A DNA stretch of 64,000 bases from Actinomadura alba. GTDB taxonomy: Bacteria > Actinomycetota > Actinomycetes > Streptosporangiales > Streptosporangiaceae. Numbering within the stretch: the stretch's first letter is position 1; each line of letters starts with the position of its first letter. Of this stretch, positions 1 through 64,000 are shown piece by piece. Under the pieces are notes generated by a model. That model searched no databases. It was not told where the DNA came from and was given only the letters and a program-made list of their open reading frames with translations. The translations under genes and the position numbers were made by a program. The stretch is taken from contig NZ_BAAAOK010000005.1 of the NCBI RefSeq assembly GCF_039530285.1, forward strand, positions 289,961 through 353,960. Direction: 5' to 3'.

Positions 1-659
1 ATCAGCGGGCGGCGCGAGATGTACCGCGCTCCCTCGACGATCGACCCCAGCACGGACCGCCGCTCCTCCGGCGGGCGCAGCGCCGGCACCCTGAGCATGG
101 CGAGCACCGCCACGAGCAGCCCGTACGTCACCGCGTCGACGGCGTACATCAGGCCGGGGCCGGCGAGCGTGATCAGCACGCCGGCCATCAGCGGCCCGAC
201 CAGGATCGCGAGTTCCCGTGACGGGTTGAGCAGGGCGATCGCCTGGGCGATCTGCCCCTTGGGCACCAGCGCCGGGATGAGCGCCTGCCGGGCGGGCTGG
301 TCGAACGTGGCCGCGGCGGTGGTGAGCACCACGGACACGACCACGTGCCACGCACGCGCGTTGCCGGTCAGCGTCAGCCAGGCGAGCGTCGCCGCCACGA
401 GCAGCGCCACCGCCTGCGCCGCCTGGAGCAGCCGGCGCCGGTCGACCCGGTCGGCGAGTGCCCCGCCCAGCGGGCTGAGCACCAGCAGCGCGACCGCCTG
501 GGCCGCCCCGACCAGCCCCGTGTAGGCGATCGAGCCGGTGAGCTGGTACAGGTGAAAGAGGTTGGCGGCCACGGTACCGCGGGTGCCGATCTGCGAGAAG
601 ACGACCCCGGCCCAGTAGAGACCGAAGTCGCGGTCGCGCAGGACCGCGGGCAGGCTCAT
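1..659 (-). CDS. MFS transporter, N-terminal portion (gene runs off window start)
   Basis: Own translation of minus strand from ATG (rc of cat 657-659): MSLPAVLRDRDFGLYWAGVVFSQIGTRGTVAANLFHLYQL..., typical MFS_1 N-terminus; open to position 1; absent from ORF track because incomplete. Confidence 0.55.
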   Translation of the reverse strand, partial: MSLPAVLRDRDFGLYWAGVVFSQIGTRGTVAANLFHLYQLTGSIAYTGLVGAAQAVALLVLSPLGGALADRVDRRRLLQAAQAVALLVAATLAWLTLTGNARAWHVVVSVVLTTAAATFDQPARQALIPALVPKGQIAQAIALLNPSRELAILVGPLMAGVLITLAGPGLMYAVDAVTYGLLVAVLAMLRVPALRPPEERRSVLGSIVEGARYISRRPL

Positions 660-668
660 CCGCCCCCC

Positions 669-1826
669 TCAGTCGACCGGTACCAGAGCCAGCTTGCCGG
701 GATCCAGGCGCAGGTAGACCTCGGTCCCCGGCTTGATCGACACCGCCGGGTTGCCCCGGGCGCGGATCTCGTGGCGGCCGACGCTGACGACATGGTCGAC
801 GGACTCCCCGAGGAACGCGCGGGTCGTCACGGTGCCCGTCCACTCGTTCGGCACCTCGCCCGCGCGGGAGCCCGTGCTGACCTCCACGGCCTCAGGGCGG
901 ATCGAGACGATGACGTCGCCGCCGATCGGGATCGCGGCGGCCGCGTCGAGTACGAGCAACCCGTCCGCCGTGTTGACGGTGTAACGGTCGCCCTCCTTGG
1001 ACACCACGTTGCCCGCGATGAAGTTCGACGTGCCGATGAACTCGGCGACGAACCGGCAGTTCGGGTTCTCGTAGATCTCCCTGGGACGCCCGAGCTGCAT
1101 GACGTCGCCGCTCTTCATGACGGCGATCGAGGTGCTGAGCACCAGCGCCTCGGTCTGGTCATGCGTGACGTACACCGAGGTGATCCCGAGGTCGCGCTGC
1201 AGCCGCTTGAGCTCGTAACGCAGGGACTCGCGGAGCTTCGCGTCGAGGTTGGACAGCGGCTCGTCCAGCAGCAGCAGCGGGGGCTCGATGACCAGCGCGC
1301 GGGCGAGGGCGAGCCGCTGCTGCTGCCCGCCGGAGAGCTTGGTCGCCTGCCGGTCGGCGAGCTCGGCCAGCTCCATGGTGTCCAGGACGCGCATCACCCG
1401 TTCGGCGATCTGTTTCTTGCCGAGCCGTTCGTTACGGCTCTTCACCTGCAGGGGGAAGGCGACGTTGTCGAACACCGACATGTGCGGCCAGATGGCGTAG
1501 GACTGGAAGACCATGCCCAGCCCCCGCTCGTTGGCGGGGACGTTCACCGGTTTGCGCCCCGCACCGCCGGAGAACAGGACCCGGTCCCCCACCTCGATGG
1601 TCCCCGAGTCGGGACGCTCGAGGCCGGCGATCGAGCGAAGGGTGGTGGTCTTGCCGCAGCCGGACGGGCCGAGCAGGGTGAACAGCTCGCCGTTCTCGAC
1701 GTTGAAGCTGATGTCGCTGACGGCGAACACCCTGGCCGGTTCGGTCTTGTCGGTCTTCGACCCGCGCGCGTGGCGCCGGCGGCGCTCGCCGTCGAAGGTC
1801 TTGACGAGGTTGTCTATGCGGAGCAC
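669..1826 (-). CDS. ABC transporter ATP-binding protein (PotA/FbpC-like, with C-terminal TOBE-like extension)
   Basis: 385 aa ORF; Walker A GPSGCGKTT, ABC signature LSGGQQQRLALARAL, Walker B LLLLDEP. Confidence 0.85.
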   Translation of the reverse strand: MLRIDNLVKTFDGERRRRHARGSKTDKTEPARVFAVSDISFNVENGELFTLLGPSGCGKTTTLRSIAGLERPDSGTIEVGDRVLFSGGAGRKPVNVPANERGLGMVFQSYAIWPHMSVFDNVAFPLQVKSRNERLGKKQIAERVMRVLDTMELAELADRQATKLSGGQQQRLALARALVIEPPLLLLDEPLSNLDAKLRESLRYELKRLQRDLGITSVYVTHDQTEALVLSTSIAVMKSGDVMQLGRPREIYENPNCRFVAEFIGTSNFIAGNVVSKEGDRYTVNTADGLLVLDAAAAIPIGGDVIVSIRPEAVEVSTGSRAGEVPNEWTGTVTTRAFLGESVDHVVSVGRHEIRARGNPAVSIKPGTEVYLRLDPGKLALVPVD

Positions 1827-1850
1827 TTGTCCTCCTGATTGGGCGTTGGC

Positions 1851-3578
1851 TCAGTCTTGCCGCAGCCCGACCTTGGCGCCGAGCTTGTAGGCGATGCTGA
1901 CGAGGACGACGAGGGTGAGCACCATGACGACGCCGAGCGCCGACAACACGGTGAACTGGCCGTTCTCGTACTGCTCGAAGATGAGGATGGAGAGGACCTC
2001 GTTGCCCGGGCTGTAGAGCAGGATCGAGCTGGACAGCTCCCGGAACGAGACGACGAGAATGTAGATCCATCCGGCCATGAGGCCCGGTGACAGCAGCGGC
2101 AGCAGCACCCGCCGGAACGTCTGCCACCAGCTGGCACCACTGACCTGCGCGGACTCCTCGAGCTCCGAGGAGATCTGGTGCATCGACGTGACCGCGTAGC
2201 GCATGCCGTACGGCATGTACCGCGTGCAGTAGGCGATCAGCAGGATGAAGATCGTCCCGTAGATCGGAATCGGGCTGCGCAGGTAGACGAACGAGAGCGC
2301 GAGCCCGAGGACGAGCCCGGGGATCACCAGCGGCACGAACGCGAACTGGTCGACGAGCTGCCGTCCGGGGATCCGGGAGCGGACGACGATCCAGGCGGCG
2401 ATCGCCATCCCCGCCATGACGAGGGTGGCCGAGCCGATGCCGAGGAAGAGAGAGTTCTTCAGCGCGGTCATCGCCTGGGACATCTCCAGCAGCTCGCGGT
2501 AGTTGTCCAGGGTCATCGACTTGATCGCGGCGAGCGACGGCGGCTGATAGTAGGGCAGGAACGACGTGTAGAGAAGGACGAGCAGCGGCCCGACCACCGT
2601 GCAGAAGAAGTACAGGACGATGGCGACCCCGATGACCGGCCGCCATTTGCCGAGCTCCATCGGACGGGGCCGGAAGCCCTTGCCGGTCACGGTCTGGAAG
2701 CTCTTCCCGGACCTGCCGACGATGTTGGAGATCGCGACACCGATCATCGCGAGCACCAGGAGGCCCACCGCCAGCGAGCCGGCCGCGCCGAGGTCCGGCG
2801 GATAGGTTCGCAGGACGAAGTAGATGCGGCTGGTGAAGACGTAGATCCCGTTCTGCAGGCCGAGCAGCGCCGGGACCTCGAAGCTCTCCAGGCTGCGGAC
2901 GACCATGATCAGCACGGCCGCGACGATGGCCGGGCGGGTCAGCGGCACCGTGATCTTCAGGAAGACCCGCCACCGGCTCGCCCCGCACATCAGCGCGGAC
3001 TCCTCCAGCGAGGGGTCCATCGACCGGAACGCCGCCACCATGAGCAGGAACACGATCGGCGACAGGTGCAGGCCCTCGACCCAGATCATCCCCCAGACCG
3101 TGAAGACGTCGAGGACGCCCGGGCCGAAGACCGGCTCCAGCAGCTTGTTGAGCAGGCCGATGTCCGGGCTGGCGAGGAAGATCCACGAGATCGTGTAGAG
3201 GATGCCCGGGATGATCAACGGAATGATCGACGCGGCGAAGAACAACGCCTTGAACGGAACGTTCGTACGGACGTTGAAGTAGGCCAGGGCGGTGCCGACG
3301 ACCAGCGACAGCACGGCCGACCCGATCGCGAACCACAGCGAGTTCACGACCAGCGCGCCGATCTCGTCGTCGCCGTACGCACGCGAGAAGCCGTCCAGGG
3401 TGAAGCCCTGGGCGTCGAAGAAGGTCCCCCAGAGCAGGTAGTAGAGCGGCACCAGCGCCAGGTAGCCGATCACACAGGCCACGGCGACGATGATGATCAG
3501 TTTCGGTTTCGGCCACCACCGGCGCCGTCGGCCGGCCGCCGCGTCGGTGGCCGGCACGGCAGTCGATGCCGTGGTCAT
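1851..3578 (-). CDS. ABC transporter permease, fused two-domain (FbpB/ThiP-like)
   Basis: 575 aa ORF, highly hydrophobic, two tandem BPD-transporter-like halves; adjacent to ATPase and SBPs on same strand. Confidence 0.8.
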   Translation of the reverse strand: MTTASTAVPATDAAAGRRRRWWPKPKLIIIVAVACVIGYLALVPLYYLLWGTFFDAQGFTLDGFSRAYGDDEIGALVVNSLWFAIGSAVLSLVVGTALAYFNVRTNVPFKALFFAASIIPLIIPGILYTISWIFLASPDIGLLNKLLEPVFGPGVLDVFTVWGMIWVEGLHLSPIVFLLMVAAFRSMDPSLEESALMCGASRWRVFLKITVPLTRPAIVAAVLIMVVRSLESFEVPALLGLQNGIYVFTSRIYFVLRTYPPDLGAAGSLAVGLLVLAMIGVAISNIVGRSGKSFQTVTGKGFRPRPMELGKWRPVIGVAIVLYFFCTVVGPLLVLLYTSFLPYYQPPSLAAIKSMTLDNYRELLEMSQAMTALKNSLFLGIGSATLVMAGMAIAAWIVVRSRIPGRQLVDQFAFVPLVIPGLVLGLALSFVYLRSPIPIYGTIFILLIAYCTRYMPYGMRYAVTSMHQISSELEESAQVSGASWWQTFRRVLLPLLSPGLMAGWIYILVVSFRELSSSILLYSPGNEVLSILIFEQYENGQFTVLSALGVVMVLTLVVLVSIAYKLGAKVGLRQD

Positions 3579-3669
3579 GCCCTCACCCCACTTCCGGACC
3601 GCTGTGCGGTGTATCGGGTGCAGGCGCGCGGCGCCGCCATCTCCGGCGGCGCCGCCGCGCGCTGGTCGT

Positions 3670-4818
3670 TCACTTTCCGTCGACCTGTTCGCCGGTGGAG
3701 ACGACCTGCTCGTAGCGCTTGCTCCACGTGCTGCTCTGTTCCACCATGGTCTTCACGTCGACCGGAATGATCTCCACGCCCTTGAGCGGGTCGTCGCCCT
3801 CGACGATGGCCGGGGTGAGCCCCTCGCCCACGAGGACCTTCTGGCCCTCATCGAGCATCCAGTCGGCGAACAGCATCGCCGCGGCCGGATGCTTGGCGCT
3901 CTTCATGAGCCCGAACCCGTTGGGCCGGGCGACGACGGGCTCCACGTACGGCTGGTACGCCACCGGAGCGCCCTTCGCCCTCGCGCGCTCCACGATGTAG
4001 GAGTAGTTGGAGGCCACGACCGAGAACTGGCCGGCCGAGAGCAGCTCACCCTGCACGGTGTGCCCCTTGGCGATCATCGCGCCATCGGCCATCCCGGCGA
4101 AGATCTTGTCGACCTCCGCCTCGGTCTTGCCCTGCTTCCTCCAGTAGCCGTGCAGCGTGAGGTACCAGTCGTAGTCGCTGATCTCCAAGGACAGCTTGCC
4201 GTCCCACTTGGGGTCGGCGAGGTCCTCCCACGACTTCGGCTCCTGGCCCTTCGGGACGAGCTTGGTGTTCCAGCTCGGCGCGAAGAGGTTGAACCGGGTG
4301 GCCGTCCAGCCCGCGAACCGGCCGGCCTCCGGCACGATCTGACGCCGCTCGCCGTCGTACTTCGCGAGGATGCGCTCCTTGTCGAGCGCGAACAGCTCGT
4401 TCGCGTTGGTCTCGACCACGTCGTTGCCCTGGTAGCGGGCCCCGTGCTCGGTCAGGATCCGCTGCAGCACGGTCTCGGACCCGGCCCGGTAGAGGTTCAC
4501 CTCAACGTCGAAGGCATCACCGAACGCCTCGGTGACCTTGCTCGCGACGTCACTGGTCATCGAGGTGTAGAGGTTGAGGGTGCCTTCCTGCTCGGCCAGC
4601 TTGACCAGCCGGTCGCGCCGCTCTTTGCCCTTGAGCCCGTTGATCTCGTTGTAGACCTTCTCCGCGGCGGTCGGCCCGCCACCGCCGGCGGCCCCCCCGC
4701 CCCCCGAGGTCGGAGAGCCGCCACAACCGCTCACGACCACCATGACCGCGACACCGGCGGCGAGCAGGCGCCTCGCCTGCGGCCCGGTACGCCGGGTGGG
4801 GGGTCTCATGGTCCTCAT
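3670..4818 (-). CDS. ABC transporter solute-binding lipoprotein (Fe3+/polyamine-type), paralog 1
   Basis: ORF 3670..4866; lipobox VVVSGCGG after signal peptide; probable start MRTMRPP at 4818 giving 4-nt overlap with upstream paralog. Confidence 0.75.
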   Translation of the reverse strand: MRTMRPPTRRTGPQARRLLAAGVAVMVVVSGCGGSPTSGGGGAAGGGGPTAAEKVYNEINGLKGKERRDRLVKLAEQEGTLNLYTSMTSDVASKVTEAFGDAFDVEVNLYRAGSETVLQRILTEHGARYQGNDVVETNANELFALDKERILAKYDGERRQIVPEAGRFAGWTATRFNLFAPSWNTKLVPKGQEPKSWEDLADPKWDGKLSLEISDYDWYLTLHGYWRKQGKTEAEVDKIFAGMADGAMIAKGHTVQGELLSAGQFSVVASNYSYIVERARAKGAPVAYQPYVEPVVARPNGFGLMKSAKHPAAAMLFADWMLDEGQKVLVGEGLTPAIVEGDDPLKGVEIIPVDVKTMVEQSSTWSKRYEQVVSTGEQVDGK

Positions 4819-5954
4819 TTGATCTCCTGACCTGCCTTGACGATGTCGGCGTAGAGGTTGTCCCACTTCTTCGGGTCGGCGAGCAGTTCCTGCTCCGGGG
4901 GCGCGATGATCTTGAGGCCGGCCACCGGGTCCTTCTCGGTCGGGATGGCGCCGATCCGGAACGCCTTCTCAAGGATCTTCTGACCCTCGGTGAGCTCCCA
5001 GTCCGCGAAGAGCATCGCCGCGGCGGGGTGGCTCGCGGTCTTCATGAGCGCCACGCCGTTGGGCCGCATCACGATGGGCTGGACGGGTTCTCCCGAAGCG
5101 GGGCGCCAGCTGACCGGGGCGCCCTTGTCCGCCGCCTTGTCGATGGTGTGGCTGTAGGAGGACACGGTCACCGCGAACTGACCGGCCGACAGCAGTTCGC
5201 CCTGTGTGGTGTGTCCTTTGGCGATCTTGGAGTTGCCAGCGATCTTGGTGAGCAGGTCGCGGACCTCCGCCTCGGGCCGGCCCTGCTTCAGGTAGTACTG
5301 GTAGATGCCGGCGAACCAGTCCACGTCGCCGACCTCCATGGAGACCTGGCCCTTCCACTTCGGGTCGGCCAGGTCCTCGAACGATTTCGGCTCCTGCCCC
5401 GGCTTCACCTTGTCGGTGTTCCAGCCGACGACGAAGACGTTGAACCGGGACGCGGTCCAGCCGTTCGCCTGGCCCTCCTTGCGAACCGAATCGCGCAGCT
5501 GACCCTTGTATTCGTGGAACATGCCCTCGGATTGCATGATGTTGAGCTCGCCGGCGTTCGTGTCGACGAAGTCGTTGCCGAGGTAACCGGCCTGCTGCTC
5601 CTGCCTGACGCGCTGGAGCACCGACTCGGAGTTGCCGCGGTAGACGCTCACTTCGATGTCGTAGGTCTCCTCGAACCCTTCGACCAGCTTGTCCATGTCG
5701 GTGTTCGAGGTGTAGATAGCGAGTTTTCCCTCCTTCTCGGCGAGTTCGACGAGCGTCTTGCGCCGCTCCTCACCGGTGAGCCCGTTGATCCGGTCATAGA
5801 CCGGCTGGGCCTTCGCGGCGGCCTGCGCGGCCGCCTTGTTGCCCGCGCCCTTGGCGGACGCGCCGCCCGAGGCGGTCGGCGAGGCGCCGCAGGCCGTGAG
5901 GAGGAGGGCGGTGGCCAGGAGTGCCACCGATCCGAGAGGTGTGTGGTGTCGCAT
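4815..5954 (-). CDS. ABC transporter solute-binding lipoprotein, paralog 2
   Basis: 379 aa ORF; lipobox LLTACGAS; clearly homologous to downstream SBP (e.g. ...TSNTDMDKLVEGFEETYDIEVSVYRGNSESVLQRV / ...TSMTSDVASKVTEAFGDAFDVEVNLYRAGSETVLQRI); GGGAG RBS before ATG. Confidence 0.8.
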   Translation of the reverse strand: MRHHTPLGSVALLATALLLTACGASPTASGGASAKGAGNKAAAQAAAKAQPVYDRINGLTGEERRKTLVELAEKEGKLAIYTSNTDMDKLVEGFEETYDIEVSVYRGNSESVLQRVRQEQQAGYLGNDFVDTNAGELNIMQSEGMFHEYKGQLRDSVRKEGQANGWTASRFNVFVVGWNTDKVKPGQEPKSFEDLADPKWKGQVSMEVGDVDWFAGIYQYYLKQGRPEAEVRDLLTKIAGNSKIAKGHTTQGELLSAGQFAVTVSSYSHTIDKAADKGAPVSWRPASGEPVQPIVMRPNGVALMKTASHPAAAMLFADWELTEGQKILEKAFRIGAIPTEKDPVAGLKIIAPPEQELLADPKKWDNLYADIVKAGQEIK

Positions 5955-6233
5955 TACTACTCTCCCGCGAGTTGCCTGGGCGGGCGTTCGCCGACCCGGC
6001 GCTGGGCTGATGTAGGGGGTTCCCCGCGAGGAACCGAGCGGTCAGGTCGGGTTCGGGTTCCGGACGGGCTCGACGACCGAACCGCTGTCACCGTGCGTGT
6101 GGCCCCTGTGGACGACGGTGCGATCTCGGACGCGCTGCGGTTCTGCTTCTCGCCGGCGAGCACGCCCGGCGGGTAGTCGCGCACAATACCTCCTGTGGCT
6201 TGAATCACGTTGAGTAGATAGCAACCTGGGACT

Positions 6234-6248
6234 AAAGGTCTAACCTTT
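6234..6248. promoter_or_regulatory. 15-bp palindrome AAAGGT-CTA-ACCTTT (GGT-N3-ACC operator-like) upstream of SBP operon
   Basis: Perfect 6-bp arms seen in sequence; same GGT-N3-ACC core as other sites in the island. Confidence 0.3.
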
Positions 6249-6270
6249 GGCCCAAAGTTTTACCAGACCG

Positions 6271-7107
6271 TTATCTCGCGGACAAGAGATGGAGCGGATC
6301 TCCGGCTAGAAGGCGGGCGACGTCCGCGACGGTGATCCCGCGCATCACGTCCCGCGCCGTCTCGGCGACCGGAATGCCGAGATCGACCCGCTCGGCCATC
6401 GCCGCCGTATTGGCCAGGTCCTTCGCATGCCAGGTGAGGCGCATCCGGTCCAGCTCGCGCAGCGTCCGCGAGTCGGTCGGGCCGTCCATCAGCGCCCGCC
6501 GCAGGACGGGCACCGACACCCCGGCCCGGCGGGCGAGCTCCAGCGCCTCGGTGATCGCGCAGATCTGCGCCCAGTGGATGAGGTTGTTCGCCGTCTTGCC
6601 GACCTGACCGGCGCCGAGCGGCCCGAGATGGTGTACCGCGCTCGTCCACGGTTCGAGCACGGGACGGATCCGCTCCAGCACCGCGGCGTCACCGCCGACG
6701 AGGAGATTGACCTCGCCCGCCTCCGCCCCGCGCACCCCGCCGGTGAGGGCGGTGTCGAGCACGTGCACGCCCGGCGGTGCCGCCGCGGCCACCCGCTCGC
6801 ACGTCTCCGGGCGCACCGATGAGCAGAGCAGCACGACCGACCCCGCCCGCGCACCGCCGAGCACACCATCCGGACCGAGACACACCTCGCAGACGTCCTC
6901 GTCGGTGGGCACGAACACCGCGACCACCTCGGACCTGGCGGCCAGATCGGCGGGGTCCGACGCGTCCCGCGCGCCGTTCGCGACCGCCGCGGCGACCGCC
7001 GCCCGGTCGACGTCCAGCACCACGACGTCCACCTCGGCCGCGAGGAGGTGGCCGACCACCGGAGACCCCATCGCCCCGAGGCCGATCACTCCCACCTTTG
7101 CTCCCAT
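6271..7107 (-). CDS. NAD(P)-dependent 3-hydroxyisobutyrate dehydrogenase-family oxidoreductase
   Basis: Rossmann motif GVIGLGAMGSPVVGHLL at proposed start MGAKVGV (ATG rc at 7105-7107, AAGGGGAGAAG SD); upstream part of 361-aa ORF is compositionally junk. Confidence 0.75.
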   Translation of the reverse strand: MGAKVGVIGLGAMGSPVVGHLLAAEVDVVVLDVDRAAVAAAVANGARDASDPADLAARSEVVAVFVPTDEDVCEVCLGPDGVLGGARAGSVVLLCSSVRPETCERVAAAAPPGVHVLDTALTGGVRGAEAGEVNLLVGGDAAVLERIRPVLEPWTSAVHHLGPLGAGQVGKTANNLIHWAQICAITEALELARRAGVSVPVLRRALMDGPTDSRTLRELDRMRLTWHAKDLANTAAMAERVDLGIPVAETARDVMRGITVADVARLLAGDPLHLLSAR

Positions 7108-7235
7108 GGCTTCTCCCCTTGTCGTCGCCGTCGGCCCGGCCCGCTCGCGGGCGCCGCGGCGTATGCGTGGCGGTGCCGGTCCCGCGGAGCGATGAGAACG
7201 CCGCGCGAAGCCTGACGCACTGCCCTGTAACCGTG

Positions 7236-7250
7236 AAAGGTAATACCATT
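7236..7250. promoter_or_regulatory. Operator-like motif AAAGGTAATACCATT in divergent promoter region
   Basis: GGT-AAT-ACC inverted repeat; 11-mer GTAATACCATT recurs exactly at 28379-28389. Confidence 0.3.
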
Positions 7251-7276
7251 CCCCAAAAATGAGGAGAGGGGAACTA

Positions 7277-8554
7277 GTGCGCCGAGCCGCGGGATCCTTC
7301 ATCGTCCGCGCCCGCGCCGCCCACCGGCGTGTCTTCCGCTCCCTCGCCGTGCCCAACTACCGGCGTTTCTTCCTCGGGCACGCGGTGAGCGTCGCGGGCA
7401 CCTGGATGCAGCGGGTGGCCCAGGACTGGCTGGTTCTCGACCTGTCCGACTCGGCGGTCGCGCTGGGTCTCGCGGCCTCGCTGCAGTTCCTGCCCACCCT
7501 CGTGTTCGGGCTGTGGGGCGGCGTGCTCGTCGACCGGCTCGACCGGCGCCGTACGATCATGGCGACCCAAGCGGTCAGCGCGCTACTCGCCGCGGTGCTC
7601 GCCGCGGTGGTGCTCGGCGGCGTCGTGCGGCTCTGGATGGTCTACGCGCTCGCGCTCTGCTTGGGCCTGGTCACCGTGCTCGACGTGCCCGCCCGGCACG
7701 CCTTCGTCACCGAGATGGTGGAGCCGGAGGACTACGTCAACGCCCAGGCGCTGAACTCGAGCGTGCACAACCTGGGCCGGCTCGCCGGCCCGGCGATCGC
7801 CGGGCTGCTGATCGCGGCCGTCGATGTCGGCGCGGCGTTCGCCGTCAACGCGCTGTCCTTCGCGGCGGTCCTGCTAGGGCTGGCGCGCATGGACACCGGC
7901 CAACTACGCCGGCTGCCCGCCACCCGCCGGGCGAGAGGCCAGGTGAGACAAGGCCTGCGGTACGTCTGGCGGCACCCTGAGCTGCGTGCCTGCATGTTCC
8001 TCGTTGCGGTGGTGGCCCTCCTGGGCCAGAACTTCCGGGTCGTCCTGCCGCTGCTCGCCCGGGACACGTTCGAAGGGACGGCCGAGGTCTACGGATGGCT
8101 CACCTCCGCACTGGGCGCGGGCGCGGTGCTCGGCGCCCTGGCCAGCGCCGCGCGCGAGAACGTGACCGCGTGGTCTCTGCTGACCTGGACATGGGCCTTC
8201 GCCGCCGTCAACGCGGTCGCCGCCGTGGCCCCCGGCCTCGGCATCGCGCTGGCGGTGATGGTCGGCGTCGGCGTCGCGAACATCTGCTTCAACACCCTCG
8301 CGCGCACCCTTCTGCAACTCGGTACGGACCCCGGGATGCAGGGCCGGGTCATCGCCCTGCACAGCTTCGTCTTCCTCGGCAGCACCCCGTTCGGCGGCCC
8401 GATCACCGGCTGGGTCTGCGAGCAGTGGGGACCCAGGGCCGGGCTCCTGCTCGCCGGCGTCTCCGCCGGGCTGGCCGGGATGGTGGTGCTTCCGCACCTG
8501 CGCCGGGCGCGTCCCCGCGACAGGCCGGACGGCCGGGACGGTTCGACCGCGTGA
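7277..8554 (+). CDS. MFS transporter
   Basis: ORF 7259..8554; GTG at 7277 preceded by GAGGAGAGGGG; 12 predicted TM segments, motif LWGGVLVDRLDRRR between TM2-3. Confidence 0.8.
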   Translation: MRRAAGSFIVRARAAHRRVFRSLAVPNYRRFFLGHAVSVAGTWMQRVAQDWLVLDLSDSAVALGLAASLQFLPTLVFGLWGGVLVDRLDRRRTIMATQAVSALLAAVLAAVVLGGVVRLWMVYALALCLGLVTVLDVPARHAFVTEMVEPEDYVNAQALNSSVHNLGRLAGPAIAGLLIAAVDVGAAFAVNALSFAAVLLGLARMDTGQLRRLPATRRARGQVRQGLRYVWRHPELRACMFLVAVVALLGQNFRVVLPLLARDTFEGTAEVYGWLTSALGAGAVLGALASAARENVTAWSLLTWTWAFAAVNAVAAVAPGLGIALAVMVGVGVANICFNTLARTLLQLGTDPGMQGRVIALHSFVFLGSTPFGGPITGWVCEQWGPRAGLLLAGVSAGLAGMVVLPHLRRARPRDRPDGRDGSTA

Positions 8555-8557
8555 CCG

Positions 8558-9301
8558 TCAGTCCAGGGCGAGCCCCGACAGCCGGAGCCGGGCCACATGA
8601 TGCCGCCAGATGTTCAGGTCGTTGAACGACGATCCGAGGTCCGGCAGTTCCGCAACGTCCTCCGGGGTGAGGTCGGCCGCGCGGTCACCCAGCCGCGCCC
8701 GTTCCACGCTGACGCGGGCGAGCACGTCCAGGGTCAGCGCGCGCACGACGGCCTGCTCGACGGCGTGCGGGCCGGACCCGACCGTGGTGATCCCGTGTCC
8801 CCGCATGACGCACACCGTGGACGCCCCCATCGCCTCGACGAGTTCGCGGCCGAGTTCCGGCCGGCGTACGAGGACGGCCCGCGGGTACACGGGGACCCCT
8901 TCGAGGGCCATGCGGGCGGCGGGGATGTTGTACGCGCCGAACACCGGACGCAGCGGCACCTCCTCCACGCCCGCCACCAGGACCGCGGGTGGATGACAGT
9001 GCACGACGGCGTCGACCTCGGGACGGGCTCTCAACACCTCGCCGTGGATCGGCAGTTCGTTCGGGACGGCCCAGCCCTCGAGCTCCCCCCGTCCGTCGAG
9101 GTCGACCTGACGCACGTCCTCGTCGAAGGTGAACAGCAGCCCCTGCTCCTGCGGGCCCCGGCAGCGGACGAGCATCCGGTCCGCTCCGACCCGTACGCTC
9201 ACGTGGCCGAGGATGTCCTCGGCCAGGCCGGCGTTCGCGAGGATGCGGCAGGCCAGCGCGATGGTCCGGCGCAGGTCGGTGAACTCGGTGGGGACGGTCA
9301 C
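8558..9301 (-). CDS. class II aldolase/adducin-family protein
   Basis: In-frame with ORF 8558..9538; proposed GTG start (rc cac 9299-9301) gives MTVPTEFTDLRRTIALACRILANAGLAEDILGHVSVRV..., typical family N-terminus; upstream 80 codons look like wrong-frame GC-rich translation. Confidence 0.7.
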   Translation of the reverse strand: MTVPTEFTDLRRTIALACRILANAGLAEDILGHVSVRVGADRMLVRCRGPQEQGLLFTFDEDVRQVDLDGRGELEGWAVPNELPIHGEVLRARPEVDAVVHCHPPAVLVAGVEEVPLRPVFGAYNIPAARMALEGVPVYPRAVLVRRPELGRELVEAMGASTVCVMRGHGITTVGSGPHAVEQAVVRALTLDVLARVSVERARLGDRAADLTPEDVAELPDLGSSFNDLNIWRHHVARLRLSGLALD

Positions 9302-9310
9302 GCTGGTCTC

Positions 9311-9540
9311 CGTTCGGCAGGATGCTGACGTGGATGGCGCCTGGGTCGGTCCGCGCGCCGGCGACGCGCAACGCGTGGTGCGCCGCGTCGAGCGGGAACC
9401 GGTGGGTGCACAGCAGGTCGAGCGGGTAACCCCGCGAACGGATGATCTCGATCGCCGGGTCCACACTGCGATGGCGAGCCGGAAGTCTCGGAAGTGGTCG
9501 TAGCCGGTGGTGGCGATGCTCAGGTGGAGATTGCCCATGG
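9311..9540 (-). pseudogene. 3' remnant of a Zn-dependent alcohol dehydrogenase (MDR) gene, frameshifted
   Basis: Frame A: ...SIATTGYDHFRDFRLAI; frame B: AIEIIRSRGYPLDLLCTHRFPLDAAHHALRV..., together matching the C-terminal ~75 aa of sorbitol/threonine dehydrogenases (…THRFPL…); no N-terminal coding part upstream. Confidence 0.35.
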
Positions 9541-9575
9541 GCGTCCTCTTTCGGGTGTCGGGGCCTGTAGGGTAA

Positions 9576-9588
9576 ATTGGTAAGACAG
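9576..9588. promoter_or_regulatory. Operator-like motif ATTGGTAAGACAG upstream of bicupin gene
   Basis: 3 mismatches to ATTGGTATGACCA consensus found at 16294 and 28689. Confidence 0.2.
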
Positions 9589-9702
9589 TTAGGCCTATGC
9601 CTAGCGTACTGTCGATCGGGCTGTCGGGTCAGAGCGGTCATCTGTGACCGGCGGAACCATCACACCGGCTGGCGCGGCGGCGCGCCGAGAAAGCGAGTGA
9701 AC

Positions 9703-10731
9703 ATGGGCAAGAAGGGACGCGTCTTCGTTCGTGGTCTGACGTCCGAGACCTACGGCTTGAACAAGTTCCGGCACGAGCAGCTGGCTGCCCCGAGGGTGCG
9801 CGACGACTCGGTCGTCGTCGACGACGCGAAGGTCGGCCACTCGGGCGACTCGGCCCAGTCGCGTACGTGGTGGCGCGTCGGGCCGGGCGATGATCCGTTT
9901 CTGACCCAGACGCTGCAGGTGCATTTCGTGGAGTTGCCGGCACAGACTTCGAACCACGGTCACGGGCATCAGAACGAGGCCGCGTTCTACATCCTTGAGG
10001 GCGCGGGCTACGAGATCCACGACGACCAGCGTTACGACTGGAAGCAGGGCGACCTGGTTTTCGTGCACACCGACTCGGTGCACCGGCATTTCAACCCGTA
10101 CGACGAAAAGGCCGTTGCATTGGTGATGAAGGCCAAATGCACGTGGATGTTCATGGGCCTGATCCAGCAGGGCCGCAGCGGTCCGATCGATCGGCCGGAG
10201 GACTTCGGCGAGCGCGAGGACTGGTCGCGGATCTGGACGCCGGGCGTGTTGGAGCGTAAGAAGGTCGTCACCCCATCGGACGGCGTGTGGGAGACGACAC
10301 CGATGGGGCGCCTGCGGGTGATGAACAGCGCGGCCATGACCGAGAACCGGCAGTTCGGCGTCGACGTGTTCGAGCTGACGATTCCGGCGGCGAGCAGGTC
10401 GGGCAAGCACTGGAAGATGGCCGATGAGATCCTCTACGTGCTCGACGGCGAGGGGTACTCGCTGCACTGGGAGGTGGAGGCCGAGATCGCGGAGAAGTAC
10501 TACGCCCGCATCGCCAAGGAGCCGACCCGGCACGAGATCAAGAAGGGCGACACGCTCTACGTCCCGCAGAACACGATCGCCCAGCACTTCGCCGCCGACG
10601 GCACCCCGCTGCACCTGTTGTCGGTCCAGAACCGGGTGTTCAAGCACCTCGGCTACGACGCGGTCCACTACTTCGAGGATGCCCCTGAGTACGCGTCGTC
10701 CTCGCTGACCGGAGCGACCGCGGGCCGCTGA
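9703..10731 (+). CDS. bicupin ring-cleavage dioxygenase (gentisate 1,2-dioxygenase-like)
   Basis: ATG at 9703 (MGKKGRVF) within ORF 9577..10731; two cupin halves with His-rich motifs (HGHGHQNEAAFYILEG..., HFNPYDE). Confidence 0.65.
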   Translation: MGKKGRVFVRGLTSETYGLNKFRHEQLAAPRVRDDSVVVDDAKVGHSGDSAQSRTWWRVGPGDDPFLTQTLQVHFVELPAQTSNHGHGHQNEAAFYILEGAGYEIHDDQRYDWKQGDLVFVHTDSVHRHFNPYDEKAVALVMKAKCTWMFMGLIQQGRSGPIDRPEDFGEREDWSRIWTPGVLERKKVVTPSDGVWETTPMGRLRVMNSAAMTENRQFGVDVFELTIPAASRSGKHWKMADEILYVLDGEGYSLHWEVEAEIAEKYYARIAKEPTRHEIKKGDTLYVPQNTIAQHFAADGTPLHLLSVQNRVFKHLGYDAVHYFEDAPEYASSSLTGATAGR

Positions 10732-10745
10732 GCCGCAGAACCGGT

Positions 10746-10773
10746 GGTTGCCCGGGCCTCGGCCCGGGCAACC
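10746..10773. terminator. Bidirectional terminator hairpin between convergent genes
   Basis: Perfect 12-bp stem GGTTGCCCGGGC / GCCCGGGCAACC with CTCG loop, 15 nt after stop of 9703..10731. Confidence 0.5.
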
Positions 10774-10802
10774 TTGCCGGCACGGCGCGGGCAGGTTGCG
10801 GG

Positions 10803-11261
10803 TCAGGTCAGAGGATCGCCACGCTCCAGCGCGGCGATCTGGTCCAGTCGTTGCTGGTGGCGGCCGCCCTTGAAGGGGGTGGCGAACCACAGATCAGTGA
10901 TCTCGTCGGCCAGTTCCGGGCTGAGAACCTTGGCGCCGATCACGAGCACGTTGGCGTCGTTGTGGGCACGGGAGATCTCCGTCGTGAACAGGTCGTGGCA
11001 CAGCCCGGCGCGGATACCGCGGATCTTGTTGCAGGCGATCAACTCGCCCATTCCGCTGCCACCCACCATGATTGCGCGGTCGGCGTGACCGTCGACGACC
11101 CGGCCGCAGACGTCTGCGCAGAGCGGCGGATAGTCCACCGTCTCCCCGTCGGCGCCGTATGCTCCGCGGTCGTCGGCGTCGTGCCCCTGTGCGGTGAGCC
11201 GGGCGATCAGGCGCGCCTTCAACGCAAAGCCATTGTGATCCGCCGCGATGGCGATCCGCAT
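10803..11261 (-). CDS. rpiB: ribose-5-phosphate isomerase B / RpiB-LacAB family sugar-phosphate isomerase
   Basis: MRIAIAADHNGFALKARL... GGSGMGELIACNKIRGIRAGL... HNDANVLVIGAKV: RpiB family signatures. Confidence 0.8.
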   Translation of the reverse strand: MRIAIAADHNGFALKARLIARLTAQGHDADDRGAYGADGETVDYPPLCADVCGRVVDGHADRAIMVGGSGMGELIACNKIRGIRAGLCHDLFTTEISRAHNDANVLVIGAKVLSPELADEITDLWFATPFKGGRHQQRLDQIAALERGDPLT

Positions 11262-11325
11262 GGCCATCATCCTCACAAACGGTTCGACTGGTGGGTTTGC
11301 GTACGTCGGGTGCCGACCGGCATGC

Positions 11326-12273
11326 TCAACCGGTCAGATCTCGAGTGCTCTCCGCGAACAGGGACTCCACGGCGGGCCGCCGGTCGAGGATGCCCTGGCT
11401 CGTCGCATGCTCGATGAGCTCCTCGATGACGGCGCGGTTCGGCGCTATGCCGTACGGCAGCGGGTCCGCACCGGTGATCTCCATGACGTGCCGGTAGATG
11501 AGATCCGTCGGTGTCGGCGCCTCGATCGCGTCGCGGCGCAGCCGGTCGACGTACAGGTTCTTGGCCTCGGCGAAGGCCTCGAACACGTCCGTGGCCAATT
11601 CGGGGTGCGCCGCGAGCAGGTCGTCCCGCACGACCACCAGGTGGTTGATGGGGTAGTGACCGCGTCGGCGCAGCGCCGCGAAGCCGGCCTCCGTGGCGTC
11701 GGGTATCAGCGGCACGAGGCCGGGAGGGCTGGGATCGACACCGATCGCGGCCGCCAGTTCGCCCCCGGCGACCAGATCGGCGAGGCGCCGTCCCGGTTGC
11801 ATCGGCACGACGTTGGCCGGTGGGCGGTACTCGGCGACGTGCTCGTCCCCGGAGAGCACCCAGGTCACCTTGCCCAAGTCGACACCGTACTCGTCCTGCA
11901 GGACGCCGCGCGCCCACACGCCGGTCGTCACGGTGTATCCGCGGTTGACCCCGACCTCCCGGCCCTCGAGATCCTTCGGATCCCGGATGCCGGCCTCCGG
12001 GCTGCGCACGATGGCGCCGTGATGGAACCCGCGCACCAGGAAGATCGGCAGTGCCGTGAACGGCTTGCCGTTGGCCTTGGCACAGAGGTAGGTCGTGATC
12101 GCCATCTCGCAGACGTCGAATTCGAGTCCTCGAACCATCCGGCGGAAGGCATCAACGAGAACCGGGACCTCCTCGAAGGCGAAGCCGAACCGTTTGGGGG
12201 TGACCGCGCCTTCCTTGAGGGCACGGTTGTTCCCCTGGGTCCGGGTCACCGTCCGCAGCCGCATGTCCGGCAT
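11326..12273 (-). CDS. 4,5-dihydroxyphthalate decarboxylase-like protein (PhtD family), paralog 1
   Basis: 315 aa; recalled family signature MRLRTVTRTQGNNRALKEG...FEEV...EFDVCEMAITTY; paralogous to 18533..19525. Confidence 0.55.
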   Translation of the reverse strand: MPDMRLRTVTRTQGNNRALKEGAVTPKRFGFAFEEVPVLVDAFRRMVRGLEFDVCEMAITTYLCAKANGKPFTALPIFLVRGFHHGAIVRSPEAGIRDPKDLEGREVGVNRGYTVTTGVWARGVLQDEYGVDLGKVTWVLSGDEHVAEYRPPANVVPMQPGRRLADLVAGGELAAAIGVDPSPPGLVPLIPDATEAGFAALRRRGHYPINHLVVVRDDLLAAHPELATDVFEAFAEAKNLYVDRLRRDAIEAPTPTDLIYRHVMEITGADPLPYGIAPNRAVIEELIEHATSQGILDRRPAVESLFAESTRDLTG

Positions 12274-12374
12274 GTTCCCTCCCGTTCGCTCGTGGCCGCC
12301 GACACGGCTCGGTCAAGAAGTTCTCGGGCGGATCCTGTCCATCGACCCGCGGTCCGCACCTTTGACAGGGTAGC

Positions 12375-12394
12375 AAACCATCAGACCATTAGAC
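12375..12394. promoter_or_regulatory. Direct repeat ACCAT-CAG-ACCAT-TAGAC upstream of GntR gene
   Basis: Seen in sequence; same ACCATnnnACCAT arrangement at 28384-28396. Confidence 0.25.
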
Positions 12395-12498
12395 TTATGG
12401 GCGGAACCCTGAAAACGGGCACCGGTACGGAAGTGGGCATCGCCTGGAAAGTGGGAGGAGCGTTATGGCACAGCCTGTACTGGCTCCGGTTACTGAGG

Positions 12499-12516
12499 GT
12501 ATTGGTTAGACCATTA
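12499..12516. promoter_or_regulatory. Operator-like site GTATTGGTTAGACCATTA (TGGT-N3-ACCA) about 60 nt upstream of GntR paralog 1
   Basis: Near-identical to 16292-16309 and 28686-28704. Confidence 0.4.
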
Positions 12517-12575
12517 CTGCTATGATGCAATGACGCAGGTACGGAGCACGACCGAGATCGCGGAGGGACGGCGGT

Positions 12576-13349
12576 ATGTCATCGGGTGGGACGCCGGGCG
12601 ACAGGAATACGGCGGACTTGTTCGGCCCGGTGAGCGTCGGTCGCATCTCTGATGTCATCGTGGCGCAGATGCAACTCCTGATAAGGGAGGGCAAGCTCGT
12701 CCCCGGCGACCGGCTGCCCAGCGAGCGCAGTCTGTGCGAGCGGTTCGGCGTCAGCAGGGTGACGATCCGCGAGGCTCTTCGGGTGCTGGAGGCCAGCGGA
12801 CTGGTGGGGATCCGCGTCGGGGCTCGGGGAGGCGCCTTCGTCACCCAGCCGTCCAGCGAACGCGTCGGGGAGAGTCTGGCCAACCTGATGACCCTGACCC
12901 CGATGACCGCCGGCGACGTCACCGAGGCCCGCATGGTCTTCGAACTCGGCATCCTGCCGCTGGTGGTGGAGCGTGCCACCGAAGAGGACATCGCGGACCT
13001 GCGGGCCCTCGTCGAGCAGGGCGTGAGCGCGCTGGAGAGCGGCTCTTACACCATGGCGATGTCGGCGGCATTCCATGTGCGGGTTGCCTCCTCCACCCAC
13101 AACCCGGCGATCGAGATGCTGGTGCACAGCTTCCACGGCCCCATGCTCATGTCGCTCCAGCAGGCCCGAGTCTCTGCGCCGTTGATGGGTCACCTGGGCG
13201 CGCAGGAACACTTCCAGCTCGTCGAGGCGATCGAGCAGCGGAACGTCGACCGGGCCCGCGCCATCATGACCCGTCACCTGCAGCGCACCGCCGCTCGCGT
13301 GGCGGAGAATCGGGATCCCAGTCTGGCGAATCTGGAGAGCGGCCACTGA
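12576..13349 (+). CDS. GntR-family transcriptional regulator (FadR/FCD subfamily), paralog 1
   Basis: 257 aa; N-terminal wHTH ...PGDRLPSERSLCERFGVSRVTIREALRVLEASGLV..., C-terminal FCD helical domain; GGAGGGA RBS. Confidence 0.85.
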   Translation: MSSGGTPGDRNTADLFGPVSVGRISDVIVAQMQLLIREGKLVPGDRLPSERSLCERFGVSRVTIREALRVLEASGLVGIRVGARGGAFVTQPSSERVGESLANLMTLTPMTAGDVTEARMVFELGILPLVVERATEEDIADLRALVEQGVSALESGSYTMAMSAAFHVRVASSTHNPAIEMLVHSFHGPMLMSLQQARVSAPLMGHLGAQEHFQLVEAIEQRNVDRARAIMTRHLQRTAARVAENRDPSLANLESGH

Positions 13350-13439
13350 GTTGCCGAGGCCGCGACAGCCACGTCGGCGTACCCCGCCAAGCCGTCGCCG
13401 ACCATGGTCGTCGATGGGTGTTCTGCGCCGTGGCCGCCG

Positions 13440-15080
13440 TTATTCGTCGGGTAGCCGGTCGTGTCGGGGGTCCTGGTTGAAGATGAGCGACTTGATCGTG
13501 ATCGGCACGGTGTTCGACGGGAAGCGTATCCGGCCGATATCGACGTAGTCGAAGTCCCGCAGGCTCAGGCCGTCGATGACCAGCAGTTCGCTGGTGACCG
13601 CGAGCTCTTCCCGGAGCAGTCTGCCGAGCGTCATGGCGACGTCCCCGTCGAGTATGACGTAGACCGGTCTGCCCTGCGCGATCCGGTCGGCGAGGCCGTC
13701 CCGGAGGCCGCACGCGAAGGGGAAGAGCCTGTCGTAGCTCGGCAGGCCATCCCATGACATGGCCAGGGCGACGTCGGCGTCGGTCTGGCCGATGTCGAGG
13801 GCGACGAGGTGGCGCCGGATCGCGGCTGCGACCGCCGCCGCGTCGACCGTCTCCCCGAGCTCGTAATTCGGCCGCACCACTTGCAGGTTGCGGCGCGGCA
13901 GCAGCGCGTCAGGGTCGGTGATACAGCCGGTGTTCCCGCTGAGCTGCACGCTGTACTCGGACGCGCCCAGCGCGGTGGCGCGGATGCACTCGCCCTCCGG
14001 CAGGAGCGGGAACGGCAGCGCGCCAGAGTCGACCCGGCGACGCAACGCCCGGCCGAGCGGCCGGCCGAGATCGCCGAACTGCCTGCTCTCCCGGTCGTAT
14101 ACGTACTCCGCGACCCCGCCCGAGAACATCACCCCGTCGATCGGGCCGACCTCCGCCAGCGGCTCGGTGAGGTACAGCCGCGCGACATCTTGGGGGAGCG
14201 GATCGGCGGTGAGCGCGGCGACGAGCGCGTCCGCCATCATCTCCGCCACCTTCTCGAGCTCCTCCGGGCGAGCGACGTCGCCGAGCTCCCAGGCGTACCC
14301 GGCGCGGGCGGCGTGACCACGGCCGGCCGGCTCGAGGCGGACGATACGGTCTTGATCGTCGACGACCTGGAGTCGGCCGCCAATGTGCACCGCGGCGGTC
14401 GTCATGACCTGACCGCGGTCCAGCACCGCGAGCTTCGTCGTCCCGCCCCCGATGTCGATGTTCAGGATGCGCAGCCCGGTGTCGTGCGACGCCTTCGCCG
14501 CGCCCGAGCCGTAGGAGGCGAGCATGGCCTCCATGTTGTGGCCCGCGGTCGCGTTGACCAACTCGCCCCCGCGCTCGGCCAGGACGCTCGCGATGGCCTC
14601 GGCGTTGCGGCGGCGCAGCGCCTCACCGGTGAGGATCACGACTCCGGTGTCGACGTCGGCAGGGTGGACGGCCGCCGCATGGTAGGCCCGGTCGATGATC
14701 GAGCCCAGAGCCTCAGCGTCGATGTGCTCGGCGCTCGCATACGGAGTGAGCGCGACCGGGGAACGGTACCCGGTCTGCCGGCGGACCACGATGTACCGGG
14801 TCGTCAGGTCCTCGCTGATCCGCCGCAGATGCAGACGGGAGAACACGACCTGCGTGCCGGACGACCCGATGTCCATCCCCACGCTGTGCAGCGTGACGTT
14901 GTCCTGCTGCCAGATCGGGTTGTCCTCGATCGGGCTCAGCGCCTCATCGTCGTGCACATGGTCGTGGTCCGGGACGTACGCCGAGTAGACCGTGGGCACT
15001 TCGGTGAGGTGCTCGAGGCCATGGCCGTCGCCATGGACGTGGTCGTGCGCACCGGCGTGCCTCACGGTCGTACTCCTCAC
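13440..15080 (-). CDS. EutA-like ASKHA-superfamily ATPase (ethanolamine ammonia-lyase reactivase family) with His/Asp-rich N-terminal extension
   Basis: Recalled E. coli EutA signatures align: LHSVGMDIGSSGTQVVFSRL, ILNIDIGGGTTKLAVLD, DYVDIGRIRFPSNTVPITIKSLIF; first ~60 aa HDHVHGDGHGLEH...PDHDHVHDDE; likely real start GTG 15065 after GAGGAG. Confidence 0.65.
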   Translation of the reverse strand: MRSTTVRHAGAHDHVHGDGHGLEHLTEVPTVYSAYVPDHDHVHDDEALSPIEDNPIWQQDNVTLHSVGMDIGSSGTQVVFSRLHLRRISEDLTTRYIVVRRQTGYRSPVALTPYASAEHIDAEALGSIIDRAYHAAAVHPADVDTGVVILTGEALRRRNAEAIASVLAERGGELVNATAGHNMEAMLASYGSGAAKASHDTGLRILNIDIGGGTTKLAVLDRGQVMTTAAVHIGGRLQVVDDQDRIVRLEPAGRGHAARAGYAWELGDVARPEELEKVAEMMADALVAALTADPLPQDVARLYLTEPLAEVGPIDGVMFSGGVAEYVYDRESRQFGDLGRPLGRALRRRVDSGALPFPLLPEGECIRATALGASEYSVQLSGNTGCITDPDALLPRRNLQVVRPNYELGETVDAAAVAAAIRRHLVALDIGQTDADVALAMSWDGLPSYDRLFPFACGLRDGLADRIAQGRPVYVILDGDVAMTLGRLLREELAVTSELLVIDGLSLRDFDYVDIGRIRFPSNTVPITIKSLIFNQDPRHDRLPDE

Positions 15081-15114
15081 GGGCGTCGGAGCCAGGCGGT
15101 GCCGGCTGTGCTGA

Positions 15115-16230
15115 CTACGGCTTGGGCGGCAGCGTCTTCAGCTCGATCGCGTACGCGTCGTCCATCTGCGGCTCTATGTCGTGCTTGGCCAGGGCCTCGC
15201 GGAAGGTCTCGCGCACGTACGGCGACTCGTCGGCGTAATCGATCTGGTCGCCGCCGACGCGCTGGCTGATCCATGCCTTCGGCACGCCCTGCGCGTTGCG
15301 GACCGATACCACCTCGTGTTTGAAGGCGAGGTAACGGGCGGGCTCGAGGCCGGTGTTGAAGTGTTGGTGGAACCACATGTTCGGGGGGACGATCAAGGTG
15401 CCGGGGCCCCACTCGTAGCGTCGCGGCTCCTCTCCCTCAGGCCACATCAGGCTGTAGCCCGTGCCCGTCAGCATGATGACGTGGGCGCCGGGGCCGTGGC
15501 GGTGTCCCTTCTTGTACGTCGCGATCGGGAACTGCGAGATGTGGCTGTTCATCGAGCCCTTGGCCATCGCGAAGCGGATGTGCCCGCCGCCCGCGCCGCG
15601 TTCCTTCGCTTCGATCAGCGGCAGGTTGGCCGCGTCGGCGACGAAGTTCGTGTCCAGGAGCAGGCCCTTCTGCTCACCCTTGGGCGAGAAGTAGCCGGGC
15701 TCGCCGTTGAAGCGGTTCGGGAAGTCCTTGGGGGTGCTGAACACGAAGTCGACGTCGTCGTAGAGGTTGATGACCGGAGGCATATTCGTCGAGGAGACGA
15801 AACGAGCCGCCTTCTGCCCTGAGCCGTTGAAGTGCTGGTGGTGGGCGTTGAGCGGGATGGCGAACAACGAGCCGGCCTGCCACTCGAATGTGACCTCGGC
15901 GCCGGCGTCGTTCCAGACCTTCGTGGACCCCTGCCCGTCGAGGACAAGGATCATCTCCTCGAACAGCTGCCGCTGCGGCGCCAGCTTGCCGCCCGCCGGG
16001 ATCTCGCAGACGTAGCAGTCGTTCGACGTGCGTGTTGCCTCGTGATTGATGAAGACGCCTCGCCCGCCGCGCCGCTCCCAGGGCTTGAGCTCGACCGTGC
16101 GCAGATCCGGCACATAGTGGGCGGCGATGATGTCCAGCCCCTCAGCGGCCACCCAACGGGTGTAGGGGGACTCCTTCTCGGTGACGAACTTCGCCGCGAG
16201 TTGGTCGTTGACGAGCGCGTCCCTGGCCAT
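15115..16230 (-). CDS. bicupin ring-cleavage dioxygenase (gentisate 1,2-dioxygenase-like), second copy
   Basis: 371 aa; two cupin halves (GVFINHEATRTSNDCYVCEIPAGG..., HRHGPGAHVIMLTGTGYSLMW...WFHQHFN). Confidence 0.65.
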   Translation of the reverse strand: MARDALVNDQLAAKFVTEKESPYTRWVAAEGLDIIAAHYVPDLRTVELKPWERRGGRGVFINHEATRTSNDCYVCEIPAGGKLAPQRQLFEEMILVLDGQGSTKVWNDAGAEVTFEWQAGSLFAIPLNAHHQHFNGSGQKAARFVSSTNMPPVINLYDDVDFVFSTPKDFPNRFNGEPGYFSPKGEQKGLLLDTNFVADAANLPLIEAKERGAGGGHIRFAMAKGSMNSHISQFPIATYKKGHRHGPGAHVIMLTGTGYSLMWPEGEEPRRYEWGPGTLIVPPNMWFHQHFNTGLEPARYLAFKHEVVSVRNAQGVPKAWISQRVGGDQIDYADESPYVRETFREALAKHDIEPQMDDAYAIELKTLPPKP

Positions 16231-16291
16231 GCAGAAGCCTTCCTGATATGCCGGACGTGACTTCCTGCCCAGATCGGGCTGGCGAAGTCAC

Positions 16292-16309
16292 GGTATTGGT
16301 ATGACCATA
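16292..16309. promoter_or_regulatory. Operator-like site GGTATTGGTATGACCATAA about 65 nt upstream of bicupin gene
   Basis: 16-mer TATTGGTATGACCATA identical to 28688-28703. Confidence 0.45.
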
Positions 16310-16371
16310 AGGCCAAAATTGCACAGGTGTCAATATCCAGGTGTCAATGCCTGCGCGACTCCGTCGCACCG

Positions 16372-17115
16372 CTAACGACCCTGGTTCGCCACCGCCTGGG
16401 CGCCCTCCGCGGCGGCTTCCGGGTCGAGGTAGCGGCCACCGCGCTCGACCGGGGTCAGATTCTCGTCGAGTTCGTAGCGCAGGGGAATACCCGTAGGGAT
16501 GTTCAGCGCCATGACCTCCTCACGGCTCAGGCCGTCGAGGTGCGCGACGAGCGCCCGCAGCGAGTTGCTGTGCGCCACGACCAGGACCGTCTGCCCGGCG
16601 AGCAGGTCGGGCGCGATGACGTCGTACCAGTAGGGCAGCAGGCGGGCGATGACGTCGGCGAGGGACTCGGTCCGCGGCATGAGGTCGCGGGTCAGCCCGG
16701 CGTATCGCGGGTCACTCGCAACCTGCCACTCGTCGTCGGGCCCGATCGGCGGCGGTGGTACGTCGTACGACCGGCGCCAGAGCTGGAACCGCTCCTCGCC
16801 GTACTCCTTCAAGGTCGCCTTCTTCTCCTTGCCCTGCAGCGCGCCGTAGTGCCGCTCGTTGAGCCGCCAGTGCCGGGTGGCCGGGATCCAGACCCGGTCG
16901 GCGGCCTCGAGCGCGAGGTTGCCGGTGCGCACCGCACGCGTCAGCAGGGAGGTGTGCACCACGGTCGGCAGCAGCCCGGCCTCACGCAGCAGTTGCCCGC
17001 CGCGCCGTGCCTGCTCCTCGCCGAACGGCGTGAGATCGACATCGACCCACCCGGTGAACAGGTTCTTCGAATTCCATTCGCTCTCGCCGTGGCGAAGGAG
17101 AATCAGCGTCTTCAT
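16372..17115 (-). CDS. gpmA: 2,3-bisphosphoglycerate-dependent phosphoglycerate mutase
   Basis: [29 protein letters not shown]... full-length GpmA signatures incl. RHGESEWN and catalytic His motif [11 protein letters not shown]. Confidence 0.9.
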
Positions 17116-17133
17116 CTGTTGCTGGCGCGGAGA

Positions 17134-17153
17134 CCCCGGCGTTCACGCCGGGG
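17134..17153. other. Perfect 8-bp stem / 4-nt loop hairpin CCCCGGCG-TTCA-CGCCGGGG
   Basis: Seen in sequence, 19 nt upstream of gpmA start and ~90 nt upstream of tnpB; candidate IS left-end hairpin or gpmA 5'UTR structure. Confidence 0.3.
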
Positions 17154-17243
17154 AGGAAGCGCCTCCTCCCAGGCTGGCAGAGCGGCCGGAAGACTGTCGG
17201 TGGCCGCATGTAGCCTCACGGTCACAGAAGCGTCCGATGTGGG

Positions 17244-18503
17244 ATGTTCTCGGGTTGGGAGGGATGGATGGCGTTGCGGAAGTCGGCGGTCAAGCAGGCC
17301 GGATGCGCCTCGGTCGTGCAGGTACGCCTGTTGCCCACACCGGCCGACGCCGAACGGCTGGCCACAGCCGTGACGATCTGCAACACCGCCGCCACCTATG
17401 CCTCCCGCATCGCTTGGGAACGGCGGGTGTTTGGGCAACTGGCGTTGCACCGGCTGATCTACCGGCACCTGCGAGACCATTTCGTCGGCCTGGGGGCCCA
17501 GGCGGCCGTACGGGCGATCGCCCGCGTGGCCGATGCCTACACCAACCGCCGCGCAACAAAGAAACGGGCGCATATCTTCCGGGCGCACGCCGCGGTGCCC
17601 TATGACGCCCGGATGATCACCTTCAACCGGGATGCCCGCATCGCCTCCCTCTGGACCCCCACCGGCCGCGTCCGTGCGGCCTACACCGGCCGGGACCAAG
17701 ACCTCAAGGCCATCGCCGAGCTGCCGATCGGCGAATGCGACCTTATCGAACGCAAAGGCACCTGGCTGCTGCAGATCGCCGTCGCGCTCCCCAGACCCGA
17801 GACCGCGGATCCGTTCAATGGGTTCCTCGGGGTCGATCAGGGGACGGCGAACCTTGCCGTTACCTGTGACGGCGAAGTGCTGCCCGGCAAAGCCCTCCCC
17901 GGAACGATCGAGAACAACGGTCACATCCGCGCTCTTCGCGACCGTCGGCACCGCCAGCGTAAGCGCCTGCAAGCCAAGGGCACTTCTTCGGCGCGGCGCC
18001 GGCTGCGTGTCCTGTCGGGGCGTGAGTCGCGGATGATGGCCGATATCAACCACCAAATATCCAAGCGTGTGGTGCGTGAGGCCGAACGCACCGGCCGAGG
18101 TGTTGCTATGGAAAAACTTTCCGGCATCCTCGGGCGGGTAAGGGCTCACCGGTCCCAGCGACGCACCCTGCATGGCTGGGCGTTCGCCCAGCAGATCGCC
18201 TTCACCCGGTACAAGGCCGAACGCGTCGGCATCGCCTTCATCCTGGTTGATGCGGCCTACACCAGCCAGACCTGCCCCAACTCCGATTGCGGGCATGTGT
18301 CGAGGCGGAACCGGCACGCACGCGGCATGTTCCGCTGCCAAGCCTGCGGCCTCGCTGGGCACGCAGACCACATCGCAGCCATCAACGTCGCCTACCGCGG
18401 CGCGGATGGCTGGGGCGCTGTCAACCGTCCGCACGCTACCGGTCTCCCTTCATCCAGACGGGCTCCGGAGAGCAAGCCACGGGCTTCAGCCCGTGGTCGT
18501 TGA
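17244..18503 (+). CDS. tnpB: TnpB (IS605 OrfB-family RNA-guided endonuclease / transposase accessory protein)
   Basis: 419 aa; RuvC-like GVDQGTANLAVTCDG, zinc finger CPNSDCGHVSRRNRHARGMFRCQACGLAGHADHIAAINV; probable start MALRK at 17268. Confidence 0.85.
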   Translation: MFSGWEGWMALRKSAVKQAGCASVVQVRLLPTPADAERLATAVTICNTAATYASRIAWERRVFGQLALHRLIYRHLRDHFVGLGAQAAVRAIARVADAYTNRRATKKRAHIFRAHAAVPYDARMITFNRDARIASLWTPTGRVRAAYTGRDQDLKAIAELPIGECDLIERKGTWLLQIAVALPRPETADPFNGFLGVDQGTANLAVTCDGEVLPGKALPGTIENNGHIRALRDRRHRQRKRLQAKGTSSARRRLRVLSGRESRMMADINHQISKRVVREAERTGRGVAMEKLSGILGRVRAHRSQRRTLHGWAFAQQIAFTRYKAERVGIAFILVDAAYTSQTCPNSDCGHVSRRNRHARGMFRCQACGLAGHADHIAAINVAYRGADGWGAVNRPHATGLPSSRRAPESKPRASARGR

Positions 18504-18532
18504 CGACTGCGCATCCCGAGCCGGCGGCGTGG

Positions 18533-19525
18533 TCAAATGACCGCAGACTCCGTCGACTCGGGGGCGAACAACTCCTCGGGTGTCCACAACCGCTTGGACA
18601 GCCCCTGCTCGTGGTGGTAACGCAGGAAGGTGGCCAGTGTCTCGTGGTTGCCCTCGATCCCGTAGGACCAGTAGTCCTTGCCCAGCAGGGCTCGTGCTTC
18701 CTCGAGTTGCGGGGTCAGCCAGGGAAGCATGAACCGCAGCGCCGAGGTGTCGTAGAGGTTCGCGTACGCCGCCTCCTTGGCCGCCAGCAGGGCCTTGTAG
18801 AGCGACTGGGCGACCCAGGGATGGCGGTCGTAGACATCGCGCCGGATCACGACCACGTGCATGATCGGGAAGATGCCTGTCGCCGCGTAGTACTCCTTCT
18901 CGCTGGCGACGACATCGGTGAACACCCGTCGCACACGGGGGTCGCCGGCGACGAACGGGCTCGGGACGCGCGGAGTGCACAGGGCGTCGATCTCGCCCTC
19001 GGCCAGCATGGCGGAGAGCGTCCTGTCCTCGGGAATGCGGCTGATCCGAACCGAGTCCGGCAGGTCGACGCTCGCCTTCTCGATGCGCCCGGCCGTCTCC
19101 TGCCCGCCCGTGAGGTAGGTGACCGAGTCGAACGGGACGCCGTGCCGGTCACCGAGGATGCCGCGCATCCACACGCAGGCGGTGAGCTGGTACTCCGGTG
19201 TGCCGACCACCTTGCCCCGCAGATCCTCCGGCGACGAGATGCCCGCGTCGGCGTGGCAGTAGAGCGATCCATGCCGGAACATGCGGGAAGTGAAGACCGG
19301 CAGGGCCACGAACGGCGAGGGGTCGGTGCGCAGCGAGACGACGTAGGAGGACAGCGACATCTCCGCCACCTCGAACTCCTGGTGCCGCATCATGCGGAAG
19401 AACGTCTCCTCGACGGGCAGCCGCAGATAGGTCAGGTCGATCCCGTCGGGGCGGATCGTCTCCTCGTTCAGGGCCCGCGTCCGGTCGTAGTCGCCGCAGG
19501 CGAAGGTGAGGTGCAGCCGGGGCAT
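18533..19525 (-). CDS. 4,5-dihydroxyphthalate decarboxylase-like protein (PhtD family), paralog 2
   Basis: 330 aa; MPRLHLTFACGDYDRTRALNEETIRPDGIDLTYLRLPVEETFFRMMRHQEFEVAEMSLSSY, same family signature as 11326..12273. Confidence 0.55.
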   Translation of the reverse strand: MPRLHLTFACGDYDRTRALNEETIRPDGIDLTYLRLPVEETFFRMMRHQEFEVAEMSLSSYVVSLRTDPSPFVALPVFTSRMFRHGSLYCHADAGISSPEDLRGKVVGTPEYQLTACVWMRGILGDRHGVPFDSVTYLTGGQETAGRIEKASVDLPDSVRISRIPEDRTLSAMLAEGEIDALCTPRVPSPFVAGDPRVRRVFTDVVASEKEYYAATGIFPIMHVVVIRRDVYDRHPWVAQSLYKALLAAKEAAYANLYDTSALRFMLPWLTPQLEEARALLGKDYWSYGIEGNHETLATFLRYHHEQGLSKRLWTPEELFAPESTESAVI

Positions 19526-19529
19526 GGTC

Positions 19530-20552
19530 TTACCTGCCTTGCGAAGTCAGTAGCGCGTGCAGACGGGGGTAGACGCGCCGGGTGTTGGCCTCGAAGACCT
19601 TGTGCCGCTGCTCGTCGGTGAGATAGGCGCGGTCGACATACTGCTTGGTGTCGTCCCAGGCGATGCCGGTCTCGGGGGCGACGCCGCGGACCGCGCCCAG
19701 CATCTCCGACGCGAACAGGATGTTGTCGGCGCCGACGACCCGGTGCAGCAGGTCGATGCCGGGTTGGTGATATACGCAGGTGTCGAAGAAGACGTTCTTC
19801 ATGACGTGCTCTGACGGGTCCGGACGGCCCATCCGGACGGCAAGGCCCCGGTAGCGCCCCCAGTGGTAGGGCACCGCTCCGCCGCCGTGCGGGATGACGA
19901 ACCGCAATGTGGGGAAGCGGCCGAACAGGTCTCCCTGGAGCAGCTGCATGAACACCGAGGTGTCGGCGTTGAGATAGTGCGCGCCGAGGGTGTGAAAGTT
20001 CGGGTTGCAGGACGTCGAGACGTGGATCATCGCCGGGACGTCCAACTCCACCATCGCCTCGTACAGGGGGAACCAGTACGCGTCGGTGAGCGGCGGCGAG
20101 GTCCAGTGGCCGCCGGACGGGTCGGGGTTGAGGTTGCACCCGACGAAGCCGAGGCTCTCCACACACCTGCGCAGTTCGGCTGTCGCGTCGTCGAGCGTGC
20201 CGCCGGGTGTCTGCGGCAGCTGGCACACGCCGGCGAAGTGCTGCGGGAACAGGCCGACCACCCGGTGGATAAGGTCGTTGCTCACCCTCGCCCATACGCG
20301 TGCGGTCTCCGGATCGGGCACGTGGTGCTCCATCCCGGAGGCCTTCGGCGAGAAGAGCATCAGGTCGCCGCCGCGCTCGCGCAACAGCTTCAGCTGGTTG
20401 TTCTCGACGCTCTCGCGGATCGCGTCGTCGCTGATGGCGACCGGCGCCAGCGCGGGCAGGGAGGCATCCGCAAGCCGGGCGAGCTGCGCGTCGCGGAACG
20501 CCTGATGCTGCGGCGGGGTCGTGGTGTAGTGCCCATGGCAGTCAATGATCAT
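19530..20552 (-). CDS. amidohydrolase-2 family protein (LigI/LigJ/ACMSD-like hydrolase/decarboxylase)
   Basis: 340 aa; MIIDCHGHY metal-binding N-terminus, HGGGAVPYHW, typical PF04909-like TIM-barrel. Confidence 0.7.
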   Translation of the reverse strand: MIIDCHGHYTTTPPQHQAFRDAQLARLADASLPALAPVAISDDAIRESVENNQLKLLRERGGDLMLFSPKASGMEHHVPDPETARVWARVSNDLIHRVVGLFPQHFAGVCQLPQTPGGTLDDATAELRRCVESLGFVGCNLNPDPSGGHWTSPPLTDAYWFPLYEAMVELDVPAMIHVSTSCNPNFHTLGAHYLNADTSVFMQLLQGDLFGRFPTLRFVIPHGGGAVPYHWGRYRGLAVRMGRPDPSEHVMKNVFFDTCVYHQPGIDLLHRVVGADNILFASEMLGAVRGVAPETGIAWDDTKQYVDRAYLTDEQRHKVFEANTRRVYPRLHALLTSQGR

Positions 20553-20596
20553 CGTACGTGTGGTCCTCGTTCCTGGTGGGATCGCCGCGGACCGGC

Positions 20597-21286
20597 TCAG
20601 TCGCCCGGCGCCCGGTCGACGTAGGTCAGACCCTTGCGCGCGAGCCGTTCACGCATGGAGTTGACGTCGAGACCGAGTTCACCGCGCGCGTAGCGCTCGC
20701 GGAGCACCGCCTCCCTCTCTTCCCGCGCTCGGGATGCCTCGAGCACCTGTGCCGCCCGGCGGCGCGGGACGACCACGACCCCGTCGTCGTCAGCGACGAT
20801 CACGTCACCCGGCTCGACCCACTGGCCGGCGCAGACCAGGCCGGTATTGACGTCGCCCAGGGTCTCCTTCACCGTCCCGAACGCGCAGATGTGCCGCGCC
20901 CACACGGGGAATCCCATCCGCTCGAGTTCCGCGATGTCGCGGCAGCCGGCGTCGATGACCAACCCGCGCACGCCGCGTGCGGCGACCGAGGTGGCGAGCA
21001 GTTCGCCGAAGTAGCCGGCCTCCGAGGGAGACGTGGGCGCGACCACGAGGACGTCACCCTCCTGGCACTGCTCCACCGCGACGTGGATCATCCAGTTGTC
21101 CGCCGGCGGCACGCTCACCGTCACCGCGGTCCCCGCGATGTGCGCGCCGGAGTAGACCGGGCGCAGGGCGGGCGCGAGCAGCCCGGTACGCCCCTGCGCC
21201 TCATGGATGGTGGCAACGCCGTACCGGCCGAGGGCGTCGACCGTCGTCCTGTCCGTACGGCGCGGGTTGCGGACGACGATGCTCAC
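20597..21286 (-). CDS. RraA-family 4-carboxy-4-hydroxy-2-oxoadipate aldolase / oxaloacetate decarboxylase (LigK/GalC-like)
   Basis: 229 aa; ...[41 protein letters not shown]... RraA fold signatures. Confidence 0.75.
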
Positions 21287-21350
21287 AGACCCTCCTTCGT
21301 CGGGCTGTTAGCAAAGCTGCTGTGCCTATTGACTCGCTCGCTCCGCTCGC

Positions 21351-22469
21351 TCACGCTTCCTCCGCCCACGGGAGCAGGGAGACATGGACGACGTCCTTGG
21401 CGCCTTCGCCGCCGACGGTCCGGATGGCGCGGTCGGTGTCCTTCAGACCGAACGTGTGGGTGCTCAGTTTCTCCAGCGGGAACCGTCCGGAGGCGAGCTG
21501 TTGGAGGGCGAGCTCGCAGGAGCGGTAGCTGTGGCCGCGGGCGCTCTTGATGCTGATGGACTTCTCGGTGATCTTCTTGAGCGGGAAGTCGGGGAAGGCG
21601 GCCAGTTCGCCCTGGACCACCATCGTGCCCTCGCGGCGCTTGAGCGCGTCGATGCCGAGCAGGATCGGGGCGGTGCCGGCGCCGGCCGTGCAGTCCAGCA
21701 CGACGTCGACCCCCTTGCCGCCAGTGATCTCCAGAACGCGGTGCAGGGCGTCTTCCCGCAGAATGTCGATGACGTGGTCGGCCCCCAGCTCCTTTGCCAG
21801 AGTCAGCCGCGCGGCGTCCCGCGTCGTCCCGGTGACGATGATGCAGGTGGCGCCCGCCTGCCTGCAGGCGACGACCTGGGAAAGCCCCTGCTGCCCGGGG
21901 CCCTGGATGAGGACCGTCGAGGCGTAGCCGACGCCCGCGGTGACCAGAGCCCACTCGATGCCGTTCGACAGCGGCGTCACGAGGCCCGCCAACTCGGCGG
22001 AAACACCGTCAGGAACGCGGTGCGTCACCGAGTTCCAGGGCAGGTAGAGGTACTGCGAGAAGCCGCCCCACAGGTGGAAGGGGTTATCCGCGGAGGTGTA
22101 ACCGTAGCGGCGGGCGTCGGGATTGGTGCGCCAGTCGGTCGCCTCGCAGTGGCGGTACTCGCCCTGGTGGCACCAGTCGCAGCGGAAGCAGCCGACGTAG
22201 TGCTCGACGAAGACGCGGTCGCCTTCCACCAGGCCCTTGCGCTCGGAGAACGTGCGTCCTGCCTTCGCGATGACACCGACGTTCTCGTGGCCCATGATCA
22301 CCGGCTCGGCGAACGGCGGCTTCGCGTACATCTTGACGTCAGTGCCGCAGATCCCGGCGACCTCGACCTTGAGCAGGGCGCCGTCATCAGGGATGTCCGG
22401 CATCGGGAACTCGCGTAGTTCGGTCGTGCCCGACCCGGTCCTGACCGCTGCCAGCACCTGCTCTGCCAT
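21351..22469 (-). CDS. Zn-dependent alcohol dehydrogenase (MDR family)
   Basis: 372 aa; GICGTDVKMY, GHENVGVI, structural Zn Cys cluster CFRCDWCHQGEYRHC, Rossmann LIQGPGQQG. Confidence 0.8.
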   Translation of the reverse strand: MAEQVLAAVRTGSGTTELREFPMPDIPDDGALLKVEVAGICGTDVKMYAKPPFAEPVIMGHENVGVIAKAGRTFSERKGLVEGDRVFVEHYVGCFRCDWCHQGEYRHCEATDWRTNPDARRYGYTSADNPFHLWGGFSQYLYLPWNSVTHRVPDGVSAELAGLVTPLSNGIEWALVTAGVGYASTVLIQGPGQQGLSQVVACRQAGATCIIVTGTTRDAARLTLAKELGADHVIDILREDALHRVLEITGGKGVDVVLDCTAGAGTAPILLGIDALKRREGTMVVQGELAAFPDFPLKKITEKSISIKSARGHSYRSCELALQQLASGRFPLEKLSTHTFGLKDTDRAIRTVGGEGAKDVVHVSLLPWAEEA

Positions 22470-22510
22470 GGCATCTCCTCATTCTCAAGCCTGTCCAGGG
22501 CACACTATAG

Positions 22511-22542
22511 TCAGTGGACTGATGGACTGACCAATCAGCCGG
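22511..22542. promoter_or_regulatory. Repeat cluster TCAGT-GG-ACTGA / TGGACTGA x2 / CTGACCAATCAG upstream of Zn-ADH
   Basis: Tandem 8-mer TGGACTGA at 22515-22530 plus flanking inverted repeats, in 145-nt intergenic. Confidence 0.25.
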
Positions 22543-22614
22543 CACCCGGTGCGCGCCCGCCGGCCGGTGTCCCCCCGCGGCGTGCCGCATCATGAGAGTC
22601 GCCCGTCTGACTCC

Positions 22615-23469
22615 CTATGCTCCGTCCAGGAACCGCAGCACCCTGGCGGGAGCCGTCGACTCGGTCTGCTCGGCCACCGGGACGTCCCAGTACTCGGATC
22701 GGGAGAGGCACTCCTGGAGGTAACGGGCGGCCGAGGGCGCGTGCGAATCGTCCTGCCCGGGGACCACGAGCGCGGGGATGTCGAGCGCCAGAAGGTCCTC
22801 GGGCTCCGGCCCGGGAACCGTGTCGCGGTCGAACATCAACCGTGCCATGCCGCTGACCAGGACGCGGTAGCGGTCCGCGTCGGCCCGCGCGTACACGTCG
22901 GCGAACGCCGGATCGCCGCGGAGCACGCTGGCCCAGGGACCCACGCGGGGGTCCGCGGGGAAACCCTTGTCCGAGCTCTTCGCGAGGGCCGCCACCTGCT
23001 CCAAGCCGTGCGCATCAGCGTAGGCCAGGTGCTGGGCGAACCGGGCGTGCTGCTTCATGCGATATTTCACCCCGCCCGCGGGCGAGTACAGCACCATGCT
23101 CAGGACCCGCTCGGGATGGGCCACCCCGACAGCTGCGACGGTGGAGCAGCCGACGCAGCCGCCGATCAAATGCGCCTGCGCAATGCCCAGATGGTCGAGC
23201 AGCCCCACGCCCTGCGCTACGTAGTCGGCCCAGGAGATCCGCTCCAGCCGGCCACCGGACCGGCCCGACTCCCGCCGGTCGAAGGAGACGCAGGTGTACT
23301 TCTCGCTGAGGTGGTCGAGCAGCCGCAGGCGCCGGTAGATCCCCACCGTCCGCCAGCTCTCCAGAGTCGAGTCGAAACCGCCGGGAGAGAACATCAGCAG
23401 CGGCGGCCCGGAGCCGGCCACCTCGTAGCGGGTGGAGATCCCGTCGACAACGGCGGTGGGCATGGACAT
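22615..23469 (-). CDS. alpha/beta-fold hydrolase
   Basis: Start MSMPTAVVDG at 23469 (GAGGAG SD); nucleophile elbow GGCVGC, abhydrolase core; upstream 75 codons of ORF are junk. Confidence 0.7.
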   Translation of the reverse strand: MSMPTAVVDGISTRYEVAGSGPPLLMFSPGGFDSTLESWRTVGIYRRLRLLDHLSEKYTCVSFDRRESGRSGGRLERISWADYVAQGVGLLDHLGIAQAHLIGGCVGCSTVAAVGVAHPERVLSMVLYSPAGGVKYRMKQHARFAQHLAYADAHGLEQVAALAKSSDKGFPADPRVGPWASVLRGDPAFADVYARADADRYRVLVSGMARLMFDRDTVPGPEPEDLLALDIPALVVPGQDDSHAPSAARYLQECLSRSEYWDVPVAEQTESTAPARVLRFLDGA

Positions 23470-23551
23470 TGCTCCTCGCGGTCGCCCGCCGCGGCGCCGG
23501 TTCGCGATGGTGCGGGGCGGGGCCGGGCGGTTGGAATGGTGGGATGGAGTG

Positions 23552-24385
23552 TCAGCTTGCGGGTGGGACGGGAATACCGCCGGCGACCTGACGTGCGGCA
23601 CGCACGTCCTCGGCATATGCCGTGATCGCGGCGAGCGTTGTCTGTGCAACGTTCGCGTAGGTGTTCGGAGGGTTGTCGATGGCCGATGCGGCATAGCCGA
23701 TGGCGGCGTGCGCCATGCGCATCCGGCCGTCGAGCCACGGGCCGCCGCCGAATCCTCCGACGACCGGAATGGAGACGGCCTGGGCGACGGCGGCCCCGAC
23801 GACCGGCCCGGAGTTGGTGAAGTTGAGCAGCACGGCGCCCGCGTCCTCCAGCCGCTTGGCCTCAGCGACCAGCGCGTCCTTCATCGCCACCGGCACCTGG
23901 TCGTCGCTGGACGGGATCGCGTTGTACTCGGCTCCGTAGCGCAGCGCGGTCTGCGGCGTGATCCCGAACTGCGCGAACACCGGGATGCCCGCACGCGTGA
24001 TCGCCGTGACGGAGTCGAGGAAGTCAGAGGCCGCGTCCAGTTTGACCATGTCTACGCCGGCCTCCTTGACGAACCGGATGGCCGCTCGCAAGGCGCTGTC
24101 CGTGCCCTCCTGGAGGGGGCCGAACGGGAAGTCGGCGCTGAGCAGGGCCCTGTTCACCCCCCGTCGAACCGCCTGCGTGACCACGAGCATCTGATCCATC
24201 GTGACCTCGAAGGGATTGGAGTGACCCCACAGGTTCACGCCGACCGTGTCGCCGACCGAGACGATGTCCACCCCGGCCCGGTCGACGATACGGGCGATCT
24301 GGTAGTCCCAGGCCACGACACCGACGATCTTGCGACCGTCGTCCTTCATCCGCTGCAGGGTGCGCAGGCTGATCTTGTCGGACAT
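23552..24385 (-). CDS. PanB-family protein (3-methyl-2-oxobutanoate hydroxymethyltransferase-like / PEP-mutase-ICL superfamily)
   Basis: 277 aa; KIVGVVAWDYQIARIVDRAGVDIVSVGDTVGVNLWGHSN...ADFPFGP: PanB-like signatures. Confidence 0.65.
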   Translation of the reverse strand: MSDKISLRTLQRMKDDGRKIVGVVAWDYQIARIVDRAGVDIVSVGDTVGVNLWGHSNPFEVTMDQMLVVTQAVRRGVNRALLSADFPFGPLQEGTDSALRAAIRFVKEAGVDMVKLDAASDFLDSVTAITRAGIPVFAQFGITPQTALRYGAEYNAIPSSDDQVPVAMKDALVAEAKRLEDAGAVLLNFTNSGPVVGAAVAQAVSIPVVGGFGGGPWLDGRMRMAHAAIGYAASAIDNPPNTYANVAQTTLAAITAYAEDVRAARQVAGGIPVPPAS

Positions 24386-24402
24386 CTCGCCTTCGGCTTC
24401 CT

Positions 24403-24426
24403 CTGTCGTCGTTGGGTGGACGACAG
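24403..24426. other. Hairpin CTGTCGTC-(8 nt)-GACGACAG between unknown gene and PanB-like gene
   Basis: 8-bp stem seen in sequence, 18 nt upstream of PanB-like start. Confidence 0.2.
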
Positions 24427-24476
24427 GGCCGCGCGGGCTGGCGCCCGGCGACCCTGTCCGGCTGTCTGCTCCCGTC

Positions 24477-24992
24477 CTAGACCCTCAGGGCCGTGAGCAG
24501 TTCGAAGACATCGCTCTCGTCCGCGGACAGCAGCAGCACCCGGGCGTGCGGCCGGAGGGCGGCGACGGCGTCCTCGGCCTCGAAGCCGTCGCCGAGTACC
24601 ACCCCTGCCGTCGTGATGGCGCTCGCGCTGCAGGCCCTGCCGATGGCCGCCGCGTAGGCCCGTCCCGAGTCATCCGTCGCGAGGACGACCACCACGTCGG
24701 TGCCGTTCAGCACGTCCCCTAGTGCGGCCGGCGAACCGTCGAGCCCGTACAGCGGGACCTCTCCCGCCGGCTCGTTGCTCCCACCGGCTCCACGCGTGAC
24801 CTCGCAGGTGTAGAACCTGGCGTTGGCCCACGGTCCGCCCGCGACGCGGCGGGTGACCGCCGCGGCTCTCGCGTCCAGCGCGATGACGCGTGCGGCCCTG
24901 GCGGGTGCGATCGGCACAGTGATCCGGTAGCGCGCCTCACTCGCGGAGGCCGCCCTGGCGCTTTCGCTCGCGTACATCGACGGCGCCGACAT
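24477..24992 (-). CDS. hypothetical protein (Ala-rich, weak FtsZ/tubulin-like nucleotide-binding fold resemblance), encoded immediately 3' of Rieske oxygenase
   Basis: 171 aa ORF, stop-start spacing 1 nt with upstream oxygenase; ...GTDVVVVLATDDSGRAYAAAIGRACSASAITTAGVVLGDGF...; no recognised motif. Confidence 0.4.
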   Translation of the reverse strand: MSAPSMYASESARAASASEARYRITVPIAPARAARVIALDARAAAVTRRVAGGPWANARFYTCEVTRGAGGSNEPAGEVPLYGLDGSPAALGDVLNGTDVVVVLATDDSGRAYAAAIGRACSASAITTAGVVLGDGFEAEDAVAALRPHARVLLLSADESDVFELLTALRV

Positions 24993-24993
24993 C

Positions 24994-26280
24994 TCAGACC
25001 GACGACTGCGGGACGCCGGGAATGGCCGTGACCGCGTCGCGGCAGGAGTCCAGGAAGGACTCGGCCTGCGGCAACACGACCGCCGCCGAGCGCACTCGGT
25101 GGTGCGCCGGGTTCACCCCTGGAGGCGTCACGCCTTCGTCCCGCAGCGCGATCGCGGCCTTGCGCAGCTTCTGGCGGGCCTTGATGATCCCGCTGTCGGC
25201 CGGGACCAGCCGCTCCTTCGTGCGGTCCACGATCGGCCCCATGCTCTCCTGGAGCGAGGCGTCCTGCATGGCGATGCCCGCCACGCCGGAGTAGGTGTCG
25301 CCGCGCTTTTGCGCCTCGCGGTCCATCAGGTAGTCGTTGTCCATGTTGGCCGCGGGCCGGTAGGTCCCCGGGATGTTCTTGCTGTGGACCCCGTGACCGT
25401 CGATCATGGCCTGGCGTTCCGCGGTCGTCAGCGGACGGACCGGATGGTAGTCGAAGGAGTACGTCCAGCAGTTCTCGTCGTCGATCGGCACCCAGAAGTG
25501 GCCGTGCACCGGGTGGTCACCGCGTGGCGGCACCATCGTGAAGGCCGGCATCACCCACGGCGTGATCCGCCAGTAGTAGCTGCCCTCCTCCGCGTTGCGG
25601 CGTGCGCCGACGAACAGCCCGCCCTCGCTGTCGGCGACCTCGAAGAACGGCTTGGTGTCCTTCATGTTGTACTCGTTGCCCTTGGCGCCCTTGAACAACG
25701 GGTCGTTCTTGAGGCCGCCGGAGTGCAGGAACGTGACGTGACTGGAGTCGATGCCGCCCTCGAACGCCTGCAGCCAATTGCACTGCTGCCACCGCTTGGA
25801 GGTGTAGGTCTGCTCCGGCGGGACGTGCGCGAACTCGAACTCCGGCAAGCCCGGCTGCTTGGCCGGGTCACCCATGTAGGTCCACAGCACGTCACCGACC
25901 CTGACCAGCGGGTACGCGGTGAGCTTCACGTTCTGGCAGAAGCTGCTGTTGTCCGCCTCCGACGGCACCTCCACGCACTGGCCGGTGACGTCGTACTTCC
26001 AGCCGTGGTAGGCGCACCGCAGACCGGACCCCTCGTTGCGGCCGAACCACAGCGAAGCGCCCCGGTGCGCACAGAACTCGTCGACCAGGCCATACCGCCC
26101 TTCGCTGTCACGGAAGGCGAGCATGCGCTCCGACAGGAGCTTCACACGCACCGGCGGCGAGTCCTTCTCCGGAAGCTCCTCGGCGAGCAGCGCGGGAATC
26201 CAGTACTGCCGGAACAAGTCGCCCATCGGCGTCCCAGGACCGGTCTGTGTCAAAAGCTCGTTGATGTCCTGCCTTAGCAC
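24994..26280 (-). CDS. Rieske non-heme iron aromatic-ring-hydroxylating oxygenase, alpha subunit (phthalate dioxygenase family)
   Basis: 428 aa; Rieske CAHRGASLWFGRNEGSGLRCAYHGWKY; mononuclear Fe His motifs; no beta subunit nearby; GTG start after AAGGGAAAC. Confidence 0.85.
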   Translation of the reverse strand: MLRQDINELLTQTGPGTPMGDLFRQYWIPALLAEELPEKDSPPVRVKLLSERMLAFRDSEGRYGLVDEFCAHRGASLWFGRNEGSGLRCAYHGWKYDVTGQCVEVPSEADNSSFCQNVKLTAYPLVRVGDVLWTYMGDPAKQPGLPEFEFAHVPPEQTYTSKRWQQCNWLQAFEGGIDSSHVTFLHSGGLKNDPLFKGAKGNEYNMKDTKPFFEVADSEGGLFVGARRNAEEGSYYWRITPWVMPAFTMVPPRGDHPVHGHFWVPIDDENCWTYSFDYHPVRPLTTAERQAMIDGHGVHSKNIPGTYRPAANMDNDYLMDREAQKRGDTYSGVAGIAMQDASLQESMGPIVDRTKERLVPADSGIIKARQKLRKAAIALRDEGVTPPGVNPAHHRVRSAAVVLPQAESFLDSCRDAVTAIPGVPQSSV

Positions 26281-26420
26281 GGCCGTTTCCCTTCAAGTGA
26301 TGGACCGTCATCGGGGTGGCGATATCGATAGGTTCGCGATGGTGGTCTGCAGTCCCACCGGGCGACCAACATGCCTCCAACTGGTGCGTCCGTGGCTGGG
26401 CATCGCGTACGGATGGGAGG

Positions 26421-26744
26421 TCAGGGCTGCTCCGGAGGGATCTCCACCGTCAGACCATCGAGGGCCTTCGTGATGCGTATCTGGCATGCGAGACGACTGG
26501 TGCTGCGCCGCTCCGAGACCGCCATGTCGAGCAGATCCTCCTCCATATCATTGGGGGGTCCGACGATTGGTGCGAACTCCTCGCTCACCCAGACGTGACA
26601 GGTAGCGCAGGAGCAGTTCCCGCCGCACTCCGCGACGATCCCGGGGACGCCGTTCTTGACCGCGGCTGCCATGACCGTGTCACCGACCGCCGCGTCGACG
26701 GCGTATTCGCGACCGGCGCTGCCGATGTAGATCACTTTGGACAA
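26421..26744 (-). CDS. [2Fe-2S] ferredoxin (adrenodoxin/putidaredoxin type)
   Basis: 107 aa; CGGNCSCATCHV ... LACQ cysteine pattern. Confidence 0.85.
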   Translation of the reverse strand: MSKVIYIGSAGREYAVDAAVGDTVMAAAVKNGVPGIVAECGGNCSCATCHVWVSEEFAPIVGPPNDMEEDLLDMAVSERRSTSRLACQIRITKALDGLTVEIPPEQP

Positions 26745-26812
26745 GATCCGCCATGTCCTCTCACGGTCGTTCCCCCCAAGTGACGGACGCGCGCTCCGGT
26801 GAAGTGTCGTCC

Positions 26813-26837
26813 TATGGTATGTCCATTAGACCAGATA
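26813..26837. promoter_or_regulatory. Composite operator-like site TGGTATGTCCA / CCATTAGACCA about 75 nt upstream of ferredoxin gene
   Basis: Each half one mismatch from TGGTATGACCA (16296) and TGGTTAGACCA (12504). Confidence 0.4.
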
Positions 26838-26968
26838 CTTGGGTGGCCGCACAAGCGACTTCTGGTCAGCGGCCGCAAAGCCGGGGCCAATCGCAACCCT
26901 CGTGGCACCGAGGTGTGTTGAGGGCATGGCGCAGGATGCGGAGGCATGGCGGCGCTTCCTGTTCGCGC

Positions 26969-28252
26969 TCACGCGTCCGCTCGCTGAACCGCCGGCGCCG
27001 CGGTGGTGGAAGCGGCGAGGAGGGACTTCAGGGGAATGGCGGCGTCGCCGGCGCGGTCCGGGGCGATGGTCACTCCCTGGCCGAGCGCCTTACGTACGGC
27101 CATGTAGTCGGCCGGGCGGTTGACGGCGTCGATGGCCAGCAGCCGGTTCTGCCGGTAGTAAAGGACCGAGAAGCGCTCGTCATCCGGCTCACCGCGCACG
27201 ACGTAGTCGTCGTAGCCGGCGGCAAGGCCGGCGATCTGCAGCTTGAGGTCACCCTGGTAGGACCAGAACCACGGCACCGATTTCACGTCGTCAAGCCGGC
27301 CGAGGAGCGTCGCGGCCGCCACTCGGGCCTGGGCCACGGCGTTCTGGACCGACTCCAGCCGTACCCTCCCCTGCCCGGTCATCGGGTGCGGCTGCACGGT
27401 GCAGTCGCCGGCGGCGACCACCGAGGGGTCGCTGGTGCGGGCGTGGGCATCGACGACGATGCCCTGGTCGCACACGAGCCCCAGCTGCTCGGCCAGCTCG
27501 GTGCGCGGGAGGACGCCGACCCCGACCAGGACCAGATCGGTCGGCAGGTGCGTGCTGTCGGAGAGTTCGACGCCGGTCACCCGGCCCCTTTCACCGTCGA
27601 AGCCGGACACGCCCGAGGACAGCCGTACGTCGATGCCGCGGCGCAGGTGCGCCTGACGGTAGAACTCCGAGACGACGGGTCCCACGGCTCGGGCCATCAG
27701 CCGCTCCGCGGCCTCGACCACCGTGACGGACCTGCCAAGAGCGCGGGCCTCCGAAGCCACCTCCAGGCCGATGAATCCGCCGCCGACGACGACGACCTTT
27801 GAGGCGGTCGCGAGCCGCGCCCGCAGGTCCGCGGCATCGTTGTGGTCGCGCAGGTAGCAGATCCCGTCAAGGTCCGCCCCGGGCAGGGCAAGCCGCCTGG
27901 GGCCGGCTCCCACGGTCAACGCCAGCCGATCGAAGGGCAGTTCGCGCCCGTTCGCTGTCGCCGCGACTCCAGAGCCCGGGGGGCCCGATGGGGACAGGCC
28001 CAACTCGCTGACCCGCTCACCGCACACCAGGTCGATCCCGGAGTCGGCATAGAAGGCGGGCGCACGAAAGGCCAGCGAGTCGAGCTCCGCCTGGCCGGCG
28101 AGGAACTCCTTGGAAAGGGGCGGCCGCTGGTAGGGCGGATGCGTCTCCTCGCCGACCAAGATGATCGGTGAGGTGTCGCCGAGCTGCCGCAGTGACACGG
28201 CCAGTTGCAGGCCGGCCTGGCTGCCGCCAACGATCAGTGTCCCGTTACTCAT
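26969..28252 (-). CDS. FAD-dependent ferredoxin--NAD(P)+ reductase (putidaredoxin reductase-like)
   Basis: 427 aa; FAD motif LIVGGSQAG, NAD motif VVVVGGGFIGLE, pyridine nucleotide-disulfide oxidoreductase architecture. Confidence 0.85.
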   Translation of the reverse strand: MSNGTLIVGGSQAGLQLAVSLRQLGDTSPIILVGEETHPPYQRPPLSKEFLAGQAELDSLAFRAPAFYADSGIDLVCGERVSELGLSPSGPPGSGVAATANGRELPFDRLALTVGAGPRRLALPGADLDGICYLRDHNDAADLRARLATASKVVVVGGGFIGLEVASEARALGRSVTVVEAAERLMARAVGPVVSEFYRQAHLRRGIDVRLSSGVSGFDGERGRVTGVELSDSTHLPTDLVLVGVGVLPRTELAEQLGLVCDQGIVVDAHARTSDPSVVAAGDCTVQPHPMTGQGRVRLESVQNAVAQARVAAATLLGRLDDVKSVPWFWSYQGDLKLQIAGLAAGYDDYVVRGEPDDERFSVLYYRQNRLLAIDAVNRPADYMAVRKALGQGVTIAPDRAGDAAIPLKSLLAASTTAAPAVQRADA

Positions 28253-28375
28253 CCCGGCCCCCGGAAGTCGGGCCGGGACGACCGCCTAAGTGGAGGCCGC
28301 CTGGCCGCCGGAGCCCGCCATGGGCAACACCGCTGGTCCCTGCGTGACATGGAAACCTCTCATCTGAGGGCTTAA

Positions 28376-28398
28376 TGTAATACCATTAAACCATCGTT
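28376..28398. promoter_or_regulatory. Operator-like AATGTAATACCATTAAACCATCG (direct repeat ACCAT-TAA-ACCAT) in divergent reductase/GntR promoter region
   Basis: Shares exact 11-mer GTAATACCATT with 7240-7250. Confidence 0.3.
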
Positions 28399-28685
28399 CG
28401 GCGAAGTGCTCCCGTCCACCACCACCCCGGGCGCGGGGTCGCCGGATGGTGAGACCCGAACCTGGCCGAGGCCGTCGACGCGGCCGCCGAGGCAGGGCTG
28501 CCGCGCGTGCGTGGTGAAGGCCCAGCGGCTGGACCTGGTGGCGGAGGCGCTGCCGCACTTCCTCTCGCCGCCGTCGTACGCCCGCGTCCGCGACGAGCAG
28601 GGTCGTCCCCGGATACGCACCCTGCTGCTCGCGCGCGAGGGCGAGACCGACGCCCGACACCTTGGGCCACCCCTGAAGGCCTAGG

Positions 28686-28704
28686 ACTATTGGTATGACC
28701 ATAC
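28686..28704. promoter_or_regulatory. Operator-like site ACTATTGGTATGACCATAC about 65 nt upstream of GntR paralog 2
   Basis: 16-mer identical to 16294-16309. Confidence 0.45.
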
Positions 28705-28769
28705 TTCTGCTTAGGCCGTAGAGTGTCAACGAGAACTCCATCGGTCGCGCGATGCGGGAGGATGGGCCC

Positions 28770-29522
28770 ATGGGCGTCGGCGAGAAGAGTGAGGCGACGG
28801 GCACCTCCCCGTCCTCGGTTTCGGATCTGTTCAGTCCCGTCAGCCTGGGCCGCGTGTCACAGGTCATCGTCGACCAGGTCCGGTTGCTGATGCATCAGGG
28901 CCGGCTCAAGCCCGGAGATCGCCTTCCGAGCGAACGTGACCTGTGCGACCGGTTCGGGGTCAGTCGCGTCACGGTGCGTGAGGCGCTCCGGGTCCTGGAG
29001 GCCGGTGGGCTGGTCGAGATCCGTGTCGGGGCCCGCGGCGGGGCCTTCGTCACCACCCCCTCGCGCGCCCGGCTCGGTGAGGGTCTCGCGGATCTGCTCA
29101 AGCTCAGTCCCCTCACGGCGACCGAGGTCACCGAGGCACGCATGGTCTTCGAACTCGGCATCGTTCCGCTCGTGGTCGAACGCGCGACCGCCGACGACAT
29201 CGCCGAACTCAAGGAGATATGCGCACGGCAGCAGGAGGCGCTGAAGGATTCCTCCTACTCGATGACGCTGTCCGCCGAGTTCCACGTCCGGGTGGCCGCG
29301 TGCACGCACAACGCGGCGATCGAGATGCTGGTGCAGAGCTTCCACGGCCCGCTGCTCATGTCGCTTCAGGAGGCCCAGATCGTCGCCCCGCTGATGGGTC
29401 ACCGCGGCACCGCCGAGCACGGCGAATTCGTCGATGCGGTCGAGCGGGGCGATGTCGAGGCCGCCACCGCCATCATGCGCACGCACCTCCAGCGGACCGC
29501 GGATCGGGTCGCCCAGACGTAG
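28770..29522 (+). CDS. GntR-family transcriptional regulator (FCD), paralog 2
   Basis: ORF 28752..29522; ATG 28770 after GGGAGGATGGG; high identity to 12576..13349 (LFSPVSLGRVSQVIVDQVRLLMHQGRLKPGDRLPSERDLCDRFGVSRVTVREALRVLEAGGLV). Confidence 0.85.
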   Translation: MGVGEKSEATGTSPSSVSDLFSPVSLGRVSQVIVDQVRLLMHQGRLKPGDRLPSERDLCDRFGVSRVTVREALRVLEAGGLVEIRVGARGGAFVTTPSRARLGEGLADLLKLSPLTATEVTEARMVFELGIVPLVVERATADDIAELKEICARQQEALKDSSYSMTLSAEFHVRVAACTHNAAIEMLVQSFHGPLLMSLQEAQIVAPLMGHRGTAEHGEFVDAVERGDVEAATAIMRTHLQRTADRVAQT

Positions 29523-29791
29523 GCGACACCGGCTCGAGGGATCCGGCCGCGGAGCCCGCGAGGACGATCGGCTACGCCTGCGCGACCTGCTCGCCCGCCT
29601 CCAGGCCGGCCCCGCGCATTGAGCACCCGAGGTGGTGTTTCAACGTGGGGTCATGAATCGGTCATGTTCCTGCAAAACTCACCCACGGATGTCTCTAGCA
29701 ATCCAGACAAATGCCAATAAAACGTATTATCGGGATCTATGCATCCTAAGCACCAGGCGACAGTCGCGGCGAGCGAGAGGGAGGCGGTGGG

Positions 29792-31225
29792 ATGCTGCCT
29801 TTAGGCCGGCGCTCCGTACGAGTGCGCTCCACGCTCGTCCTTGCCGCGATGGCGTTGATGTCCACCCTCGCGATCGGCGTCATACTCGACACGCTGATCC
29901 GTACCAACGCGCACGACACCGCTCTCGAGGAGACTCAGCGAGCCGCGATCCAGTGGATCGCCAGAGCACGGGCCGGGAGCGCGCCTCACCCGATCCCCAC
30001 ACCCGGTCCGGTCAAGCTGATCCAGCTCGTGGACAACCAGGGCCGGGTCATCGACGCCAGCGCAGCGGCCGACCACATGCCACCGTTGAGCACCATCCGG
30101 CCCCCGGACGACGACCGGATCGAGAACGTGACCGTGTGCCGGTCCGCGGAAGGTTGCGGCATCGTCACGGCGATCCGCTTCGCGTTGACCGACAAACCCG
30201 GGGACGCCGACCCGCATTACGTCTACGCCGGTGTGGAGGCTCCAAAGCTTCTCGCCTCACACGAACTCGAGCTGTTCATCGGCGCCGGTGTCATCGGCCT
30301 GACCGCGCTCGCGGCCGGGATCAACTGGCGGGTGTCCGGCCGCTGGCTCAACGCGGTGGAGTCGGTCCGGATGCAGGTGTCCACGCTGTCGATGAACAAC
30401 CTGGGCACCCGGTTCGGCCAACCGCGTCAACACGAGCTCGCGATGCTGACCGATACCGCCAACCAGGCCCTCGACCGGCTGGAGAAGGCCGTGCGGCAGG
30501 AACAGCAGTTCGCCTCCGAGGCCTCGCACGAGCTCAGATCACCGGTCGCCGGCCTGCATACCCAGCTGGAAGAAGCCCTGCTGTATCCCGACGACGTCGA
30601 TCCGCGCGAGACCATCCGCACAGCACTCTCAGCGACCGACCGGCTCACTCAGATCATCAACGACCTGCTGGTGCTCGCCCGGCTCCGGGCCGATCCGGCG
30701 CCGCAAGAGACCATCGACCTGGGTGAGCTCGTCATCCAGGAGGCCACGGCCAGGTCCCGGGACGTGCCGGTGACCGCCCATGCCACGTCCAAAGTGCCCG
30801 TCCGCGGCCGGCCGATACAGCTGATCCGAGTGATCGGCAACCTGCTGGACAACGCGCAGCGTCACGCGAACTCCCGGGTGGAGATCACGGCGTACCGGCA
30901 GGACGACCTGGCCGTGGTGGCCGTCACCGACGACGGCCCCGGCATCGCACCTGAGGACCGAGAACGCGTCTTCGAACGCTTCACCCGACTGCCCGACGGA
31001 CAGCGCCGCGATCCAGGCGGCAGCGGACTCGGCCTGGCGATCTCGGCCGACATCGCGCACGCCCACCAGGGATCCCTGACCGTGGAGGACTCACCGCTGG
31101 GTGCCCGATTCGTCCTGCGCCTTCCGCTTGTCGAGTCGGCCGACGGACCCGCCCACCCGGCGACCGACCCGGTCTGTTCCGGCGAGCGGTCGTCCAGCGG
31201 ACGGCCGGCTCAGCGGCGGCCCTGA
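29792..31225 (+). CDS. sensor histidine kinase (two-TM periplasmic-sensing, HAMP-HisKA-HATPase), no adjacent response regulator
   Basis: 477 aa; H-box SHELRSPVAGLHTQLE, N-box LLDNAQRHA, G1 DDGPGI, G2 GGSGLGLAI; preceded by a ~150-nt AT-rich stretch (see findings). Confidence 0.8.
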   Translation: MLPLGRRSVRVRSTLVLAAMALMSTLAIGVILDTLIRTNAHDTALEETQRAAIQWIARARAGSAPHPIPTPGPVKLIQLVDNQGRVIDASAAADHMPPLSTIRPPDDDRIENVTVCRSAEGCGIVTAIRFALTDKPGDADPHYVYAGVEAPKLLASHELELFIGAGVIGLTALAAGINWRVSGRWLNAVESVRMQVSTLSMNNLGTRFGQPRQHELAMLTDTANQALDRLEKAVRQEQQFASEASHELRSPVAGLHTQLEEALLYPDDVDPRETIRTALSATDRLTQIINDLLVLARLRADPAPQETIDLGELVIQEATARSRDVPVTAHATSKVPVRGRPIQLIRVIGNLLDNAQRHANSRVEITAYRQDDLAVVAVTDDGPGIAPEDRERVFERFTRLPDGQRRDPGGSGLGLAISADIAHAHQGSLTVEDSPLGARFVLRLPLVESADGPAHPATDPVCSGERSSSGRPAQRRP

Positions 31226-31228
31226 CGC

Positions 31229-32773
31229 TCACAGCCGGTCGCGCAGATCTTCGCCGGCTGATTCGATCAGGTCGCCGACCTTTGTCGCGGCGGTCGTCCC
31301 GGCGGTCTCCGTTCGCCTGCCGAGCAGCCGGAGCAGCAGATCCTGGGCGGAAGGCCGGCGCTCGGGGTCTTTACTGAGGCACGAGTCGACGAGTTCACGC
31401 AGCGGTGACGCCAGGTCGCCCAGGTCGGGCGGTTCGTGCAGGATGCGATGGAAGATGGCCGGGATGCGATCGGTTCCGAAGGGCGGCCGCCCGGTCGCCG
31501 CATAGACCATGACGCAACCCCAGGCGAAGACGTCGGCGGCCGGTTCGACCCGTTTCTCACTGACCTGCTCGGGCGCCATATACGCCGGTGTCCCGATCGC
31601 ACCGATGGTGAGCGTCGAGGTCGCCTCCTCGAACGCCCGGGCGATGCCGAAGTCGATGACGCGCGGCCCATCGGGCCCGAGCAGCACGTTGCCGGGCTTG
31701 AGATCTCTGTGCACGACGCCCGCTTCGTGAATGGCCGCGAGCGCGGCGGCCGTCGCCACCGCCAGCCGGTGCAGGGCGGGCCCCTGCCGTGCCCCCGTCT
31801 GGGCCACCGTCTGCTGCAGCGACAGGCCGGTCACGTACTCGCTGGCGATGTACGGCGGATTGGCGGACAGATCGGCGTCGACCACCTGGGCGATGCAGAA
31901 GGGGGTCACCCGGCGAGCCGCCGAGAGCTCTCGCGCGAAGCGTTCCAGTACCTGGGACTCAGCGGCCAGTTCATCCCGGAGGACCTTCACCGCCACCCGC
32001 TCGTTCGAGTCGTTCTCACCGAGGTACACGACTCCCTGACCGCCCATGCCCAGGCGCTCGATCAGGCGATAGGGCCCCACGCGTTCCGGATCCCCGATTC
32101 GCAAGGGAGTCCCTGCGGTCACCTCGCCGCGCTGGACGTCGTCTCCCCGTGGCTCACGCCTGCCGTCCAGCAGCATCTTCGCGCGTCTGTCCGCCTCGGA
32201 GCGCATCGTCGCCGCGCGCTGGTCGATCTGGGCGCTGAGCAGCCGCTCACTCGCGCTTTGGATGGCCGCCGGCGGATCGAGCGCCTTCAGCTCCGCCCGG
32301 TTCACCTGGACGCCCCATTTGCCGCCGGCCTGGTCGAGCACGTCCCTCAGCCGGACGTCGATGTCCTCCCGTGAGGACAGCATGCGTTGCAGGTCCATGG
32401 CACCGCCGATCTTCCGCAGGGTGACGATGGTGAGCTGCTCGAGCGCGGCGACGTGGTTGGCGACCTCGTACACCGCGGCCGTGGGGTCGACCACCTGGAA
32501 GTAGACGACCGTTTCGGTGTTCACGACCACGTTGTCCGATGTGGTGACCGGCTGAGGGGGAAAGGCGATGACCTGCTCGCGCAGGTCGACGCGGTAGTAG
32601 ATCTGGTCGGCGAACGGGATGACCATCGAGAGGCCCGCGGTCAGGGTGCGGTGATGCCGTCCGAAGCGCTCGACGATGTGGGCTTTGCTCTGCGGCACGA
32701 CGCGTACGGACCTGTAGAGCAGGAGCGCCCCGAGCGCGGCGACGACCGAGGCGATGACGAGCCCGAGCTCCAT
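31229..32773 (-). CDS. SPFH (stomatin/band-7) domain fused to Hanks-type Ser/Thr protein kinase domain, membrane-anchored
   Basis: 514 aa single frame: N-terminal TM helix, SPFH core (IVERFGRHHRTLTAGLSMVIPFADQIYYRVDLRE...VVYFQVVDP...WGVQVNRAELKALDPP), then kinase subdomains GMGGQGVVY, VAVKVL, HRDLKPGNVLL, DFGIA, GTPAYMAPE, DVFAWG. Confidence 0.75.
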   Translation of the reverse strand: MELGLVIASVVAALGALLLYRSVRVVPQSKAHIVERFGRHHRTLTAGLSMVIPFADQIYYRVDLREQVIAFPPQPVTTSDNVVVNTETVVYFQVVDPTAAVYEVANHVAALEQLTIVTLRKIGGAMDLQRMLSSREDIDVRLRDVLDQAGGKWGVQVNRAELKALDPPAAIQSASERLLSAQIDQRAATMRSEADRRAKMLLDGRREPRGDDVQRGEVTAGTPLRIGDPERVGPYRLIERLGMGGQGVVYLGENDSNERVAVKVLRDELAAESQVLERFARELSAARRVTPFCIAQVVDADLSANPPYIASEYVTGLSLQQTVAQTGARQGPALHRLAVATAAALAAIHEAGVVHRDLKPGNVLLGPDGPRVIDFGIARAFEEATSTLTIGAIGTPAYMAPEQVSEKRVEPAADVFAWGCVMVYAATGRPPFGTDRIPAIFHRILHEPPDLGDLASPLRELVDSCLSKDPERRPSAQDLLLRLLGRRTETAGTTAATKVGDLIESAGEDLRDRL

Positions 32774-32997
32774 GAGCGAGCCCTCCCAGTTCCATGATCA
32801 TGATGCCCTGTGGTTCCATCCAACCAAGGGAGGGCCGGCAAAGCAGCGCTTCGCCGATTCGGACACCACCGCTTCATCCGATCCCGGTGAAGGATGCAAG
32901 GAGTATCATTCTGCAACCTCGCCTATTCGGGTGATGTTCAGCGGTCCGCCGGGCCACATTTCACTCTGGCGATACCACCGCTTTCCACCCTGAGCGG

Positions 32998-33840
32998 GTG
33001 ACTCACCACTTCAGAAAACGCGGGATCGGCCTGACCCGCCTCTGCGCCATTGCCGCCACTGTCGTCGCGCTTGCCGCATCCGGCGTGGCGACGACCGTCG
33101 TTTCCCCGCAGCAGCCTGCGCGAGCCGCCGAATCGTCGGGCGGCGGCGCGGTCAGGATGAATCAAATACAGTTCTTGGGCGCCCACAACGCCTATCACCG
33201 GGAAATGCAAGGCGTCGAACTGGCTGAATCGATCAAAATCGACCCCGGCTACCCTTCATGGGGGTTCTATTCGCACGCCTCCATTCCGGACCTGCTCGGC
33301 CGGCAGAACATCCGCTCCGTCGAGCTGGATCTGTTGCCCGACCCGAAAGGCGGGCTCTACCGGCATCCGCTCGCCCGCAAGCGGGCCGGGCTGGGTCCGA
33401 TCGACGATCCGGCCATGGCCGCACCCGGCATGAAGGTGCTTCACGTCGCCGACCAGGACTACAACTCGACCTGCCGGACGCTGGTCTCCTGCATGCAGCA
33501 GGTACGGACGTGGTCGCGCGCCAACCGGCAGCACGTGCCGATCATCTTCCAGCTCGAACTGAAGCAGACGGACGACCGGTGGGAGCGGCTGGGCGGCGCC
33601 GAGAGCCCGCCGTGGGACCCGGCGCTGCTGGACGACATCGACCGTGAGATCCGGTCGGTCTTCAGCGAGACCGAGCTCATCACCGCGGACGACCTACGCC
33701 GGCCCGGCCTCACGCTGGAACAGTCGGTTCTGACGCGCGGCTGGCCGACCCTCGACTCGGCGCGCGGCAAGGTGATGTTCTTCTTCGACAATGGCGGACC
33801 GGGCGCGATCCGTGACAACGACCGCAAGCTGGAACGATAG
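32998..33840 (+). CDS. secreted phospholipase-C-like phosphodiesterase (Ca-dependent PI-PLC-like domain)
   Basis: 280 aa; signal peptide RKRGIGLTRLCAIAATVVALAASGVA; QIQFLGAHNAYH motif; weak SD, GTG start. Confidence 0.45.
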   Translation: MTHHFRKRGIGLTRLCAIAATVVALAASGVATTVVSPQQPARAAESSGGGAVRMNQIQFLGAHNAYHREMQGVELAESIKIDPGYPSWGFYSHASIPDLLGRQNIRSVELDLLPDPKGGLYRHPLARKRAGLGPIDDPAMAAPGMKVLHVADQDYNSTCRTLVSCMQQVRTWSRANRQHVPIIFQLELKQTDDRWERLGGAESPPWDPALLDDIDREIRSVFSETELITADDLRRPGLTLEQSVLTRGWPTLDSARGKVMFFFDNGGPGAIRDNDRKLER

Positions 33841-33864
33841 GCCTCCGCTCGAAGACGAGAACTC

Positions 33865-33905
33865 CCACGGAAGGTGCGGCCCGTCGCGGGCCGCACCTTC
33901 CGTGG
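33865..33905. terminator. Intrinsic-terminator-like hairpin, perfect 19-bp stem, 3-nt loop
   Basis: CCACGGAAGGTGCGGCCCG-TCG-CGGGCCGCACCTTCCGTGG, 25 nt after stop of 32998..33840; no U-tract. Confidence 0.5.
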
Positions 33906-34126
33906 TCCCACTCGACCACGGGGACTGACGGCCCGCCGATCGCTCGGTCGCCATGCCCCGAGGTCGTGGCCACGGCAGCGTGCCTTCAGCGCGAGCCCCG
34001 AGCCCCGGCCTCCCGGTCACGAACAGCCGGTCACGACAGATCGCCGGCCCGTCCAGGCAACCTGACGGGCCGGTCGAGGCGTGAGAAGAAGAGCATGCCG
34101 GGATCGATCCGTCGAAGGGGCTGGGT

Positions 34127-34633
34127 GTGGCAGATCGCGCGGATTATCAGGACTTCGTCGCCGCAGGGTGGCCCCGCCTGCTGCGGCTGGCGTTCCTGCT
34201 GACCCAGGACTGGGCGGCGGCTGAGGATCTCGTGCAGACCGGCCTGGTCAAGGCCTGGTTCGCCTGGCCGCGCATCCGGGGTGAGCCGGAACCCTATGTC
34301 CGGAAGATCATCGTCAATACCCAGACGTCGTGGCTCCGGCGCACTTGGCGCAGCAGGGAGATCACCTCCGCCGCCGTACCCGATCAGGCGGAGGGCCCCG
34401 ACGTCTTCGGCGAGACGAACGACCGGGACGCGGTGTGGGCGGCGTTGCGGCGGCTGCCGCCTCGCCAGCGGGCCGTCCTGGTACTGCGGTACTTCGAGGA
34501 TCTCTCTGAGGCGCAGGTCGCCAAGCTGCTCGGCTGCTCGGTCGGAACGGTCAAGAGCCAGTCCAGCAAGGCGCTGGCGACTCTCCGCATCGACGAGGTC
34601 TTCGTGACCACGATGACGCACGGAAGGGACTGA
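34127..34633 (+). CDS. ECF (sigma-70 family, SigE-like) RNA polymerase sigma factor
   Basis: 168 aa; region 2 AEDLVQTGLVKAW, region 4 HTH VLVLRYFEDLSEAQVAKLLGCSVGTVKSQ; GTG start after GAAGGGG. Confidence 0.85.
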   Translation: MADRADYQDFVAAGWPRLLRLAFLLTQDWAAAEDLVQTGLVKAWFAWPRIRGEPEPYVRKIIVNTQTSWLRRTWRSREITSAAVPDQAEGPDVFGETNDRDAVWAALRRLPPRQRAVLVLRYFEDLSEAQVAKLLGCSVGTVKSQSSKALATLRIDEVFVTTMTHGRD

Positions 34634-34639
34634 CCACAG

Positions 34640-35479
34640 ATGAACACCGATGAGTTCCGGAACCTGCTGAACGACCGCACCGAGCGGGCGCACCTGCGCC
34701 CCGTGCCGCACGACGACCTGCGCGATCGGATCCGGGTGGCCCGGATGCGCAGATTCGTCGCGGTGACGGGCTCGGGGGTGGCGGTGGCCGTCGGTACGGC
34801 GGTCATCATGTCGGTTCCCGAAAGTGATCACGCCGCCACCGTGGCGACCGGACGGACCACGCCGACGGCCGAGCGGACGCTGTCGCCACAGGAGATGCGA
34901 GACATCGTCGCCGAGGTCCAGGCGAACCAGGACCGCCTCGCCCTCGAGAGCAGGTACCGCTGGAACCGCCTGCCGGGAAGAAGCGATCTCGCCTGGCCGG
35001 ACGAGCGCAACGCCCGGCTCGAGATTCGCCCCGGACAGCGGAGACTCGGTCTCTACGCCACCTGCGACGGCTTCGAATCCAATGTCAACGTGACCATCAC
35101 GCTGACCGGCGCCACCTTCCCTCCGGAGTTCAGCGACGGCGACGGCAGAAGCACCGGCTTCAACTGCTTCAAAGGCGGCCTGTACGAACTGACGATCCCC
35201 CGGTCCACGAAAAAGATAACGGTGACGGTCGTCGCAAAGCAGTACGCCGCCCAGTCGCACCCCGAATGGCCCCCGAGCCGGCCACGGACCTGGTCCTTCG
35301 GCTTCTACGAGAAGGGCGCGAAAGTACCGGCCGATCATCCGGCGACCGATGGCCGCTCCGGCCTGCCCGGCCAGGTCGTCAGCGTTGACCACCGCGAGGC
35401 CACGGAGGCCACCAGGCGTCTCACCCGGCGGCTCCAGGAACGGGCCGCGGCCTCCCGACCGAGCGGGACACCGAACTGA
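34640..35479 (+). CDS. putative anti-sigma factor (single-pass membrane protein)
   Basis: 279 aa immediately downstream of ECF sigma; TM helix VAVTGSGVAVAVGTAVIM at ~aa 40-58; GGAAGGGA SD. Confidence 0.45.
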   Translation: MNTDEFRNLLNDRTERAHLRPVPHDDLRDRIRVARMRRFVAVTGSGVAVAVGTAVIMSVPESDHAATVATGRTTPTAERTLSPQEMRDIVAEVQANQDRLALESRYRWNRLPGRSDLAWPDERNARLEIRPGQRRLGLYATCDGFESNVNVTITLTGATFPPEFSDGDGRSTGFNCFKGGLYELTIPRSTKKITVTVVAKQYAAQSHPEWPPSRPRTWSFGFYEKGAKVPADHPATDGRSGLPGQVVSVDHREATEATRRLTRRLQERAAASRPSGTPN

Positions 35480-35966
35480 CCGCACTGGGTGTGCGCATGG
35501 CGGCCCGCCCAGCCGCCGGGGACGTCCCGAGTGACGTGCCCGCCCAGCCTGGGCCCGCTCCCCCGCCACCGGAGTCCTCGGTGACGGGGGACACGGTGGG
35601 CGGGAGGTCAGTCCGCCACGAGGCGTGCCCTCTGCCCCTCGTGCTCGCGCTGCCGCCGCCAGCCTGTCGGAGTCCGACACGCCGGTCGTCCACCGGCAGG
35701 TGCCCGGGTCTGCGACGAGCGTGTGCGGGTTGCCCCCGGCCGCACCACGGAGGAGTTCGACCCCTTCGGGTGGCACCTCCGCCCAGTCGGCGTGGGACGA
35801 GACCCGCACGGACGGCGCGATGACGGAGAGCGGAACGAGGATGAGGTCGCCCTGGGCCTGGAGCCCGTCGACGACGGGGACGCTGACCGACCGCTCGAGG
35901 TGGTCGAGCACGGCGAGTCCGGTCTGGTGGGAGAGCGAAGCAAGGGTCACTGTCATGGTGGTCACC

Positions 35967-37049
35967 TCAGGTTCGGCGGACGAGAAGGGAGTACTGCTCG
36001 GCGGACAGCCCGTAGGTCCAACCGGCGGCGGCGATCGGATCTTCGAAGAAGCCCGGCACGGTCAGCCCGTACCGGCGGCGACGCCCATCACGTTCGACGG
36101 ACCCGTTGACCGCGAGGAGCACTCTGGTCTCCTTGCGCATGTCGTAGAGCAGCAGTTCCGAGCCGGGGTTGCCCGGGTCCGGCGCGGAGGCGACCAGCCG
36201 CAGCCCGGCCTGGTCGATGTAGGAGGCCCAGCCGATGTTCTCGATCGCGCATCGCCTGACCTCGACGTTCACCTCCCGCGCGATCCGCCGCGCACTCGGA
36301 TCCGTGACCACCCAGGAGGGCACCCGTGTCCCGTGCCAGGCGTACACGTCCCAACCGTCCGCGTAACGCACCGCCGGGCCGTCCGCACAGTGCAGCCGCA
36401 CTTCGCCGTCATCGCCCCACACCTCGATGCGCACGGCGACGGGCCGCTCGGAGACGACGCACACGCCTTCTCGCGGCCACCACGGGCCGGCCGACCGGGC
36501 CACCTGCGCCCACAGTTCGAACTGCCGGGTCTGCGCGGCGGTGAAGACCACACCGGCCGCCCTGCGTAGGGCGTCATAGTGGGCCACCCAGGAGACGCAC
36601 TGCGTCGCGTACCAGGCCATCGCCCGATGGAACTGCGAGTCGTGCGCGCCCTCGAGCGACAGAAGCAGTGACCTGTCGGAGGAACTCCGCAGCCATCCGT
36701 GTACCTCCCGGGTGACCAGCTGTTCCATCGGCCGATGGCCCCATCTGAGCCCGGTGTCGATCTGTCTGCACAGGTCTCTCATCAGCGCGCTGAACCGACG
36801 CGGCAACGGCCATTCGGCCATCCGCTCGACCGTCTCGGAGGGTCGTAGGCGCACCCCCGGCGGGACGGTCGTCAGGGCGGCGACCGGTGACGAGACCCAG
36901 TGGAAACGCGGTGGCGCAAGCCCGATCAGGCGGTACAGGCCCGAGATGGCGGCTTCGGCGGATCTGCGATCGGCGGGCAGCGTCGACAACGCCCGGCCCA
37001 GCCATTCTTCGCGGATTTCGGCAGCTTCCCGCTGCGCGAGAGCGCTCAC
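35967..37049 (-). CDS. hypothetical protein (conserved actinobacterial DUF-type, Trp-rich)
   Basis: 360 aa ORF with protein-like composition (…VEVRRCAIENIGWASYIDQAGLRLVASAPDPGNPGSELLLYDMRKETRVLLAVNGSVERDGRRRRYGLTVP…); no motif recognised. Confidence 0.5.
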   Translation of the reverse strand: MSALAQREAAEIREEWLGRALSTLPADRRSAEAAISGLYRLIGLAPPRFHWVSSPVAALTTVPPGVRLRPSETVERMAEWPLPRRFSALMRDLCRQIDTGLRWGHRPMEQLVTREVHGWLRSSSDRSLLLSLEGAHDSQFHRAMAWYATQCVSWVAHYDALRRAAGVVFTAAQTRQFELWAQVARSAGPWWPREGVCVVSERPVAVRIEVWGDDGEVRLHCADGPAVRYADGWDVYAWHGTRVPSWVVTDPSARRIAREVNVEVRRCAIENIGWASYIDQAGLRLVASAPDPGNPGSELLLYDMRKETRVLLAVNGSVERDGRRRRYGLTVPGFFEDPIAAAGWTYGLSAEQYSLLVRRT

Positions 37050-37200
37050 CGGATGAGGGTGGCGTCGTCCTTTCTAACGATCACGTCCAGATGGTGACAG
37101 ATCGACACGGCCCCTGTCCACCACGGCGTCCCGGCGGTCGCTCCGGGTCGATGATCGTTTGGGTGTTAGATTGCCGTGACTCCAATTAAGGTGGGCGGAA

Positions 37201-38400
37201 GTGGCAATCTCACGACGCGACGCGCTATTCGCAGGAGCCGTGCTCACAGGGGCCTCGTTGACCGGACCCGTATCCGCCGCCAATGCGTCCGCCACCCCGC
37301 CGGCCACGTCGCCGGGAGCGGGCGGGAAGCGCATGCGCGCCAGGGAGTTCGGCGTCACCCCCGGCGGCCTCCCCACCGGGAAGCACAACGCGATCACGGA
37401 CGTGACCGGCGTACGAGTCGGCCACGTGACCCTGAACCGCGGCAAGAACGTACGGACCGGAGTGACGGCGATCCTCCCGCACACCGGCAACCTGTTCCAG
37501 GAGAAAGTGCCAGGAGCGGTGTTCATCGGCAACGCGTTCGGGAAGCTTGCAGGTTCCACTCAGGTCCAGGAGCTCGGCACGATCGAGACGCCCATCGTGC
37601 TCACCAACACGCTCAGCGTGGGACGTGCTGTGGACGCCGTGGTCGGCTGGACACTCGAGCAGCCGGGCAACGAGGGCGTCCGCTCGGTCAACGCACTGGT
37701 CGGCGAGACCAACGACGGGACCTTGAACGACATCCGGGGCCGTCATGTCAGCGCACAAGACGTCGAGAAGGCGATCGAGAACGCCACCGAGGGACCGGTG
37801 ACCGAAGGAGCGGTCGGCGCGGGGACCGGGACGATCTGTTTCGGCTGGAAGGGCGGCGTCGGCACCGCGTCACGTGTGCTTCCCAGCGGCTACACCGTCG
37901 GCGTCCTCGTCCAGACCAACTACGGCGGCACGCTGATGATCGAAGGCGTGCCGGTCGGCGAGGAGCTCAAGCCACCGGCCGCCGCTGCGGCCGAGCCGGA
38001 CACCGGCTCGTCGGCGGACGGCTCCTGCATGATGGTGATCGCCACCGACGCGCCCCTCGGCGAGCGCAATCTCGAGCGGCTGGCCGCGAGAGCCAACTTC
38101 GGGCTGGCCCGGACGGGGTCGGCGTACTCCAACGGCAGCGGCGACTTCGCCATCGCGTTCTCGGCCGCACCAGGGCTGCGGGTGCGGCACGGGGAGACGG
38201 CCGCACGTCCGTACACCCTGCTGCCGAACGACGCGATGTCCCCCTTCTTCCAGGCGGCGCTGGAGGCCACGGAGGAGGCCGTCTACAACTCGCTCTTCAT
38301 GGCCACCACGACGACCGGCAACGGCAGGACCATCGAGGCACTCCCCCTCGACGGGGTCCGCGCGCTGTTCGAGAAGTACGGCAGGAACCCCGCGGGCTGA
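37201..38400 (+). CDS. Tat-secreted DmpA/OAT (S58) family aminopeptidase/amidase
   Basis: 399 aa; Tat motif SRRDALFAGAV; GVTAILPHTGN and GSGDFAIAFS autoproteolytic-site signatures; GTG start after AAGGTGGGCGG. Confidence 0.7.
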   Translation: MAISRRDALFAGAVLTGASLTGPVSAANASATPPATSPGAGGKRMRAREFGVTPGGLPTGKHNAITDVTGVRVGHVTLNRGKNVRTGVTAILPHTGNLFQEKVPGAVFIGNAFGKLAGSTQVQELGTIETPIVLTNTLSVGRAVDAVVGWTLEQPGNEGVRSVNALVGETNDGTLNDIRGRHVSAQDVEKAIENATEGPVTEGAVGAGTGTICFGWKGGVGTASRVLPSGYTVGVLVQTNYGGTLMIEGVPVGEELKPPAAAAAEPDTGSSADGSCMMVIATDAPLGERNLERLAARANFGLARTGSAYSNGSGDFAIAFSAAPGLRVRHGETAARPYTLLPNDAMSPFFQAALEATEEAVYNSLFMATTTTGNGRTIEALPLDGVRALFEKYGRNPAG

Positions 38401-38592
38401 CCCGCGGGGTGTCTTCGACGGCGGCCCGGCGTGGCTCCGGTCGACTCATGGTTCGCCGGAACCACGCCGAGCAACCGTTCGAACGCGCCGGAATGATCGG
38501 CACAGGCGTCTACATGCGCATGACACCGACCATGTCCGGACTCCGCCCCGCGGGAGCGCGGGGCCGGCCGACGACGTGGAGATGGCGCGGCA

Positions 38593-39330
38593 CTATGACG
38601 CGGCGGGCCGTCCGTGGTGGTGATGTTGCGGCCGCACGACCGGACGCGACAACCCGGGGTGGTGCTGATGGTGATGTTGCGGCCGGACGATCGGGCGCGA
38701 CCATCCGGGGTGGTGATGGTGATGGTGGTACGGGGGTCCGATCGGACGCGACCATCCCGGGTGCGGCAGCACGACGACCGGACGCGTCACGCCAGGCTGG
38801 TACTGCGGTACGACCATCAGCGTCTCGGCCACCGGGCGTGGGAGGCGCGGCACGCACTGCACGGTGACATCGCCGGTGACCGGGGTGTTCACGTTGAGCG
38901 TGATGCTGTTGACACTCAGCAGATCGGTTCCGGGTGCGGCCGGCGCCCAGTCGCCGGTGAGGTCACCAGAGATCGGCTGTCGTGCCGGCACGAACCCTCC
39001 AGAGCCGGTCAGCTGGAACGACGTGCTCTCCGCGCCACTGACGTCGACCCACGCGGACGCGTTCCAGGAGCCGATGGCGACCGGTGAGCCCAGGTTCAGG
39101 CGGGAGATGTGCAGCCGGAAGCCGGCCGGGCTGCCGGCGGCCGTCTGCCCCGGTGAGGTCAGCCAGCCGTCGAGGCCGACGATTCGCGATCCCAGTACCG
39201 GAACGGTGCACGTGTAGGCCGCGGAGAAGCTACCGGCGTGTGCGGGTTTCTGAGCGGCGATGGCCATGAGGCCACCGAGTGCGGCGACCGTGGCGGCGAC
39301 CACGGCGTGCTTGCCGAGCGAGGTGATCAT
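38593..39330 (-). CDS. secreted protein with C-terminal His-rich tandem repeats (PGWSRPxxxPxHHHH)
   Basis: 245 aa; signal peptide MITSLGKHAVVAATVAALGGLMAIAAQKPAHA (GAAGGAG SD); C-terminus PHPGWSRPIGPPYHHHHHHPGWSRPIVRPQHHHQHHPGLSRPVVRPQHHHHGRP. Confidence 0.55.
   Translation of the reverse strand: MITSLGKHAVVAATVAALGGLMAIAAQKPAHAGSFSAAYTCTVPVLGSRIVGLDGWLTSPGQTAAGSPAGFRLHISRLNLGSPVAIGSWNASAWVDVSGAESTSFQLTGSGGFVPARQPISGDLTGDWAPAAPGTDLLSVNSITLNVNTPVTGDVTVQCVPRLPRPVAETLMVVPQYQPGVTRPVVVLPHPGWSRPIGPPYHHHHHHPGWSRPIVRPQHHHQHHPGLSRPVVRPQHHHHGRPAAS
38617..38810. repeat. Imperfect ~45-51-bp tandem repeats (about 4 units) encoding the His-rich repeats
   Basis: Units …GGTGGTGATGTTGCGGCCG(C/G)ACGA(C/T)CGG(A/G)CGCGAC(A/C)A(C/T)CCGG… seen directly. 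Confidence 0.55.
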
Positions 39331-39555
39331 CTGAGCTCCTTCGGAGTTCCGTCTCAGAGATCGACGTCATCATGAGCGCACGGTCGGGCGCGGGCTTGGC
39401 ACGGCCCCTTTTGCCGGTGCTGTTGACGATCAGTACCGACCGGTGATCGAACCATGACATGCCGCATCGAGAATCCGGCTAGGTGGACGGCACGACCGGC
39501 GGCCGGGCCGGATCGTCCAGCGGCGGGCGTGCGGGTGCTTCGGGCCGACCGACGG

Positions 39556-40101
39556 TCAGGCTCGCGCGCGCAGTACGCGCATGGCCGCCAGAACCTCGTC
39601 GCGGTTGCCGGCGGCCTTCATCCAGGCCGGCAGCCGCTCGAGCATGCTGCCCGAACCCGTCCACGGGTGGCGCTCACGCAGACGTGCGGTCACGTACCGC
39701 TCAAGAAGCTCCAGATGAGCGGCGTTGTAGGCCCACAGCACCCGCCCGCCACAGCACGGACGCCGTAGCCACAGCGGCAGCCCGAAGAACGGATCGTCCG
39801 GCCCCGTCAGGCGGGGAACGGCCACCGAACCGCCGCCGAAGAAGTACACGTCGCGGTCGCCGGGACGCATTGGGCGGGGCGACCATTCGTCGGTGTGCCC
39901 GCAACCCGGGCAGCTCAGCCGGTGCGGCGCGGTGAGCAGGGCGACGGCGTACCGCTGATCTTCACGATGGTCGGGATGGACGACGACCACCGCCCGGCCG
40001 GCGCAACGAGGGCAGCGTACGAGGATCTCCTGGGCGAACCGCCACAACCGCGACCCGGGATCGCGGAAGCGGTCGTCGCCCGTCTCCCCTGCCTCGCCCA
40101 T
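39556..40101 (-). CDS. hypothetical zinc-ribbon protein
   Basis: 181 aa; CxxC...CxxC (CPRCAG...CPGCGH) plus RPCCGGR; no further assignment. Confidence 0.45.
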   Translation of the reverse strand: MGEAGETGDDRFRDPGSRLWRFAQEILVRCPRCAGRAVVVVHPDHREDQRYAVALLTAPHRLSCPGCGHTDEWSPRPMRPGDRDVYFFGGGSVAVPRLTGPDDPFFGLPLWLRRPCCGGRVLWAYNAAHLELLERYVTARLRERHPWTGSGSMLERLPAWMKAAGNRDEVLAAMRVLRARA

Positions 40102-40486
40102 GCCTCATGATCGTAGCCTCGGCCGCCCGCACTGCCAGCGGCAAGTCGATGCCCAGCCGCTCTTTCGTGCGGATACAAGACAGTCCCACTCAGGCGATCA
40201 TCACAGCACGGCGTCAACTGGACACAATCGGCAATGAACGGTCGGTCAAGCCCTTGGTTTGTGCAGTGAGGCGCCGGTACGCTCTGAGGCGCTGTAAATC
40301 TAAATGCCGCACGTTGTGAGGGAAGTCGGCTGACACCGGTCCGCCGGATCCCACTCTGTGCAATGGGCGCCGGACTCGTACACGTTAGGTGACCTGGGTT
40401 TATTCGCAATTGGCGCCACCGTGGCGGCCCTGCGGCCACGACCCTAGGTCCTTGCCTTTCACCGGCGCGGGGTGAGGAGGAGACCA

Positions 40487-40618
40487 GTGACCGAACCTGA
40501 GCCCGAGATCGAGGGTGTCGAGGAGATCGACGTGCCCGAGGTTCCGGAGCCCGAGGACCCCGAGGAGGGCGTCATCGATCCCGGCGACACCCATGTCGAG
40601 GGGGTCGACGCGAAATGA
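40487..40618 (+). CDS. small acidic peptide (43 aa, pI very low)
   Basis: GTG after GGTGAGGAGGAG SD: MTEPEPEIEGVEEIDVPEVPEPEDPEEGVIDPGDTHVEGVDAK; stop TGA overlaps next ATG (ATGA); below ORF-track size cutoff. Confidence 0.3.
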   Translation: MTEPEPEIEGVEEIDVPEVPEPEDPEEGVIDPGDTHVEGVDAK

Positions 40619-40719
40619 AACTGGAGAAGCACTCGGTGTTCGGCTGGCCCACGAGCGGCGCGGGTTCCACCTCGCCGCGCAACGGAATCGCCGTTCAGCA
40701 CAATTCCCAGGGTAAATCA
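40615..40719 (+). pseudogene. 5' fragment (~35 codons) of a PGRP/amidase_2 peptidoglycan amidase gene, truncated by the downstream Endo VII gene
   Basis: MKLEKHSVFGWPTSGAGSTSPRNGIAVQHNSQG matches N-terminus of intact amidase at 41293 (MKIEKRSVFGWPSSGAGHAAPKNGIAIHYDGSNQG); frame then degenerates. Confidence 0.4.
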
Positions 40720-40733
40720 ACTAAAATTGAGCC

Positions 40734-41303
40734 ATGGAAATGCCCCTCACAACTAAGCGTTGTGTCGCGTGTGAATCAGAGAAGCCCCTCTCTGATTTCC
40801 ATCGCAGGTCGGTCTCTCCTGACGGCAGGCACTATTACTGCAAGTCGTGCCGCAGGGACATGCGGTTAAAGCGCTATGAGCCACACCGGAAGAAGCCGAT
40901 CCTGCCGGACGGTCTGCGGCGCTGTGGCGGGTGCATGACCGTGAAGCCGATCGCCGAGTTCGCAAACGGTGGGCGCGGCGGCTGCAAGGACTGCGCCGCC
41001 GCCCGGCAGCTCAAGTATCTGTACGGAATCACCGTCGCGGAGTACGAGGCGCTGCTGGCTGCGCAAGGTGGCCAGTGTGGGATCTGCGGCGTGGGTGAAT
41101 GCCTGAGCGGCCAGAGGTTCTCGGTTGACCACGATCATTCGTGTTGCCCCAAGCGCTCGTGCGGCAAGTGCGTTCGAGGGCTCCTGTGTCGGCACTGCAA
41201 CGCCGCCCTTGGCCTGTTCCGAGACTCGCCAGAACTGCTGGCGCGCGCGCAATCGTGGCTCCGGCCCAATGGAGTTATGAAGGGACCGGGTAATGAAGAT
41301 TGA
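40734..41303 (+). CDS. phage T4 endonuclease VII-family nuclease (free-standing HNH-like/homing-type)
   Basis: 189 aa; Endo VII signature FSVDHDHSCCPKRSCGKCVRGLLCRHCNAALGLF plus N-terminal Cys4 (CVACE...CKSCR); local GC drops to ~55%. Confidence 0.75.
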   Translation: MEMPLTTKRCVACESEKPLSDFHRRSVSPDGRHYYCKSCRRDMRLKRYEPHRKKPILPDGLRRCGGCMTVKPIAEFANGGRGGCKDCAAARQLKYLYGITVAEYEALLAAQGGQCGICGVGECLSGQRFSVDHDHSCCPKRSCGKCVRGLLCRHCNAALGLFRDSPELLARAQSWLRPNGVMKGPGNED

Positions 41304-42033
41304 GAAGCGGTCGGTGTTTGGTTGGCCATCCAGCGGTGCTGGCCATGCTGCGCCGAAGAATGGGATTGCCATTCACTACGACGGGTCGAATCAGGGGCTG
41401 GCGAAGAAGAGTCATTCCGCGTGCCGTACCTACTGGGCCCGAACCCGCAAGTTCCACATGGGCCCGAGCCGGAGATGGGCCGATGTCGGATACAGCTTTG
41501 CGGTCTGTCCACATGGAATCGTCCTCGAGGGCCGCGGGCTCAACAAGGTCCAGGCCGCGCAGCCCGGCGGAAATGCCACCTGGTACTCGGTGACGTTCAT
41601 GAGCGGCCCGTCCGAGTCGCCGACGGCCGCTCAGATCAACGCGTTCCGGGAGTTGCGGGCCTGGCTCAGAGGCAAGGGCGTCAAGGCGGCACTGAAACCG
41701 CACAGTGCTTTCATCTCGACGTCGTGCTGCGGGGACATCCTCCGCCGTCTGATCAGCAACGGAACCCTCGCCTCGACCAAACCTTTCGAAGAGGAGCTGG
41801 ACATGGATGCCCAGGACGTGTTCAAGGCCGTATGGGAGCGGGACTCCATCCCCGCCCCTCCCGGTGGCCCGAGCGGCCCGAACTGGAAGGGCGCGTCCTT
41901 CTTGACGAACACCTACCGCGACATGGCGAAGGCCTCCGAGGTCAAGGCCCTACGCACCGAGGTCAGCGAGTTGAAGTCCGAGCTCGCCGAAATCAAGGAA
42001 CTGCTCAGCGCCGCCCTGCCCCCCAAGGAGTGA
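41293..42033 (+). CDS. N-acetylmuramoyl-L-alanine amidase (PGRP/amidase_2 domain) with C-terminal coiled coil
   Basis: 246 aa; Zn-ligand/conserved positions IAIHYDGS, WADVGYSFAV, KPHSAFISTSCCGD align with T7 lysozyme motifs; C-terminal EVKALRTEVSELKSELAEIKELL. Confidence 0.7.
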   Translation: MKIEKRSVFGWPSSGAGHAAPKNGIAIHYDGSNQGLAKKSHSACRTYWARTRKFHMGPSRRWADVGYSFAVCPHGIVLEGRGLNKVQAAQPGGNATWYSVTFMSGPSESPTAAQINAFRELRAWLRGKGVKAALKPHSAFISTSCCGDILRRLISNGTLASTKPFEEELDMDAQDVFKAVWERDSIPAPPGGPSGPNWKGASFLTNTYRDMAKASEVKALRTEVSELKSELAEIKELLSAALPPKE

Positions 42034-42377
42034 CGAGTCCCGGCGGCGGCGTTGTCGAGCTGATCCGCACCAGCGTGCCGCACACGGCATCGCGGCGTGC
42101 CGGCCTCGCCGCCGCCTGACACCTCTCGGGCCCGATCCACGCCGACGCCTTGAGGCGCCAGGGGCCCGGACTCGGTGAAATACATGCGCGATTCTCAGGA
42201 CATCTCGAATCACTGTTTACTGTGGCCCCAAATAAGACAATCAATAAGAGTGACCGTTCATCCACAGGACGCACGGCCTCAAGGGTCTATCGTGAAAGCG
42301 GGTCGATTGTCCTGAGTGGAACAGGGGCTGCTCGGTATAAGCGGTGAGCCTGCCCAGTACCGGTGAGGAGGCGCCCG

Positions 42378-43163
42378 GTGCGCCCGGAGATCGTTATTGG
42401 GATTCTGTCCGTCATCGCCACCATCTCAGCGGCGCTGATCCAGCGCAGTTGGAACTGGCGGTCCAGGCGATTTCCGCGCAGCCGTGAGGCGCTGACCTTC
42501 GGTGCGATTCAGGAGAGCGGATCGTTCAGCCTCGACGAGGTCGCGAAAGTTCTCGATCTGCGGAACAGTCCGGGATCGCCGGGGCAGGCCGTGCTGAACG
42601 ACACCTACCTCGTCCGGCGCCAGTCCGAGAAGGGAAACGGACTGGTCTCGATCTACAGCACCAGCGGGGAACTGGAGGGCGACTGCCTCAGCCATCCGCA
42701 CAATCACACCTGGGGCCCGTACGGTTCTGCGCACATGAGGGTCAACCGCGCGATGGCCGTCGACCTCTCCCATCTCGCCGATCAGAGCGTCACGCGAGTC
42801 GTCCACCAGGTCGTCTTCACGGGCGCCTACGACAACACGCCGACGGAGAACTTCGAGACCCATATCGAGCGGCCGACCCGCGCGCTGGTGTTCATCCTGC
42901 TGTTCTCGGCGGACCGTCCGTGCACCAGCGTCACCGGGCACCTTCAGGTCGGCAGGCGGCAACGAACGCCGACGGATCGGGAGAGAGGCCCCGTCCTGCT
43001 TCGACAGGGCACGATCGCCTATTGGCGCATCGTTCCCAACAAAGGTGAGTGGCTTCCGGAGGAGGCCAATTATCGGATCGAATGGAACTGGCGGTCAAGG
43101 CGGCTCGGCTCCGAAGACGATACCGGAGAATCGGCGGCCGACGGTGTGCAGGGGGCGCAGTGA
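42378..43163 (+). CDS. hypothetical membrane-anchored protein
   Basis: GTG 42378 after GGTGAGGAGG; N-terminal TM IVIGILSVIATISAALI; motif WNWRSRR occurs near both termini. Confidence 0.45.
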   Translation: MRPEIVIGILSVIATISAALIQRSWNWRSRRFPRSREALTFGAIQESGSFSLDEVAKVLDLRNSPGSPGQAVLNDTYLVRRQSEKGNGLVSIYSTSGELEGDCLSHPHNHTWGPYGSAHMRVNRAMAVDLSHLADQSVTRVVHQVVFTGAYDNTPTENFETHIERPTRALVFILLFSADRPCTSVTGHLQVGRRQRTPTDRERGPVLLRQGTIAYWRIVPNKGEWLPEEANYRIEWNWRSRRLGSEDDTGESAADGVQGAQ

Positions 43164-44191
43164 TCGGATCGTCGACAGCGGGGCGAGCGGACGGCGTGGC
43201 ATCAGCCGATCAGATCGATTTCTGGCGGCCGGCTCGGAAATTCCCGGAGCACTACCCGGGCGAATGCCCGCTTGCGGACTACCTTTTGTGGAATCGGCAC
43301 GTTCACCCGCTCGAGTACAGCGACACGGCCGGATTCGTCATCGGCGGCAACGAGCATCGGTCACTGGACGACCTGCTGGCCGCACTGGAACTTCCCGGCC
43401 TGGCGGAACGCACTCCCGTCCTCGCCTATGGGGCCAACCGGAATCCGGCGACGCTGCATGTCAAGCTCCTGAACTACGGTTACCGATCACCCAACGGCAC
43501 GGATTGGTGCGTCCCGGTGTTGCGTGGAGAACTGCACGGTGCGGACGTCGCCGTCGCGGGGCTGCACGGTCACGGCTATCTCTACGGAGAACTACTGCTG
43601 AACACCGAGTACAGCCGTGACGCGGTGCTACAGGCGCGCATCTGCCTGGTCGACGCCGACCAACTCCGGGTTCTCAATGACAGCGAGGAGATCAGAGAAG
43701 GCAGCTACCATCTGGCGCGGATCCCCCGGACCCGGCTCGTCAGCACGGGAGCGCCGGTGCAGACGCTGGGATACGTCGCCAACGCCCACACCTGGTCGTC
43801 GCCCGTCCACGGGACACCGATCGGATACACCTCCGTCCAGGCCACCGGCCGCAGGTACCCGTCGATGACCGCGACCGACGGCCTGGCCCATGCGCTCGAC
43901 GCGCTCGACATCCGGAGGCAGGTCAGCGCACTGTCCGGCATCGCCGACGACGACCGGATGGCGGCCGAGCTGGCAAAGTACCTGAACGGCCAGTGGTGGT
44001 ACCGGTTCCAGACCGGTCAGGCACCCATCGCCGGCTACGAGAGCATCCTGGAAATCTTCCGCGCCGCGATGGCCGACAGCAGCCTGCCCGTCCGCACCTA
44101 TGACCACCTCGCCGAACTGGGTCAGATCATTCCTGTCGAAGCCGCCTACTCCCCCGACAACCTGCTTGGCCGGGTCCAGCCGAACGACTAG
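43160..44191 (+). CDS. hypothetical protein with N-terminal gamma-glutamylcyclotransferase-like (AIG2/GGCT) domain
   Basis: GTG overlapping upstream stop (GTGA); VLAYGANRNPATLHVKL resembles YGSN motif of GGCT fold; C-terminal ~170 aa unknown. Confidence 0.45.
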   Translation: MIGSSTAGRADGVASADQIDFWRPARKFPEHYPGECPLADYLLWNRHVHPLEYSDTAGFVIGGNEHRSLDDLLAALELPGLAERTPVLAYGANRNPATLHVKLLNYGYRSPNGTDWCVPVLRGELHGADVAVAGLHGHGYLYGELLLNTEYSRDAVLQARICLVDADQLRVLNDSEEIREGSYHLARIPRTRLVSTGAPVQTLGYVANAHTWSSPVHGTPIGYTSVQATGRRYPSMTATDGLAHALDALDIRRQVSALSGIADDDRMAAELAKYLNGQWWYRFQTGQAPIAGYESILEIFRAAMADSSLPVRTYDHLAELGQIIPVEAAYSPDNLLGRVQPND

Positions 44192-44355
44192 CGGCTGGCC
44201 CTCAGCCTGCTCAAGGTCGGCTAACGATCGATCGGCGCGCCCTTCCCGGGTGCCGTCGTGTCGTCACATGCCCAGTGATCCTTCAGCTACTTGACACTGC
44301 ACGACAAGTACTGGACGATCGCCGTCAAGTGGCGACAGGGCGAAGGGGATGCAAG

Positions 44356-44847
44356 GTGACGAACTGGCCGCCTGACCGGGACGAGCTCACCCGGCAACTG
44401 ATCCGCATCGTGGAGATCAGGCTGCTCGACCCCATCGAGATCCTGCTCGAAGACGGTGCGACGACCGGGGCGCTCCAGCGCATGGTCCAGGCCAAGGCCA
44501 CCAGCTGGGCCGCTCTGCTGCTCGGCGAGGACGACCAGGCGGCGGCGCTGACGGCGGCACGGCTCATAGCGGCCCTGTATCCCGGCGACACGGCGCTGGA
44601 ACCGCCCGCGGACTGGTGGCGGACCCCGTTCGGCCGGGTCGTGGCACACCGGCTGGGCCATCCGAGCACGCAGGCCGTCTCGTACTCGGTCGCCGGCGCG
44701 ATGCTGGGCATCACCCGGCAAGGCGTCCACGACCTCGTTTCGAGAGGCAAGCTGGCCCGTCACCCGGACGGCGGCGTGCTCGTCACCTCCATCCGCTCCC
44801 GCCTCAACCGTGACGACAGCCGAACCACCAGCGGAGGGAAATCATGA
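44356..44847 (+). CDS. helix-turn-helix DNA-binding protein (excisionase/MerR-like C-terminal HTH)
   Basis: GTG 44356 after GAAGGGGA; C-terminal VSYSVAGAMLGITRQGVHDLVSRGKLARHPDGGVLV. Confidence 0.4.
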   Translation: MTNWPPDRDELTRQLIRIVEIRLLDPIEILLEDGATTGALQRMVQAKATSWAALLLGEDDQAAALTAARLIAALYPGDTALEPPADWWRTPFGRVVAHRLGHPSTQAVSYSVAGAMLGITRQGVHDLVSRGKLARHPDGGVLVTSIRSRLNRDDSRTTSGGKS

Positions 44848-45863
44848 AGCTGCTCATCATCGGAGGGACGTCGTTCGTCGGTCGCGCGGTCGCGACCGAG
44901 GCCGTCCGGCGCGGTCATGAGGTCGCCACCTTCAACCGGGGCCGTACCGGACCGGACGTGCCGGGCGTCACGGCGATCCGCGGGGACCGGTCCACGGATG
45001 AGGGGGTGCGGCCACTGGCCGGCCGCTCCTTCGATGCCGCGCTCGACCCGGGCGGGCTCGTCCCCGCCCACGTCCGCCGCACCGCCCAAGCCCTGACCGG
45101 CACGGTCCCCTACTACGCCTACGTGTCGACGACCGCGGTGTACCGCGACTGGACGAACCTGCCGTGGGACGAGGACTCCCCCCTGCACGACGGCGCGCCG
45201 GACGATGACGGCGACCCGGCGGACCTGCGTCTCCTCGCGCCGCGAAAGGCCGGTTGCGAGCGTGCGGTCCGCGAGGCTTACGGTACGGACGCCTCGCTGA
45301 TCCTGCGGCCGGGACTGATCGTCGGGCCGTACGACAACGTCGGCATGCTCCCGTGGTGGCTCACCCGGATCCAGCGGGGCGGCCGGGTGCTCGCCCCGGG
45401 CGACCCCGGCCGGCCGCTGCAGGTCACCGACGCCCGCGACATCGCGGTCTTCCTGCTCGACCAGATCGAGACCGGCCGGGCCGGGGTGTTCAACACGGTG
45501 CCTGACGAACCGGACACGACGATCGGCGGCTGCCTCGCCGCATGTGCGGCGGCGACGAGTTCCGGCGCCGAACTCGTCTGGACGCCCGACGAGTTCCTCA
45601 TGGAACAGGGCGCGCAGCCCTGGACGGAAGTGCCCTTCTGGCTGCCCTCGGCAGCCAATCCGGCCGCCGGTTGGCCGGCGTCCGGTGCCGCCGCGTCGGC
45701 CGCCGGTCTGAAATGCCGCCCGATCGGCGACACGGTCGAGGCGACCTGGGCGTGGCTGAGGGACGGCGGTGTCGTGCGGCGAATGGCGGGCATGCCGGTC
45801 CCGGGCATCGACGGCGGCAAAGAGGCCCGCATCCTCGACGCCTGGACCGAGGCGTCTCGCTGA
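44844..45863 (+). CDS. NAD-dependent epimerase/dehydratase-family (extended SDR) protein
   Basis: 339 aa; MKLLIIGGTSFVGRAVATEAVRRGHEV Rossmann N-terminus; ATGA overlap with upstream gene. Confidence 0.8.
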   Translation: MKLLIIGGTSFVGRAVATEAVRRGHEVATFNRGRTGPDVPGVTAIRGDRSTDEGVRPLAGRSFDAALDPGGLVPAHVRRTAQALTGTVPYYAYVSTTAVYRDWTNLPWDEDSPLHDGAPDDDGDPADLRLLAPRKAGCERAVREAYGTDASLILRPGLIVGPYDNVGMLPWWLTRIQRGGRVLAPGDPGRPLQVTDARDIAVFLLDQIETGRAGVFNTVPDEPDTTIGGCLAACAAATSSGAELVWTPDEFLMEQGAQPWTEVPFWLPSAANPAAGWPASGAAASAAGLKCRPIGDTVEATWAWLRDGGVVRRMAGMPVPGIDGGKEARILDAWTEASR

Positions 45864-46005
45864 TCCGTACCCATGAGGGCCCGGCGGCAGGACGAGCAAA
45901 CCCGTGGCGACGCCCGCCTTCGCGGCGCCGACGGCCGCACTGGCCGCGCCGGGGAGCGATTGCTGTAATGAAGGTGTGCCGAGCTCCGCTCCGCCGGTGA
46001 CCCGT

Positions 46006-46854
46006 GTGCTGCTCATGGTCCTCACGATCATGGCCGTGCTGCTGGTCGTGCTGTGGGCGGGCCAGCGCAAACTGATCTACTTCCCGGACGGCGGGCCGCT
46101 TCCGCCGCCTGAGATCCTGCTGCCGGGTGGTCGGGAGGTCACCTTCCGGACCGCCGACGGCGTCCGGCTGAGCGCTTGGTACGTTCCGGCGGCGAAGGCG
46201 CCCGCCGCGAGCGCGCCCGTCGTCCTGGTCGCACCCGGCAACGCCGGCAACCGCGGCGCCCGGGCCCCACTCGCCGCGGCGCTGGCCGGCCGTGGCCTCG
46301 CGGTCCTGCTCGTCGACTACCGGGGTTACGGCGGCAACCCCGGCCACCCCGGCGAAGCGGGGCTGGCCCGAGACGTCGACGCCGCCTACCGGTATCTCAC
46401 CGAGGAACTCGGGGTGCCGCCGAGCCGGCTGCTCTACTTCGGCGAGAGTCTGGGAGCCGCGGTCGTCACCGGGCTCGCCCTCAGGCATCCACCGGCCGGG
46501 CTGGTCCTGCGCTCCCCGTTCACCGACCTGGCCGCCGTCGGACGGCGGCACTACCCGTACCTTCCGGTCGGCGCCCTGCTCAAGGACCGCTTTCCGGTCG
46601 CCGAACGGATCGGGTCTCTGCGGGTGCCGACCGCCGTGGTGTACGGGACGGAAGACTCGATCGTGGTTCCGGCCGAGAGCCGGGAGGTGGCCCGCCGGGC
46701 GGCCGGCCCGGTCCGCCTCGTCGCGGTCCGGGGAGCGGACCACAACGACCGGGTCCTGCTCGACGGCCCGCAGCTCATCGACGCGGTCGTCGATCTCGCC
46801 GCGCGTCCGGCGGACCCGCCGGGCACCACGGCCGATTCCCCGCGCCCTCGGTGA
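46006..46854 (+). CDS. membrane-anchored alpha/beta hydrolase
   Basis: ORF 45904..46854; likely start GTG 46006 or ATG 46015 before TM helix LLMVLTIMAVLLVVLW; nucleophile elbow GESLGA, HND-type C-terminal region. Confidence 0.6.
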   Translation: MLLMVLTIMAVLLVVLWAGQRKLIYFPDGGPLPPPEILLPGGREVTFRTADGVRLSAWYVPAAKAPAASAPVVLVAPGNAGNRGARAPLAAALAGRGLAVLLVDYRGYGGNPGHPGEAGLARDVDAAYRYLTEELGVPPSRLLYFGESLGAAVVTGLALRHPPAGLVLRSPFTDLAAVGRRHYPYLPVGALLKDRFPVAERIGSLRVPTAVVYGTEDSIVVPAESREVARRAAGPVRLVAVRGADHNDRVLLDGPQLIDAVVDLAARPADPPGTTADSPRPR

Positions 46855-46863
46855 ACCGCCCTC

Positions 46864-47736
46864 TCAGGCGACGCTCGCGCCGACCCGCTCCGTCAAGGCC
46901 CGCAGCCTCCGCTCCGTCTCCGAACCCTTCGGCGCCGTGAACGTGCACAGCCGCTGGCCGGCGTCGTTGGGCAGCGGGAACGCCTCGTAGGTCAGCACCA
47001 GCTCGCCGACCTCGGGGTTGAGGATGCGCTTCGTGCCGTGGTTGCGGTCCAGCACGCCCTGCGCCTCCCAGTAGCGCCGGAACTCCTCGCTCCGCTCCCG
47101 CAGCTCACAGATGACGCGATGCACCCGGGCCTGATCGGGGTGGCGCCCGATCTCCGCGCGCAGGCTCGCCACGGTCTCTTCCGCCATCTCCTCCCACGCG
47201 GGATAGAGCGCCCTGGCCCCAGGGTGCAGGAAGATCAACCAGGCCGCGTTGAGCTCCGTCTCCGGGAGCGCGTCGAAGTCGAACGAGAGCCGGCCGGCGA
47301 TCCGGTTCCAGGCCAGCATGTCCGTGGCCGGGCCGTAGACGATGGCCGGGACGGTGTCGTCCATCGCGTCGAGCAGTTCCTGGATCTCCGGACGCACCCG
47401 CGGCCGGGCCTCCGTGCCCTCCGTGCACACGAGCGCACCGTCGCCGGCCCGCCGCCGCGGCAGTGTGATGTTGCGCAGGTACGCGTGCTCGACGGGCGTC
47501 AGGCGCAGCGCCCGCGCGACCGCGTCGAGCACGGAGTCGGAGATGGCGGGCGCGCGGCCCTGCTCGATGCGCGTGTAGTAGTCGACGCTGACCCCGGCGA
47601 GCTGGGCGACCTCCTCACGGCGCAGCCCTCGTACCCGCCGCCGGGCCACCCCCTCCGGCAGGCCGAGCTCGGCCGGGTCGAGTGCGGCCCGCCGTGCCTT
47701 CAGAAATGGAGTGATCTCATTCTCGACATGCCCCAT
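46864..47736 (-). CDS. XRE-family helix-turn-helix transcriptional regulator
   Basis: Start MGHVENEI at 47736; HTH LRGLRREEVAQLAGVSVDYYTRIEQGRA; divergent from aldo/keto reductase, a common pairing. Confidence 0.7.
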   Translation of the reverse strand: MGHVENEITPFLKARRAALDPAELGLPEGVARRRVRGLRREEVAQLAGVSVDYYTRIEQGRAPAISDSVLDAVARALRLTPVEHAYLRNITLPRRRAGDGALVCTEGTEARPRVRPEIQELLDAMDDTVPAIVYGPATDMLAWNRIAGRLSFDFDALPETELNAAWLIFLHPGARALYPAWEEMAEETVASLRAEIGRHPDQARVHRVICELRERSEEFRRYWEAQGVLDRNHGTKRILNPEVGELVLTYEAFPLPNDAGQRLCTFTAPKGSETERRLRALTERVGASVA

Positions 47737-47879
47737 ATCCCTATTATCCGGCGTGCGGTGGCGTGGGTGGTTCTGCCAGACCCAGGTTGAGCCAGGCCTG
47801 GTGACGATCCGAGGCGAAGTGGAGGCTGTCTCCATAACCACGAGACGACCCGCGACGAAGGCGGGTGGAGGGCATACCC

Positions 47880-48908
47880 ATGAAACGCAGGATCCTCGGC
47901 GGTACCGGTATCTCCGTGAGCGAGTTCGCGCTCGGCGCGATGATGTTCGGCGCCATCGGCAACAAGGACCACGACGAGAGCGTGCGGATCATCCACCGCG
48001 CCCTCGACGCCGGGATCAACTTCATCGACACCGCCGACATCTACTCGGCGGGAGAGTCAGAGGAGATCGTCGGCAAGGCCCTCAAGGGCCGGCGCGACGA
48101 CGTCGTCCTGGCGACCAAGGCCCACGGCTCGATGGGGCCGGACGCCAACCACGGCGGGAACTCCCGGCGCTGGCTCGTCCGCGAGGTGGAGAACAGCCTG
48201 CGCCGCCTTGGCACCGACCACATCGATCTCTACCAGATCCACCGCCCCGACCCGGCAACGGACATCGACGAGACACTCTCCGCTCTCACCGACCTGGTGC
48301 GGGCGGGCAAGGTGCGGGCCGTGGGCAGTTCCACCTTCCCGGCCGAGCAGATCGTCGAGGCCCAGTGGGTGTCGGAACGGCGCGGCCACGTGCGCTTCCG
48401 CACCGAGCAGCCGCCGTACTCCATCCTGGCGCGCGGGGTCGAGGCCGCGGTGCTGCCGACCACGCTGAAGTACGGGATGGGCGTGCTGACCTGGGGCCCG
48501 CTGTCGGCGGGCTGGCTCTCCGGCCGTTACACGCAAGCGGCCGACATCGACCTGACCGGCTCCGGTCGCGCGGCGGCGGAGCGGCACAAGTTCGACCTCT
48601 CGCTACCCGAGAACGAGCGGAAGCTCCGGACCGTCGGCGAGCTGGCGAAACTCGCGGAGGAGGCCGGTCTGCCGCTGCCGCACCTGGCGATCGGATTCGT
48701 CCTGGCCCACCCGGCCGTCACCTCGGTGATCATCGGGCCGCGCACCATGGAGCATCTCGACGGCCTGCTGGCCGGCGCCGGCGCGGTGCTGAGCGAGGAC
48801 GTCCTGGACCGGATCGACGAGATCGTGCCGCCGGGCACCGACCTCAACGCGGCGGACAGCTACTACGTGCCGCCGGCGCTGAGCGACAAGGCGCTGCGGC
48901 GGCGGTAG
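47880..48908 (+). CDS. aldo/keto reductase
   Basis: ATG 47880 after GGTGGAGGG; ...GINFIDTADIYSAGESEEIVGKAL...LGTDHIDLYQIHRPD... AKR signatures. Confidence 0.85.
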   Translation: MKRRILGGTGISVSEFALGAMMFGAIGNKDHDESVRIIHRALDAGINFIDTADIYSAGESEEIVGKALKGRRDDVVLATKAHGSMGPDANHGGNSRRWLVREVENSLRRLGTDHIDLYQIHRPDPATDIDETLSALTDLVRAGKVRAVGSSTFPAEQIVEAQWVSERRGHVRFRTEQPPYSILARGVEAAVLPTTLKYGMGVLTWGPLSAGWLSGRYTQAADIDLTGSGRAAAERHKFDLSLPENERKLRTVGELAKLAEEAGLPLPHLAIGFVLAHPAVTSVIIGPRTMEHLDGLLAGAGAVLSEDVLDRIDEIVPPGTDLNAADSYYVPPALSDKALRRR

Positions 48909-49003
48909 CCGGGGTCACGTGGAGGGGCGAGAGGCGGACCACCGGGACCGGCCCGGTGCCCGCCTCTCCCCTCGTCCGTCGTCCGGCTCAGGTGCCGTCC
49001 GGC

Positions 49004-49726
49004 TCAGTGGGTTCGTGGGACGCGCGGTGCGTGCGCGGGTGCCGCGGGCCGCAGGAAGCTCAGCACCGTGCGCGTGTACGCGTCCGGCTCAGCGTCATGG
49101 ATCAGGTGCCCGGCCGGAATGGTCTCCTGGCGGCTGCGCGGGATCCGCCGGGCCAGCTCGGCGACCCGGTCCTGTGGGATGTGGCTTCGCGGACCGCCGC
49201 CGATGACGAGCGTCTCGGCGGTGATGTCGCCGAGCCGCTCCAGCCAGGCCGGGTCGGGATCGTCGATCTGGCTCCGGATGGCCGGCACCATCTCCCAGTC
49301 GTACGGCAGTTCCCCGTCCGGCCTGGTGAGCACGGTCCGCGGGCGGGGAAGCGGCGCCGGGACGTCCTCCAGGACCAGGCGGCCCACGCGGCCCGGGTGC
49401 TCCTCGGCGAGCAGGTAGGCCACGATCCCGCCCATCGAGTGCCCGATCAGATCCACCCGGCCGAGCGCCAGGGCGTCCATGACACCGAGCACGTCCTCCC
49501 GCATGAGCTCGAGTGAGTACTCGCCGGTCCGATCGCTGCGCCCGTGGCCGCGCAGGTCGATCGCATGCACCCGCCAATGGTGGGCGAACGCGGGGGCCAC
49601 CCGCTCCCAGTCCTGCGCGTCCTCGCCCAGCGCGTGCAACAGGACGAGCGGCGGCGCGTCGGGGGCTCCCCACATCCGACAGGCGATCCGGACGCCCCCG
49701 ACCTCGATCATGTGACGATCATCCAT
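49004..49726 (-). CDS. alpha/beta-fold hydrolase
   Basis: 240 aa; HG oxyanion LVLLHALG, nucleophile elbow GHSMGG. Confidence 0.8.
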   Translation of the reverse strand: MDDRHMIEVGGVRIACRMWGAPDAPPLVLLHALGEDAQDWERVAPAFAHHWRVHAIDLRGHGRSDRTGEYSLELMREDVLGVMDALALGRVDLIGHSMGGIVAYLLAEEHPGRVGRLVLEDVPAPLPRPRTVLTRPDGELPYDWEMVPAIRSQIDDPDPAWLERLGDITAETLVIGGGPRSHIPQDRVAELARRIPRSRQETIPAGHLIHDAEPDAYTRTVLSFLRPAAPAHAPRVPRTH

Positions 49727-49750
49727 GCGCGGGTCATCCCCATCCGATGG

Positions 49751-50428
49751 TCAGCCGGCGCTCTTGCGGCTACGCCCGTGAGCGTCGTGCGGCAGCGCCG
49801 CGTAGTGCCACTGGTGATCCCTGGCATGCTTGCACGCCGCCTCGAGTTCCCCACTCTCGATCGACGCGAGCAGTTCCGCGTGATCCTGAACGATCTCGTG
49901 GAGATCGACCCCCGCGGCGACCACTGTCACCGACGTCCGGGCCTCGATCTGCAGCGCCTCCCAGGACAGCTTGAGCAGTTCGTTCTGCGCGGCGTCGACG
50001 ATGTGGCGGTGGAACGCCACGCTGGCCCGCACCGCGGCCTCGGCGTCGCCATCGCGGGCCGCCGCTCGCATCGCCTCGATCTCCGCCCGCAGCGCCGCCA
50101 CCGGCACGGTTCCGCCCAGTATGGCGAGCCGCGTGGCCGTCTCTTCCAGGGCGGCGCGCACCACGTAGCTCTCCCGCAGAGTCTGCTGGACGAAGTGCCG
50201 TACGAACGTGCCTCGACGCGGCCGGGTCTCGACCATCCGCATGGCCTCGAGTTCGCGCAGCGCCTCGCGGACCGGGGCCTGACTGGTGCCGTAGGTCGCG
50301 GCGAGCCGGGTCTCGATGAGCCGTTCACCGGGCGCGATCTCGCCAGAGACGATCCGGCCGACGAGTGAGTCGCGGATCTGCTGAGACAGCGTCAGGCGGG
50401 ACAGCTTCCCCGGCTCGTCGGACCTCAT
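49751..50428 (-). CDS. GntR-family transcriptional regulator (FCD), third copy
   Basis: 225 aa; wHTH ...PGERLIETRLAATYGTSQAPVREALRELEAMRMV...; divergent from Mo-hydroxylase operon. Confidence 0.85.
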   Translation of the reverse strand: MRSDEPGKLSRLTLSQQIRDSLVGRIVSGEIAPGERLIETRLAATYGTSQAPVREALRELEAMRMVETRPRRGTFVRHFVQQTLRESYVVRAALEETATRLAILGGTVPVAALRAEIEAMRAAARDGDAEAAVRASVAFHRHIVDAAQNELLKLSWEALQIEARTSVTVVAAGVDLHEIVQDHAELLASIESGELEAACKHARDHQWHYAALPHDAHGRSRKSAG

Positions 50429-50457
50429 GTGGACATCGTAGTCACGAGCCCGTCAGT

Positions 50458-50529
50458 GATCGATCATCGATCTCGGATCCGGTCTTGCCCGCGAATTCAT
50501 GCGAGCGTTACGTTGAATCGATTATCGAT
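50458..50529. promoter_or_regulatory. Two related palindromes GATCGAT-C-ATCGATC (50458-50472) and ATCGAT-T-ATCGAT (50517-50529) in divergent GntR/Mo-hydroxylase promoter region
   Basis: Seen in sequence; 7- and 6-bp perfect arms, ~60 nt apart. Confidence 0.35.
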
Positions 50530-50590
50530 CGTTACCCGGAGGCCCTCCCCCTGAGCGGCTGCACGGCACAGTCGCGAGAAACGGACGGAC

Positions 50591-51391
50591 ATGATCACAG
50601 CGGTCCGCGTGCCCGACTCCGTAGCGGCCGCAGCGACCTACGCGGCCGCCGGCGGACGCGTCATGGGCGGCGGCACGATCGTCATGGCCCAGGTCAACAG
50701 CGGGTCGCTGGCGGAAACGGAACTCATCAGCCTGCGCAAGGCCGGCGTCTCGGGGATCCGGGTCGATGGGCGGGTGGTTCGCATCGGCGCGGCGACGACG
50801 TTCGCCGACATCGAGAGGTCGCCGGAACTCGCCTTCCTCCATGCCGCGATGCGCACCATCGCCTCACCGCCGATCCGCAACCTCGCGACGGTCGGTGGCA
50901 ACCTCTTCGTGCCGCAGCCCTACGGCGACTTCGCCGTGTGCCTGCTCGCGCTCGGCGCCACCGTCGAGATCGCCGGTCCGGGCGGGCCACGTCGGGCGCC
51001 GGTCGAGGACGTGCTCACCGCCGGCGTCGCCCAGGGCGAGTTCGTCACGGCCGTTGCGCTGTCCCTGCCCGCCGCGGGGACCTGGTTCCACCACAAGGCC
51101 ATGCGCCGCAAGCTCAACTCCGCCGCCATCGTCGCGGTGGCCGCGGTCGTCGACACCGCCGACGGGGTCGTGACCTCCGCCCGGATCGCCCTGGGCGGCG
51201 TCGCGCCCCGTCCAGTGCGCGCCGTGTCGGCCGAGCGGCTCCTGACCGGCCGCCCCCTCGAACACGACGTCCTCAACGAGGCGGGCCGGGCCGCCCGCGC
51301 GGACATCGCCCCGTTCGACGACGCCTACGCCAGCGCGTGGTACCGCAGACGCGTCCTTCCGGTCCACCTCCGCCGGGCCCTGCTCGGCTGA
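50591..51391 (+). CDS. molybdenum hydroxylase FAD-binding subunit (CoxM/XdhB-like)
   Basis: 266 aa; FAD_binding_5-type ...GGGTIVMAQVN..., ATVGGNLF. Confidence 0.85.
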   Translation: MITAVRVPDSVAAAATYAAAGGRVMGGGTIVMAQVNSGSLAETELISLRKAGVSGIRVDGRVVRIGAATTFADIERSPELAFLHAAMRTIASPPIRNLATVGGNLFVPQPYGDFAVCLLALGATVEIAGPGGPRRAPVEDVLTAGVAQGEFVTAVALSLPAAGTWFHHKAMRRKLNSAAIVAVAAVVDTADGVVTSARIALGGVAPRPVRAVSAERLLTGRPLEHDVLNEAGRAARADIAPFDDAYASAWYRRRVLPVHLRRALLG

Positions 51392-51421
51392 ACCGCCCCG
51401 GCGCCTCGGAAAGGTCTGATC

Positions 51422-51967
51422 ATGGGTTCACAGATCGTCTCGCTGGTCGTCAACGACCAGCGACGCGAGTTCATCGCCAGGCCGGGCACCTCTCTGCTGT
51501 CCGCGCTGCGCGAATCGCTGGGGTTGATGGCGGCCAAACGCGGCTGCGGCCAGGGAACATGCGGCACCTGCACCGTGCTGGTCGACGACCGGCCCGTGAT
51601 GTCCTGCCTGGTCGCGGTCGAGACCATCGAGGGCGCCTCGGTCCGCACGCTCGAGGGCGTGGCGCGCGGCGGCGAGCTCGACGAGGTACAGAGCGCCTTC
51701 GTGGACGGCTTCGCCACCCAGTGCGGCTTCTGCACGGCTGGAATGATCATGTCGGCCGAGGCACTGCTCGAGCGCGACCCCGACCCGAGCCGGGAGGACG
51801 TCGTCGAGGCCATCTCCGGCAACGTCTGCCGCTGTACGGGCTACGCGTCGATCGTGGCCGCGATCCTGGACGCCGCGCGCCGGAGGAGGGACGCCGCGTC
51901 CAGCGGAGGCGACGCGCCCGCCGTGCCCGCCGGCTCCGAGGCCGCCGACGGGGCGGGGGTCCGATGA
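51422..51967 (+). CDS. molybdenum hydroxylase (2Fe-2S) small subunit (CoxS-like)
   Basis: 181 aa; CGQGTCGTCTV and CGFCTAGMIM...CRCTGY cysteine clusters. Confidence 0.9.
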   Translation: MGSQIVSLVVNDQRREFIARPGTSLLSALRESLGLMAAKRGCGQGTCGTCTVLVDDRPVMSCLVAVETIEGASVRTLEGVARGGELDEVQSAFVDGFATQCGFCTAGMIMSAEALLERDPDPSREDVVEAISGNVCRCTGYASIVAAILDAARRRRDAASSGGDAPAVPAGSEAADGAGVR

Positions 51968-53352
51968 ACCACCGGGTGAACCCCATCGACAAGAGCTACT
52001 TCGCGGGCGAACGCCGCGACGGCGACTTCACCGTCATCGGTTCGGTGGTGCAGCGTTCGGACGTGCTGGGACACGTCACCGGCCGGACCGAGTTCTTCGA
52101 GGACCTCGCGCTGCCGGACATGCTGCACCTGAAGATGTACCGCTCGGAGCGGCACCACGCCAGGATCAGCGGTCTCGACGTGACGGAGGCCCTGGCGGTG
52201 CCGGGCGTCGTACGCGTCCTGACCCACGCCGACATTCCCAACAACCTGTACACGCCGCTGAAGCTGATCGGGGTCGGTCCGGACGACGAGCCGATCCTGG
52301 CGGAGGACACCGTCCGCTATCTGGGCGACCCGATCTGCGCGGTGATCGCCGAGACCGAGGCCGCGGCCTACGAGGGCGTCTCCAGGGTCAGGGTCGACTA
52401 CACGGACCTGCCGGCCGTCTTCGACGTCGAGGAGGCGCTCGCCGAGGGCGCCCCGCTCGTCAACGAGTACCAGGGCCAGAACCACTTCATCTACGAGGGC
52501 CACCACTGCCGTCGAATCCGGTTCGGCGACGTCGACAAGGCGTTCGCGGAGGCCGACCACGTCTTCGAGTGGCGCTACCAGTCCGCCCCGATCGAGCAGG
52601 CGCCGGCCGAGACCACCGGGTGCGTCGTCGTCCCGCAGGCCGACGGCCGGCTCCGCGTCCACTCCGACACCCAGGCGTGCTTCTTCACCCTCGACAACAC
52701 GGCCCTGATCCTGGAGACCCCGTTCAACAAGCTGCGCGTCGTCGGCGGCACGGTCGGCGGCGGCTTCGGTGGCAAGGTGGACGTCGTCGTCGAGCCGGTC
52801 GCGTGCGTCGGGGCCATGCTGACGGGCCGGCCGGTCAAGTTCGTCTACACCCGCTACGAGGAGATGCAGGTCTCCTCACCGCGCGCCGCCGAACGGATCT
52901 ACATCAAGGACGCGGTGATGAACGACGGCCGCATCACCGGTCGCAAGGTCACCCTCTACGTCGACGCCGGCGCGTACGCCCGGCACAGCCCGTACGGCAC
53001 CACGAAGGCGGCGGCGCACCTGCCGGGGCCGTACAGCATTCCGAACGTCTGGGCCGACTGCCACTGCGTGTTCACCAACCGCACCCCGTCGAGCGCCATG
53101 CGCGGCTTCGGCGTCACCATCGGCGACTTCGCACTGGAGACGCAGATGGACCGGATCGCCCGGGAACTGGGGATGGACCCCCTGCGACTGCGGCTGATCA
53201 ACGCCTACCGGGACGGCGACATGAAGGCCCACCGCAAGATCGCCGAGGGAACGGCACTGGTCGAAGTGATCCAGAAGGCGGCGGAGATGGTCGGGCACGA
53301 ACTGCCGGACGCCTACCGGCGCATGTCGTCCACGCACCGGGAAGGGCGCTGA
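51964..53352 (+). CDS. molybdopterin-binding subunit, N-terminal polypeptide (nicotinate dehydrogenase NdhL-like)
   Basis: ATG 51964 overlapping upstream stop; 463 aa; contains GGGFGGK motif; terminates at TGA 53350-53352 in frame with next ORF. Confidence 0.75.
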   Translation: MNHRVNPIDKSYFAGERRDGDFTVIGSVVQRSDVLGHVTGRTEFFEDLALPDMLHLKMYRSERHHARISGLDVTEALAVPGVVRVLTHADIPNNLYTPLKLIGVGPDDEPILAEDTVRYLGDPICAVIAETEAAAYEGVSRVRVDYTDLPAVFDVEEALAEGAPLVNEYQGQNHFIYEGHHCRRIRFGDVDKAFAEADHVFEWRYQSAPIEQAPAETTGCVVVPQADGRLRVHSDTQACFFTLDNTALILETPFNKLRVVGGTVGGGFGGKVDVVVEPVACVGAMLTGRPVKFVYTRYEEMQVSSPRAAERIYIKDAVMNDGRITGRKVTLYVDAGAYARHSPYGTTKAAAHLPGPYSIPNVWADCHCVFTNRTPSSAMRGFGVTIGDFALETQMDRIARELGMDPLRLRLINAYRDGDMKAHRKIAEGTALVEVIQKAAEMVGHELPDAYRRMSSTHREGR

Positions 53353-53355
53353 GTC

Positions 53356-54420
53356 ATGGCGAAGCTGCGCGGCCGGGGATACGCCTCGGTGAACTACCCC
53401 ACCGGCATGAACCTGGGCGGAGATCCCTCCCAGGCCCTGATCCACTCCACGACGACCGGCACTTTCGTGGTGTCGCTGTCCTCCGTCGACCTCGGTCAGG
53501 GCATCAAGACGATCGCCGCCCAGTGCGCGGCGGAGACCCTCGGGCTGCCGTACGGGAACATCATCGTCGACACCGCGGACACCGACACCGGACCGCACTG
53601 CATGGGCACCTTCGCCAGCCGCGGCACCCACCGCGTCGGCAACGCGGTCATCATGGCGGCCGCCGAGGCGCGTGAGGTGATGCTGGAGGTCGCCGCCGAG
53701 GAGCTGGAGGTCGACGCCGCCGACCTCGAGACCGACGGCACCGGTTTCATCCAGGTGAGGGGGGCGGACGAGAAGCGGATCCACATCACCGACCTGGCGC
53801 TGGCCGCGCACTTCGAGCATGGGCGCACGATCTCGGGCCGCGGCATCTTCCTGAAGGAGAAGAACGAGCCCGTACCCGAGACCGGCGAGATGGACCCCGA
53901 CTCCTGCCAGGCGCACGCCTGCACGGTCGCCGTCGTCGAGGTCGACGACGAGACCGGCGTGGTCGAGGTGCTGGAACTGCACAACGCGTACGAGATGGGG
54001 CGCGCCCTCAACCCGGCCATGGCCGCCCAGCAGGTCGAGGGAGGAGCCTGGATGGGCATGTCCCATGCCCTGTTCGAGGCCACCGAGCCCTACTACCCGG
54101 CGCGCGACCACGGGCCGCGGGACTTCAGCGAGTACCTGATGCCGACCGCCGCCGACATTCCCGTGCAGCGCAGCGTCATCCTCGAACGCCCCGCCGCCAA
54201 CGGCCCCTTCGGTGCCAAGGGCATCGGCGAGATGACGGCCAACGCCCCGATCCCCGCCATCGGCAACGCGATCTTCGACGCGTGCGGCGTACGGCTGGAT
54301 TCCATGCCGTTCACCCCGGAGAAGGTGCTGCGCGGCCTGGACGAGCTGCGGGGCCTGGACGAGCTGGGCGACGCGTCCGAACGGGCCCACGCACCGGCCA
54401 CCGGACACGAGCGGCCGTGA
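53356..54420 (+). CDS. molybdopterin-binding subunit, C-terminal polypeptide (NdhM-like)
   Basis: 354 aa with own SD GGGAAGGG; contains active-site Glu region PFGAKGIGEMTANAPIPAIGNAIFDACG. Confidence 0.75.
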   Translation: MAKLRGRGYASVNYPTGMNLGGDPSQALIHSTTTGTFVVSLSSVDLGQGIKTIAAQCAAETLGLPYGNIIVDTADTDTGPHCMGTFASRGTHRVGNAVIMAAAEAREVMLEVAAEELEVDAADLETDGTGFIQVRGADEKRIHITDLALAAHFEHGRTISGRGIFLKEKNEPVPETGEMDPDSCQAHACTVAVVEVDDETGVVEVLELHNAYEMGRALNPAMAAQQVEGGAWMGMSHALFEATEPYYPARDHGPRDFSEYLMPTAADIPVQRSVILERPAANGPFGAKGIGEMTANAPIPAIGNAIFDACGVRLDSMPFTPEKVLRGLDELRGLDELGDASERAHAPATGHERP

Positions 54421-54422
54421 CG

Positions 54423-55313
54423 ATGACCGGCCACCCCGGTCCCGCGGTGGGCGGCCTCCTCGACGAGGAGCGGCTCGCCACCGCACTGGGGCGGGAGGGG
54501 TACTTCGCCGACGAGGGCCTGCTCACCGCGGTGCACCTCGCGCTGCGGCTGGGCCGGCCGCTCCTGCTGGAGGGCGAGCCGGGCGTCGGCAAGACCGAGA
54601 TCGCCGCGGTGCTCTCGCGCGTGCTCGATCGAGAGCTCATCCGCCTGCAGTGCTTCGAGGGGCTCGACTCCGGCCAGGCGCTGTACGAATGGGACTACCC
54701 CAAGCAGTTGCTGAAGGCTCGGGCGGCCGAGACCCACGGCCAGGACATCGCCGACCTCTACGCCGAGGAGTTCCTCCTGCAGCGTCCCCTGCTGCGCGCG
54801 GTCAGGTCCGAGCACGGGGCGGTCCTGCTGATCGACGAGATCGACCGGGCCGACAGCGAGTTCGAGGCGTTCCTCCTGGAGTTCCTCAGCGACTTCCAGA
54901 TCACCATCCCCGAGCTCGGCACCCTGCGGGCACGGTGGACGCCGGTCGTCGTCCTGACCTCCAACCGGACCAGGGAACTGCACGACGCGCTCAAACGACG
55001 CTGCCTCTACCACTGGATCGCCTTCCCCGACGCCGAGCGCGAACGCGCGATCCTGCGCGCGCACGTGCCGGGACTCGAGGAGGTGGCGGCCGACCGGCTG
55101 GTCCGCGCCGTACAGGAGATCCGCACCCTGCCGCTGGTCAAACGGCCGGGCATCGCCGAGTCGGTGGAATGGGCTCGCGGAGCGCTGGCCCTGGTCGACG
55201 GCGGCCGCGCTTGGCCGCAGGCGCTGCGGCGCGCACTGGGACTGCTGATCAAGGACGAGGAGGACACCCGCCTGCTCCACGGCCGCGCGAACGAGATGTT
55301 CGGCCATGACTGA
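54423..55313 (+). CDS. MoxR/CoxD-like AAA+ ATPase (molybdoenzyme maturation)
   Basis: Start M at 54423; Walker A EGEPGVGKTEIA, Walker B LLIDEIDRA. Confidence 0.8.
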   Translation: MTGHPGPAVGGLLDEERLATALGREGYFADEGLLTAVHLALRLGRPLLLEGEPGVGKTEIAAVLSRVLDRELIRLQCFEGLDSGQALYEWDYPKQLLKARAAETHGQDIADLYAEEFLLQRPLLRAVRSEHGAVLLIDEIDRADSEFEAFLLEFLSDFQITIPELGTLRARWTPVVVLTSNRTRELHDALKRRCLYHWIAFPDAERERAILRAHVPGLEEVAADRLVRAVQEIRTLPLVKRPGIAESVEWARGALALVDGGRAWPQALRRALGLLIKDEEDTRLLHGRANEMFGHD

Positions 55314-56502
55314 GCGGCCGGACCGGCGGTCGCTGCGGCTCGCCGCGGACCATCTCTGGGGGTTCATGTCCGCCCTGCGCCGGGCGGGCGTGCGCCCAGC
55401 ACCTCCGAAACAGGCCGACTTCCTGCGCGCCATCGCGGAATCAGCGCCCCGTGACGTCACCTCGCTCTACTGGTATGCGCGGGTCACTCTGCTGGACGGC
55501 GTCGCCGACCTCGAGACGTTCGACCGCGTCTTCGACACCTGGTTCCGGCGCGACGACATCGAGACCGCCGTCACTCCCCCGCCCGACGAGCGAGGCAACG
55601 CGCCGGCACCGCACGGGGGCGACGACGGCGGGCCGCCGCCACCGGACGCGGTCCAGGGCAACGGCGTCGAGGCGAGCGCGCTGGCCACCACGGGGCGGCG
55701 GGCCTTCGGCCGGTCGGATGCCCGGCAGCGCGATCTCATGCGGTCGCTCCAGGCGACGTGGCCGGCCTGCCTTCCCACGATCTCCTCGCGGAGGAGGCAC
55801 CCGGCCCGATCCGGGCGCCGGCTGGACATGCGGCGCGTCTGGCGCCAGGCCCGGCGCGACGGCGGGGAGATCGTCCGGCTCCGGTGGACCACCCGGCCAC
55901 CCCGTACGCGCCGGCTCCTGCTTCTCGTGGACGTGTCCGGATCGCTGCGAAAGCACACCTCCGACCTGTTGCGACTCGCGCACACCGCGATCCAGGCCGC
56001 ACCCGCCCGCACCGAGGTCTTCACCTTCGGCACGCGCCTCACCCGGGTCACCGCCGCGCTGTCGTGCCCGCAGGTGGACCGGGCACTGGACGCCCTCTCC
56101 CACGAGGTCCTCGACGCCCACGGGGGCACCGCGATCGGCGCGGCGCTGGAGCGGTTCCTGGACACCCCCCGCTTCCTCGCACTCGCCCGCGGCGCGCTGG
56201 TGATCGTGATCTCGGACGGGTTGGAGCGAGGCGACTGCGCGGCGATGGTCCGCTCGACCGAGCGCCTGTCCCGGCTCGGGCACCGGCTCGTCTGGTGGTC
56301 GCCGCTGGCCTGCTCACCCACCTACCGTCCGATCACGCGCGGCATGGCCGGCCAGCTGGGCAGCCTCGACCGCCTCGGCGGCGTGCGCGACCTCGAGACC
56401 GGCCTGGCCGAGATCCGGCGCCTCCCCACGGTGCTGGCCGGACCCCGCCGCGCGGCAGCCCGCCACTGGCCCGAACCCACGCCGACTGGACCGCCCACAT
56501 GA
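55306..56502 (+). CDS. CoxE-like von Willebrand factor A domain protein
   Basis: 398 aa; ATGA overlap; vWA MIDAS-like LLLVDVSGSL; follows CoxD as in cox/xdh clusters. Confidence 0.7.
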   Translation: MTERPDRRSLRLAADHLWGFMSALRRAGVRPAPPKQADFLRAIAESAPRDVTSLYWYARVTLLDGVADLETFDRVFDTWFRRDDIETAVTPPPDERGNAPAPHGGDDGGPPPPDAVQGNGVEASALATTGRRAFGRSDARQRDLMRSLQATWPACLPTISSRRRHPARSGRRLDMRRVWRQARRDGGEIVRLRWTTRPPRTRRLLLLVDVSGSLRKHTSDLLRLAHTAIQAAPARTEVFTFGTRLTRVTAALSCPQVDRALDALSHEVLDAHGGTAIGAALERFLDTPRFLALARGALVIVISDGLERGDCAAMVRSTERLSRLGHRLVWWSPLACSPTYRPITRGMAGQLGSLDRLGGVRDLETGLAEIRRLPTVLAGPRRAAARHWPEPTPTGPPT

Positions 56503-57458
56503 CGAACACCGAACGCGCCCGGAACCCCGAGATCCCCGAGATCCCCGACGACGCTGAGATCGAGCTGGTCGACGCCCACCACCACATCTGGCGGAGGGCG
56601 GACCTGCCGTGGCTGGACGGTGCGATGGTGCCGCGCATCTTCGGCCCCTACGAGCCGATCCGCCGGGACTACCTCGCCGACGAGTACGTCGGCGAGGCCA
56701 CCGCCTGCGGCATCTCCTCGTCGGTCTACGTCCAGACGAACTGGCCGCTCGAACGGTCCATCGACGAGGTCCGCTGGCTGCGTGACGTTCACGCGCACAC
56801 CGGATGGCCCATGGCCGTGATCGGCTCGGCGGACCTGTTCGACCCCGGCGCCGCCGAGGTGATGCGCCGGCAGGCCGAGCTCACCCCGCTCATGCGCGGG
56901 ACCCGCTTGCAGCTGCACTGGCACGACCGCCCCGAGTTCCGGTTCGCGTCGGCCCCGGACCGGATGAACGATCCGGTGTTCCGCAGCGGCATCGCCGCGC
57001 TGGCCGAGCTCGGCTGGCTCTTCGAGCTGCAGGTCTTCGCGCCGCAGATGGCCGACGCGGCCGAGTTCGTGGCCGCCTTCCCCGGCACCACGTTCGTGCT
57101 GGTGCACGCCGGGATGCTGGACGGCACGGAGCCGGCCCGCATCGCCGAGTGGACGCGGGGCATGCGGCTCCTGGCCGAGCTGCCCAACGTCGTGGTGAAG
57201 CTCACCGGCCAGGGCACCTTCGTCCACCGGGTCGATCAGACGCTGATCGACCTGGTCACCGCGACCTGTCTGGAGCTGTTCGGATCACGGCGTTGCATGT
57301 GGGGCAGCAACTTCCCGGTCGAGAAGATCTGGACCGATCTGCCCACCCTCGTCACGGCCTGGCGGCGGGCCCTCGGCCGGTACGCCCCCGGCGTCCGGCG
57401 CGATGTCTTCGCCGAGACCGCGCGGAGGATCTACACGCTCACCGATCACACAGCGTGA
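56499..57458 (+). CDS. amidohydrolase-2 family protein
   Basis: ATGA overlap; ELVDAHHHIW metal-binding N-terminus, VLVHAGM; 319 aa. Confidence 0.7.
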   Translation: MTNTERARNPEIPEIPDDAEIELVDAHHHIWRRADLPWLDGAMVPRIFGPYEPIRRDYLADEYVGEATACGISSSVYVQTNWPLERSIDEVRWLRDVHAHTGWPMAVIGSADLFDPGAAEVMRRQAELTPLMRGTRLQLHWHDRPEFRFASAPDRMNDPVFRSGIAALAELGWLFELQVFAPQMADAAEFVAAFPGTTFVLVHAGMLDGTEPARIAEWTRGMRLLAELPNVVVKLTGQGTFVHRVDQTLIDLVTATCLELFGSRRCMWGSNFPVEKIWTDLPTLVTAWRRALGRYAPGVRRDVFAETARRIYTLTDHTA

Positions 57459-57498
57459 CGGCCTGGTTCAAGCAGGAGAGCCCGGGTAGGGCAGCGTC

Positions 57499-57993
57499 AT
57501 GGCGGAGATCACTGTTCGGGTGAACGGCACGGAGCACTCGCTGATCGTCGACACCCGGCTTTCGCTGCTGGACCTGCTGCGTGAGCGGCTCGGCCTGACC
57601 GGCTCGAAGAAGGGCTGCGATCATGGCCAGTGCGGCGCGTGCACCGTGTTGATCGACGGTCGCCGGTCCAACGCCTGCCTGGCGCTGGCGGTCACGTGCG
57701 ACGGCCTCGACGTCACGACCGTCGAGGGCCTGGGCGACGGCGACGGCGGGCTGCACCCGTTGCAGGCCGCGTTCATCGAGCACGACGCGTTCCAGTGCGG
57801 TTACTGCACGCCCGGGCAGCTGTGCTCGGCCGCCGGGATGCTCACCGAGCCCGGGCCGAGCGCCGTCACCGAGGACCTCATGGAAGACCCGCCACTGACG
57901 CCCGCCGAGATCCGCGAGCGCATGAGCGGCAACCTGTGCCGGTGCGGCGCCTACGTCAACATCGTCACCGCGATCGAGGGAGTGCGGCGATGA
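57499..57993 (+). CDS. molybdenum hydroxylase (2Fe-2S) small subunit, second set
   Basis: 164 aa; CDHGQCGACTV, CGYCTPGQ...CRCGAY. Confidence 0.9.
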   Translation: MAEITVRVNGTEHSLIVDTRLSLLDLLRERLGLTGSKKGCDHGQCGACTVLIDGRRSNACLALAVTCDGLDVTTVEGLGDGDGGLHPLQAAFIEHDAFQCGYCTPGQLCSAAGMLTEPGPSAVTEDLMEDPPLTPAEIRERMSGNLCRCGAYVNIVTAIEGVRR

Positions 57994-58961
57994 GGCCCTT
58001 CGAGTACGCGCGGGCGCTCGACGGGCCTGACGCCGTGGCCCGCTTCCGGCCCGGCACGATGTACCTCGGCGGAGGCACCAACCTCGTCGACCTCATGCGG
58101 CTGGGCGTCGCGGAACCCGATCATCTCGTGGACGTCAGCCGCCTTCCGTTCGACCGCGTCGAGGCGAGCGACGGCGGCCTGCGGATCGGCGCGGCGGTGC
58201 GCAACAGCGACCTGGCCGCGCACCCGCTGGTGCGCGAGCGGTACCCGATGCTGGCACGGGCGCTGCTGGCCGGGGCATCCGGCCAGGTGCGCAACATGGC
58301 GACGGTCGCGGGCAACCTGCTGCAGCGGACCCGCTGCCCTTACTTCCAGGACGTCACCAAGGCCTGCAACAAGCGCGTTCCGGGCTCCGGCTGCCCGGCC
58401 ATCCCGGGCGACCATCGCAACCACGCCATCATCGGCCACTCCGAGGCGTGCGTGGCCGTCCATCCCTCCGACATGGCGGTGGCGCTGGCCGCTCTGGAGG
58501 CCCGGGTGCACGTCACCGGCCCAGACGGCGACCGGGTCGTGCCGATCCCGGGCCTGCACCGGCTGCCCGGTACCGAACCCCACCGTGACACCGTGCTGGA
58601 GCCCGGCGAACTGATCACCACCGTGGAGCTGCCTTCCCCGCCCGCCGGCTCCTCCCAGTACCGGAAGGTGCGCGAGCGCGCGTCGTTCGCCTTCGCGCTC
58701 GTCTCCGTCGCCGCCGTGCTCGACGTCGGCGGCGACGGAACCGTGCGCGGCTGCCGGCTGGCACTCGGCGGTGTGGCGCACGTGCCATGGCGCGCCGAGC
58801 GGGCCGAGCGGGCGCTGCTCGGCGCGCCGGCGACCGAAGAGGAGTTCGTCCGGGCGGCGGACGCCGAACTCGACCAGGCCCGGCCGCTGCCCCGGAACGG
58901 CTACAAGGTGCCGCTGTCCCGCAACCTGATCGTCCGCACGCTACGGGAGCTGACGCCTTGA
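57990..58961 (+). CDS. molybdenum hydroxylase FAD-binding subunit, second set
   Basis: ATGA overlap; 323 aa; YLGGGTNLVDLMRLG, ATVAGNLLQRTRCPYF. Confidence 0.85.
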   Translation: MRPFEYARALDGPDAVARFRPGTMYLGGGTNLVDLMRLGVAEPDHLVDVSRLPFDRVEASDGGLRIGAAVRNSDLAAHPLVRERYPMLARALLAGASGQVRNMATVAGNLLQRTRCPYFQDVTKACNKRVPGSGCPAIPGDHRNHAIIGHSEACVAVHPSDMAVALAALEARVHVTGPDGDRVVPIPGLHRLPGTEPHRDTVLEPGELITTVELPSPPAGSSQYRKVRERASFAFALVSVAAVLDVGGDGTVRGCRLALGGVAHVPWRAERAERALLGAPATEEEFVRAADAELDQARPLPRNGYKVPLSRNLIVRTLRELTP

Positions 58962-60976
58962 ACCGCGTCGAGGCCTACGACAAGGTCACCGGGCGTGCGA
59001 AGTACGCCTACGAGTACGGCGTGGGCGAGGTCGCGTACGCCCATCTCGTCCAGTCGACGATCGCACGCGGGCGGATCCGGTCCATCGACCCGGGTCAGGC
59101 GCTGGCCATGCCCGGCGTGATCGCCGTCCTGTCCAGCGACGACCCGCCCGAGCTCGGCTCGCTCGACGACGCCGAACTCGCCCTGCTCCAGAGCCGCGCC
59201 ATCGCCTACCGTGGCCAGATCGTGGCCGTGGTCGTCGCCGAGACGCCGGAGATCGCGCGCGCCGCCGAGCGGGCCGTGCGGGTCGAGTACGACGCCGAGC
59301 CGCACGACGTGCTCCTCCGGCCGGACCACCCAGGCCTCTACCCGCCCGAGAAGGTCAACCCGGGGCTGCCGACCGACACCGAGCGGGGGGATGTGGCGGG
59401 TGGGCTCGCCGACGCGGCGGTGACCGTGGACGCGACGTACACGACCCCGACCCAGCACAACAATCCGATGGAGCCGCACGCCGCGCTCGCCGTCTGGGCG
59501 GACGGCGGCCTGACGCTCTACGACTCGTCGCAGGGCGTGTCCGCCGAGCGCGCCACGGCCGCGAAGGTCCTGGGCCTTCCGCCGGAGCGGGTGCGGGTGA
59601 TCTCCCGGCACGTCGGCGGCGGATTCGGGTCGAAGGGCACCATACGGCCGCATGCGGTCGCGGCGGCGCTCGCGGCGCGGGCCACCGGTCGCCCGGTGAA
59701 GATCGCAGTCACGCGGCAGCAGATGTTCGAGGTCACCGGGTATCGCACCCCGACCATCCAGCGGCTCCGGCTCGGCGCCGACGCCGACGGGCGGCTGACC
59801 GCGATCGCCCACGACGTCGTCGAGCAGACCTCGACGATCGTCGAGTTCGCCGAGCAGACCGCCACCCCGACTCGCGTCATGTACGCGACTCCGGCACTGC
59901 GCACCACGCACCGGCTGCTCCGGCTCGACCTGCCGACGCCGTCGTGGATGCGGGCGCCCGGTGAATGCCCGGGCATGTACGCGCTCGAGTCCGCGATGGA
60001 CGAACTCGCGGTCGCCGCCGGCATCGACCCGATCGAGCTGCGCGTCATGAACGAGCCCCTGACCGAGCCCGAGAGCGGCCTGCCGTTCAGCTCCCGCAAT
60101 CTCGTCGCCTGCCTGCGTGAGGGCGCCCGCCGCTTCGGATGGGAACGCCGCGACCCCGAGCCCGGGATCCGCCTCGACGGGCGGTGGCTCGTCGGCACGG
60201 GCGTCGCCTCCTCCACGTACCCGGCCAGGCGCATGGCCTCACGGGCCACGGCGACCGCCGAGGACGGCGGATTCATCGTCCGCATCGCCGCCGCCGACAT
60301 CGGCACCGGAGCCCGTACGGCGCTGACCCGGATCGCGGCGCAGACCCTGGGCACCTCCACCGAACGGGTGCGCGTCGAGATCGGGGACAGCGCCCTGCCG
60401 CAGGCCTCGCTCGCGGGGGGCTCCATGGGCACCGCCTCGTGGGGCTCGGCGGTCGTGAAGGCGTGCGAGGCGATGCTGAAGAACGGCGCAGTGGGCAGCG
60501 CCGACACCACCGAGGACGTCGAGGCCGACTCCGGCTTCGCCCGGCACGCGTTCGGCGCGCAGTTCGCCGAGGTCCGCGTCGACATCGACACCGGTGAGCT
60601 GCGCGTACCGAGGCTGCTCGGCGTGTTCGCCGCCGGCCGGATCATCGACGACTCGCTCGCCCGATCGCAGTTCATCGGCGGCATGACCATGGGCATGGGA
60701 ATGGCCCTGATGGAGGAGACCGTCGTCGACGAGGAGTTCGGCGACTTCCTCAACCACGACCTCGCGCAGTATCACGTCGCCGCCTGCGCCGACGTACTGG
60801 ACATCGATGCCGTGTGGATCGAGGAGGAGGACCCGTACCTCAACCCGATGGGCAGCAAGGGCATCGGCGAGATCGGCATCGTCGGTACCGCCGCCGCCAT
60901 CGCCAACGCCGTCTACCACGCGACCGGGCGGCGTATCCGCGACCTGCCCATCACCCCCGACAAGCTGGTGAGCTGA
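58958..60976 (+). CDS. xanthine dehydrogenase-family molybdopterin-binding large subunit, second set (intact)
   Basis: TTG start overlapping upstream stop (TTGA), no in-frame ATG/GTG downstream before conserved N-terminus; HVGGGFGSKG; active-site region MGSKGIGEIGIVGTAAAIANAVYHATG. Confidence 0.8.
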   Translation: MNRVEAYDKVTGRAKYAYEYGVGEVAYAHLVQSTIARGRIRSIDPGQALAMPGVIAVLSSDDPPELGSLDDAELALLQSRAIAYRGQIVAVVVAETPEIARAAERAVRVEYDAEPHDVLLRPDHPGLYPPEKVNPGLPTDTERGDVAGGLADAAVTVDATYTTPTQHNNPMEPHAALAVWADGGLTLYDSSQGVSAERATAAKVLGLPPERVRVISRHVGGGFGSKGTIRPHAVAAALAARATGRPVKIAVTRQQMFEVTGYRTPTIQRLRLGADADGRLTAIAHDVVEQTSTIVEFAEQTATPTRVMYATPALRTTHRLLRLDLPTPSWMRAPGECPGMYALESAMDELAVAAGIDPIELRVMNEPLTEPESGLPFSSRNLVACLREGARRFGWERRDPEPGIRLDGRWLVGTGVASSTYPARRMASRATATAEDGGFIVRIAAADIGTGARTALTRIAAQTLGTSTERVRVEIGDSALPQASLAGGSMGTASWGSAVVKACEAMLKNGAVGSADTTEDVEADSGFARHAFGAQFAEVRVDIDTGELRVPRLLGVFAAGRIIDDSLARSQFIGGMTMGMGMALMEETVVDEEFGDFLNHDLAQYHVAACADVLDIDAVWIEEEDPYLNPMGSKGIGEIGIVGTAAAIANAVYHATGRRIRDLPITPDKLVS

Positions 60977-61147
60977 GCCGGGTCGACGGTCCCCCCGACC
61001 GTTCGCACGAGTCGACGTCGAAAGCCGCGCGTTGCACGTCCAGGTCGGCGGGGTGAGCATGATCGGCGTCCATGCCGCCACTGGTCATCACCGCGCGCTG
61101 ACGCTGCACATTCAAACTCGGACAAATCCACGCTATCGTGACGAAGC

Positions 61148-61642
61148 ATGAAATTCCGGCTCAAACCATCTAGTCGGGCGCAGCACCCCAACGTCGACAT
61201 CGCGGTGTCCGATCTCATTCGGCCCCTCGACCGACTGAGGAAGACGTTCAACCGTCATGACCTCGACGGGCTGGCGACAAGCTTCCATCAGCGCGCCGTG
61301 CTCGTCGCGCCGGACGGCGTGGGGCAGGACCGGGACGAGATCGCTTCCTACTACGGCGTCTTCATGGAAGCGTTCCCCGACTCGATGTGCACCCCCAAGG
61401 CGGTGACCACGTCCGGCGACACCGTGGTGGCGGAGTACACGCTCACCGGCACCCACAAGGGGCTCTATCTGGCGCCAGGAGGAGAGCTGGTCGAGCCGAC
61501 CGGCCGTCCCATCACCGTCCGCGCGTGCAGCGTATCGATCGTGGAGGACGGCGTCATCGTCAATCACCGCATCTTCTACGATCAGCTCGAAGTGATCAGC
61601 CAGATCGGCGGTTCGCCCCGCTTCGGAGCCGGCGAGGAGTGA
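61148..61642 (+). CDS. SnoaL-like / NTF2-fold ester-cyclase family protein
   Basis: 164 aa; pattern ...DGLATSFHQRAVLVAPDG...VVAEYTLTGTHKG... typical of SnoaL_2. Confidence 0.55.
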   Translation: MKFRLKPSSRAQHPNVDIAVSDLIRPLDRLRKTFNRHDLDGLATSFHQRAVLVAPDGVGQDRDEIASYYGVFMEAFPDSMCTPKAVTTSGDTVVAEYTLTGTHKGLYLAPGGELVEPTGRPITVRACSVSIVEDGVIVNHRIFYDQLEVISQIGGSPRFGAGEE

Positions 61643-61756
61643 ACCGCACGCAGGTCCGGTCGGACTCCGACGGCTCCTGAGGACGGCGAGGAAAGGCGAG
61701 GGCCGGTGACCCGGGCCCCACGGCCCGGGTCACCGGCCCTCCCGGTCGCTCGCCGA

Positions 61757-62605
61757 TCACCCCGCCACTACCGGATTCCGCAGCGTCCCAACGCCGTCGA
61801 TGCGGCATTCGGCGACGTCGCCGGGGCTCAGGACCACGGCTCCCGGCGTCCCGGTGCAGATGATGTCACCGGGGAAGAGCGGCATGACCTTGCTGTGAAA
61901 GCTCACCAGGAACGCCGGGGCGAAGCGCATGTGCGCGACGGTGTCGCGGCGACGCACCTCACCGTTCAGCACCGTCGAGACCTCGATGTCGGCGAGGCCA
62001 CCGAAGGCGGACATGACCTCTGGCAGCGCGACGATCGCCGGGCCGAAGGAGAGGAACCCGGGGAAGTTCTTCGAGCGGGTGAGGAAGCGCGGGTTCCGGG
62101 CGAGGATGTCCTCGGCCGTCTGGTCCAGCACCGGGAAGACGCCGAAGACGTGGTCGAGGGCGTCCTCGGGCTCGACGTTCCGGCAGAGCCGGCCGATCAC
62201 GAGCCCGAGTTCCGCCTCGGCGGTGACCCGCTCGCTCTGCGGCGGGAGCGGTATCGGGTCGCCGGGACCGATGATGGTGTGGTCGCCCTTCATGAACGAC
62301 GCCGGTTCCTCGGGTACCGACTCGGTCAGGTCGCCGGCGTGGGCCACGTAGTTCAGCCCGATTCCCCAGATCTTGCGGGGACGACGGTAAGGAGCGGCGA
62401 ACCGCACCGACTCCTCCGGCCGGAACACGGCGGCGGGCGCGGTCTCGGCGAGCGCGGCGAGGCGCCGGGCCCGGCCGTCGCCGAGGAGCGCCATCACGTC
62501 ACCGGAGTGGTCGGGCATCAGCTCGGCCACGTCGGCGACGCCGCGCCCGGGATGCACGAGGACGGGGGTCTCGCCGCGAGCGTCGTGGACGGTCGCAAGT
62601 CGCAT
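61757..62605 (-). CDS. fumarylacetoacetate hydrolase (FAH)-family hydratase/decarboxylase
   Basis: 282 aa; IWGIGLNYVAHAGD, metal-binding EAELGLVIG, C-terminal GDIICTGTPGAV. Confidence 0.8.
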   Translation of the reverse strand: MRLATVHDARGETPVLVHPGRGVADVAELMPDHSGDVMALLGDGRARRLAALAETAPAAVFRPEESVRFAAPYRRPRKIWGIGLNYVAHAGDLTESVPEEPASFMKGDHTIIGPGDPIPLPPQSERVTAEAELGLVIGRLCRNVEPEDALDHVFGVFPVLDQTAEDILARNPRFLTRSKNFPGFLSFGPAIVALPEVMSAFGGLADIEVSTVLNGEVRRRDTVAHMRFAPAFLVSFHSKVMPLFPGDIICTGTPGAVVLSPGDVAECRIDGVGTLRNPVVAG

Positions 62606-62640
62606 CGGTTCTCCGTAAGTTGTCAGGCGGGAGGCCGTGG

Positions 62641-63414
62641 TCAGAGGGACCCGACGAGACCTCCGTCGCAGCGGATCTGCGCTCCGGTCACGTAGGACGC
62701 CGGTTCGCCGCAGAGGAAGGCGACGACGGCGGCGAACTCCTCCGGCGTGCCGTAGCGGCCCATGGGGATGGCCGCCTGTGAGCGCCGGCGCGCCTCCTCG
62801 GCCGAGACGCCCTCGCGCTTGGCGCGACCGGCGTCGAGCTCCGCCACCCGCGCCGTGTCGATCCGTCCGGGCAGCACCATGTTGACGGTGACGCCCTGAG
62901 CGGCGACCTCACGAGAGAGCGTCTTGAGATACGCCGCGAGCCCGGCGCGCGCCACGTTGGACAGGGCAAGGTTCTCGATGGGCTGCTGTACGCCGCTGGA
63001 GCCGATCGCGACGATGCGACCCCAGCCGCGCTCGCACATGCCGGGCAGGACGAGGGAGGCCAGCCGGATCTGCTGCGTGAGCAGCTGGTGGACGGCCTTG
63101 TCCAGCTGGTCGGGCGACATGTCCCTGGCGGTGGAGGGCGGCGGCCCGCCGCTGTTCAGCACGAGCACGTCGATCCGGCCGTAGTGGTCGAGCGCCGTCC
63201 CGACCAGCCGGTCGGGGGCGTCCGGCGTACCGAGGTCGACCTCCAGTCCGAGCCCGCCGGAAAGCCGTTCGGCTTCTTTTTCGGCGAGGTGCCCGCGCCG
63301 TCCGCTGATGACGACGTTCGCGCCCTCGGCGTCGAGGGCACGGCCGACGGCCAGCCCCAGACCCGAGGTGGATCCGGCGACGATCGCGGTCTTGCCGCTC
63401 AGCCCGATGTCCAT
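62641..63414 (-). CDS. SDR-family oxidoreductase
   Basis: Start MDIGLSGK at 63414 (GAAGGAGAC SD); TAIVAGSTSGLG cofactor motif, catalytic YxxxK region (AAYLK). Confidence 0.8.
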   Translation of the reverse strand: MDIGLSGKTAIVAGSTSGLGLAVGRALDAEGANVVISGRRGHLAEKEAERLSGGLGLEVDLGTPDAPDRLVGTALDHYGRIDVLVLNSGGPPPSTARDMSPDQLDKAVHQLLTQQIRLASLVLPGMCERGWGRIVAIGSSGVQQPIENLALSNVARAGLAAYLKTLSREVAAQGVTVNMVLPGRIDTARVAELDAGRAKREGVSAEEARRRSQAAIPMGRYGTPEEFAAVVAFLCGEPASYVTGAQIRCDGGLVGSL

Positions 63415-63538
63415 CAGATTCCGGTCTCCTTCAACGCGCGCAGCGCCTCGATCAGCTCGGCCCAGAGCACGGGTCTCAGGGGAACGGCGGTTTCTGCCAT
63501 CTGGTCGCTCTCTTTCGCATCGCATGCGGAAACTACGA

Positions 63539-64000
63539 TCAGGAACGTCGGTCCAGGGCCGTGCGGACGATGTGCTCGGCGATGGCGAGGGCGGACGTCG
63601 CGGCGGGCGACGGCGCGTTGCGCACCGACACCACGCGTCCATTGCGGGTGATCCGGAAGTCGTCGACCAGTGCGCCGTCGGCCCCCAGGGCCTGCGCCCG
63701 TACCCCGCTGGGCCCGGGCAGGACGTCGTCGACGGTGAGCTCGGGAACGTACCTGCGGGCCCGGGCGATGAAGACTCGTCTGCTCAGCGAACCCGCCACC
63801 TCGGCCGCTCCGGTGCGCCAGTGCCTGCGGGCGAAGCGGCGGAAGCCGGGCCAGCCGAAGGTCTCGCGCACGTCGGCGAGGCGGACGTCGGGGCGCCGAT
63901 AGCCTTCGCGGGCCAGGGCGAGCACCGCGTTGGGCCCGATCAGGACCTCGCCGTCCACCCGCGGGGTGATGTGGACTCCGAGGAAGGGATAGCGGGGGTC
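63539..64000 (-). CDS. L-2-hydroxyglutarate oxidase/dehydrogenase-like FAD-dependent oxidoreductase, C-terminal part (gene continues past window end)
   Basis: C-terminal 139 aa ...GEVLIGPNAVLALAREGY...SALAIAEHIV; N-terminus beyond 64000. Confidence 0.5.
   Translation of the reverse strand, partial: DPRYPFLGVHITPRVDGEVLIGPNAVLALAREGYRRPDVRLADVRETFGWPGFRRFARRHWRTGAAEVAGSLSRRVFIARARRYVPELTVDDVLPGPSGVRAQALGADGALVDDFRITRNGRVVSVRNAPSPAATSALAIAEHIVRTALDRRS

Follow-up and report, generated by a model that had tools for sequence, protein, structure and literature searches.

Ten copies of a 17-bp AT-rich palindrome with the consensus TAATGGT-N3-ACCATTA are present in the window, the whole 64-kb stretch of DNA analysed here. 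All of them are intergenic and lie between 6.2 and 28.7 kb. Judging from sequence, the palindrome most likely serves as binding site for two related repressors of GntR type, which would switch about ten promoters of a catabolic cluster on and off. We consider it highly probable that these are the FadR/FCD-subfamily GntR regulators encoded in the cluster itself, gntR_A and gntR_B, and that the motif represents their operator.

The palindromes start at positions 6233, 7235, 9575, 12375, 12500, 16294, 22520, 26812, 28372 and 28688 (each extending 16 nt further), and one half is degenerate in three of them (9575, 12375 and 28372). Scanned with a cross-species position weight matrix, the ten positions score 16.3-27.9 bits; the best score after them in the window is 11.9 bits at 41358. 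This last match (GAATGGGATTGCCATTC) was rejected as an operator, being located within an ORF for amidase_2, in a prophage-like segment of low GC, and having key GT/AC bases changed. The matrix is composed solely of sites from other genomes, yet it was grown from three window sites, so its shape is not independent of the window; the positional enrichment is. Palindromic, composition-matched, column-shuffled matrices (200-500 of them) gave 0.3 +/- 0.7 matches in the window, compared to 10 for the real matrix, by which an artefact of AT-richness was rejected. The sites are AT-rich against a genome of 68% G+C. When 5-mer dyads were counted without a seed across the intergenic DNA of the island, ATGGT-N3-ACCAT ranked first among dyads not made purely of G+C, and no dyad with 4-nt spacing recurred. 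The exact 16-mer TATTGGTATGACCATA occurs at 16294-16309 and 28688-28703, with 0.03 expected by chance, and its copy with three mismatches at 12500-12515; GTAATACCATT is exact at 7240-7250 and 28377-28387, and ACCATTAAACCAT is found at 28382-28394. The recurrent operator-like motif of the original prediction, which included nine of the ten intergenic sites, is thus real. Its quoted strings are also at the coordinates given, apart from 28379, corrected to 28377, and 28384, corrected to 28382. Distances from site centre to start codon, initially given as 60-280 nt, measure 15-287 nt.

Conservation of the motif was followed in 80 related loci of other Actinomycetota (1.46 Mb), which were gathered with the regulator as bait, so that the set is partly predisposed to show regulator and motif together. 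The loci contain 209 matches, compared to a mean of 7.2 for shuffled matrices. As many as 164 of the 209 are located no more than 350 nt upstream of orthologues of the cluster genes, a region representing 7.4% of the sequence, and only 4 fall into labelled coding sequence, which makes up 43.5%. Within these loci, the motif is thus neither equally frequent in coding sequence nor spread at random. Matches of the TGGTNNGACCAG type within the ferredoxin reductase gene of other genomes look like conserved coding sequence and were not accepted as operators. Throughout the 80 loci, the motif precedes operon-first genes only; the internal genes (PanB-like, hydrolase, amidohydrolase_2, 171-aa gene, histidine phosphatase and ABC ATPase) have no sites there. 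The 182 unique cross-species sites give the consensus T-A-A-T-G-G-T-[C/A]-[A/T]-[G/T]-A-C-C-A-T-T-A, with G-G-T and A-C-C present at 91-95%. In most of the 80 genomes, a regulator orthologue is preceded by a site within its own promoter, and these autoregulatory sites are kept from Streptosporangiales to Streptomyces, Micromonosporaceae, Pseudonocardiaceae and Nocardioides. Conservation at orthologous promoters agrees with the proposed regulon spanning the island, and conservation of own-promoter sites with the suggested autoregulation of both GntR genes.

The first putative operator, TAAAGGTCTAACCTTTG (6233..6249; 24.6 bits), is found 57 nt ahead of GTG 6184, where a decayed, internally deleted monocupin gene begins on the minus strand. 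This gene is the head of the SBP-SBP-permease-ATPase-MFS operon, with SBP1 287 nt from the site centre. The site had been assigned to the SBP operon; it is indeed upstream of that operon, but the gene next to it is the decayed monocupin. TAAAGGTCTAACCTTTG recurs upstream of intact monocupin or SBP1 in Nonomuraea, Planotetraspora, Acrocarpospora and others. The putative operator GAAAGGTAATACCATTC (7235..7251; 19.1 bits) is situated between divergent genes for a 3-hydroxyisobutyrate-dehydrogenase-like protein (start 7107, minus strand) and an MFS transporter (probable GTG 7277, plus strand, 34 nt from the site centre), and AAAAGGTAATACCATTA is present at orthologous MFS promoters in 21 of 39 loci. 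A weaker putative operator, AATTGGTAAGACAGTTA (9575..9591; 20.9 bits), whose right half is degenerate (ACAG), occupies the 59-nt divergon of class II aldolase (start 9538, minus strand, 45 nt from the centre) and bicupin 1 (ATG 9598 or later, plus strand, about 15 nt, the start being uncertain). Orthologues have the site in 18/22 loci for bicupin 1 and 23/39 for the aldolase. Upstream of the operon of a 4,5-dihydroxyphthalate-decarboxylase-like gene and RpiB (start 12273, minus strand, distance 110 nt), the putative operator AAACCATCAGACCATTA (12375..12391; 16.3 bits) combines a strong right half with a degenerate left half. It forms one of two conserved islands in a nine-genome intergenic alignment, and orthologues of the decarboxylase-like gene have a site in 27 of 28 loci.

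The putative autoregulatory operator of gntR_A, TATTGGTTAGACCATTA (12500..12516), is indicated by a matrix match and by a phylogenetic footprint, in which a TAnnAT box is conserved too. Its centre is 68 nt from the start codon, a conserved -10 hexamer TATGAT (12521-12526) follows 4 nt downstream, and 16 of 17 A-type orthologues have the site. The putative operator of the bicupin2-EutA-like operon, TATTGGTATGACCATAA (16294..16310, minus strand, matrix match, 72 nt from the start), overlaps the -10 hexamer TATGGT (16309-16304), which is accompanied by -35 TTGACA at 16333-16328. This is the sole sigma-70-like promoter found in 12250-16400, with 10/12 consensus matches; the TTGACA-18 nt-TATGGT arrangement is kept in 11 genomes, and the site in 17/24 bicupin2 orthologues. 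The putative operator TGATGGACTGACCAATC (22520..22536; 19.4 bits), missed by the original prediction, precedes the minus-strand Zn-ADH operon (start 22469, 59 nt from the centre), composed of genes for Zn-ADH, RraA-like aldolase, amidohydrolase_2 and a decarboxylase-like protein. The operator ends 10 nt upstream of the conserved -10 hexamer TATAGT (22509-22504). It is conserved in loci L040, L026 and L035 and absent where the upstream hydrolase gene abuts; 19/31 Zn-ADH orthologues have it.

Two further sites possess an extra half-site. The putative operator CTATGGTATGTCCATTA (26812-26828, with ACCA at 26830-26833; 27.0 bits) is located upstream of the minus-strand operon of ferredoxin, Rieske oxygenase, PanB-like gene and hydrolase (start 26756, 64 nt from the centre). 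An identical 17-mer precedes the ferredoxin gene of Planotetraspora mira, and ferredoxin orthologues have a site in 10 of 10 loci. The putative operator TTAATGTAATACCATTA (28372-28388, with ACCA at 28390-28393; 26.0 bits) lies 128 nt upstream of ferredoxin reductase (start 28252, minus strand); the matching position in P. mira contains TAATGGTATTACCTAAC, and 7/14 reductase orthologues have the site. A scan of 26250-28800 for the sigma-70 consensus revealed no promoter for either ferredoxin or ferredoxin reductase. The features originally described as "composite" sites and "direct repeats" correspond to this extra half-site at +10, which is enriched across species and is a known feature of the GntR family (PMC4494728). 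The last site, TATTGGTATGACCATAC (28688..28704, matrix match), is the putative autoregulatory operator of gntR_B, 74 nt from its start codon. It holds a -35-like hexamer ATGACC (28695-28700), 18 nt upstream of a conserved -10 TAGAGT (28719-28724). In eight genomes CTATTGGTATGACCA is invariant and the TAnnnT box is kept; among B-type orthologues, 39 of 68 reach 12 bits or more, and most others show weaker matches.

Both regulators are encoded on the plus strand: gntR_A at 12576..13349 (257 aa; Pfam GntR 3.8e-18, FCD 4e-22) and gntR_B at 28770..29522 (GntR 3.4e-19, FCD 1.6e-21). The conserved start of gntR_B is, according to the alignment, ATG 28770, preceded by a GGAGGA Shine-Dalgarno sequence; its ORF also opens at 28752. 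Each protein consists of an N-terminal GntR winged helix-turn-helix (PF00392) and an all-helical C-terminal FCD domain for effector binding and oligomerisation (PF07729), the FCD matches being full-length. Residues R35, R45, R49 and G66 of FadR are required for DNA binding (PMC2602784), and their equivalents are invariant in both regulators when aligned with E. coli FadR (a reference sequence identical to PDB 1HW1). The paralogues, which had been called near-identical, are 64% identical overall, the DNA-binding domains being more alike (77.5%) than the sensor domains (61%); in the helix-turn-helix and wing, 5 of 44 residues differ, all outside FadR contact positions. No other regulator genes were found in 6-29 kb.

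Operators of the FadR subfamily are AT-rich palindromes with TKGT/ACMA boxes and 3 nt between GT and AC, those of the HutC subfamily typically have 4 nt there, and TGGT/ACCA boxes as such are common to several GntR subfamilies (PMC4494728). The window motif shows all the FadR-subfamily traits including the 3-nt spacing. An HutC-subfamily (DasR-like) operator was rejected on this spacing and because the regulators bear FCD, not UTRA. The reading as a FadR/FCD-type GntR operator, put forward originally, is accordingly supported by the GntR and FCD domains, the four contact residues, the spacing and the conservation across several actinobacterial orders.

Other explanations of the motif have to be weighed against this one. 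It is rather unlikely that one paralogue alone binds, or that each has its own subset of sites (for example spacer ATG for gntR_B and T/CAG for gntR_A), creating two regulons. Own-promoter spacers do differ systematically, with TGGTATGACCA in B-type and TGGT(T/C)AGACCA in A-type orthologues, and the sensor domains are just 61% identical. However, none of the five differences in the helix-turn-helix and wing affects a FadR contact, the bicupin2 site adjoining gntR_A has the "B-type" ATG spacer in both kinds of genome, and single-regulator loci (L002, L031, L019) retain the full range of site variants. Moreover, the ATG spacer at gntR_B doubles as the -35-like hexamer, a role that would explain its retention without any difference in specificity.

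Binding of the palindrome by an unlinked transcription factor, such as a HutC/DasR-type GntR protein or a member of another family, with the FCD regulators acting elsewhere, appears very improbable. Sequence cannot give DNA-binding specificity with certainty and the boxes are shared among subfamilies (PMC4494728), but the GT-AC spacing is of FadR type and no 4-nt dyad recurs, the regulators have sites in their own promoters in most of the 80 genomes, and the island is without any other regulator gene. We give even less credit to the idea that the repeats are core promoter elements used by an alternative sigma factor, or were left behind by duplicated or mobile DNA. At bicupin2 the left half TATGGT acts as -10, and AT-richness within a 68% G+C genome is a trait that the sites share with promoters; yet the motif is a two-fold symmetric 17-mer, its placement varies (over -10, over -35 or between them), and its enrichment is not reproduced by shuffled matrices of matched composition. 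Flanking sequences of the three strong copies cannot be aligned with each other, which indicates a discrete motif, not duplicated DNA, and orthologous positions in distant genera exclude a recent duplication or mobile repeat. Segmental duplication, dispersed repeat and mobile element were rejected on these grounds.

For the two cluster-encoded regulators, the operators overlap or abut core promoter elements, covering -10 of bicupin2 and -35 of gntR_B and ending 4 nt (gntR_A) or 10 nt (Zn-ADH) before a conserved -10; this points to repression by promoter occlusion, although repression at every site is deduced from position. In the mechanism that we infer, comprising binding, sign of regulation, ligand and division of work between the paralogues, one regulator dimer would bind each 17-bp palindrome, with one winged helix-turn-helix per TGGT/ACCA half-site. 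The bound dimer, lying over or beside the -35/-10 hexamers, would block RNA polymerase. About nine transcription units would be repressed: two transporter systems, the three-component Rieske oxygenase, two bicupins, the lower-pathway operon and both regulator genes, the latter by negative autoregulation. A carboxylate metabolite, either the isophthalate-like dicarboxylic substrate of the pathway or one of its intermediates, would bind the FCD domain and release the repressor. As the reading heads are almost the same and the sensor domains have diverged, gntR_A and gntR_B probably share one operator set and may respond to different ligands. Activation of transcription is also known from FadR-type proteins: E. 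coli FadR, a sensor of acyl-CoA, both represses and activates, as it does at fabA.

Several known systems resemble the one described here. A literature search with operator strings gave LldR of Corynebacterium glutamicum (GntR/FadR subfamily, PDB 2DI3) as the only relevant return. LldR is likewise an FCD-type repressor from an actinobacterium; the core of its operator, TGGTCTGACCA, is a 17-bp pseudopalindrome that overlaps the promoter (PMC2602784), and repression is relieved by a carboxylate. The same core equals variants of the window motif found in related loci. Similarity to the window regulators is nevertheless distant (55.6 bits, E 6e-14), not that of an orthologue, and LldR acts at one or two sites to control lactate and fructose operons, whereas about ten operators of a catabolic island are predicted here. 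E. coli FadR (PDB 1HW1, 1H9T) binds TGGTN3ACCA within a 17-bp site, like the window motif (PMC2602784), its identity with the window regulators being 21-24%. The best PDB sequence matches of the regulators are NanR (6ON4) and PdhR (9JPJ) of E. coli (about 58 bits), also FCD-type repressors, with unrelated regulons (sialic acid, pyruvate dehydrogenase). NanR recognizes repeated TGGTATA-type half-sites (PMC4494728), resembling the TGGTAT half-site and the +10 direct half-site found here, but its sites are direct repeats and those of the window chiefly inverted ones. Orthology to LldR, PdhR, NanR, DgoR or GlcC was rejected, since the best solved relatives reach 56-59 bits and the regulated genes are unrelated.

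DipR of Alcaligenes faecalis is an autoregulated GntR/FadR-type repressor of dipicolinate catabolism with six operators in a multi-operon cluster and its substrate as inducer (PMC11472048). It resembles the present case in several operators spread across a multi-operon cluster, which for DipR serves a ring dicarboxylate. It differs in its motif (GWATAC/GTATAC versus TGGT-N3-ACCA) and in its proteobacterial host (PMC11472048); membership of the window cluster in the DipR regulon was rejected on the motif. A link between dipicolinate (DipR/dip) and the cluster is speculation.

The regulated cluster most likely encodes an uncharacterised breakdown of an aromatic acid, conserved in many soil actinomycetes. 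PDB searches link the Rieske protein to isophthalate dioxygenase and a 315-aa protein to 4,5-dihydroxyphthalate decarboxylase; NCBIfam gave no equivalog for any cluster enzyme, pathway-naming searches gave no assignment for the bicupins, and literature searches on isophthalate, GntR and actinobacteria found no description of the regulon. We tentatively suggest, with considerable doubt, that two paralogous FCD repressors acting on one set of about ten operators integrate two signals, for instance substrate and intermediate, in control of an orphan catabolic pathway that has been conserved in many actinobacterial orders and whose substrate would be an isophthalate-like ring dicarboxylate, for example a pyridine dicarboxylate such as spore-derived dipicolinate.

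The proposed regulatory mechanism is a textbook one and adds no new principle; the result is of value for annotation and pathway discovery. It provides a cross-validated regulon map in which two regulators are connected with ten putative operators and about nine transcription units. Gene membership is defined by the operator set, which thereby narrows the search for substrate and inducer; the set groups two uptake systems and two bicupins with a three-component oxygenase that resembles isophthalate dioxygenase, and with a lower pathway that includes RraA-type aldolase and amidohydrolase. The result also presents a natural case of two paralogous FadR-type repressors with one predicted operator set, and about 180 natural operator variants usable for specificity studies. 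Unusual enzymes of the cluster include a bicupin paired with an EutA-like ATPase, a PanB-like enzyme and two 4,5-dihydroxyphthalate-decarboxylase-like proteins.

The catabolic island, as delimited by Pfam and a gene map based on third-codon-position G+C, spans 0.7-29.5 kb of the window, whose overall G+C content is about 68-70%. Transport is represented by an ABC importer, which has two solute-binding proteins, and by two MFS transporters. The island further encodes a 3-hydroxyisobutyrate-dehydrogenase-like protein, class II aldolase, RpiB, two bicupins, an EutA-like ATPase and a histidine phosphatase. Zn-dehydrogenase, RraA-like aldolase, amidohydrolase_2 and one gene without Pfam match form a lower-pathway operon; the Rieske oxygenase operon also contains genes for a PanB-like protein and an alpha/beta hydrolase. 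A 2Fe-2S ferredoxin, a ferredoxin reductase and two GntR regulators, gntR_A (12576-13349, plus strand) and gntR_B (28770-29522, plus strand), are also present. In the window (13440-16230, minus strand) and in related loci, a bicupin gene is always followed, in the same operon, by that of an EutA-like ATPase (ethanolamine ammonia-lyase reactivase family), a pairing kept in about 24 loci.

Copies of an AT-rich motif within this island form a real, well-supported predicted operator set of FadR/FCD-type repressors. The exact 16-mer of the original prediction was confirmed at 16294 and 28688 (0.03 expected by chance), as was its near-copy at 12500. A repeated 11-mer was found at 7240, but its second copy starts at 28377, not where it had been placed; the other quoted strings lie within 2 nt of their reported positions. 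A scan of the window with a symmetrised matrix derived from three strong sites gave eleven first ranks that were all intergenic. With a second matrix, built only from sites of other genomes, ten 17-bp sites (starting at 6233, 7235, 9575, 12375, 12500, 16294, 22520, 26812, 28372 and 28688) score 16.3-27.9 bits and all other positions at most 11.9 bits. Nine had been predicted; the tenth, 22520-22536, is new and precedes the Zn-dehydrogenase operon by 59 nt. Palindromic matrices of equal composition, made by shuffling columns, produced 0.3 +/- 0.7 matches in the window, compared with 10 for the real one. In an unseeded count, ATGGT-N3-ACCAT ranked above all other dyads except those of pure G+C. 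Alignment of the flanks of strong motif copies revealed no similarity.

Scanning one genome per species yielded 150 relatives of the regulators, and the best 80 of 150 (63-81% identical; 1.46 Mb of loci together) were used. These 80 come from Acrocarpospora, Planotetraspora, Nonomuraea, Actinoallomurus, Actinophytocola, Kibdelosporangium, Micromonospora, Phytohabitans, Actinoplanes, Streptomyces, Nocardioides, Blastococcus and many MAGs, the closest loci, with 92-98% protein identity, being those of Actinoallomurus MAGs, a genus to which the window DNA would accordingly probably belong. Genes for the same enzymes and transporters accompany the regulator in shuffled order, and TATTGGT-N3-ACCAT is the best match upstream of nearly all regulator orthologues. 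The 1.46 Mb contain 209 matrix matches of at least 12 bits (mean of 7.2 for shuffled matrices), 164 of them in the 350 nt preceding a cluster orthologue, in sequence making up 7.4% of the total. Equal frequency in coding sequence would speak against operators; labelled coding sequence, 43.5% of the total, holds 4 of the 209. Most of 41 unassigned matches precede other cluster-associated genes, encoding monocupin or thioredoxin-reductase-like ferredoxin reductase. Sites stand before the first genes of operons, and none was found upstream of internal operon genes in the 80 loci. A site precedes the decarboxylase-like gene in 27 of 28 loci, gntR_A in 16/17, ferredoxin in 10/10, bicupin1 in 18/22, bicupin2 in 17/24, aldolase in 23/39, MFS in 21/39, Zn-dehydrogenase in 19/31 and the first solute-binding protein gene in 14/34. 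Each gene has its own conserved site sequence, AAAGGTAATACCATT for MFS and AAAGGTCTAACC for the transporter operon, and the Planotetraspora mira ferredoxin site is identical to that of the window.

Eleven loci (L045, L046, L051, L064, L066, L069 and L072-L076; Micromonosporaceae and some Pseudonocardiaceae) carry a strong operator 13-26 nt upstream of a gene for thioredoxin-reductase-like ferredoxin-NADP reductase, located just downstream of the regulator gene at about 10.8-11.9 kb of each locus. This enzyme seems to stand in there for the window's ferredoxin reductase, which is of the glutathione-reductase type.

Both regulators possess GntR and FCD domains. Described originally as near-identical, they in fact have an overall identity of 64%, with 77.5% for the DNA-binding domain and 61% for the sensor domain. 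FadR residues R35, R45, R49 and G66, which reportedly are essential to DNA binding and also occur in LldR (PMC2602784), are invariant in both when aligned with the verified FadR sequence. The best solved relatives, NanR, PdhR and LldR (56-59 bits), are by sequence family members rather than orthologues. The typical FadR-subfamily operator, according to a comparative study of 634 factors, is an A/T-rich palindrome with TKGT/ACMA boxes spaced by 3 nt (PMC4494728). The consensus of 182 unique sites, TAATGGT-[C/A][A/T][G/T]-ACCATTA, fits this description and supports the assignment of TGGT-N3-ACCA to this type; the LldR operator TGGTCTGACCA has the same core.

Phylogenetic footprints locate the operators on core promoter elements. 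In the bicupin2 promoter, a conserved TTGACA is followed after 18 nt by TATGGT, the left half of the operator; an independent consensus scan of 12250-16400 found this promoter and no other. Within the invariant gntR_B operator is a -35-like ATGACC, followed after 18 nt by a conserved TAnnnT box (TAGAGT, 28719-28724), and the gntR_A and Zn-dehydrogenase operators end 4 and 10 nt, respectively, upstream of conserved -10 boxes. Such geometry argues for repression by occlusion: bound repressor would block the promoter and both regulator genes would be under negative autoregulation. Because FCD domains usually sense carboxylates (PMC4494728), the inducer is likely an acid of the pathway. This proposed mechanism is of a conventional kind, here predicted for undescribed regulators and an orphan pathway.

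The two paralogues could also divide operator specificity into two regulons, as the spacers of their own-promoter sites differ (ATG for gntR_B, T/CAG for gntR_A). However, their DNA-reading heads are nearly alike, the ATG spacer serves also as a -35 element, and all site variants persist in genomes whose locus has one regulator only. Clusters with two or three paralogues also occur in several other genomes (L007/L041, L012/L080, L039, L066, L067, L077). With modest confidence, we favour paralogues that share one operator set and respond to different ligands.

The composite site and the ACCATnnnACCAT repeats of the original prediction are present, and both are explained by an extra half-site. 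Of 408 oriented flanks across species, 75 have an ACC(A) beginning at +10 relative to the operator centre, versus 1-13 at other offsets; in the window it occupies 26830-26833 and 28390-28393. For GntR-family operators, further weak half-sites at a distance of 7-12 nt from the centre have been documented (PMC4494728).

Two target assignments needed refinement. The site in the dehydrogenase/MFS divergon exists, but since the dehydrogenase starts at ATG 7107 and MFS probably at GTG 7277, site 7235 is proximal to MFS. The 6233 site leads into the solute-binding protein operon as proposed, but its immediate target is GTG 6184, 57 nt downstream, which starts an internally deleted monocupin gene (5955-6270, minus strand) with an AGGAGG Shine-Dalgarno sequence. 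This remnant retains 22 N-terminal codons and, in another frame, C-terminal HGDSGSVVEPVRNPN; its intact operator and ribosome-binding site now lead into the transporter operon, which in other genomes is headed by an intact monocupin gene with the same operator. An unusually long spacer (499 nt) separates gntR_B from the ferredoxin reductase gene and contains a stretch (28406-28684) with coding-like third-position G+C bias and without Pfam match. It may be a gene remnant from the rearrangement that moved gntR_B off the aldolase gene, which its orthologue adjoins in most genomes.

The Rieske protein (24994-26280, minus strand) is a close relative of the Comamonas testosteroni isophthalate dioxygenase (PDB 9INA; E 1e-135, 456 bits). 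It retains R234 and H257, the two anchors for carboxylates, as well as G172, and carries substitutions T175S, I246V, I294V, F249R and F333I, which together suggest a ring with 1,3-dicarboxylate geometry other than isophthalate itself as substrate. Whereas the Comamonas enzyme is two-component, the window oxygenase has a separate ferredoxin and a glutathione-reductase-type reductase. A 315-aa protein matches 4,5-dihydroxyphthalate decarboxylase (E 1e-34); no enzyme of the island reached NCBIfam equivalog level. A known dipicolinate-catabolism cluster is controlled by DipR, likewise a FadR-type repressor, but its operator is GWATAC (PMC11472048), in contrast to TAATGGT-N3-ACCATTA.

A TnpB-like ORF of 419 aa (17244-18503, plus strand; Cas12f1-like TNB domain, 2.5e-19; OrfB_IS605, 9.7e-7, slightly below the Pfam cut-off) lies antisense in the middle of a catabolic operon, between the histidine phosphatase and decarboxylase-like genes, a gap of only some 30-90 nt in the closest relatives. 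A G+C-rich hairpin, CCACGGGCTTCAGCCCGTGG, marks its 3' end, and no TnpA is found nearby. In a single ORF at 31229-32773 (minus strand), an SPFH/Band 7 domain and a Ser/Thr protein kinase domain are fused; it adjoins a gene for a histidine kinase (29792-31225), near which no response regulator was seen. The sole off-island motif match, 41358, is inside an N-acetylmuramoyl-L-alanine amidase gene (41293-42033). This gene and one for recombination endonuclease VII (40734-41303) belong to a segment of lower G+C (0.63-0.65; 40100-44850), probably a prophage or mobile-element remnant.

Follow-up and report, generated by a model that had tools for sequence, protein, structure and literature searches.

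The EutA-like ATPase gene and its product

The window, which is the whole 64-kb stretch of Actinomadura alba DNA that was analysed, contains on the minus strand an open reading frame at 13440–15080, corresponding to 546 amino acids when the full ORF is translated. The likely start is the GTG at 15065, which is preceded, with a spacer of 7 nt, by a GAGGAG Shine-Dalgarno sequence (15073–15078, minus strand; read from the sequence). The 541-residue product of this start (13440–15065, minus strand) is identical to the NCBI protein of A. alba, and this start is also the one called by NCBI and fits the MRH... N-termini of homologues. A preliminary description of this DNA had weighed GTG 15065 against 15080; the Shine-Dalgarno spacing and the agreement with the NCBI protein speak for the former.

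The protein matches the Pfam family EutA (PF06277) with an E value of 9.5e-113 and 378 bits (cut-off 27), residues 63–535 of the 546-residue ORF being aligned to positions 2–475 of the 475-position profile. BLASTP aligns it with E. coli K-12 EutA at 34% identity (residues 59–529 with 6–465, E 6e-65), over a region that spans the motifs quoted in the preliminary description, whose assignment to the EutA family is therefore upheld. NCBI, JGI and UniRef also label the protein EutA. The NCBIfam EutA equivalog models, however, are not reached: with NF007991–NF007994 the best score was 303 bits as compared to a cut-off of 598, and the remaining equivalog models gave 189–250 bits against cut-offs of 769–952. 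Within the EutA ATPase family, the protein falls into a large branch that is unstudied.

The phosphate-1 (DIGSSGTQ), phosphate-2 (DIGGGTTK) and SGGV motifs are invariant across 21 diverged homologues, in which D70, D209-G211-G212 and G321-G322 are unchanged, as is typical of ASKHA proteins. With the phosphate-1, phosphate-2 and adenosine motifs all intact, the protein is predicted to be a competent ATPase. The AlphaFold2 (AF2) model (pLDDT 80) shows an ASKHA core, for which Foldseek returned only generic ASKHA matches (PilM, Ppx/GppA, HgdC, MreB), and a sequence search of the PDB gave no solved EutA. No cysteine is found in the invariant or near-invariant columns of the 21 homologues, so that the Fe-S ligands of Archerase/RACo-type activators have no counterpart here. 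The fold is also not that of the G3E P-loop GTPases (HypB, UreG, CobW class). The ATPase may work like the NTPase-driven Ni/Co metallochaperones, but it is not a member of the G3E class.

The His/Asp-rich N-terminal tail

The first 44 residues (MRHAGAHDHVHGDGHGLEHL...PDHDHVHDDE; 14934–15065, minus strand) form a His/Asp-rich tail, and the whole N-terminal extension exceeds the start of E. coli EutA by 53–58 residues. Residues 1–41 contain 9 His and 9 Asp/Glu, as compared to 11 His in the other 500 residues (binomial P 2e-7). The AF2 pLDDT is about 30 over residues 1–49 of the 546-residue ORF, which indicates that the tail is disordered.

After a variable His-rich run, close homologues share the motif V(Y/H)SAYxPDHDHxHDDE..P(L/I)EDNPIWQQDNV, and this conservation indicates that the extension is translated. 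The tail type is kept in both Actinobacteria and Proteobacteria (6–15 His per 60 residues), in the form of DHDHxHDD in the former and of HxLADH..HxHDG..ADHDHD in the latter. The EDNPIW.QD(N/H)V segment is invariant between the phyla, and in the AF2 model it forms helices packed against the core. The N-terminus of a distant subfamily, whose members share about 40% identity with the ATPase, reads M-H-[DE]-x-[DE]-[FL]-x-H-x-H, where H2 is invariant and H8 and H10 are near-invariant. At the level of sequence, the tail thus resembles the His-rich or N-terminal His segments of Ni/Co metallochaperones. The preliminary description had read the extension as metal-binding; its reality, conservation and translation are borne out, while metal binding by it is putative. 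In one metagenome subgroup of EutA-like proteins (tail ...LHEGHEDEFG...HPMWRSERITLN) the neighbours are MoxR/TPR genes and no cupin is present.

Absence of an ethanolamine-lyase or B12 context

No tblastn match to EutB, EutC, EutL, EutM, EutT or EutQ was obtained in the window or in 166 related loci (86 + 80), where EutB and EutC were scored within 10 kb of the EutA-like gene. The other called ORFs of the window contain no B12-binding or microcompartment domain, in agreement with the earlier observation that no B12-dependent lyase or microcompartment gene lies there. In an Rfam scan, the window and four related loci (L045, L050, L068 and L088) gave no match to a riboswitch, whether for cobalamin or of another kind. 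In E. coli K-12, eutA belongs to the eut operon, and eutB is about 6.8 kb away only through the insertion of the CPZ-55 prophage. Considering that no Eut genes are nearby and that the equivalog cut-offs are missed by about half, the ATPase is most likely not an ethanolamine-lyase helper or B12 reactivase, as far as sequence and gene context can indicate.

A conserved bicupin partner

The gene upstream of the ATPase gene (15115–16230, minus strand) encodes a bicupin of 371 residues, referred to as cupin371. Its Pfam (Cupin_2/Cupin_1) and NCBIfam matches are faint. Its AF2 model is a bicupin whose best PDB matches by Foldseek are oxalate decarboxylase (OxdC) and MncA, with a TM-score of 0.48 and about 13% identity to any solved structure, which amounts to a generic bicupin match; a sequence search of the PDB gave no close cupin. 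The name dioxygenase, given to this protein in the preliminary description, is therefore putative. The candidate metal site consists of H243, H245, H250 and H288, with twin HQHFN motifs, and the C-terminal domain shows the pattern HxH(x)4H...H. cupin371 has His-based motif-1 and motif-2 positions. Homologues of cupin371 are 79–91% identical between Actinobacteria and Alphaproteobacteria, an unusually strong constraint, and many of them carry the database name "ethanolamine ammonia lyase-activating protein".

cupin371 adjoins the ATPase gene on the same strand in 34 of 35 actinobacterial loci, and in all 28 of those having at least 5 kb on both flanks; conservation of this neighbourhood in Actinobacteria had been proposed as a check. 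Among 32 well-flanked non-actinobacterial loci, mostly proteobacterial, it lies at most 10 kb away in 18 and is absent within 10 kb in 14. When the search was started from the cupin, an EutA-family gene was present in the same operon in three of three loci. The identities of the two proteins co-vary (Spearman rho 0.80, 57 pairs). In Betaproteobacteria and Egicoccus a paralogous pair lies beside the main pair (cupin 29–33% and ATPase 40–44% identical), and in the distant subfamily a gene of the cupin371 family is found in 40 of 58 metagenome loci, almost always at ±1. The paralogous ATPase lineage is paired with a cupin, yet its tail lacks His, so that the tail is an accessory feature on which the partnership does not depend. 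That the ATPase and cupin371 are partners in a conserved two-gene module is well supported by synteny, co-divergence, the paralogous pairs and the pairing in the distant subfamily, and their genomic linkage is strong. The ATPase had been described as an orphan, which holds with respect to eutBC, but it is half of this module. One unverified metagenome protein, the singleton P0364, consists of an EutA-like N-terminal part fused to a cupin371-like domain; being a singleton, it was left out of the interaction evidence.

A second bicupin of 384 residues (9577–10731, plus strand; Pfam Cupin_2, E 2e-17) often lies nearby too, but in a looser association; it occurs in many loci of Streptomyces and of Proteobacteria and is sometimes split in two. 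The preliminary description had pointed to the adjacent Fe-cupins as plausible clients; of the two cupins, cupin371 is the conserved partner, and the second bicupin is not.

Neighbouring genes and the aromatic-acid cluster

As had been noted earlier, the ATPase gene is flanked on one side by a bicupin and on the other by a GntR regulator. The latter (12576–13349, plus strand; Pfam GntR and FCD) is convergent with the ATPase gene and retains its position in loci of the Planotetraspora, Actinoallomurus and Blastococcus types. A gene of the histidine-phosphatase family (16372–17115, minus strand; Pfam His_Phos_1, E 1e-32) heads a run formed with cupin371 and the EutA-like gene, and it occupies offset -2 in 12 of the 15 loci having one.

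An ABC importer at 669–5954 (minus strand), recognised by tblastn with cluster representatives, comprises two lipoprotein substrate-binding proteins (SBPs; 3670–4866 and 4815–5954), a fused permease (1851–3578) and an ATPase with a TOBE domain (669–1826), all on the minus strand. The same transporter is present in 43–44 of 78 loci; in Proteobacteria its genes are mixed with those of the module, in the order EutA-like, permease, ATPase, cupin371, SBP. With its SBP, fused permease and TOBE domain it is of the FbpABC-like type and resembles Fe(III)-type systems. It may carry a metal or the organic substrate; its presence together with NicO in the same loci argues against its being the Ni/Co importer.

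The genes at 18533–28252 (minus strand), assigned from domain, NCBIfam and structure matches, encode an NMT1-like protein (330 residues), LigJ, LigK, a Zn-ADH, an alpha/beta hydrolase, a PanB-like protein, a 171-residue ORF product, an isophthalate-dioxygenase-like Rieske oxygenase, a ferredoxin and a ferredoxin reductase. LigJ matches PDB 6dxq (E 1e-142), LigK exceeds the cut-off of its NCBIfam equivalog, and the Rieske oxygenase is closest to isophthalate dioxygenase 9INA (E 1e-135). These assignments confirm that the module lies in an aromatic-catabolic island, and the catabolic genes travel with the pair in Streptomyces, Planotetraspora, Actinoallomurus, Pusillimonas and Nevskia loci. From the combination of the isophthalate dioxygenase (IPDO)-like Rieske oxygenase, a class II aldolase-type decarboxylase, LigJ and LigK, we considered as substrates isophthalate, 5-hydroxyisophthalate (leading to gallate) and phthalate-like acids; these leave the PanB-like, NMT1-like, RpiB-like and histidine-phosphatase genes unexplained.

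Metal genes travelling with the pair

Ni/Co permease genes are present in 17 of 86 loci (NicO in 12, HupE/UreJ in 5), and one further locus has the order EutA-like, permease, cupin371, SBP, HupE_UreJ, ATPase ... cobW. The link is thus seen in about 18 of about 90 loci, all of them proteobacterial; neither the window nor the actinobacterial loci contain NicO or HupE. The Ni/Co insertases known to us are all GTPases of the G3E family or proteins of other folds, with no ASKHA metallochaperone among them. Where NiCoT and HupE genes lie in a genome is usually a pointer to a Ni or Co enzyme encoded close by, and NicO, HupE and CobW can act on cobalt (PMC2667541). In HypA, Ni is bound by the N-terminal MHE (PMC7055735), and Streptomyces QueD is an example of a Ni-cupin (PMC4416304).

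The earlier proposal of iron in the cupins is not supported: the metal genes accompanying the pair are NicO, HupE/UreJ and a CobW-type GTPase. Gene context suggests that the metal handled by the module is probably Ni or Co; considering the Fe(III)-type look of the co-travelling ABC importer, it may also be iron.

A possible metal-insertion or reactivation factor

EutA and DdrA open B12 enzymes and swap the dead cofactor. We consider the chances about even that the EutA-like ATPase is an ATP-driven factor that inserts the metal into cupin371 or reactivates it. The ASKHA ATPase would dock on cupin371, and the binding and hydrolysis of ATP would open the metal site of the bicupin, much as EutA and DdrA open their clients. 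The flexible His/Asp-rich arm would hold a metal ion, most likely Ni(II) or Co(II), and pass it to cupin371. The outcome would be either a first metal loading (maturation) or, where the ion has been lost, is wrong or has become oxidised, its replacement (reactivation). cupin371 itself would act as a catabolic enzyme in the aromatic-acid pathway encoded around it, whose last steps are those of 4-oxalomesaconate hydratase (LigJ) and CHA aldolase (LigK). The chaperone or reactivase role suggested by the preliminary description may thus be retained, for a specific client.

This reading combines features of several known systems. EutA (E. coli b2451, Salmonella) shares with the ATPase the full-length Pfam family, 34% identity, the ASKHA motifs, the C-terminal domain and, presumably, the ATP-driven opening of a client enzyme; it differs in that the EutA-like loci lack eutBC, microcompartment genes and any B12 signal and have a bicupin as conserved neighbour, and in that E. 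coli EutA lacks the His/Asp-rich tail of 44–58 residues. DdrAB and GdrAB are ASKHA-type reactivases of diol and glycerol dehydratase, which are encoded beside their client and exchange the inactivated cofactor. The dedication of an ASKHA-type ATPase to one client with an adjacent gene is the same, but the match to them is only at the generic ASKHA level, the client is not a B12 enzyme and the small beta subunit is missing here.

The metallochaperones HypA (with its MHE), HypB, UreE, CooJ and COG0523/CobW likewise have a flexible His-rich segment on an NTPase-driven delivery system and a client-linked gene; some of the genomes have adjoining NiCoT/HupE permeases, and the MH[DE] of the distant subfamily is like that of HypA. 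In contrast to these, the protein described here has the ASKHA fold and not that of the G3E GTPases or of HypA/UreE, its metal binding is putative, and its client would be a cupin instead of a urease, hydrogenase or CODH. XylT-type ferredoxins are also dedicated repair factors for a metal-dependent enzyme inside an aromatic catabolic operon, but XylT is a small [2Fe-2S] reductant that does not use ATP, and the EutA-like ATPase has no Fe-S motif. OxdC, MncA, gentisate 1,2-dioxygenase and the Ni quercetinase QueD share the bicupin fold of cupin371; we know of no ATPase partner that any of them needs.

Alternative explanations

The synteny and co-divergence of the pair fit equally well with cupin371 and the EutA-like protein being two subunits of one ATP-dependent enzyme, in which ATP would be spent at each turnover on a reaction such as ring-opening, carboxylation/decarboxylation or phosphoryl transfer, and the His-rich tail would bind a catalytic or structural metal. 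Catalytic ASKHA proteins do exist, among them kinases and the subunits of ATP-dependent hydantoinase and acetone carboxylase; moreover, a histidine-phosphatase gene heads the three-gene run in Actinobacteria, the pairing persists in the lineage without a His tail, and P0364 joins the two parts in one chain. That fusion, however, is one unverified sequence, and the closest characterised relatives, EutA with 34% identity over the full length, are non-catalytic reactivases. Disordered His-rich tails of variable length are typically found where metal is stored and delivered and not in active sites, and the Ni/Co permease neighbours are better accounted for by a need for metallation, so that we consider two catalytic subunits rather unlikely. 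We judge improbable an ATP-driven redox reactivator, in which hydrolysis would be coupled to the reduction of an oxidised cupin metal. RACo and the 2-hydroxyacyl-CoA dehydratase activators couple ATP to reduction, XylT ferredoxin reduces catechol 2,3-dioxygenase without ATP, and oxidation is an established cause of inactivation in ring-cleaving Fe(II) enzymes. The HgdC activator among the Foldseek matches, faint BcrAD_BadFG matches on some homologues (precomputed Pfam) and the ferredoxin and reductase genes in the cluster are in line with it. Nonetheless, the conserved columns offer neither cysteine nor an Fe-S motif, the ferredoxin and reductase are accounted for by the Rieske oxygenase, and Ni/Co permeases are ill-suited to a purely redox repair.

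It is very improbable that the protein is a genuine EutA, or a reactivase of another B12 enzyme, with its lyase encoded elsewhere in the genome and the cobalt-type permeases serving cobalamin metabolism. The full-length family match, the database names of both proteins and the capacity of NicO, HupE and CobW to serve cobalt (PMC2667541) would agree with this, but the absence of EutB/C from the window and from the 166 loci, the unreached equivalog cut-offs, the lack of B12 riboswitches and B12-binding domains in the regions scanned, and a context fixed across phyla with a cupin and aromatic-acid genes all argue against it. That the N-terminal extension is an annotation artefact, with translation starting near the MDIG region, is hardly credible. 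Long spurious 5' extensions do arise in high-GC genomes, and ORF calls over-extended many of the homologues; here, on the other hand, a strong Shine-Dalgarno sequence stands ahead of GTG 15065, no start codon with such a sequence lies near the MDIG site, and the amino acids are conserved between phyla, including the invariant EDNPIW.QD(N/H)V.

Meaning for the EutA family and for aromatic-acid catabolism

Thousands of database entries are named "EutA" or "ethanolamine ammonia lyase-activating protein" at loci with no ethanolamine lyase nearby, and both the EutA annotation of the ATPase and the lyase-activating annotation of cupin371 are very probably wrong. Our literature search found no publication on the EutA-like/bicupin module. 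Being small (two genes) and present in cultured strains (Actinomadura alba, Planotetraspora mira, Streptomyces spp., Blastococcus and Pusillimonas caeni), the module makes the hypothesis directly testable. Tentatively, those EutA-like proteins whose N-termini are His-rich or carry MH[DE] may be regarded as an unrecognised class of actin-fold metallochaperones or reactivases, which would place or exchange Ni(II) or Co(II) in a dedicated, highly conserved bicupin of aromatic-acid catabolism.

If the metal-insertion or reactivation reading is true, the scaffold of a B12 reactivase would have been re-used to service a mononuclear metal enzyme, and the NTPases known to insert metals would gain a third fold. 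The cupin superfamily is generally assumed to self-metallate; the module would give one of its members a maturation system that depends on ATP. Finally, it would draw attention to a step in the bacterial breakdown of phthalate-like or lignin-derived aromatic acids whose enzyme is extremely conserved and may depend on Ni or Co. A new Ni- or Co-dependent enzyme, widespread in soil Actinobacteria and Proteobacteria, would be implied.

The EutA-like ATPase and its N-terminal tail

The open reading frame at 13440..15080 (-), reported in the preliminary description, was found in the window sequence, while its start is refined to GTG 15065, as indicated by the GAGGAG at 15078-15073, which precedes it with a 7-nt spacer (read from the sequence), and by the equivalent start of homologues, whose N-termini read MRH.../MTH.... 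The resulting 541-aa product (13440-15065, -) is 100% identical to the NCBI Actinomadura alba protein P0001. The claimed whole-length likeness to EutA holds: positions 2-475 of the 475 in the Pfam EutA profile are matched (E 9.5e-113), which by sequence makes the protein a member of this family, and the alignment with E. coli K-12 EutA (reference sequence from the annotated eut operon; 34% identity, residues 59-529 against 6-465) spans all three motifs originally quoted. Database homologues number 6534 at E <= 1e-3, the best 120 being 75-100% identical and 512-565 aa long; their source annotation is 'EutA'. The ASKHA phosphate-1, phosphate-2 and adenosine motifs are invariant in 21 ATPase sequences down to 38% identity. 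An AlphaFold2 model based on a 21-sequence alignment (mean pLDDT 80) gave Foldseek matches to generic actin-fold ATPases only (PilM, Ppx/GppA, HgdC, MreB and DnaK), and no EutA structure was found in the PDB.

The N-terminus is 53-58 residues longer than that of E. coli EutA and is indeed rich in His and Asp: the first 41 residues contain 9 His and 9 Asp/Glu, as compared to 11 His across the remaining 500 residues (binomial P 2e-7). In the model, residues 1-49 of the 546-aa ORF have a pLDDT of ~30, and the EDNPIWQQDNV segment that follows the tail forms short helices packed onto the actin-like core. The motif V(Y/H)SAYxPDHDHxHDDE..P(L/I)EDNPIWQQDNV, preceded by a variable His-rich run, is kept in 12 homologues from six genera, and proteobacterial orthologues carry HxLADH..G....HxHDG..ADHDHD.F...GPLEENPIW.QDHV. 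Since these motifs are conserved, the tail is evidently translated and under selection, and the chance that it is an untranslated extension, against which the conservation between phyla speaks, is very small.

Pairing with the bicupin cupin371

The gene next upstream, cupin371 (15115-16230, -), encodes a 371-aa bicupin, and the GntR/FCD gene lies on the other side (12576-13349, +), so that both flanks are as first described. The same order, a 371/377-aa cupin and then the EutA-like gene, was seen in 5/5 genomic look-ups (Streptomyces, Planotetraspora, Pseudonocardia twice and an 'Arthrobacter' MAG), and cupin-seeded look-ups returned a EutA-family gene in the same operon in 3/3 cases. A gene-neighbourhood comparison in Actinobacteria had been proposed in the preliminary description. 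In a set of 86 loci (80 from a one-genome-per-species scan plus 6 others), with cupin371 counted as present at >= 50% identity, it is adjacent and on the same strand in 34 of the 35 actinobacterial loci, the sole exception being a 2-kb contig, and it is present in all 28 that have >= 5 kb on both flanks. Among the other, mostly proteobacterial, well-flanked loci, cupin371 lies within 10 kb in 18/32 and is missing from this distance in 14/32; a frequent operon order is EutA-like / ABC permease / ABC ATPase / cupin371 / SBP (solute-binding protein). In five loci of alphaproteobacterial MAGs (L042, L046, L049, L055 and L063), a His-tailed EutA-like ortholog lacks cupin371 within 10 kb and has several TctC-type binding proteins and a response-regulator gene on its flanks instead; its partner may be elsewhere or different.

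In 57 pairs, the identity of the ATPase to its window counterpart rises and falls with that of the cupin to its own (Spearman 0.80), and the pairs split into two lineages. The main pair is 60-94% (ATPase) and 72-96% (cupin) identical to the window proteins; the paralogous pair is 40-44% and 29-33% identical, and adjoins the main pair in several Betaproteobacteria and in Egicoccus (first 5 kb of L035, L036, L045, L064, L069, L070, L073 and L078; 5923-8624 of L089). The paralogous ATPase starts ...GGRVFFSNVRRSLEEEDEI and its tail is His-free. Downstream of this pair, Betaproteobacteria carry genes for a prolyl-aminopeptidase-like hydrolase, an SBP and NicO.

A metagenome scan with a seed ~40% identical to the target gave 80 loci (L090-L169) of a distant subfamily. 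Of the 58 loci in which the EutA-like gene has neighbours to either side, 40 contain a 372-aa cupin371-family gene, almost invariably at +1 or -1; it shares with cupin371 the motifs FAIPLN..HFNGSG, HIS.(F/M)P.G(T/S)YKKGHRHGPG.HV and FHQHFNT. Other neighbours are a Rieske oxygenase, a PDR-type reductase, a class II aldolase, an NMT1-like protein and MarR. A 606-aa ENA metagenome singleton, P0364, is EutA-like to about residue 470 and continues directly in a domain 32% identical to the C-terminal cupin domain of cupin371; it could represent a natural fusion, or else an assembly/deletion artefact.

Because of the synteny, the co-variation and the same pairing in the distant subfamily, the association is old, general and phylum-independent, the signature of two proteins acting on each other. 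The adjacent bicupin, one of the cupins suggested from the outset as plausible partners, is thus very probably the right one.

Features of cupin371 and the candidate metal

Database homologues of cupin371 (7447; the best 120, Alphaproteobacteria among them, are 79-91% identical) are annotated 'cupin' or 'ethanolamine ammonia lyase-activating protein'. The predicted structure is a bicupin (pLDDT 75, pTM 0.80), whose closest PDB folds are oxalate decarboxylase, MncA and seed vicilins (TM ~0.48, ~13% identity); a PDB sequence search placed it equally far from any solved enzyme. The alignment is exceptionally conserved, with a mean column identity of 81% across phyla. Read from this alignment, the C-terminal domain has H243-x-H245-x4-H250 at cupin motif 1 and, at motif 2, H288-Q-H-F-N, a combination that points to a candidate 3-4-His site; the HQHFN motif recurs in the N-terminal domain.

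When the neighbour ORFs of the 86 loci were clustered de novo, the metal-related genes that emerged were a NicO/NiCoT permease (12 loci; Pfam NicO, E 4e-14) and a HupE/UreJ permease (5 loci; Pfam E 7e-55), the latter lying between cupin371 and the ATPase gene in 2 of its 5 loci. A further locus, of Inquilinus type, reads EutA-like / permease / cupin371 / SBP / HupE_UreJ / ABC ATPase / Rieske / ADH / 167 aa / cobW. Both NiCoT and HupE/UreJ transport Ni/Co, and the genomic position of such a transporter is usually a marker of a Ni or Co enzyme encoded next to it (PMC2667541). The distant-subfamily ATPases begin M-H-[DE]-x-[DE]-[FL]-x-H-x-H; H2 is invariant, and H8 and H10 are nearly so. Their first three residues match MHE, the N-terminal motif through which HypA binds Ni(II), His2 being essential (PMC7055735). 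Permease neighbours and N-terminus together hint at Ni/Co; no NicO/HupE-type permease was found in the window or in actinobacterial loci, and the paralogous ATPase lineage has no His in its tail.

The surrounding cluster

Genes were called by third-position GC and identified by Pfam, NCBIfam and PDB sequence searches. One large cluster, mostly on the minus strand (coordinates are (-) unless marked +), extends from ~1 to 29.5 kb. It opens with MFS_3 (3-659), an ABC ATPase with TOBE (669-1826), a fused ABC permease (1851-3578) and two solute-binding proteins (3670-4866 and 4815-5954), followed by genes of beta-hydroxyacid dehydrogenase type (6271-7356), MFS (7259-8554, +) and class II aldolase/decarboxylase type (8558-9538), a second bicupin of 384 aa (9577-10731, +), an RpiB-like gene (10803-11276) and a 315-aa NMT1/SsuA-like gene (11326-12273). 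Beyond cupin371 lie a histidine phosphatase (16372-17115), an inserted TnpB gene (17244-18503, +), a 330-aa NMT1-like gene (18533-19525), the 4-oxalomesaconate hydratase LigJ (19530-20552; PDB 6dxq, E 1e-142), the CHA aldolase LigK (20597-21286; NCBIfam equivalogs above cut-off), a Zn-dependent alcohol dehydrogenase (21351-22469), an alpha/beta hydrolase (22615-23694), a PanB-like gene (23552-24385), a 171-aa ORF (24477-24992), a Rieske oxygenase (24994-26280), a ferredoxin (26421-26744), a ferredoxin reductase (26969-28252) and a second GntR (28752-29522, +). The term aromatic-catabolic island was right, because the closest solved relative of the Rieske oxygenase is 9INA (E 1e-135), which is isophthalate dioxygenase from Comamonas testosteroni KF1 (PMC12445078); with LigJ and LigK, the cluster is predicted to comprise an oxygenase system of the phthalate family whose products enter the lower protocatechuate-4,5/gallate route.

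The two NMT1/THI5/SsuA-like paralogues have, by weak Pfam/NCBIfam matches, a probable solute-binding-protein fold, and are among the most constant cluster members (37 loci). TnpB (Pfam OrfB_IS605 and Cas12f1-like TNB; IS605-OrfB-type) has a third-position GC of 0.78 vs. ~0.9 in its neighbours, and separates the histidine phosphatase and NMT1-like genes, which lie side by side in the loci of Planotetraspora and Actinoallomurus. It looks like a recent insertion within the operon, just upstream of HisPhos-cupin371-EutA-like, on which it may be polar.

Elsewhere in the window, 50591-60976 (+) holds two molybdenum-hydroxylase subunit sets (CO-dehydrogenase / xanthine-dehydrogenase type) beside a CoxD-like AAA_5 ATPase (54282-55313, +) and a CoxE-like VWA protein (55306-56502, +), another enzyme-plus-maturation-ATPase arrangement. 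A second, unrelated cupin+ATPase pair, absent from the window, occurs in the Streptomyces supercluster: a ~355-aa bicupin followed by a ~295-aa AAA ATPase (L001 18348-20318; L002 18348-20319; L013, L017 and L029), fused in L001.

Proposed role of the module

The ATPase might be a true B12 reactivase whose lyase is encoded at a distance, as its family would have it. However, tblastn with E. coli EutB, EutC, EutL, EutM, EutT and EutQ gave zero matches in the window, and Pfam found no B12-binding or microcompartment domains in the remaining called ORFs, in agreement with the preliminary description; EutB/C are also lacking from the 80 distant-subfamily loci. Since the protein falls below the NCBIfam EutA equivalog cut-offs and shows no eutBC linkage in the window or in the related loci, it is judged not to be EutA proper, and this reading is very improbable. 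An ATP-driven redox reactivator is improbable too, and is weakened because the ATPase has no Fe-S ligands, no conserved cysteine being found across the 21 aligned sequences. That bicupin and ATPase form an obligate ATP-dependent two-subunit enzyme is conceivable, with perhaps one chance in four.

The preferred reading, that the EutA/DdrA logic has been carried over to a mononuclear metal enzyme, has by analogy about an even chance; a small share of the probability is given to none of the readings. Bound to the bicupin, the ATPase would open the bicupin's site through a nucleotide-dependent cycle, and the flexible His/Asp arm of the ATPase would hand over Ni(II) or Co(II) or, alternatively, remove a wrong or oxidised ion. 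It may thus work like the Ni/Co metallochaperones, yet it is not a G3E GTPase. A literature search did not find a publication on the EutA-like/cupin371 module. We regard it, with roughly balanced confidence, as a case in which a reactivase scaffold has been adopted to serve a cupin metalloenzyme, and it has a fair chance of representing a new class of metal-insertion ATPase.

Follow-up and report, generated by a model that had tools for sequence, protein, structure and literature searches.

A stomatin-type SPFH domain joined to a PknB-like Ser/Thr kinase in a predicted membrane protein of Actinomadura alba

The role of SPFH/flotillin-type scaffolds in bacteria is unsettled, and the evidence for the best-known idea, that they organise membrane signalling kinases, is indirect. 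Work cited in PMC10434171 implicates SPFH proteins in activating membrane kinases in Bacillus subtilis, where the scaffolds FloA and FloT are functionally coupled to a membrane signalling kinase, a full flotillin and a histidine kinase being separate proteins. In E. coli QmcA (YbbK) and the stomatins (SPFH1 "p-stomatin"; 8z5g, 3bk6, 9wmj), an N-terminal anchor is followed by an SPFH core, and the C-terminus of QmcA is reported to be cytoplasmic (PMC10434171). SPFH rings and domes are built through SPFH1/2, CC1, CC2, and a C-terminal strand (PMC13041759, PMC12624060), and hetero-oligomeric rings are common (PMC12624060). E. coli QmcA cut to its transmembrane (TM) and SPFH parts is still found in the membrane, yet its punctate foci are lost (PMC10434171). 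An operon with NfeD is typical, though not universal (229 of 353 SPFH1 members; PMC2636767).

For bacterial Hanks-type kinases, the canonical layout is an N-terminal kinase, a C-terminal TM segment, and an extracellular sensor; in the bacterial STK Atlas preprint, a TM segment precedes the kinase in just 1 of 42 families, and SPFH is nowhere mentioned (10.1101/2025.01.12.632604). Here we describe a gene in a 64-kb window of the A. alba genome (the window being the whole stretch of DNA that was analysed) whose product differs from both groups. Unlike FloA/FloT, it is a shortened stomatin covalently joined to a Ser/Thr kinase.

Domain anatomy and the reading frame

The features of the locus are as follows, with the neighbouring gene given last.

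31229..32773, minus strand: whole SPFH-Ser/Thr kinase fusion gene (ORF of 514 aa plus stop; Pfam Band_7 and Pkinase)
32708..32770, minus strand: N-terminal TM helix, residues 2-22 (AF2 helix, pLDDT >94; hydropathy)
32276..32707, minus strand: SPFH (Band 7) core of stomatin/QmcA type, residues 23-166 (Pfam PF01145; AF2 pLDDT ~95)
32168..32269, minus strand: CC1 stub (first coiled-coil helix), residues 169-202 (single AF2 helix)
32108..32167, minus strand: disordered linker, residues 203-222 (pLDDT <50 for 208-219)
31325..32107, minus strand: complete Hanks-type kinase with its N-terminal peptide, residues 223-483 (Pfam PF00069; confident AF2 kinase fold)
31985-31987, minus strand: K263, key kinase residue
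31703-31705, minus strand: catalytic D357, key kinase residue
Residues 374-376, minus strand: DFG motif, within the kinase
31607..31615, minus strand: activation-loop T387 and T389 (T-L-T), candidate autophosphorylation sites (alignment to PknB)
31229..31324, minus strand: C-terminal tail, residues 484-514, then the stop codon (AF2 helix 494-513, pLDDT 72-83)
29792..31225, plus strand: two-TM orphan sensor histidine kinase (Pfam HisKA and HATPase_c), judged to lie outside the system

A preliminary description of this DNA had read a TM helix, an SPFH core, and a complete Hanks kinase in a single frame. Both ORFs were recovered exactly as given there (514 aa for the fusion, 477 aa for the histidine kinase), and a Pfam scan placed the two domains together in one polypeptide: Band_7 spans residues 25-195 (E 1.6e-32; 113.4 bits, cut-off 23.6) and matches profile positions 2-175 of 176, and Pkinase spans residues 235-480 (E 6.9e-45; 153.9 bits, cut-off 31.7). 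The concern that a stop codon between two genes had been lost was also addressed. Across the SPFH/kinase junction, GC3 stays at 0.77-1.00 in a single frame, while the other two frames are stop-rich; within the gene, GC3 is higher in the SPFH half. The identical 514-aa product was called on three contigs, one of them in an NCBI assembly and another in a Logan re-assembly of SRR11658057, and the joined frame is kept in other genera. An assembly or frameshift artefact was rejected on the basis of these independent assemblies, the uniform in-frame GC3, and the cross-genus conservation.

The TM helix is the sole hydrophobic segment of the protein (mean Kyte-Doolittle hydropathy 2.3), with no K/R preceding it and three among the 15 residues that follow, and the predicted orientation is N-terminus out and C-terminus in. 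A similar but weaker pattern was observed in 14 other fusions (0-3 K/R after the helix). Like that of QmcA and the stomatins, the SPFH core probably faces the cytoplasm. Hydropathy windows gave neither a second TM segment nor a sensor domain on the kinase's C-terminal side, so that the layout is indeed reversed relative to the usual bacterial Hanks kinases, as had been proposed, with the kinase C-terminal and the only TM segment at residues 2-22. In its "anchor first, kinase last" order, which is eukaryote-like, the fusion is a rare case among bacteria. What the preliminary description gave as a linker of ~40 aa consists of a 34-residue helix (169-202, the start of CC1) and ~20 disordered residues. 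The disordered linker has gap-rich, unconserved alignment columns, its length varies among homologs, and the spacing from SPFH to kinase differs greatly between lineages. The AF2 model is of a monomer with a pTM of 0.62, from which inter-domain contacts are not reliable.

The closest solved structure to the SPFH half is E. coli QmcA (8z5g, E 3.7e-39), with weaker matches to PH stomatin (7e-27), human stomatin (3e-23), and HflK (~1e-6). By these matches, the SPFH half is of the stomatin/QmcA type and not of the HflK/C type. The alignment covers QmcA residues 9-203 of 305 and ends there; what follows in stand-alone stomatins, namely the rest of CC1, CC2, and the C-terminal cap strand, is missing from the fusions. 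Stand-alone relatives are 300-390 aa long and continue through AEGE-type repeats into a C-terminal "...LLAYQYLQxLPxIAxG..NKVWIIPSE" region, which is missing in the fusion. The SPFH core had been called complete, and it is; as a scaffold it is partial, lacking the C-terminal coiled-coil and cap region that closes stomatin domes. In contrast to QmcA and the stomatins, the fusion ends ~34 residues into CC1, has a kinase in the place of the cap, and has no NfeD operon partner. NfeD lies directly upstream in 78 of the 80 stand-alone stomatin relatives listed in our genome scan; all 80 loci listed are stand-alone stomatins, and the species-level frequency of fusions is not derivable from them. Pfam and tblastn found no NfeD gene in the 64-kb window or at seven other fusion loci. 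An SPFH-only word-index search returned stand-alone stomatins only and missed the fusions themselves, making it unusable for counting the architecture.

Kinase half, distribution, and selection

The closest solved structures to the kinase half are Mycobacterium tuberculosis PknB and PknA (E ~1e-35). The kinase motifs quoted in the preliminary description were all found and are not degenerate in A. alba. In an alignment of eight fusion homologs, only 42-62% identical to one another, the catalytic residues are kept: G242/G244/G247, K263, E282, H355-R356-D357, N362, and D374-F375-G376 are invariant in all eight, as are T387, T389, A400-P401-E402, D414, and R473. The counterparts of T387 and T389 in an alignment with PknB are the threonines of its activation-loop T-Q-T, the phospho-acceptors T171 and T173. 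As in the PknB/PknA receptor kinases, the fusion has a full catalytic core, an RD-type HRD motif, and an activation-loop Thr-x-Thr. Judged from its sequence, the A. alba kinase half is an intact PknB-like Hanks catalytic apparatus. It differs from PknB/PknA-type kinases in having its anchor at the N-terminus and in lacking both a C-terminal TM segment and a PASTA or other extracellular sensor. Receptor-type kinases of Actinomadura and Spirillospora are ~65% identical to it, and their N-terminal "PL..DP..VGPYRL" peptide is retained in the A. alba protein. Where the tail of the fusion ends, these ordinary relatives instead have a TM segment and an extracellular domain.

About 27 distinct fusion proteins were found. 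Their only sources are Streptomyces, Kitasatospora, Actinomadura, or metagenome and read-archive assemblies, and none has more than a generic annotation. No description of an SPFH/Band_7-kinase architecture was found in the literature searched, in keeping with the initial view of it as rare and uncharacterised; in the two papers where all of these terms occur, they stand in unconnected contexts. In the kinase tree, A. alba groups with P0002 (97% bootstrap), and the pair falls within Streptosporangiales receptor-type kinases (74%). The fusions of Streptomyces and Kitasatospora stand apart, in a clade of their own (86%) within another subfamily. The two groups of fusion kinases were monophyletic in 0 of 200 bootstraps, and a single origin of the fusion was rejected for the kinase half. 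A further fusion, P0224, which served as the outgroup, appears by its motifs to have a third kinase type. Because at least two subfamilies supplied the kinase halves, the tree indicates that the fusion arose more than once or that its kinase was exchanged. The SPFH-half tree has low bootstraps, with all fusions monophyletic in 0 of 200 replicates, and thus does not decide between a single and multiple origins of the SPFH halves.

Within groups, the kinase half gave dN/dS values of 0.18-0.32 and the SPFH half values of 0.32-0.55, all of which come from a simple Nei-Gojobori calculation on GC-biased and partly saturated sequences and are indicative only. At that level, they point to purifying selection on both halves. 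When the same gene pairs are compared, synonymous divergence is far lower in the SPFH half than in the kinase half (e.g., 0.29 vs 1.09). Among the relatives, P0194, P0198, and P0273 have degenerate kinase motifs, and P0202 and P0203 are truncated, so that the architecture is easily lost.

A proposed SPFH-anchored kinase

The explanation that we favour, and to which as a whole we give an even chance, is that of an SPFH-anchored, cytoplasm-facing kinase that originated as a graft onto a stomatin and is activated by clustering-driven trans-autophosphorylation. The fusion gene would be functional and monocistronic, and its product a single-pass membrane protein with its entire soluble part in the cytoplasm. 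The TM helix and the stomatin-type SPFH core would keep the protein on the inner membrane face, with the CC1 stub and the flexible linker tethering the PknB-like kinase. The origin may lie in a graft of the complete cytoplasmic part of a receptor-type kinase (N-terminal peptide, kinase domain, and juxtamembrane segment, leaving out its own TM segment and extracellular sensor) behind a duplicated stomatin, which would have been without its distal coiled coil, cap, and NfeD partner.

PknB-type kinases are activated via dimerisation-driven trans-autophosphorylation. We infer how the fusion may cluster, autophosphorylate, reach its substrates, and receive its input. Lateral SPFH-SPFH and CC1 contacts could cluster the fusion with itself or with the cell's putative stand-alone stomatin, which would raise the local kinase concentration and lead to trans-autophosphorylation at T387/T389. 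The active kinase would then phosphorylate membrane-proximal cytoplasmic substrates. As there is no extracellular domain, the input would be the state of the membrane or of the SPFH assembly and not a ligand. Since QmcA reduced to its TM and SPFH parts loses its foci, and since the fusion is without CC2 and the cap, the SPFH stub alone may not cluster.

The neighbouring histidine kinase and other readings

The preliminary description had joined the fusion and the adjacent histidine kinase into a "hybrid membrane signalling node". This would make the two one signalling unit, in which, for example, the Hanks kinase phosphorylates the histidine kinase or both share a membrane microdomain. Several of the underlying observations were borne out. 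The stops of the two genes are exactly 3 nt apart (TGA CGC TCA, 31223-31231), as had been claimed, and both proteins are membrane-bound, the histidine kinase having hydrophobic windows near residues 13 and 160 and an H-box HELRSP at His246. No Response_reg gene was found by Pfam within ±10 kb of the locus, and tblastn with PhoB, NarL, and CheY found no receiver domain in the whole 64 kb, in line with the original reading of an orphan. A precedent is offered by the B. subtilis flotillins, which support a sensor kinase according to work cited in PMC10434171. However, the genes are convergent and thus not co-transcribed. No histidine kinase was present beside the fusion at any of seven other fusion loci, that of the closest homolog (61% identity) included, making the adjacency specific to A. 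alba. Conversely, neither an adjacent response regulator nor the fusion was present at the loci of the histidine kinase's three closest relatives (60-83% identity), although one of them has a lone receiver gene ~4 kb away; being an orphan is therefore a trait of that histidine kinase lineage, which belongs to a very large Streptosporangiales paralog family. With adjacency conserved in neither direction, a coupling was rejected as unsupported. We consider such a unit highly improbable, and the histidine kinase appears to be an unrelated, coincidental neighbour. Across the window and the seven other fusion loci, there was no conserved neighbour gene hinting at a substrate or pathway. A search for a continuation of the PI-PLC gene in another frame found nothing obvious.

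Three further readings concern the fusion itself. It could be a minor subunit that does not self-assemble but enters the ring of the cell's stand-alone stomatin (with or without NfeD), its kinase hanging on the cytoplasmic dome and phosphorylating the clients or subunits of the assembly. The absence of the cap-forming region from the fusions would fit such a role, as would the commonness of hetero-oligomeric SPFH rings (PMC12624060). The SPFH half of P0003, a Streptomyces fusion, is 88% identical to a stand-alone-type stomatin, and one assembly, of S. olivochromogenes A53, has a fusion in addition to an nfeD-stomatin operon. With the nearest stand-alone stomatins found, however, the A. alba SPFH half shares only 57-59% identity. 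Gene conversion against a stomatin paralog could account for the low synonymous divergence of the SPFH half, but stronger codon bias, given its higher GC3, could do so equally well, and we regard co-assembly as rather unlikely. A single-gene abortive-infection or stress kinase, in the spirit of Stk2 or PD-T4-6 and set off by membrane perturbation from phage attack or toxins, would account for the sporadic distribution, the variable and accessory-looking loci, and the frequency of degenerate and truncated copies. P0224 lies directly downstream of a Trypco1 and trypsin-STAND-WD40 system, P0007 adjoins an RNA-ligase/kinase repair cluster, and the kinase half strongly matches the PADLOC PD-T4-6 and mad6 models. 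These matches, though, are confined to residues 229-498, which take in the kinase half and the beginning of the tail, and reflect a similarity that we judged common to Hanks kinases in general; the SPFH half has no PADLOC match, no defence partner is conserved, and the A. alba kinase is as close to ordinary receptor-type kinases of related genera as described above. We hold a role in defence to be improbable. Decidedly improbable, in our view, is a neutral or decaying accident, in which two genes recombined by chance into a product with no specific function. Extreme rarity, a patchy distribution, and several pseudokinase-like or truncated relatives speak for it, but the kinase tree has the fusion formed with different kinase subfamilies at least twice, the catalytic residues are invariant despite the divergence of the proteins, and dN/dS is well below 1 in both halves.

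To return to the SPFH-anchored kinase, a natural and recurrent fusion of a stomatin with a predicted active Ser/Thr kinase offers a direct handle on the scaffold-kinase idea. It raises the questions of whether the SPFH part drives clustering and activation, which substrates are phosphorylated, and whether the corresponding receptor kinases of Streptomyces and Actinomadura have stand-alone stomatins as interaction partners. The practical limits are the tiny family and a genomic context that gives no pathway clue. A broader and rather doubtful extension is that actinomycetes use their stomatin-type SPFH assemblies as general platforms for activating receptor-type Hanks kinases, with the fusion as their "Rosetta stone". 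If so, the ligand-binding ectodomain would have been replaced by the scaffold, the kinase would read the cytoplasmic membrane face, in its physical or assembly state, instead of an extracellular ligand, and the presence of at least two kinase subfamilies on the same N-terminal module would reflect selection for the coupling.

One relative has a different N-terminal module. P0208, from a Logan assembly, has a kinase within the Streptomyces SPFH-fusion clade (86% bootstrap) and the same "WLPxPVRTM" tail, and its N-terminal module can likewise be read as a membrane- or oligomer-scaffold type, but this N-terminus is DivIVA-like, by motif alone (FGHAGYDQGEVDAFLDEVE).

Integrity and predicted structure of the fusion

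Both genes of the preliminary description are present in the window, and their stop codons lie 3 nt apart (TGA CGC TCA), as it had claimed:

29792..31225, plus strand, sensor histidine kinase (HisKA and HATPase_c in Pfam)
31229..32773, minus strand, SPFH–kinase fusion of 514 aa (hereafter, the fusion)

The proposal that the SPFH and kinase domains share a single polypeptide was borne out by two Pfam matches, one to Band_7 over residues 25-195 (E 1.6e-32) and one to Pkinase over residues 235-480 (E 6.9e-45). Across the SPFH–kinase junction, GC3 is 0.77-1.00 in one frame and the remaining two frames are stop-rich. Three contigs, one of them from a Logan re-assembly of SRR11658057, yield the identical 514-aa product, and the joined frame is kept in other genera. 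Given these three observations, a lost stop codon or mis-assembly is ruled out. The A. alba copy is fully intact, and the protein on JABVEC010000044 (GCA_014323705.1), with 100% identity to this product, is labelled by NCBI as "protein kinase domain-containing protein" and nothing more.

The fusion was modelled with AlphaFold2 from a 97-sequence alignment (mean pLDDT 89), which gave the following features:

Residues 2-22, TM helix
Residues 23-166, SPFH core
Residues 169-202, single 34-residue helix
Residues 208-219, disordered stretch (pLDDT <50)
Residues ~223-483, complete kinase fold
Residues 382-392, activation loop, with low confidence as usual
Residues 494-513, C-terminal helix

No further hydrophobic segments were found in the fusion beyond the TM helix. 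There is no K or R before this helix and there are three within the 15 residues after it, an asymmetry that recurs, more weakly, in 14 other fusions. From this pattern and the kinase's need for ATP, we infer an N-out, C-in topology, with the kinase and SPFH core probably facing the cytoplasm. The N-terminal half has its best sequence match in E. coli QmcA (E 3.7e-39; PDB 8z5g, a deposition of 26 chains), whose C-terminus is reported to be cytoplasmic (PMC10434171), and its similarity to HflK (E about 1e-6) is far below that to stomatins. For the kinase half, the best matches are M. tuberculosis PknB and PknA (E about 1e-35). The catalytic set, previously described as complete, held up on alignment, with every Hanks catalytic residue present and invariant in eight fusion proteins. 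In the activation loop, T387 and T389 line up with the T-Q-T of PknB, whose two threonines there are the phospho-acceptors T171/T173. The profile matches and the model show an intact protein that joins a single membrane anchor and a stomatin-type core to a PknB-like kinase with an activation-loop threonine pair.

The stand-alone relatives of the SPFH half, which have no kinase, are 290-380 aa long and continue after the core with long AEGE-type coiled-coil repeats, followed by a conserved C-terminal "...LLAYQYLQxLPxIAxG..NKVWIIPSE" region. In solved stomatin domes, the wall is formed by CC1, and the cap by CC2 and the C-terminal strand (PMC13041759; PMC12624060). The A. alba alignment to QmcA ends at QmcA residue 203 of 305; therefore, what remains is the SPFH core that forms the ring and the start of CC1, whereas everything that closes the dome in stomatins is gone. 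A one-genome-per-species scan, with the SPFH halves of seven fusions as queries, returned only stand-alone stomatins among its best 80 loci; these were 300-390 aa long, and no kinase was fused in frame or encoded within 3 kb of them. NfeD was directly upstream in 78 of these 80, and was absent from the window and from every fusion locus examined.

Rarity, origin and constraint

Within a 5.8-billion-protein collection, only 8 clusters matched the fusion over its full length with both domains; the other matches were kinase-only. Eight further homologs (P0191, P0194, P0198, P0199, P0202, P0203, P0224, and P0273) came from an exhaustive HMMER profile search of 1.84 billion representatives, whose other high scorers were tandem-kinase or kinase-only proteins. 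With a local HMM for each half, 27 distinct proteins in the collected set were found to carry both. The named sources are several Streptomyces species, Kitasatospora, and A. alba, while the remainder are metagenome or Logan contigs. Annotations are generic ("SPFH domain-containing protein", "protein kinase", and once "secreted protein"), and the JGI automatic annotation gives both COG functions. No published description of the architecture was found in a literature search. The word "kinase" is absent from a 2009 survey of prokaryotic SPFH proteins, and the 2025 bacterial STK Atlas preprint leaves SPFH unmentioned and reports, for just 1 of 42 families, a TM segment that precedes the kinase (10.1101/2025.01.12.632604). 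We regard the fusion as two well-known modules in a rare, recurrent, and unstudied combination.

The "secreted protein" label is the GenBank entry for P0003, the fusion of S. bingchenggensis BCW-1 (CP002047), probably because its N-terminal TM helix was mistaken for a signal peptide. Its gene is about 78-79.6 kb from the chromosome end, on the far arm of the 11.9-Mb record, a position that fits an accessory gene. Some members of 309-326 aa in the clusters of the homologs P0003, P0007, and P0200 are annotated as kinase-only (about 310 aa), although a sister record for the same genome has the full fusion.

Between the A. alba and Streptomyces fusions, identity is 50-61% in the SPFH half and only 43-46% in the kinase half; against ordinary Actinomadura and Spirillospora kinases of the receptor type, the A. 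alba kinase half reaches about 65%. A bootstrapped neighbour-joining tree of the kinase domains (200 replicates, P0224 as outgroup) grouped A. alba with the homolog P0002 (97%) and placed this pair within the receptor kinases of Streptosporangiales (74%). A separate clade (86%), within another subfamily marked by a "WLPPxV" tail, comprised the Streptomyces/Kitasatospora fusions, and monophyly of the two fusion kinase groups was observed in 0 of 200 replicates. P0224, being the outgroup, was judged by its motifs, and its kinase appears to be of a third type. The junction position also varies by lineage, with the kinase HMM match starting at residue 193 in P0224 and 306 in P0191. Because the kinase groups are separate and the junction is shifted, either the architecture has at least two origins or its kinase module was swapped. 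In each case, a receptor kinase contributed its entire cytoplasmic part, its TM segment and ectodomain being absent. Bootstraps in the SPFH-half tree were low, with all fusions monophyletic in 0 of 200 replicates; in S. bingchenggensis, the SPFH half of the fusion has 88% identity over 202 residues to a stand-alone-type stomatin.

One 374-aa protein from a Logan contig, P0208, has, judged by eye, a DivIVA-like N-terminal motif (FGHAGYDQGEVDAFLDEVE) in place of SPFH. Its kinase groups with those of the Streptomyces SPFH fusions, whose "WLPxPVRTM" tail it shares, which suggests that this kinase lineage may accept different N-terminal scaffold modules.

Judged from its coding sequences, the fusion is shown to be a selectively maintained protein, with within-group dN/dS of 0.18-0.32 in the kinase half and 0.32-0.55 in the SPFH half (crude Nei-Gojobori estimates on GC-biased sequences). 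Some relatives are clearly decaying: P0194 (DFG to GFA), P0198 (HRD to HLD, with a G-loop insertion), and P0273 ("VHGNLGPD", "DFS") look like pseudokinases, and P0202 and P0203 are truncated, with internal deletions or frameshifts. Gene pairs from four Streptomyces fusion loci (L004, L005, L006, and L007) had a much lower dS in the SPFH half than in the kinase half (0.29 vs 1.09 for P0003-P0007), a difference that gene conversion with a stomatin paralog of the stand-alone type could explain, as could a stronger codon bias alone.

The histidine kinase and other neighbours

It had been proposed that the fusion and the histidine kinase form a hybrid signalling node. The two genes are convergent and are therefore not co-transcribed. 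At the seven other fusion loci, no histidine kinase was found beside the fusion, and their neighbourhoods have nothing in common, either with the window or among themselves. The A. alba histidine kinase is one member of a very large paralog family in the Streptosporangiales. Among its relatives whose context could be retrieved, the three closest (60-83% identity) had neither an adjacent response regulator nor a fusion gene. Given the convergence and the absence of the pairing at the other loci examined for either gene, the node is without comparative support. Thus, the fusion of the preliminary description is confirmed, but its association with the histidine kinase is not; their adjacency is best read as coincidental, and the orphan status of the histidine kinase as a property of its own lineage. 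The A. alba gene is preceded by a GntR/FCD regulator (window 28752-29522), and in Actinomadura sp. HBU206391 a relative with 60% identity comes after a 64-aa FCD fragment (5394-5588 of locus L013), which hints at an ancestral GntR–histidine kinase pairing that decayed in one lineage.

Beyond the fusion, the window contains:

32998-33840, plus strand, PI-PLC-like Ca2+-dependent gene, divergent from the fusion
34127-34633, plus strand, ECF-type sigma factor gene
34640-35479, plus strand, 279-aa ORF with no Pfam match, 6 nt past the sigma factor gene
35967-37049, minus strand, DUF6745 gene, downstream of the sigma factor pair
about 40734-41303, Endonuclease_7 gene
about 41293-42033, Amidase_2 gene

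The PF16670 match of the PI-PLC-like gene covers only positions 1-217 of 329, and the gene ends soon after "FFFDNGGPG", with no obvious continuation in other frames; it may be truncated or a short variant. The 279-aa ORF is probably the anti-sigma factor of the ECF-type sigma. The last two genes coincide with a GC dip (0.63-0.65 at about 40000-44000, vs about 0.69-0.72 elsewhere), a patch about 8 kb from the fusion gene that looks like a horizontally acquired region or prophage remnant.

Possible modes of action

The SPFH core and CC1 stub would gather copies of the fusion on the inner membrane face, where clustering would allow trans-autophosphorylation and kinase activation. The input would then be the state of the membrane or scaffold, not an extracellular ligand. 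A serious rival is that the fusion inserts into the ring of the cell's stand-alone stomatin. We retain it because the cap region is absent from the fusion, and QmcA cut to its TM and SPFH parts no longer localises to puncta (PMC10434171). The fusion might also act in defence or conflict, a reading with weak support; the variable fusion loci, PADLOC matches confined to the kinase half, and one STAND-system neighbour directly upstream of P0224 in S. olivochromogenes (locus L010, 2885-7521) would be consistent with it. This neighbour comprises a Trypco1 gene and a 1432-aa trypsin-nSTAND1-WD40 gene, of the NTP-dependent conflict-system type. In L006 and L007, WhiJ-like trios (HTH_31/DUF5753, DUF397, and HATPase_c_2) occur close to the fusion, as does a single HATPase_c_2 gene in locus L003.
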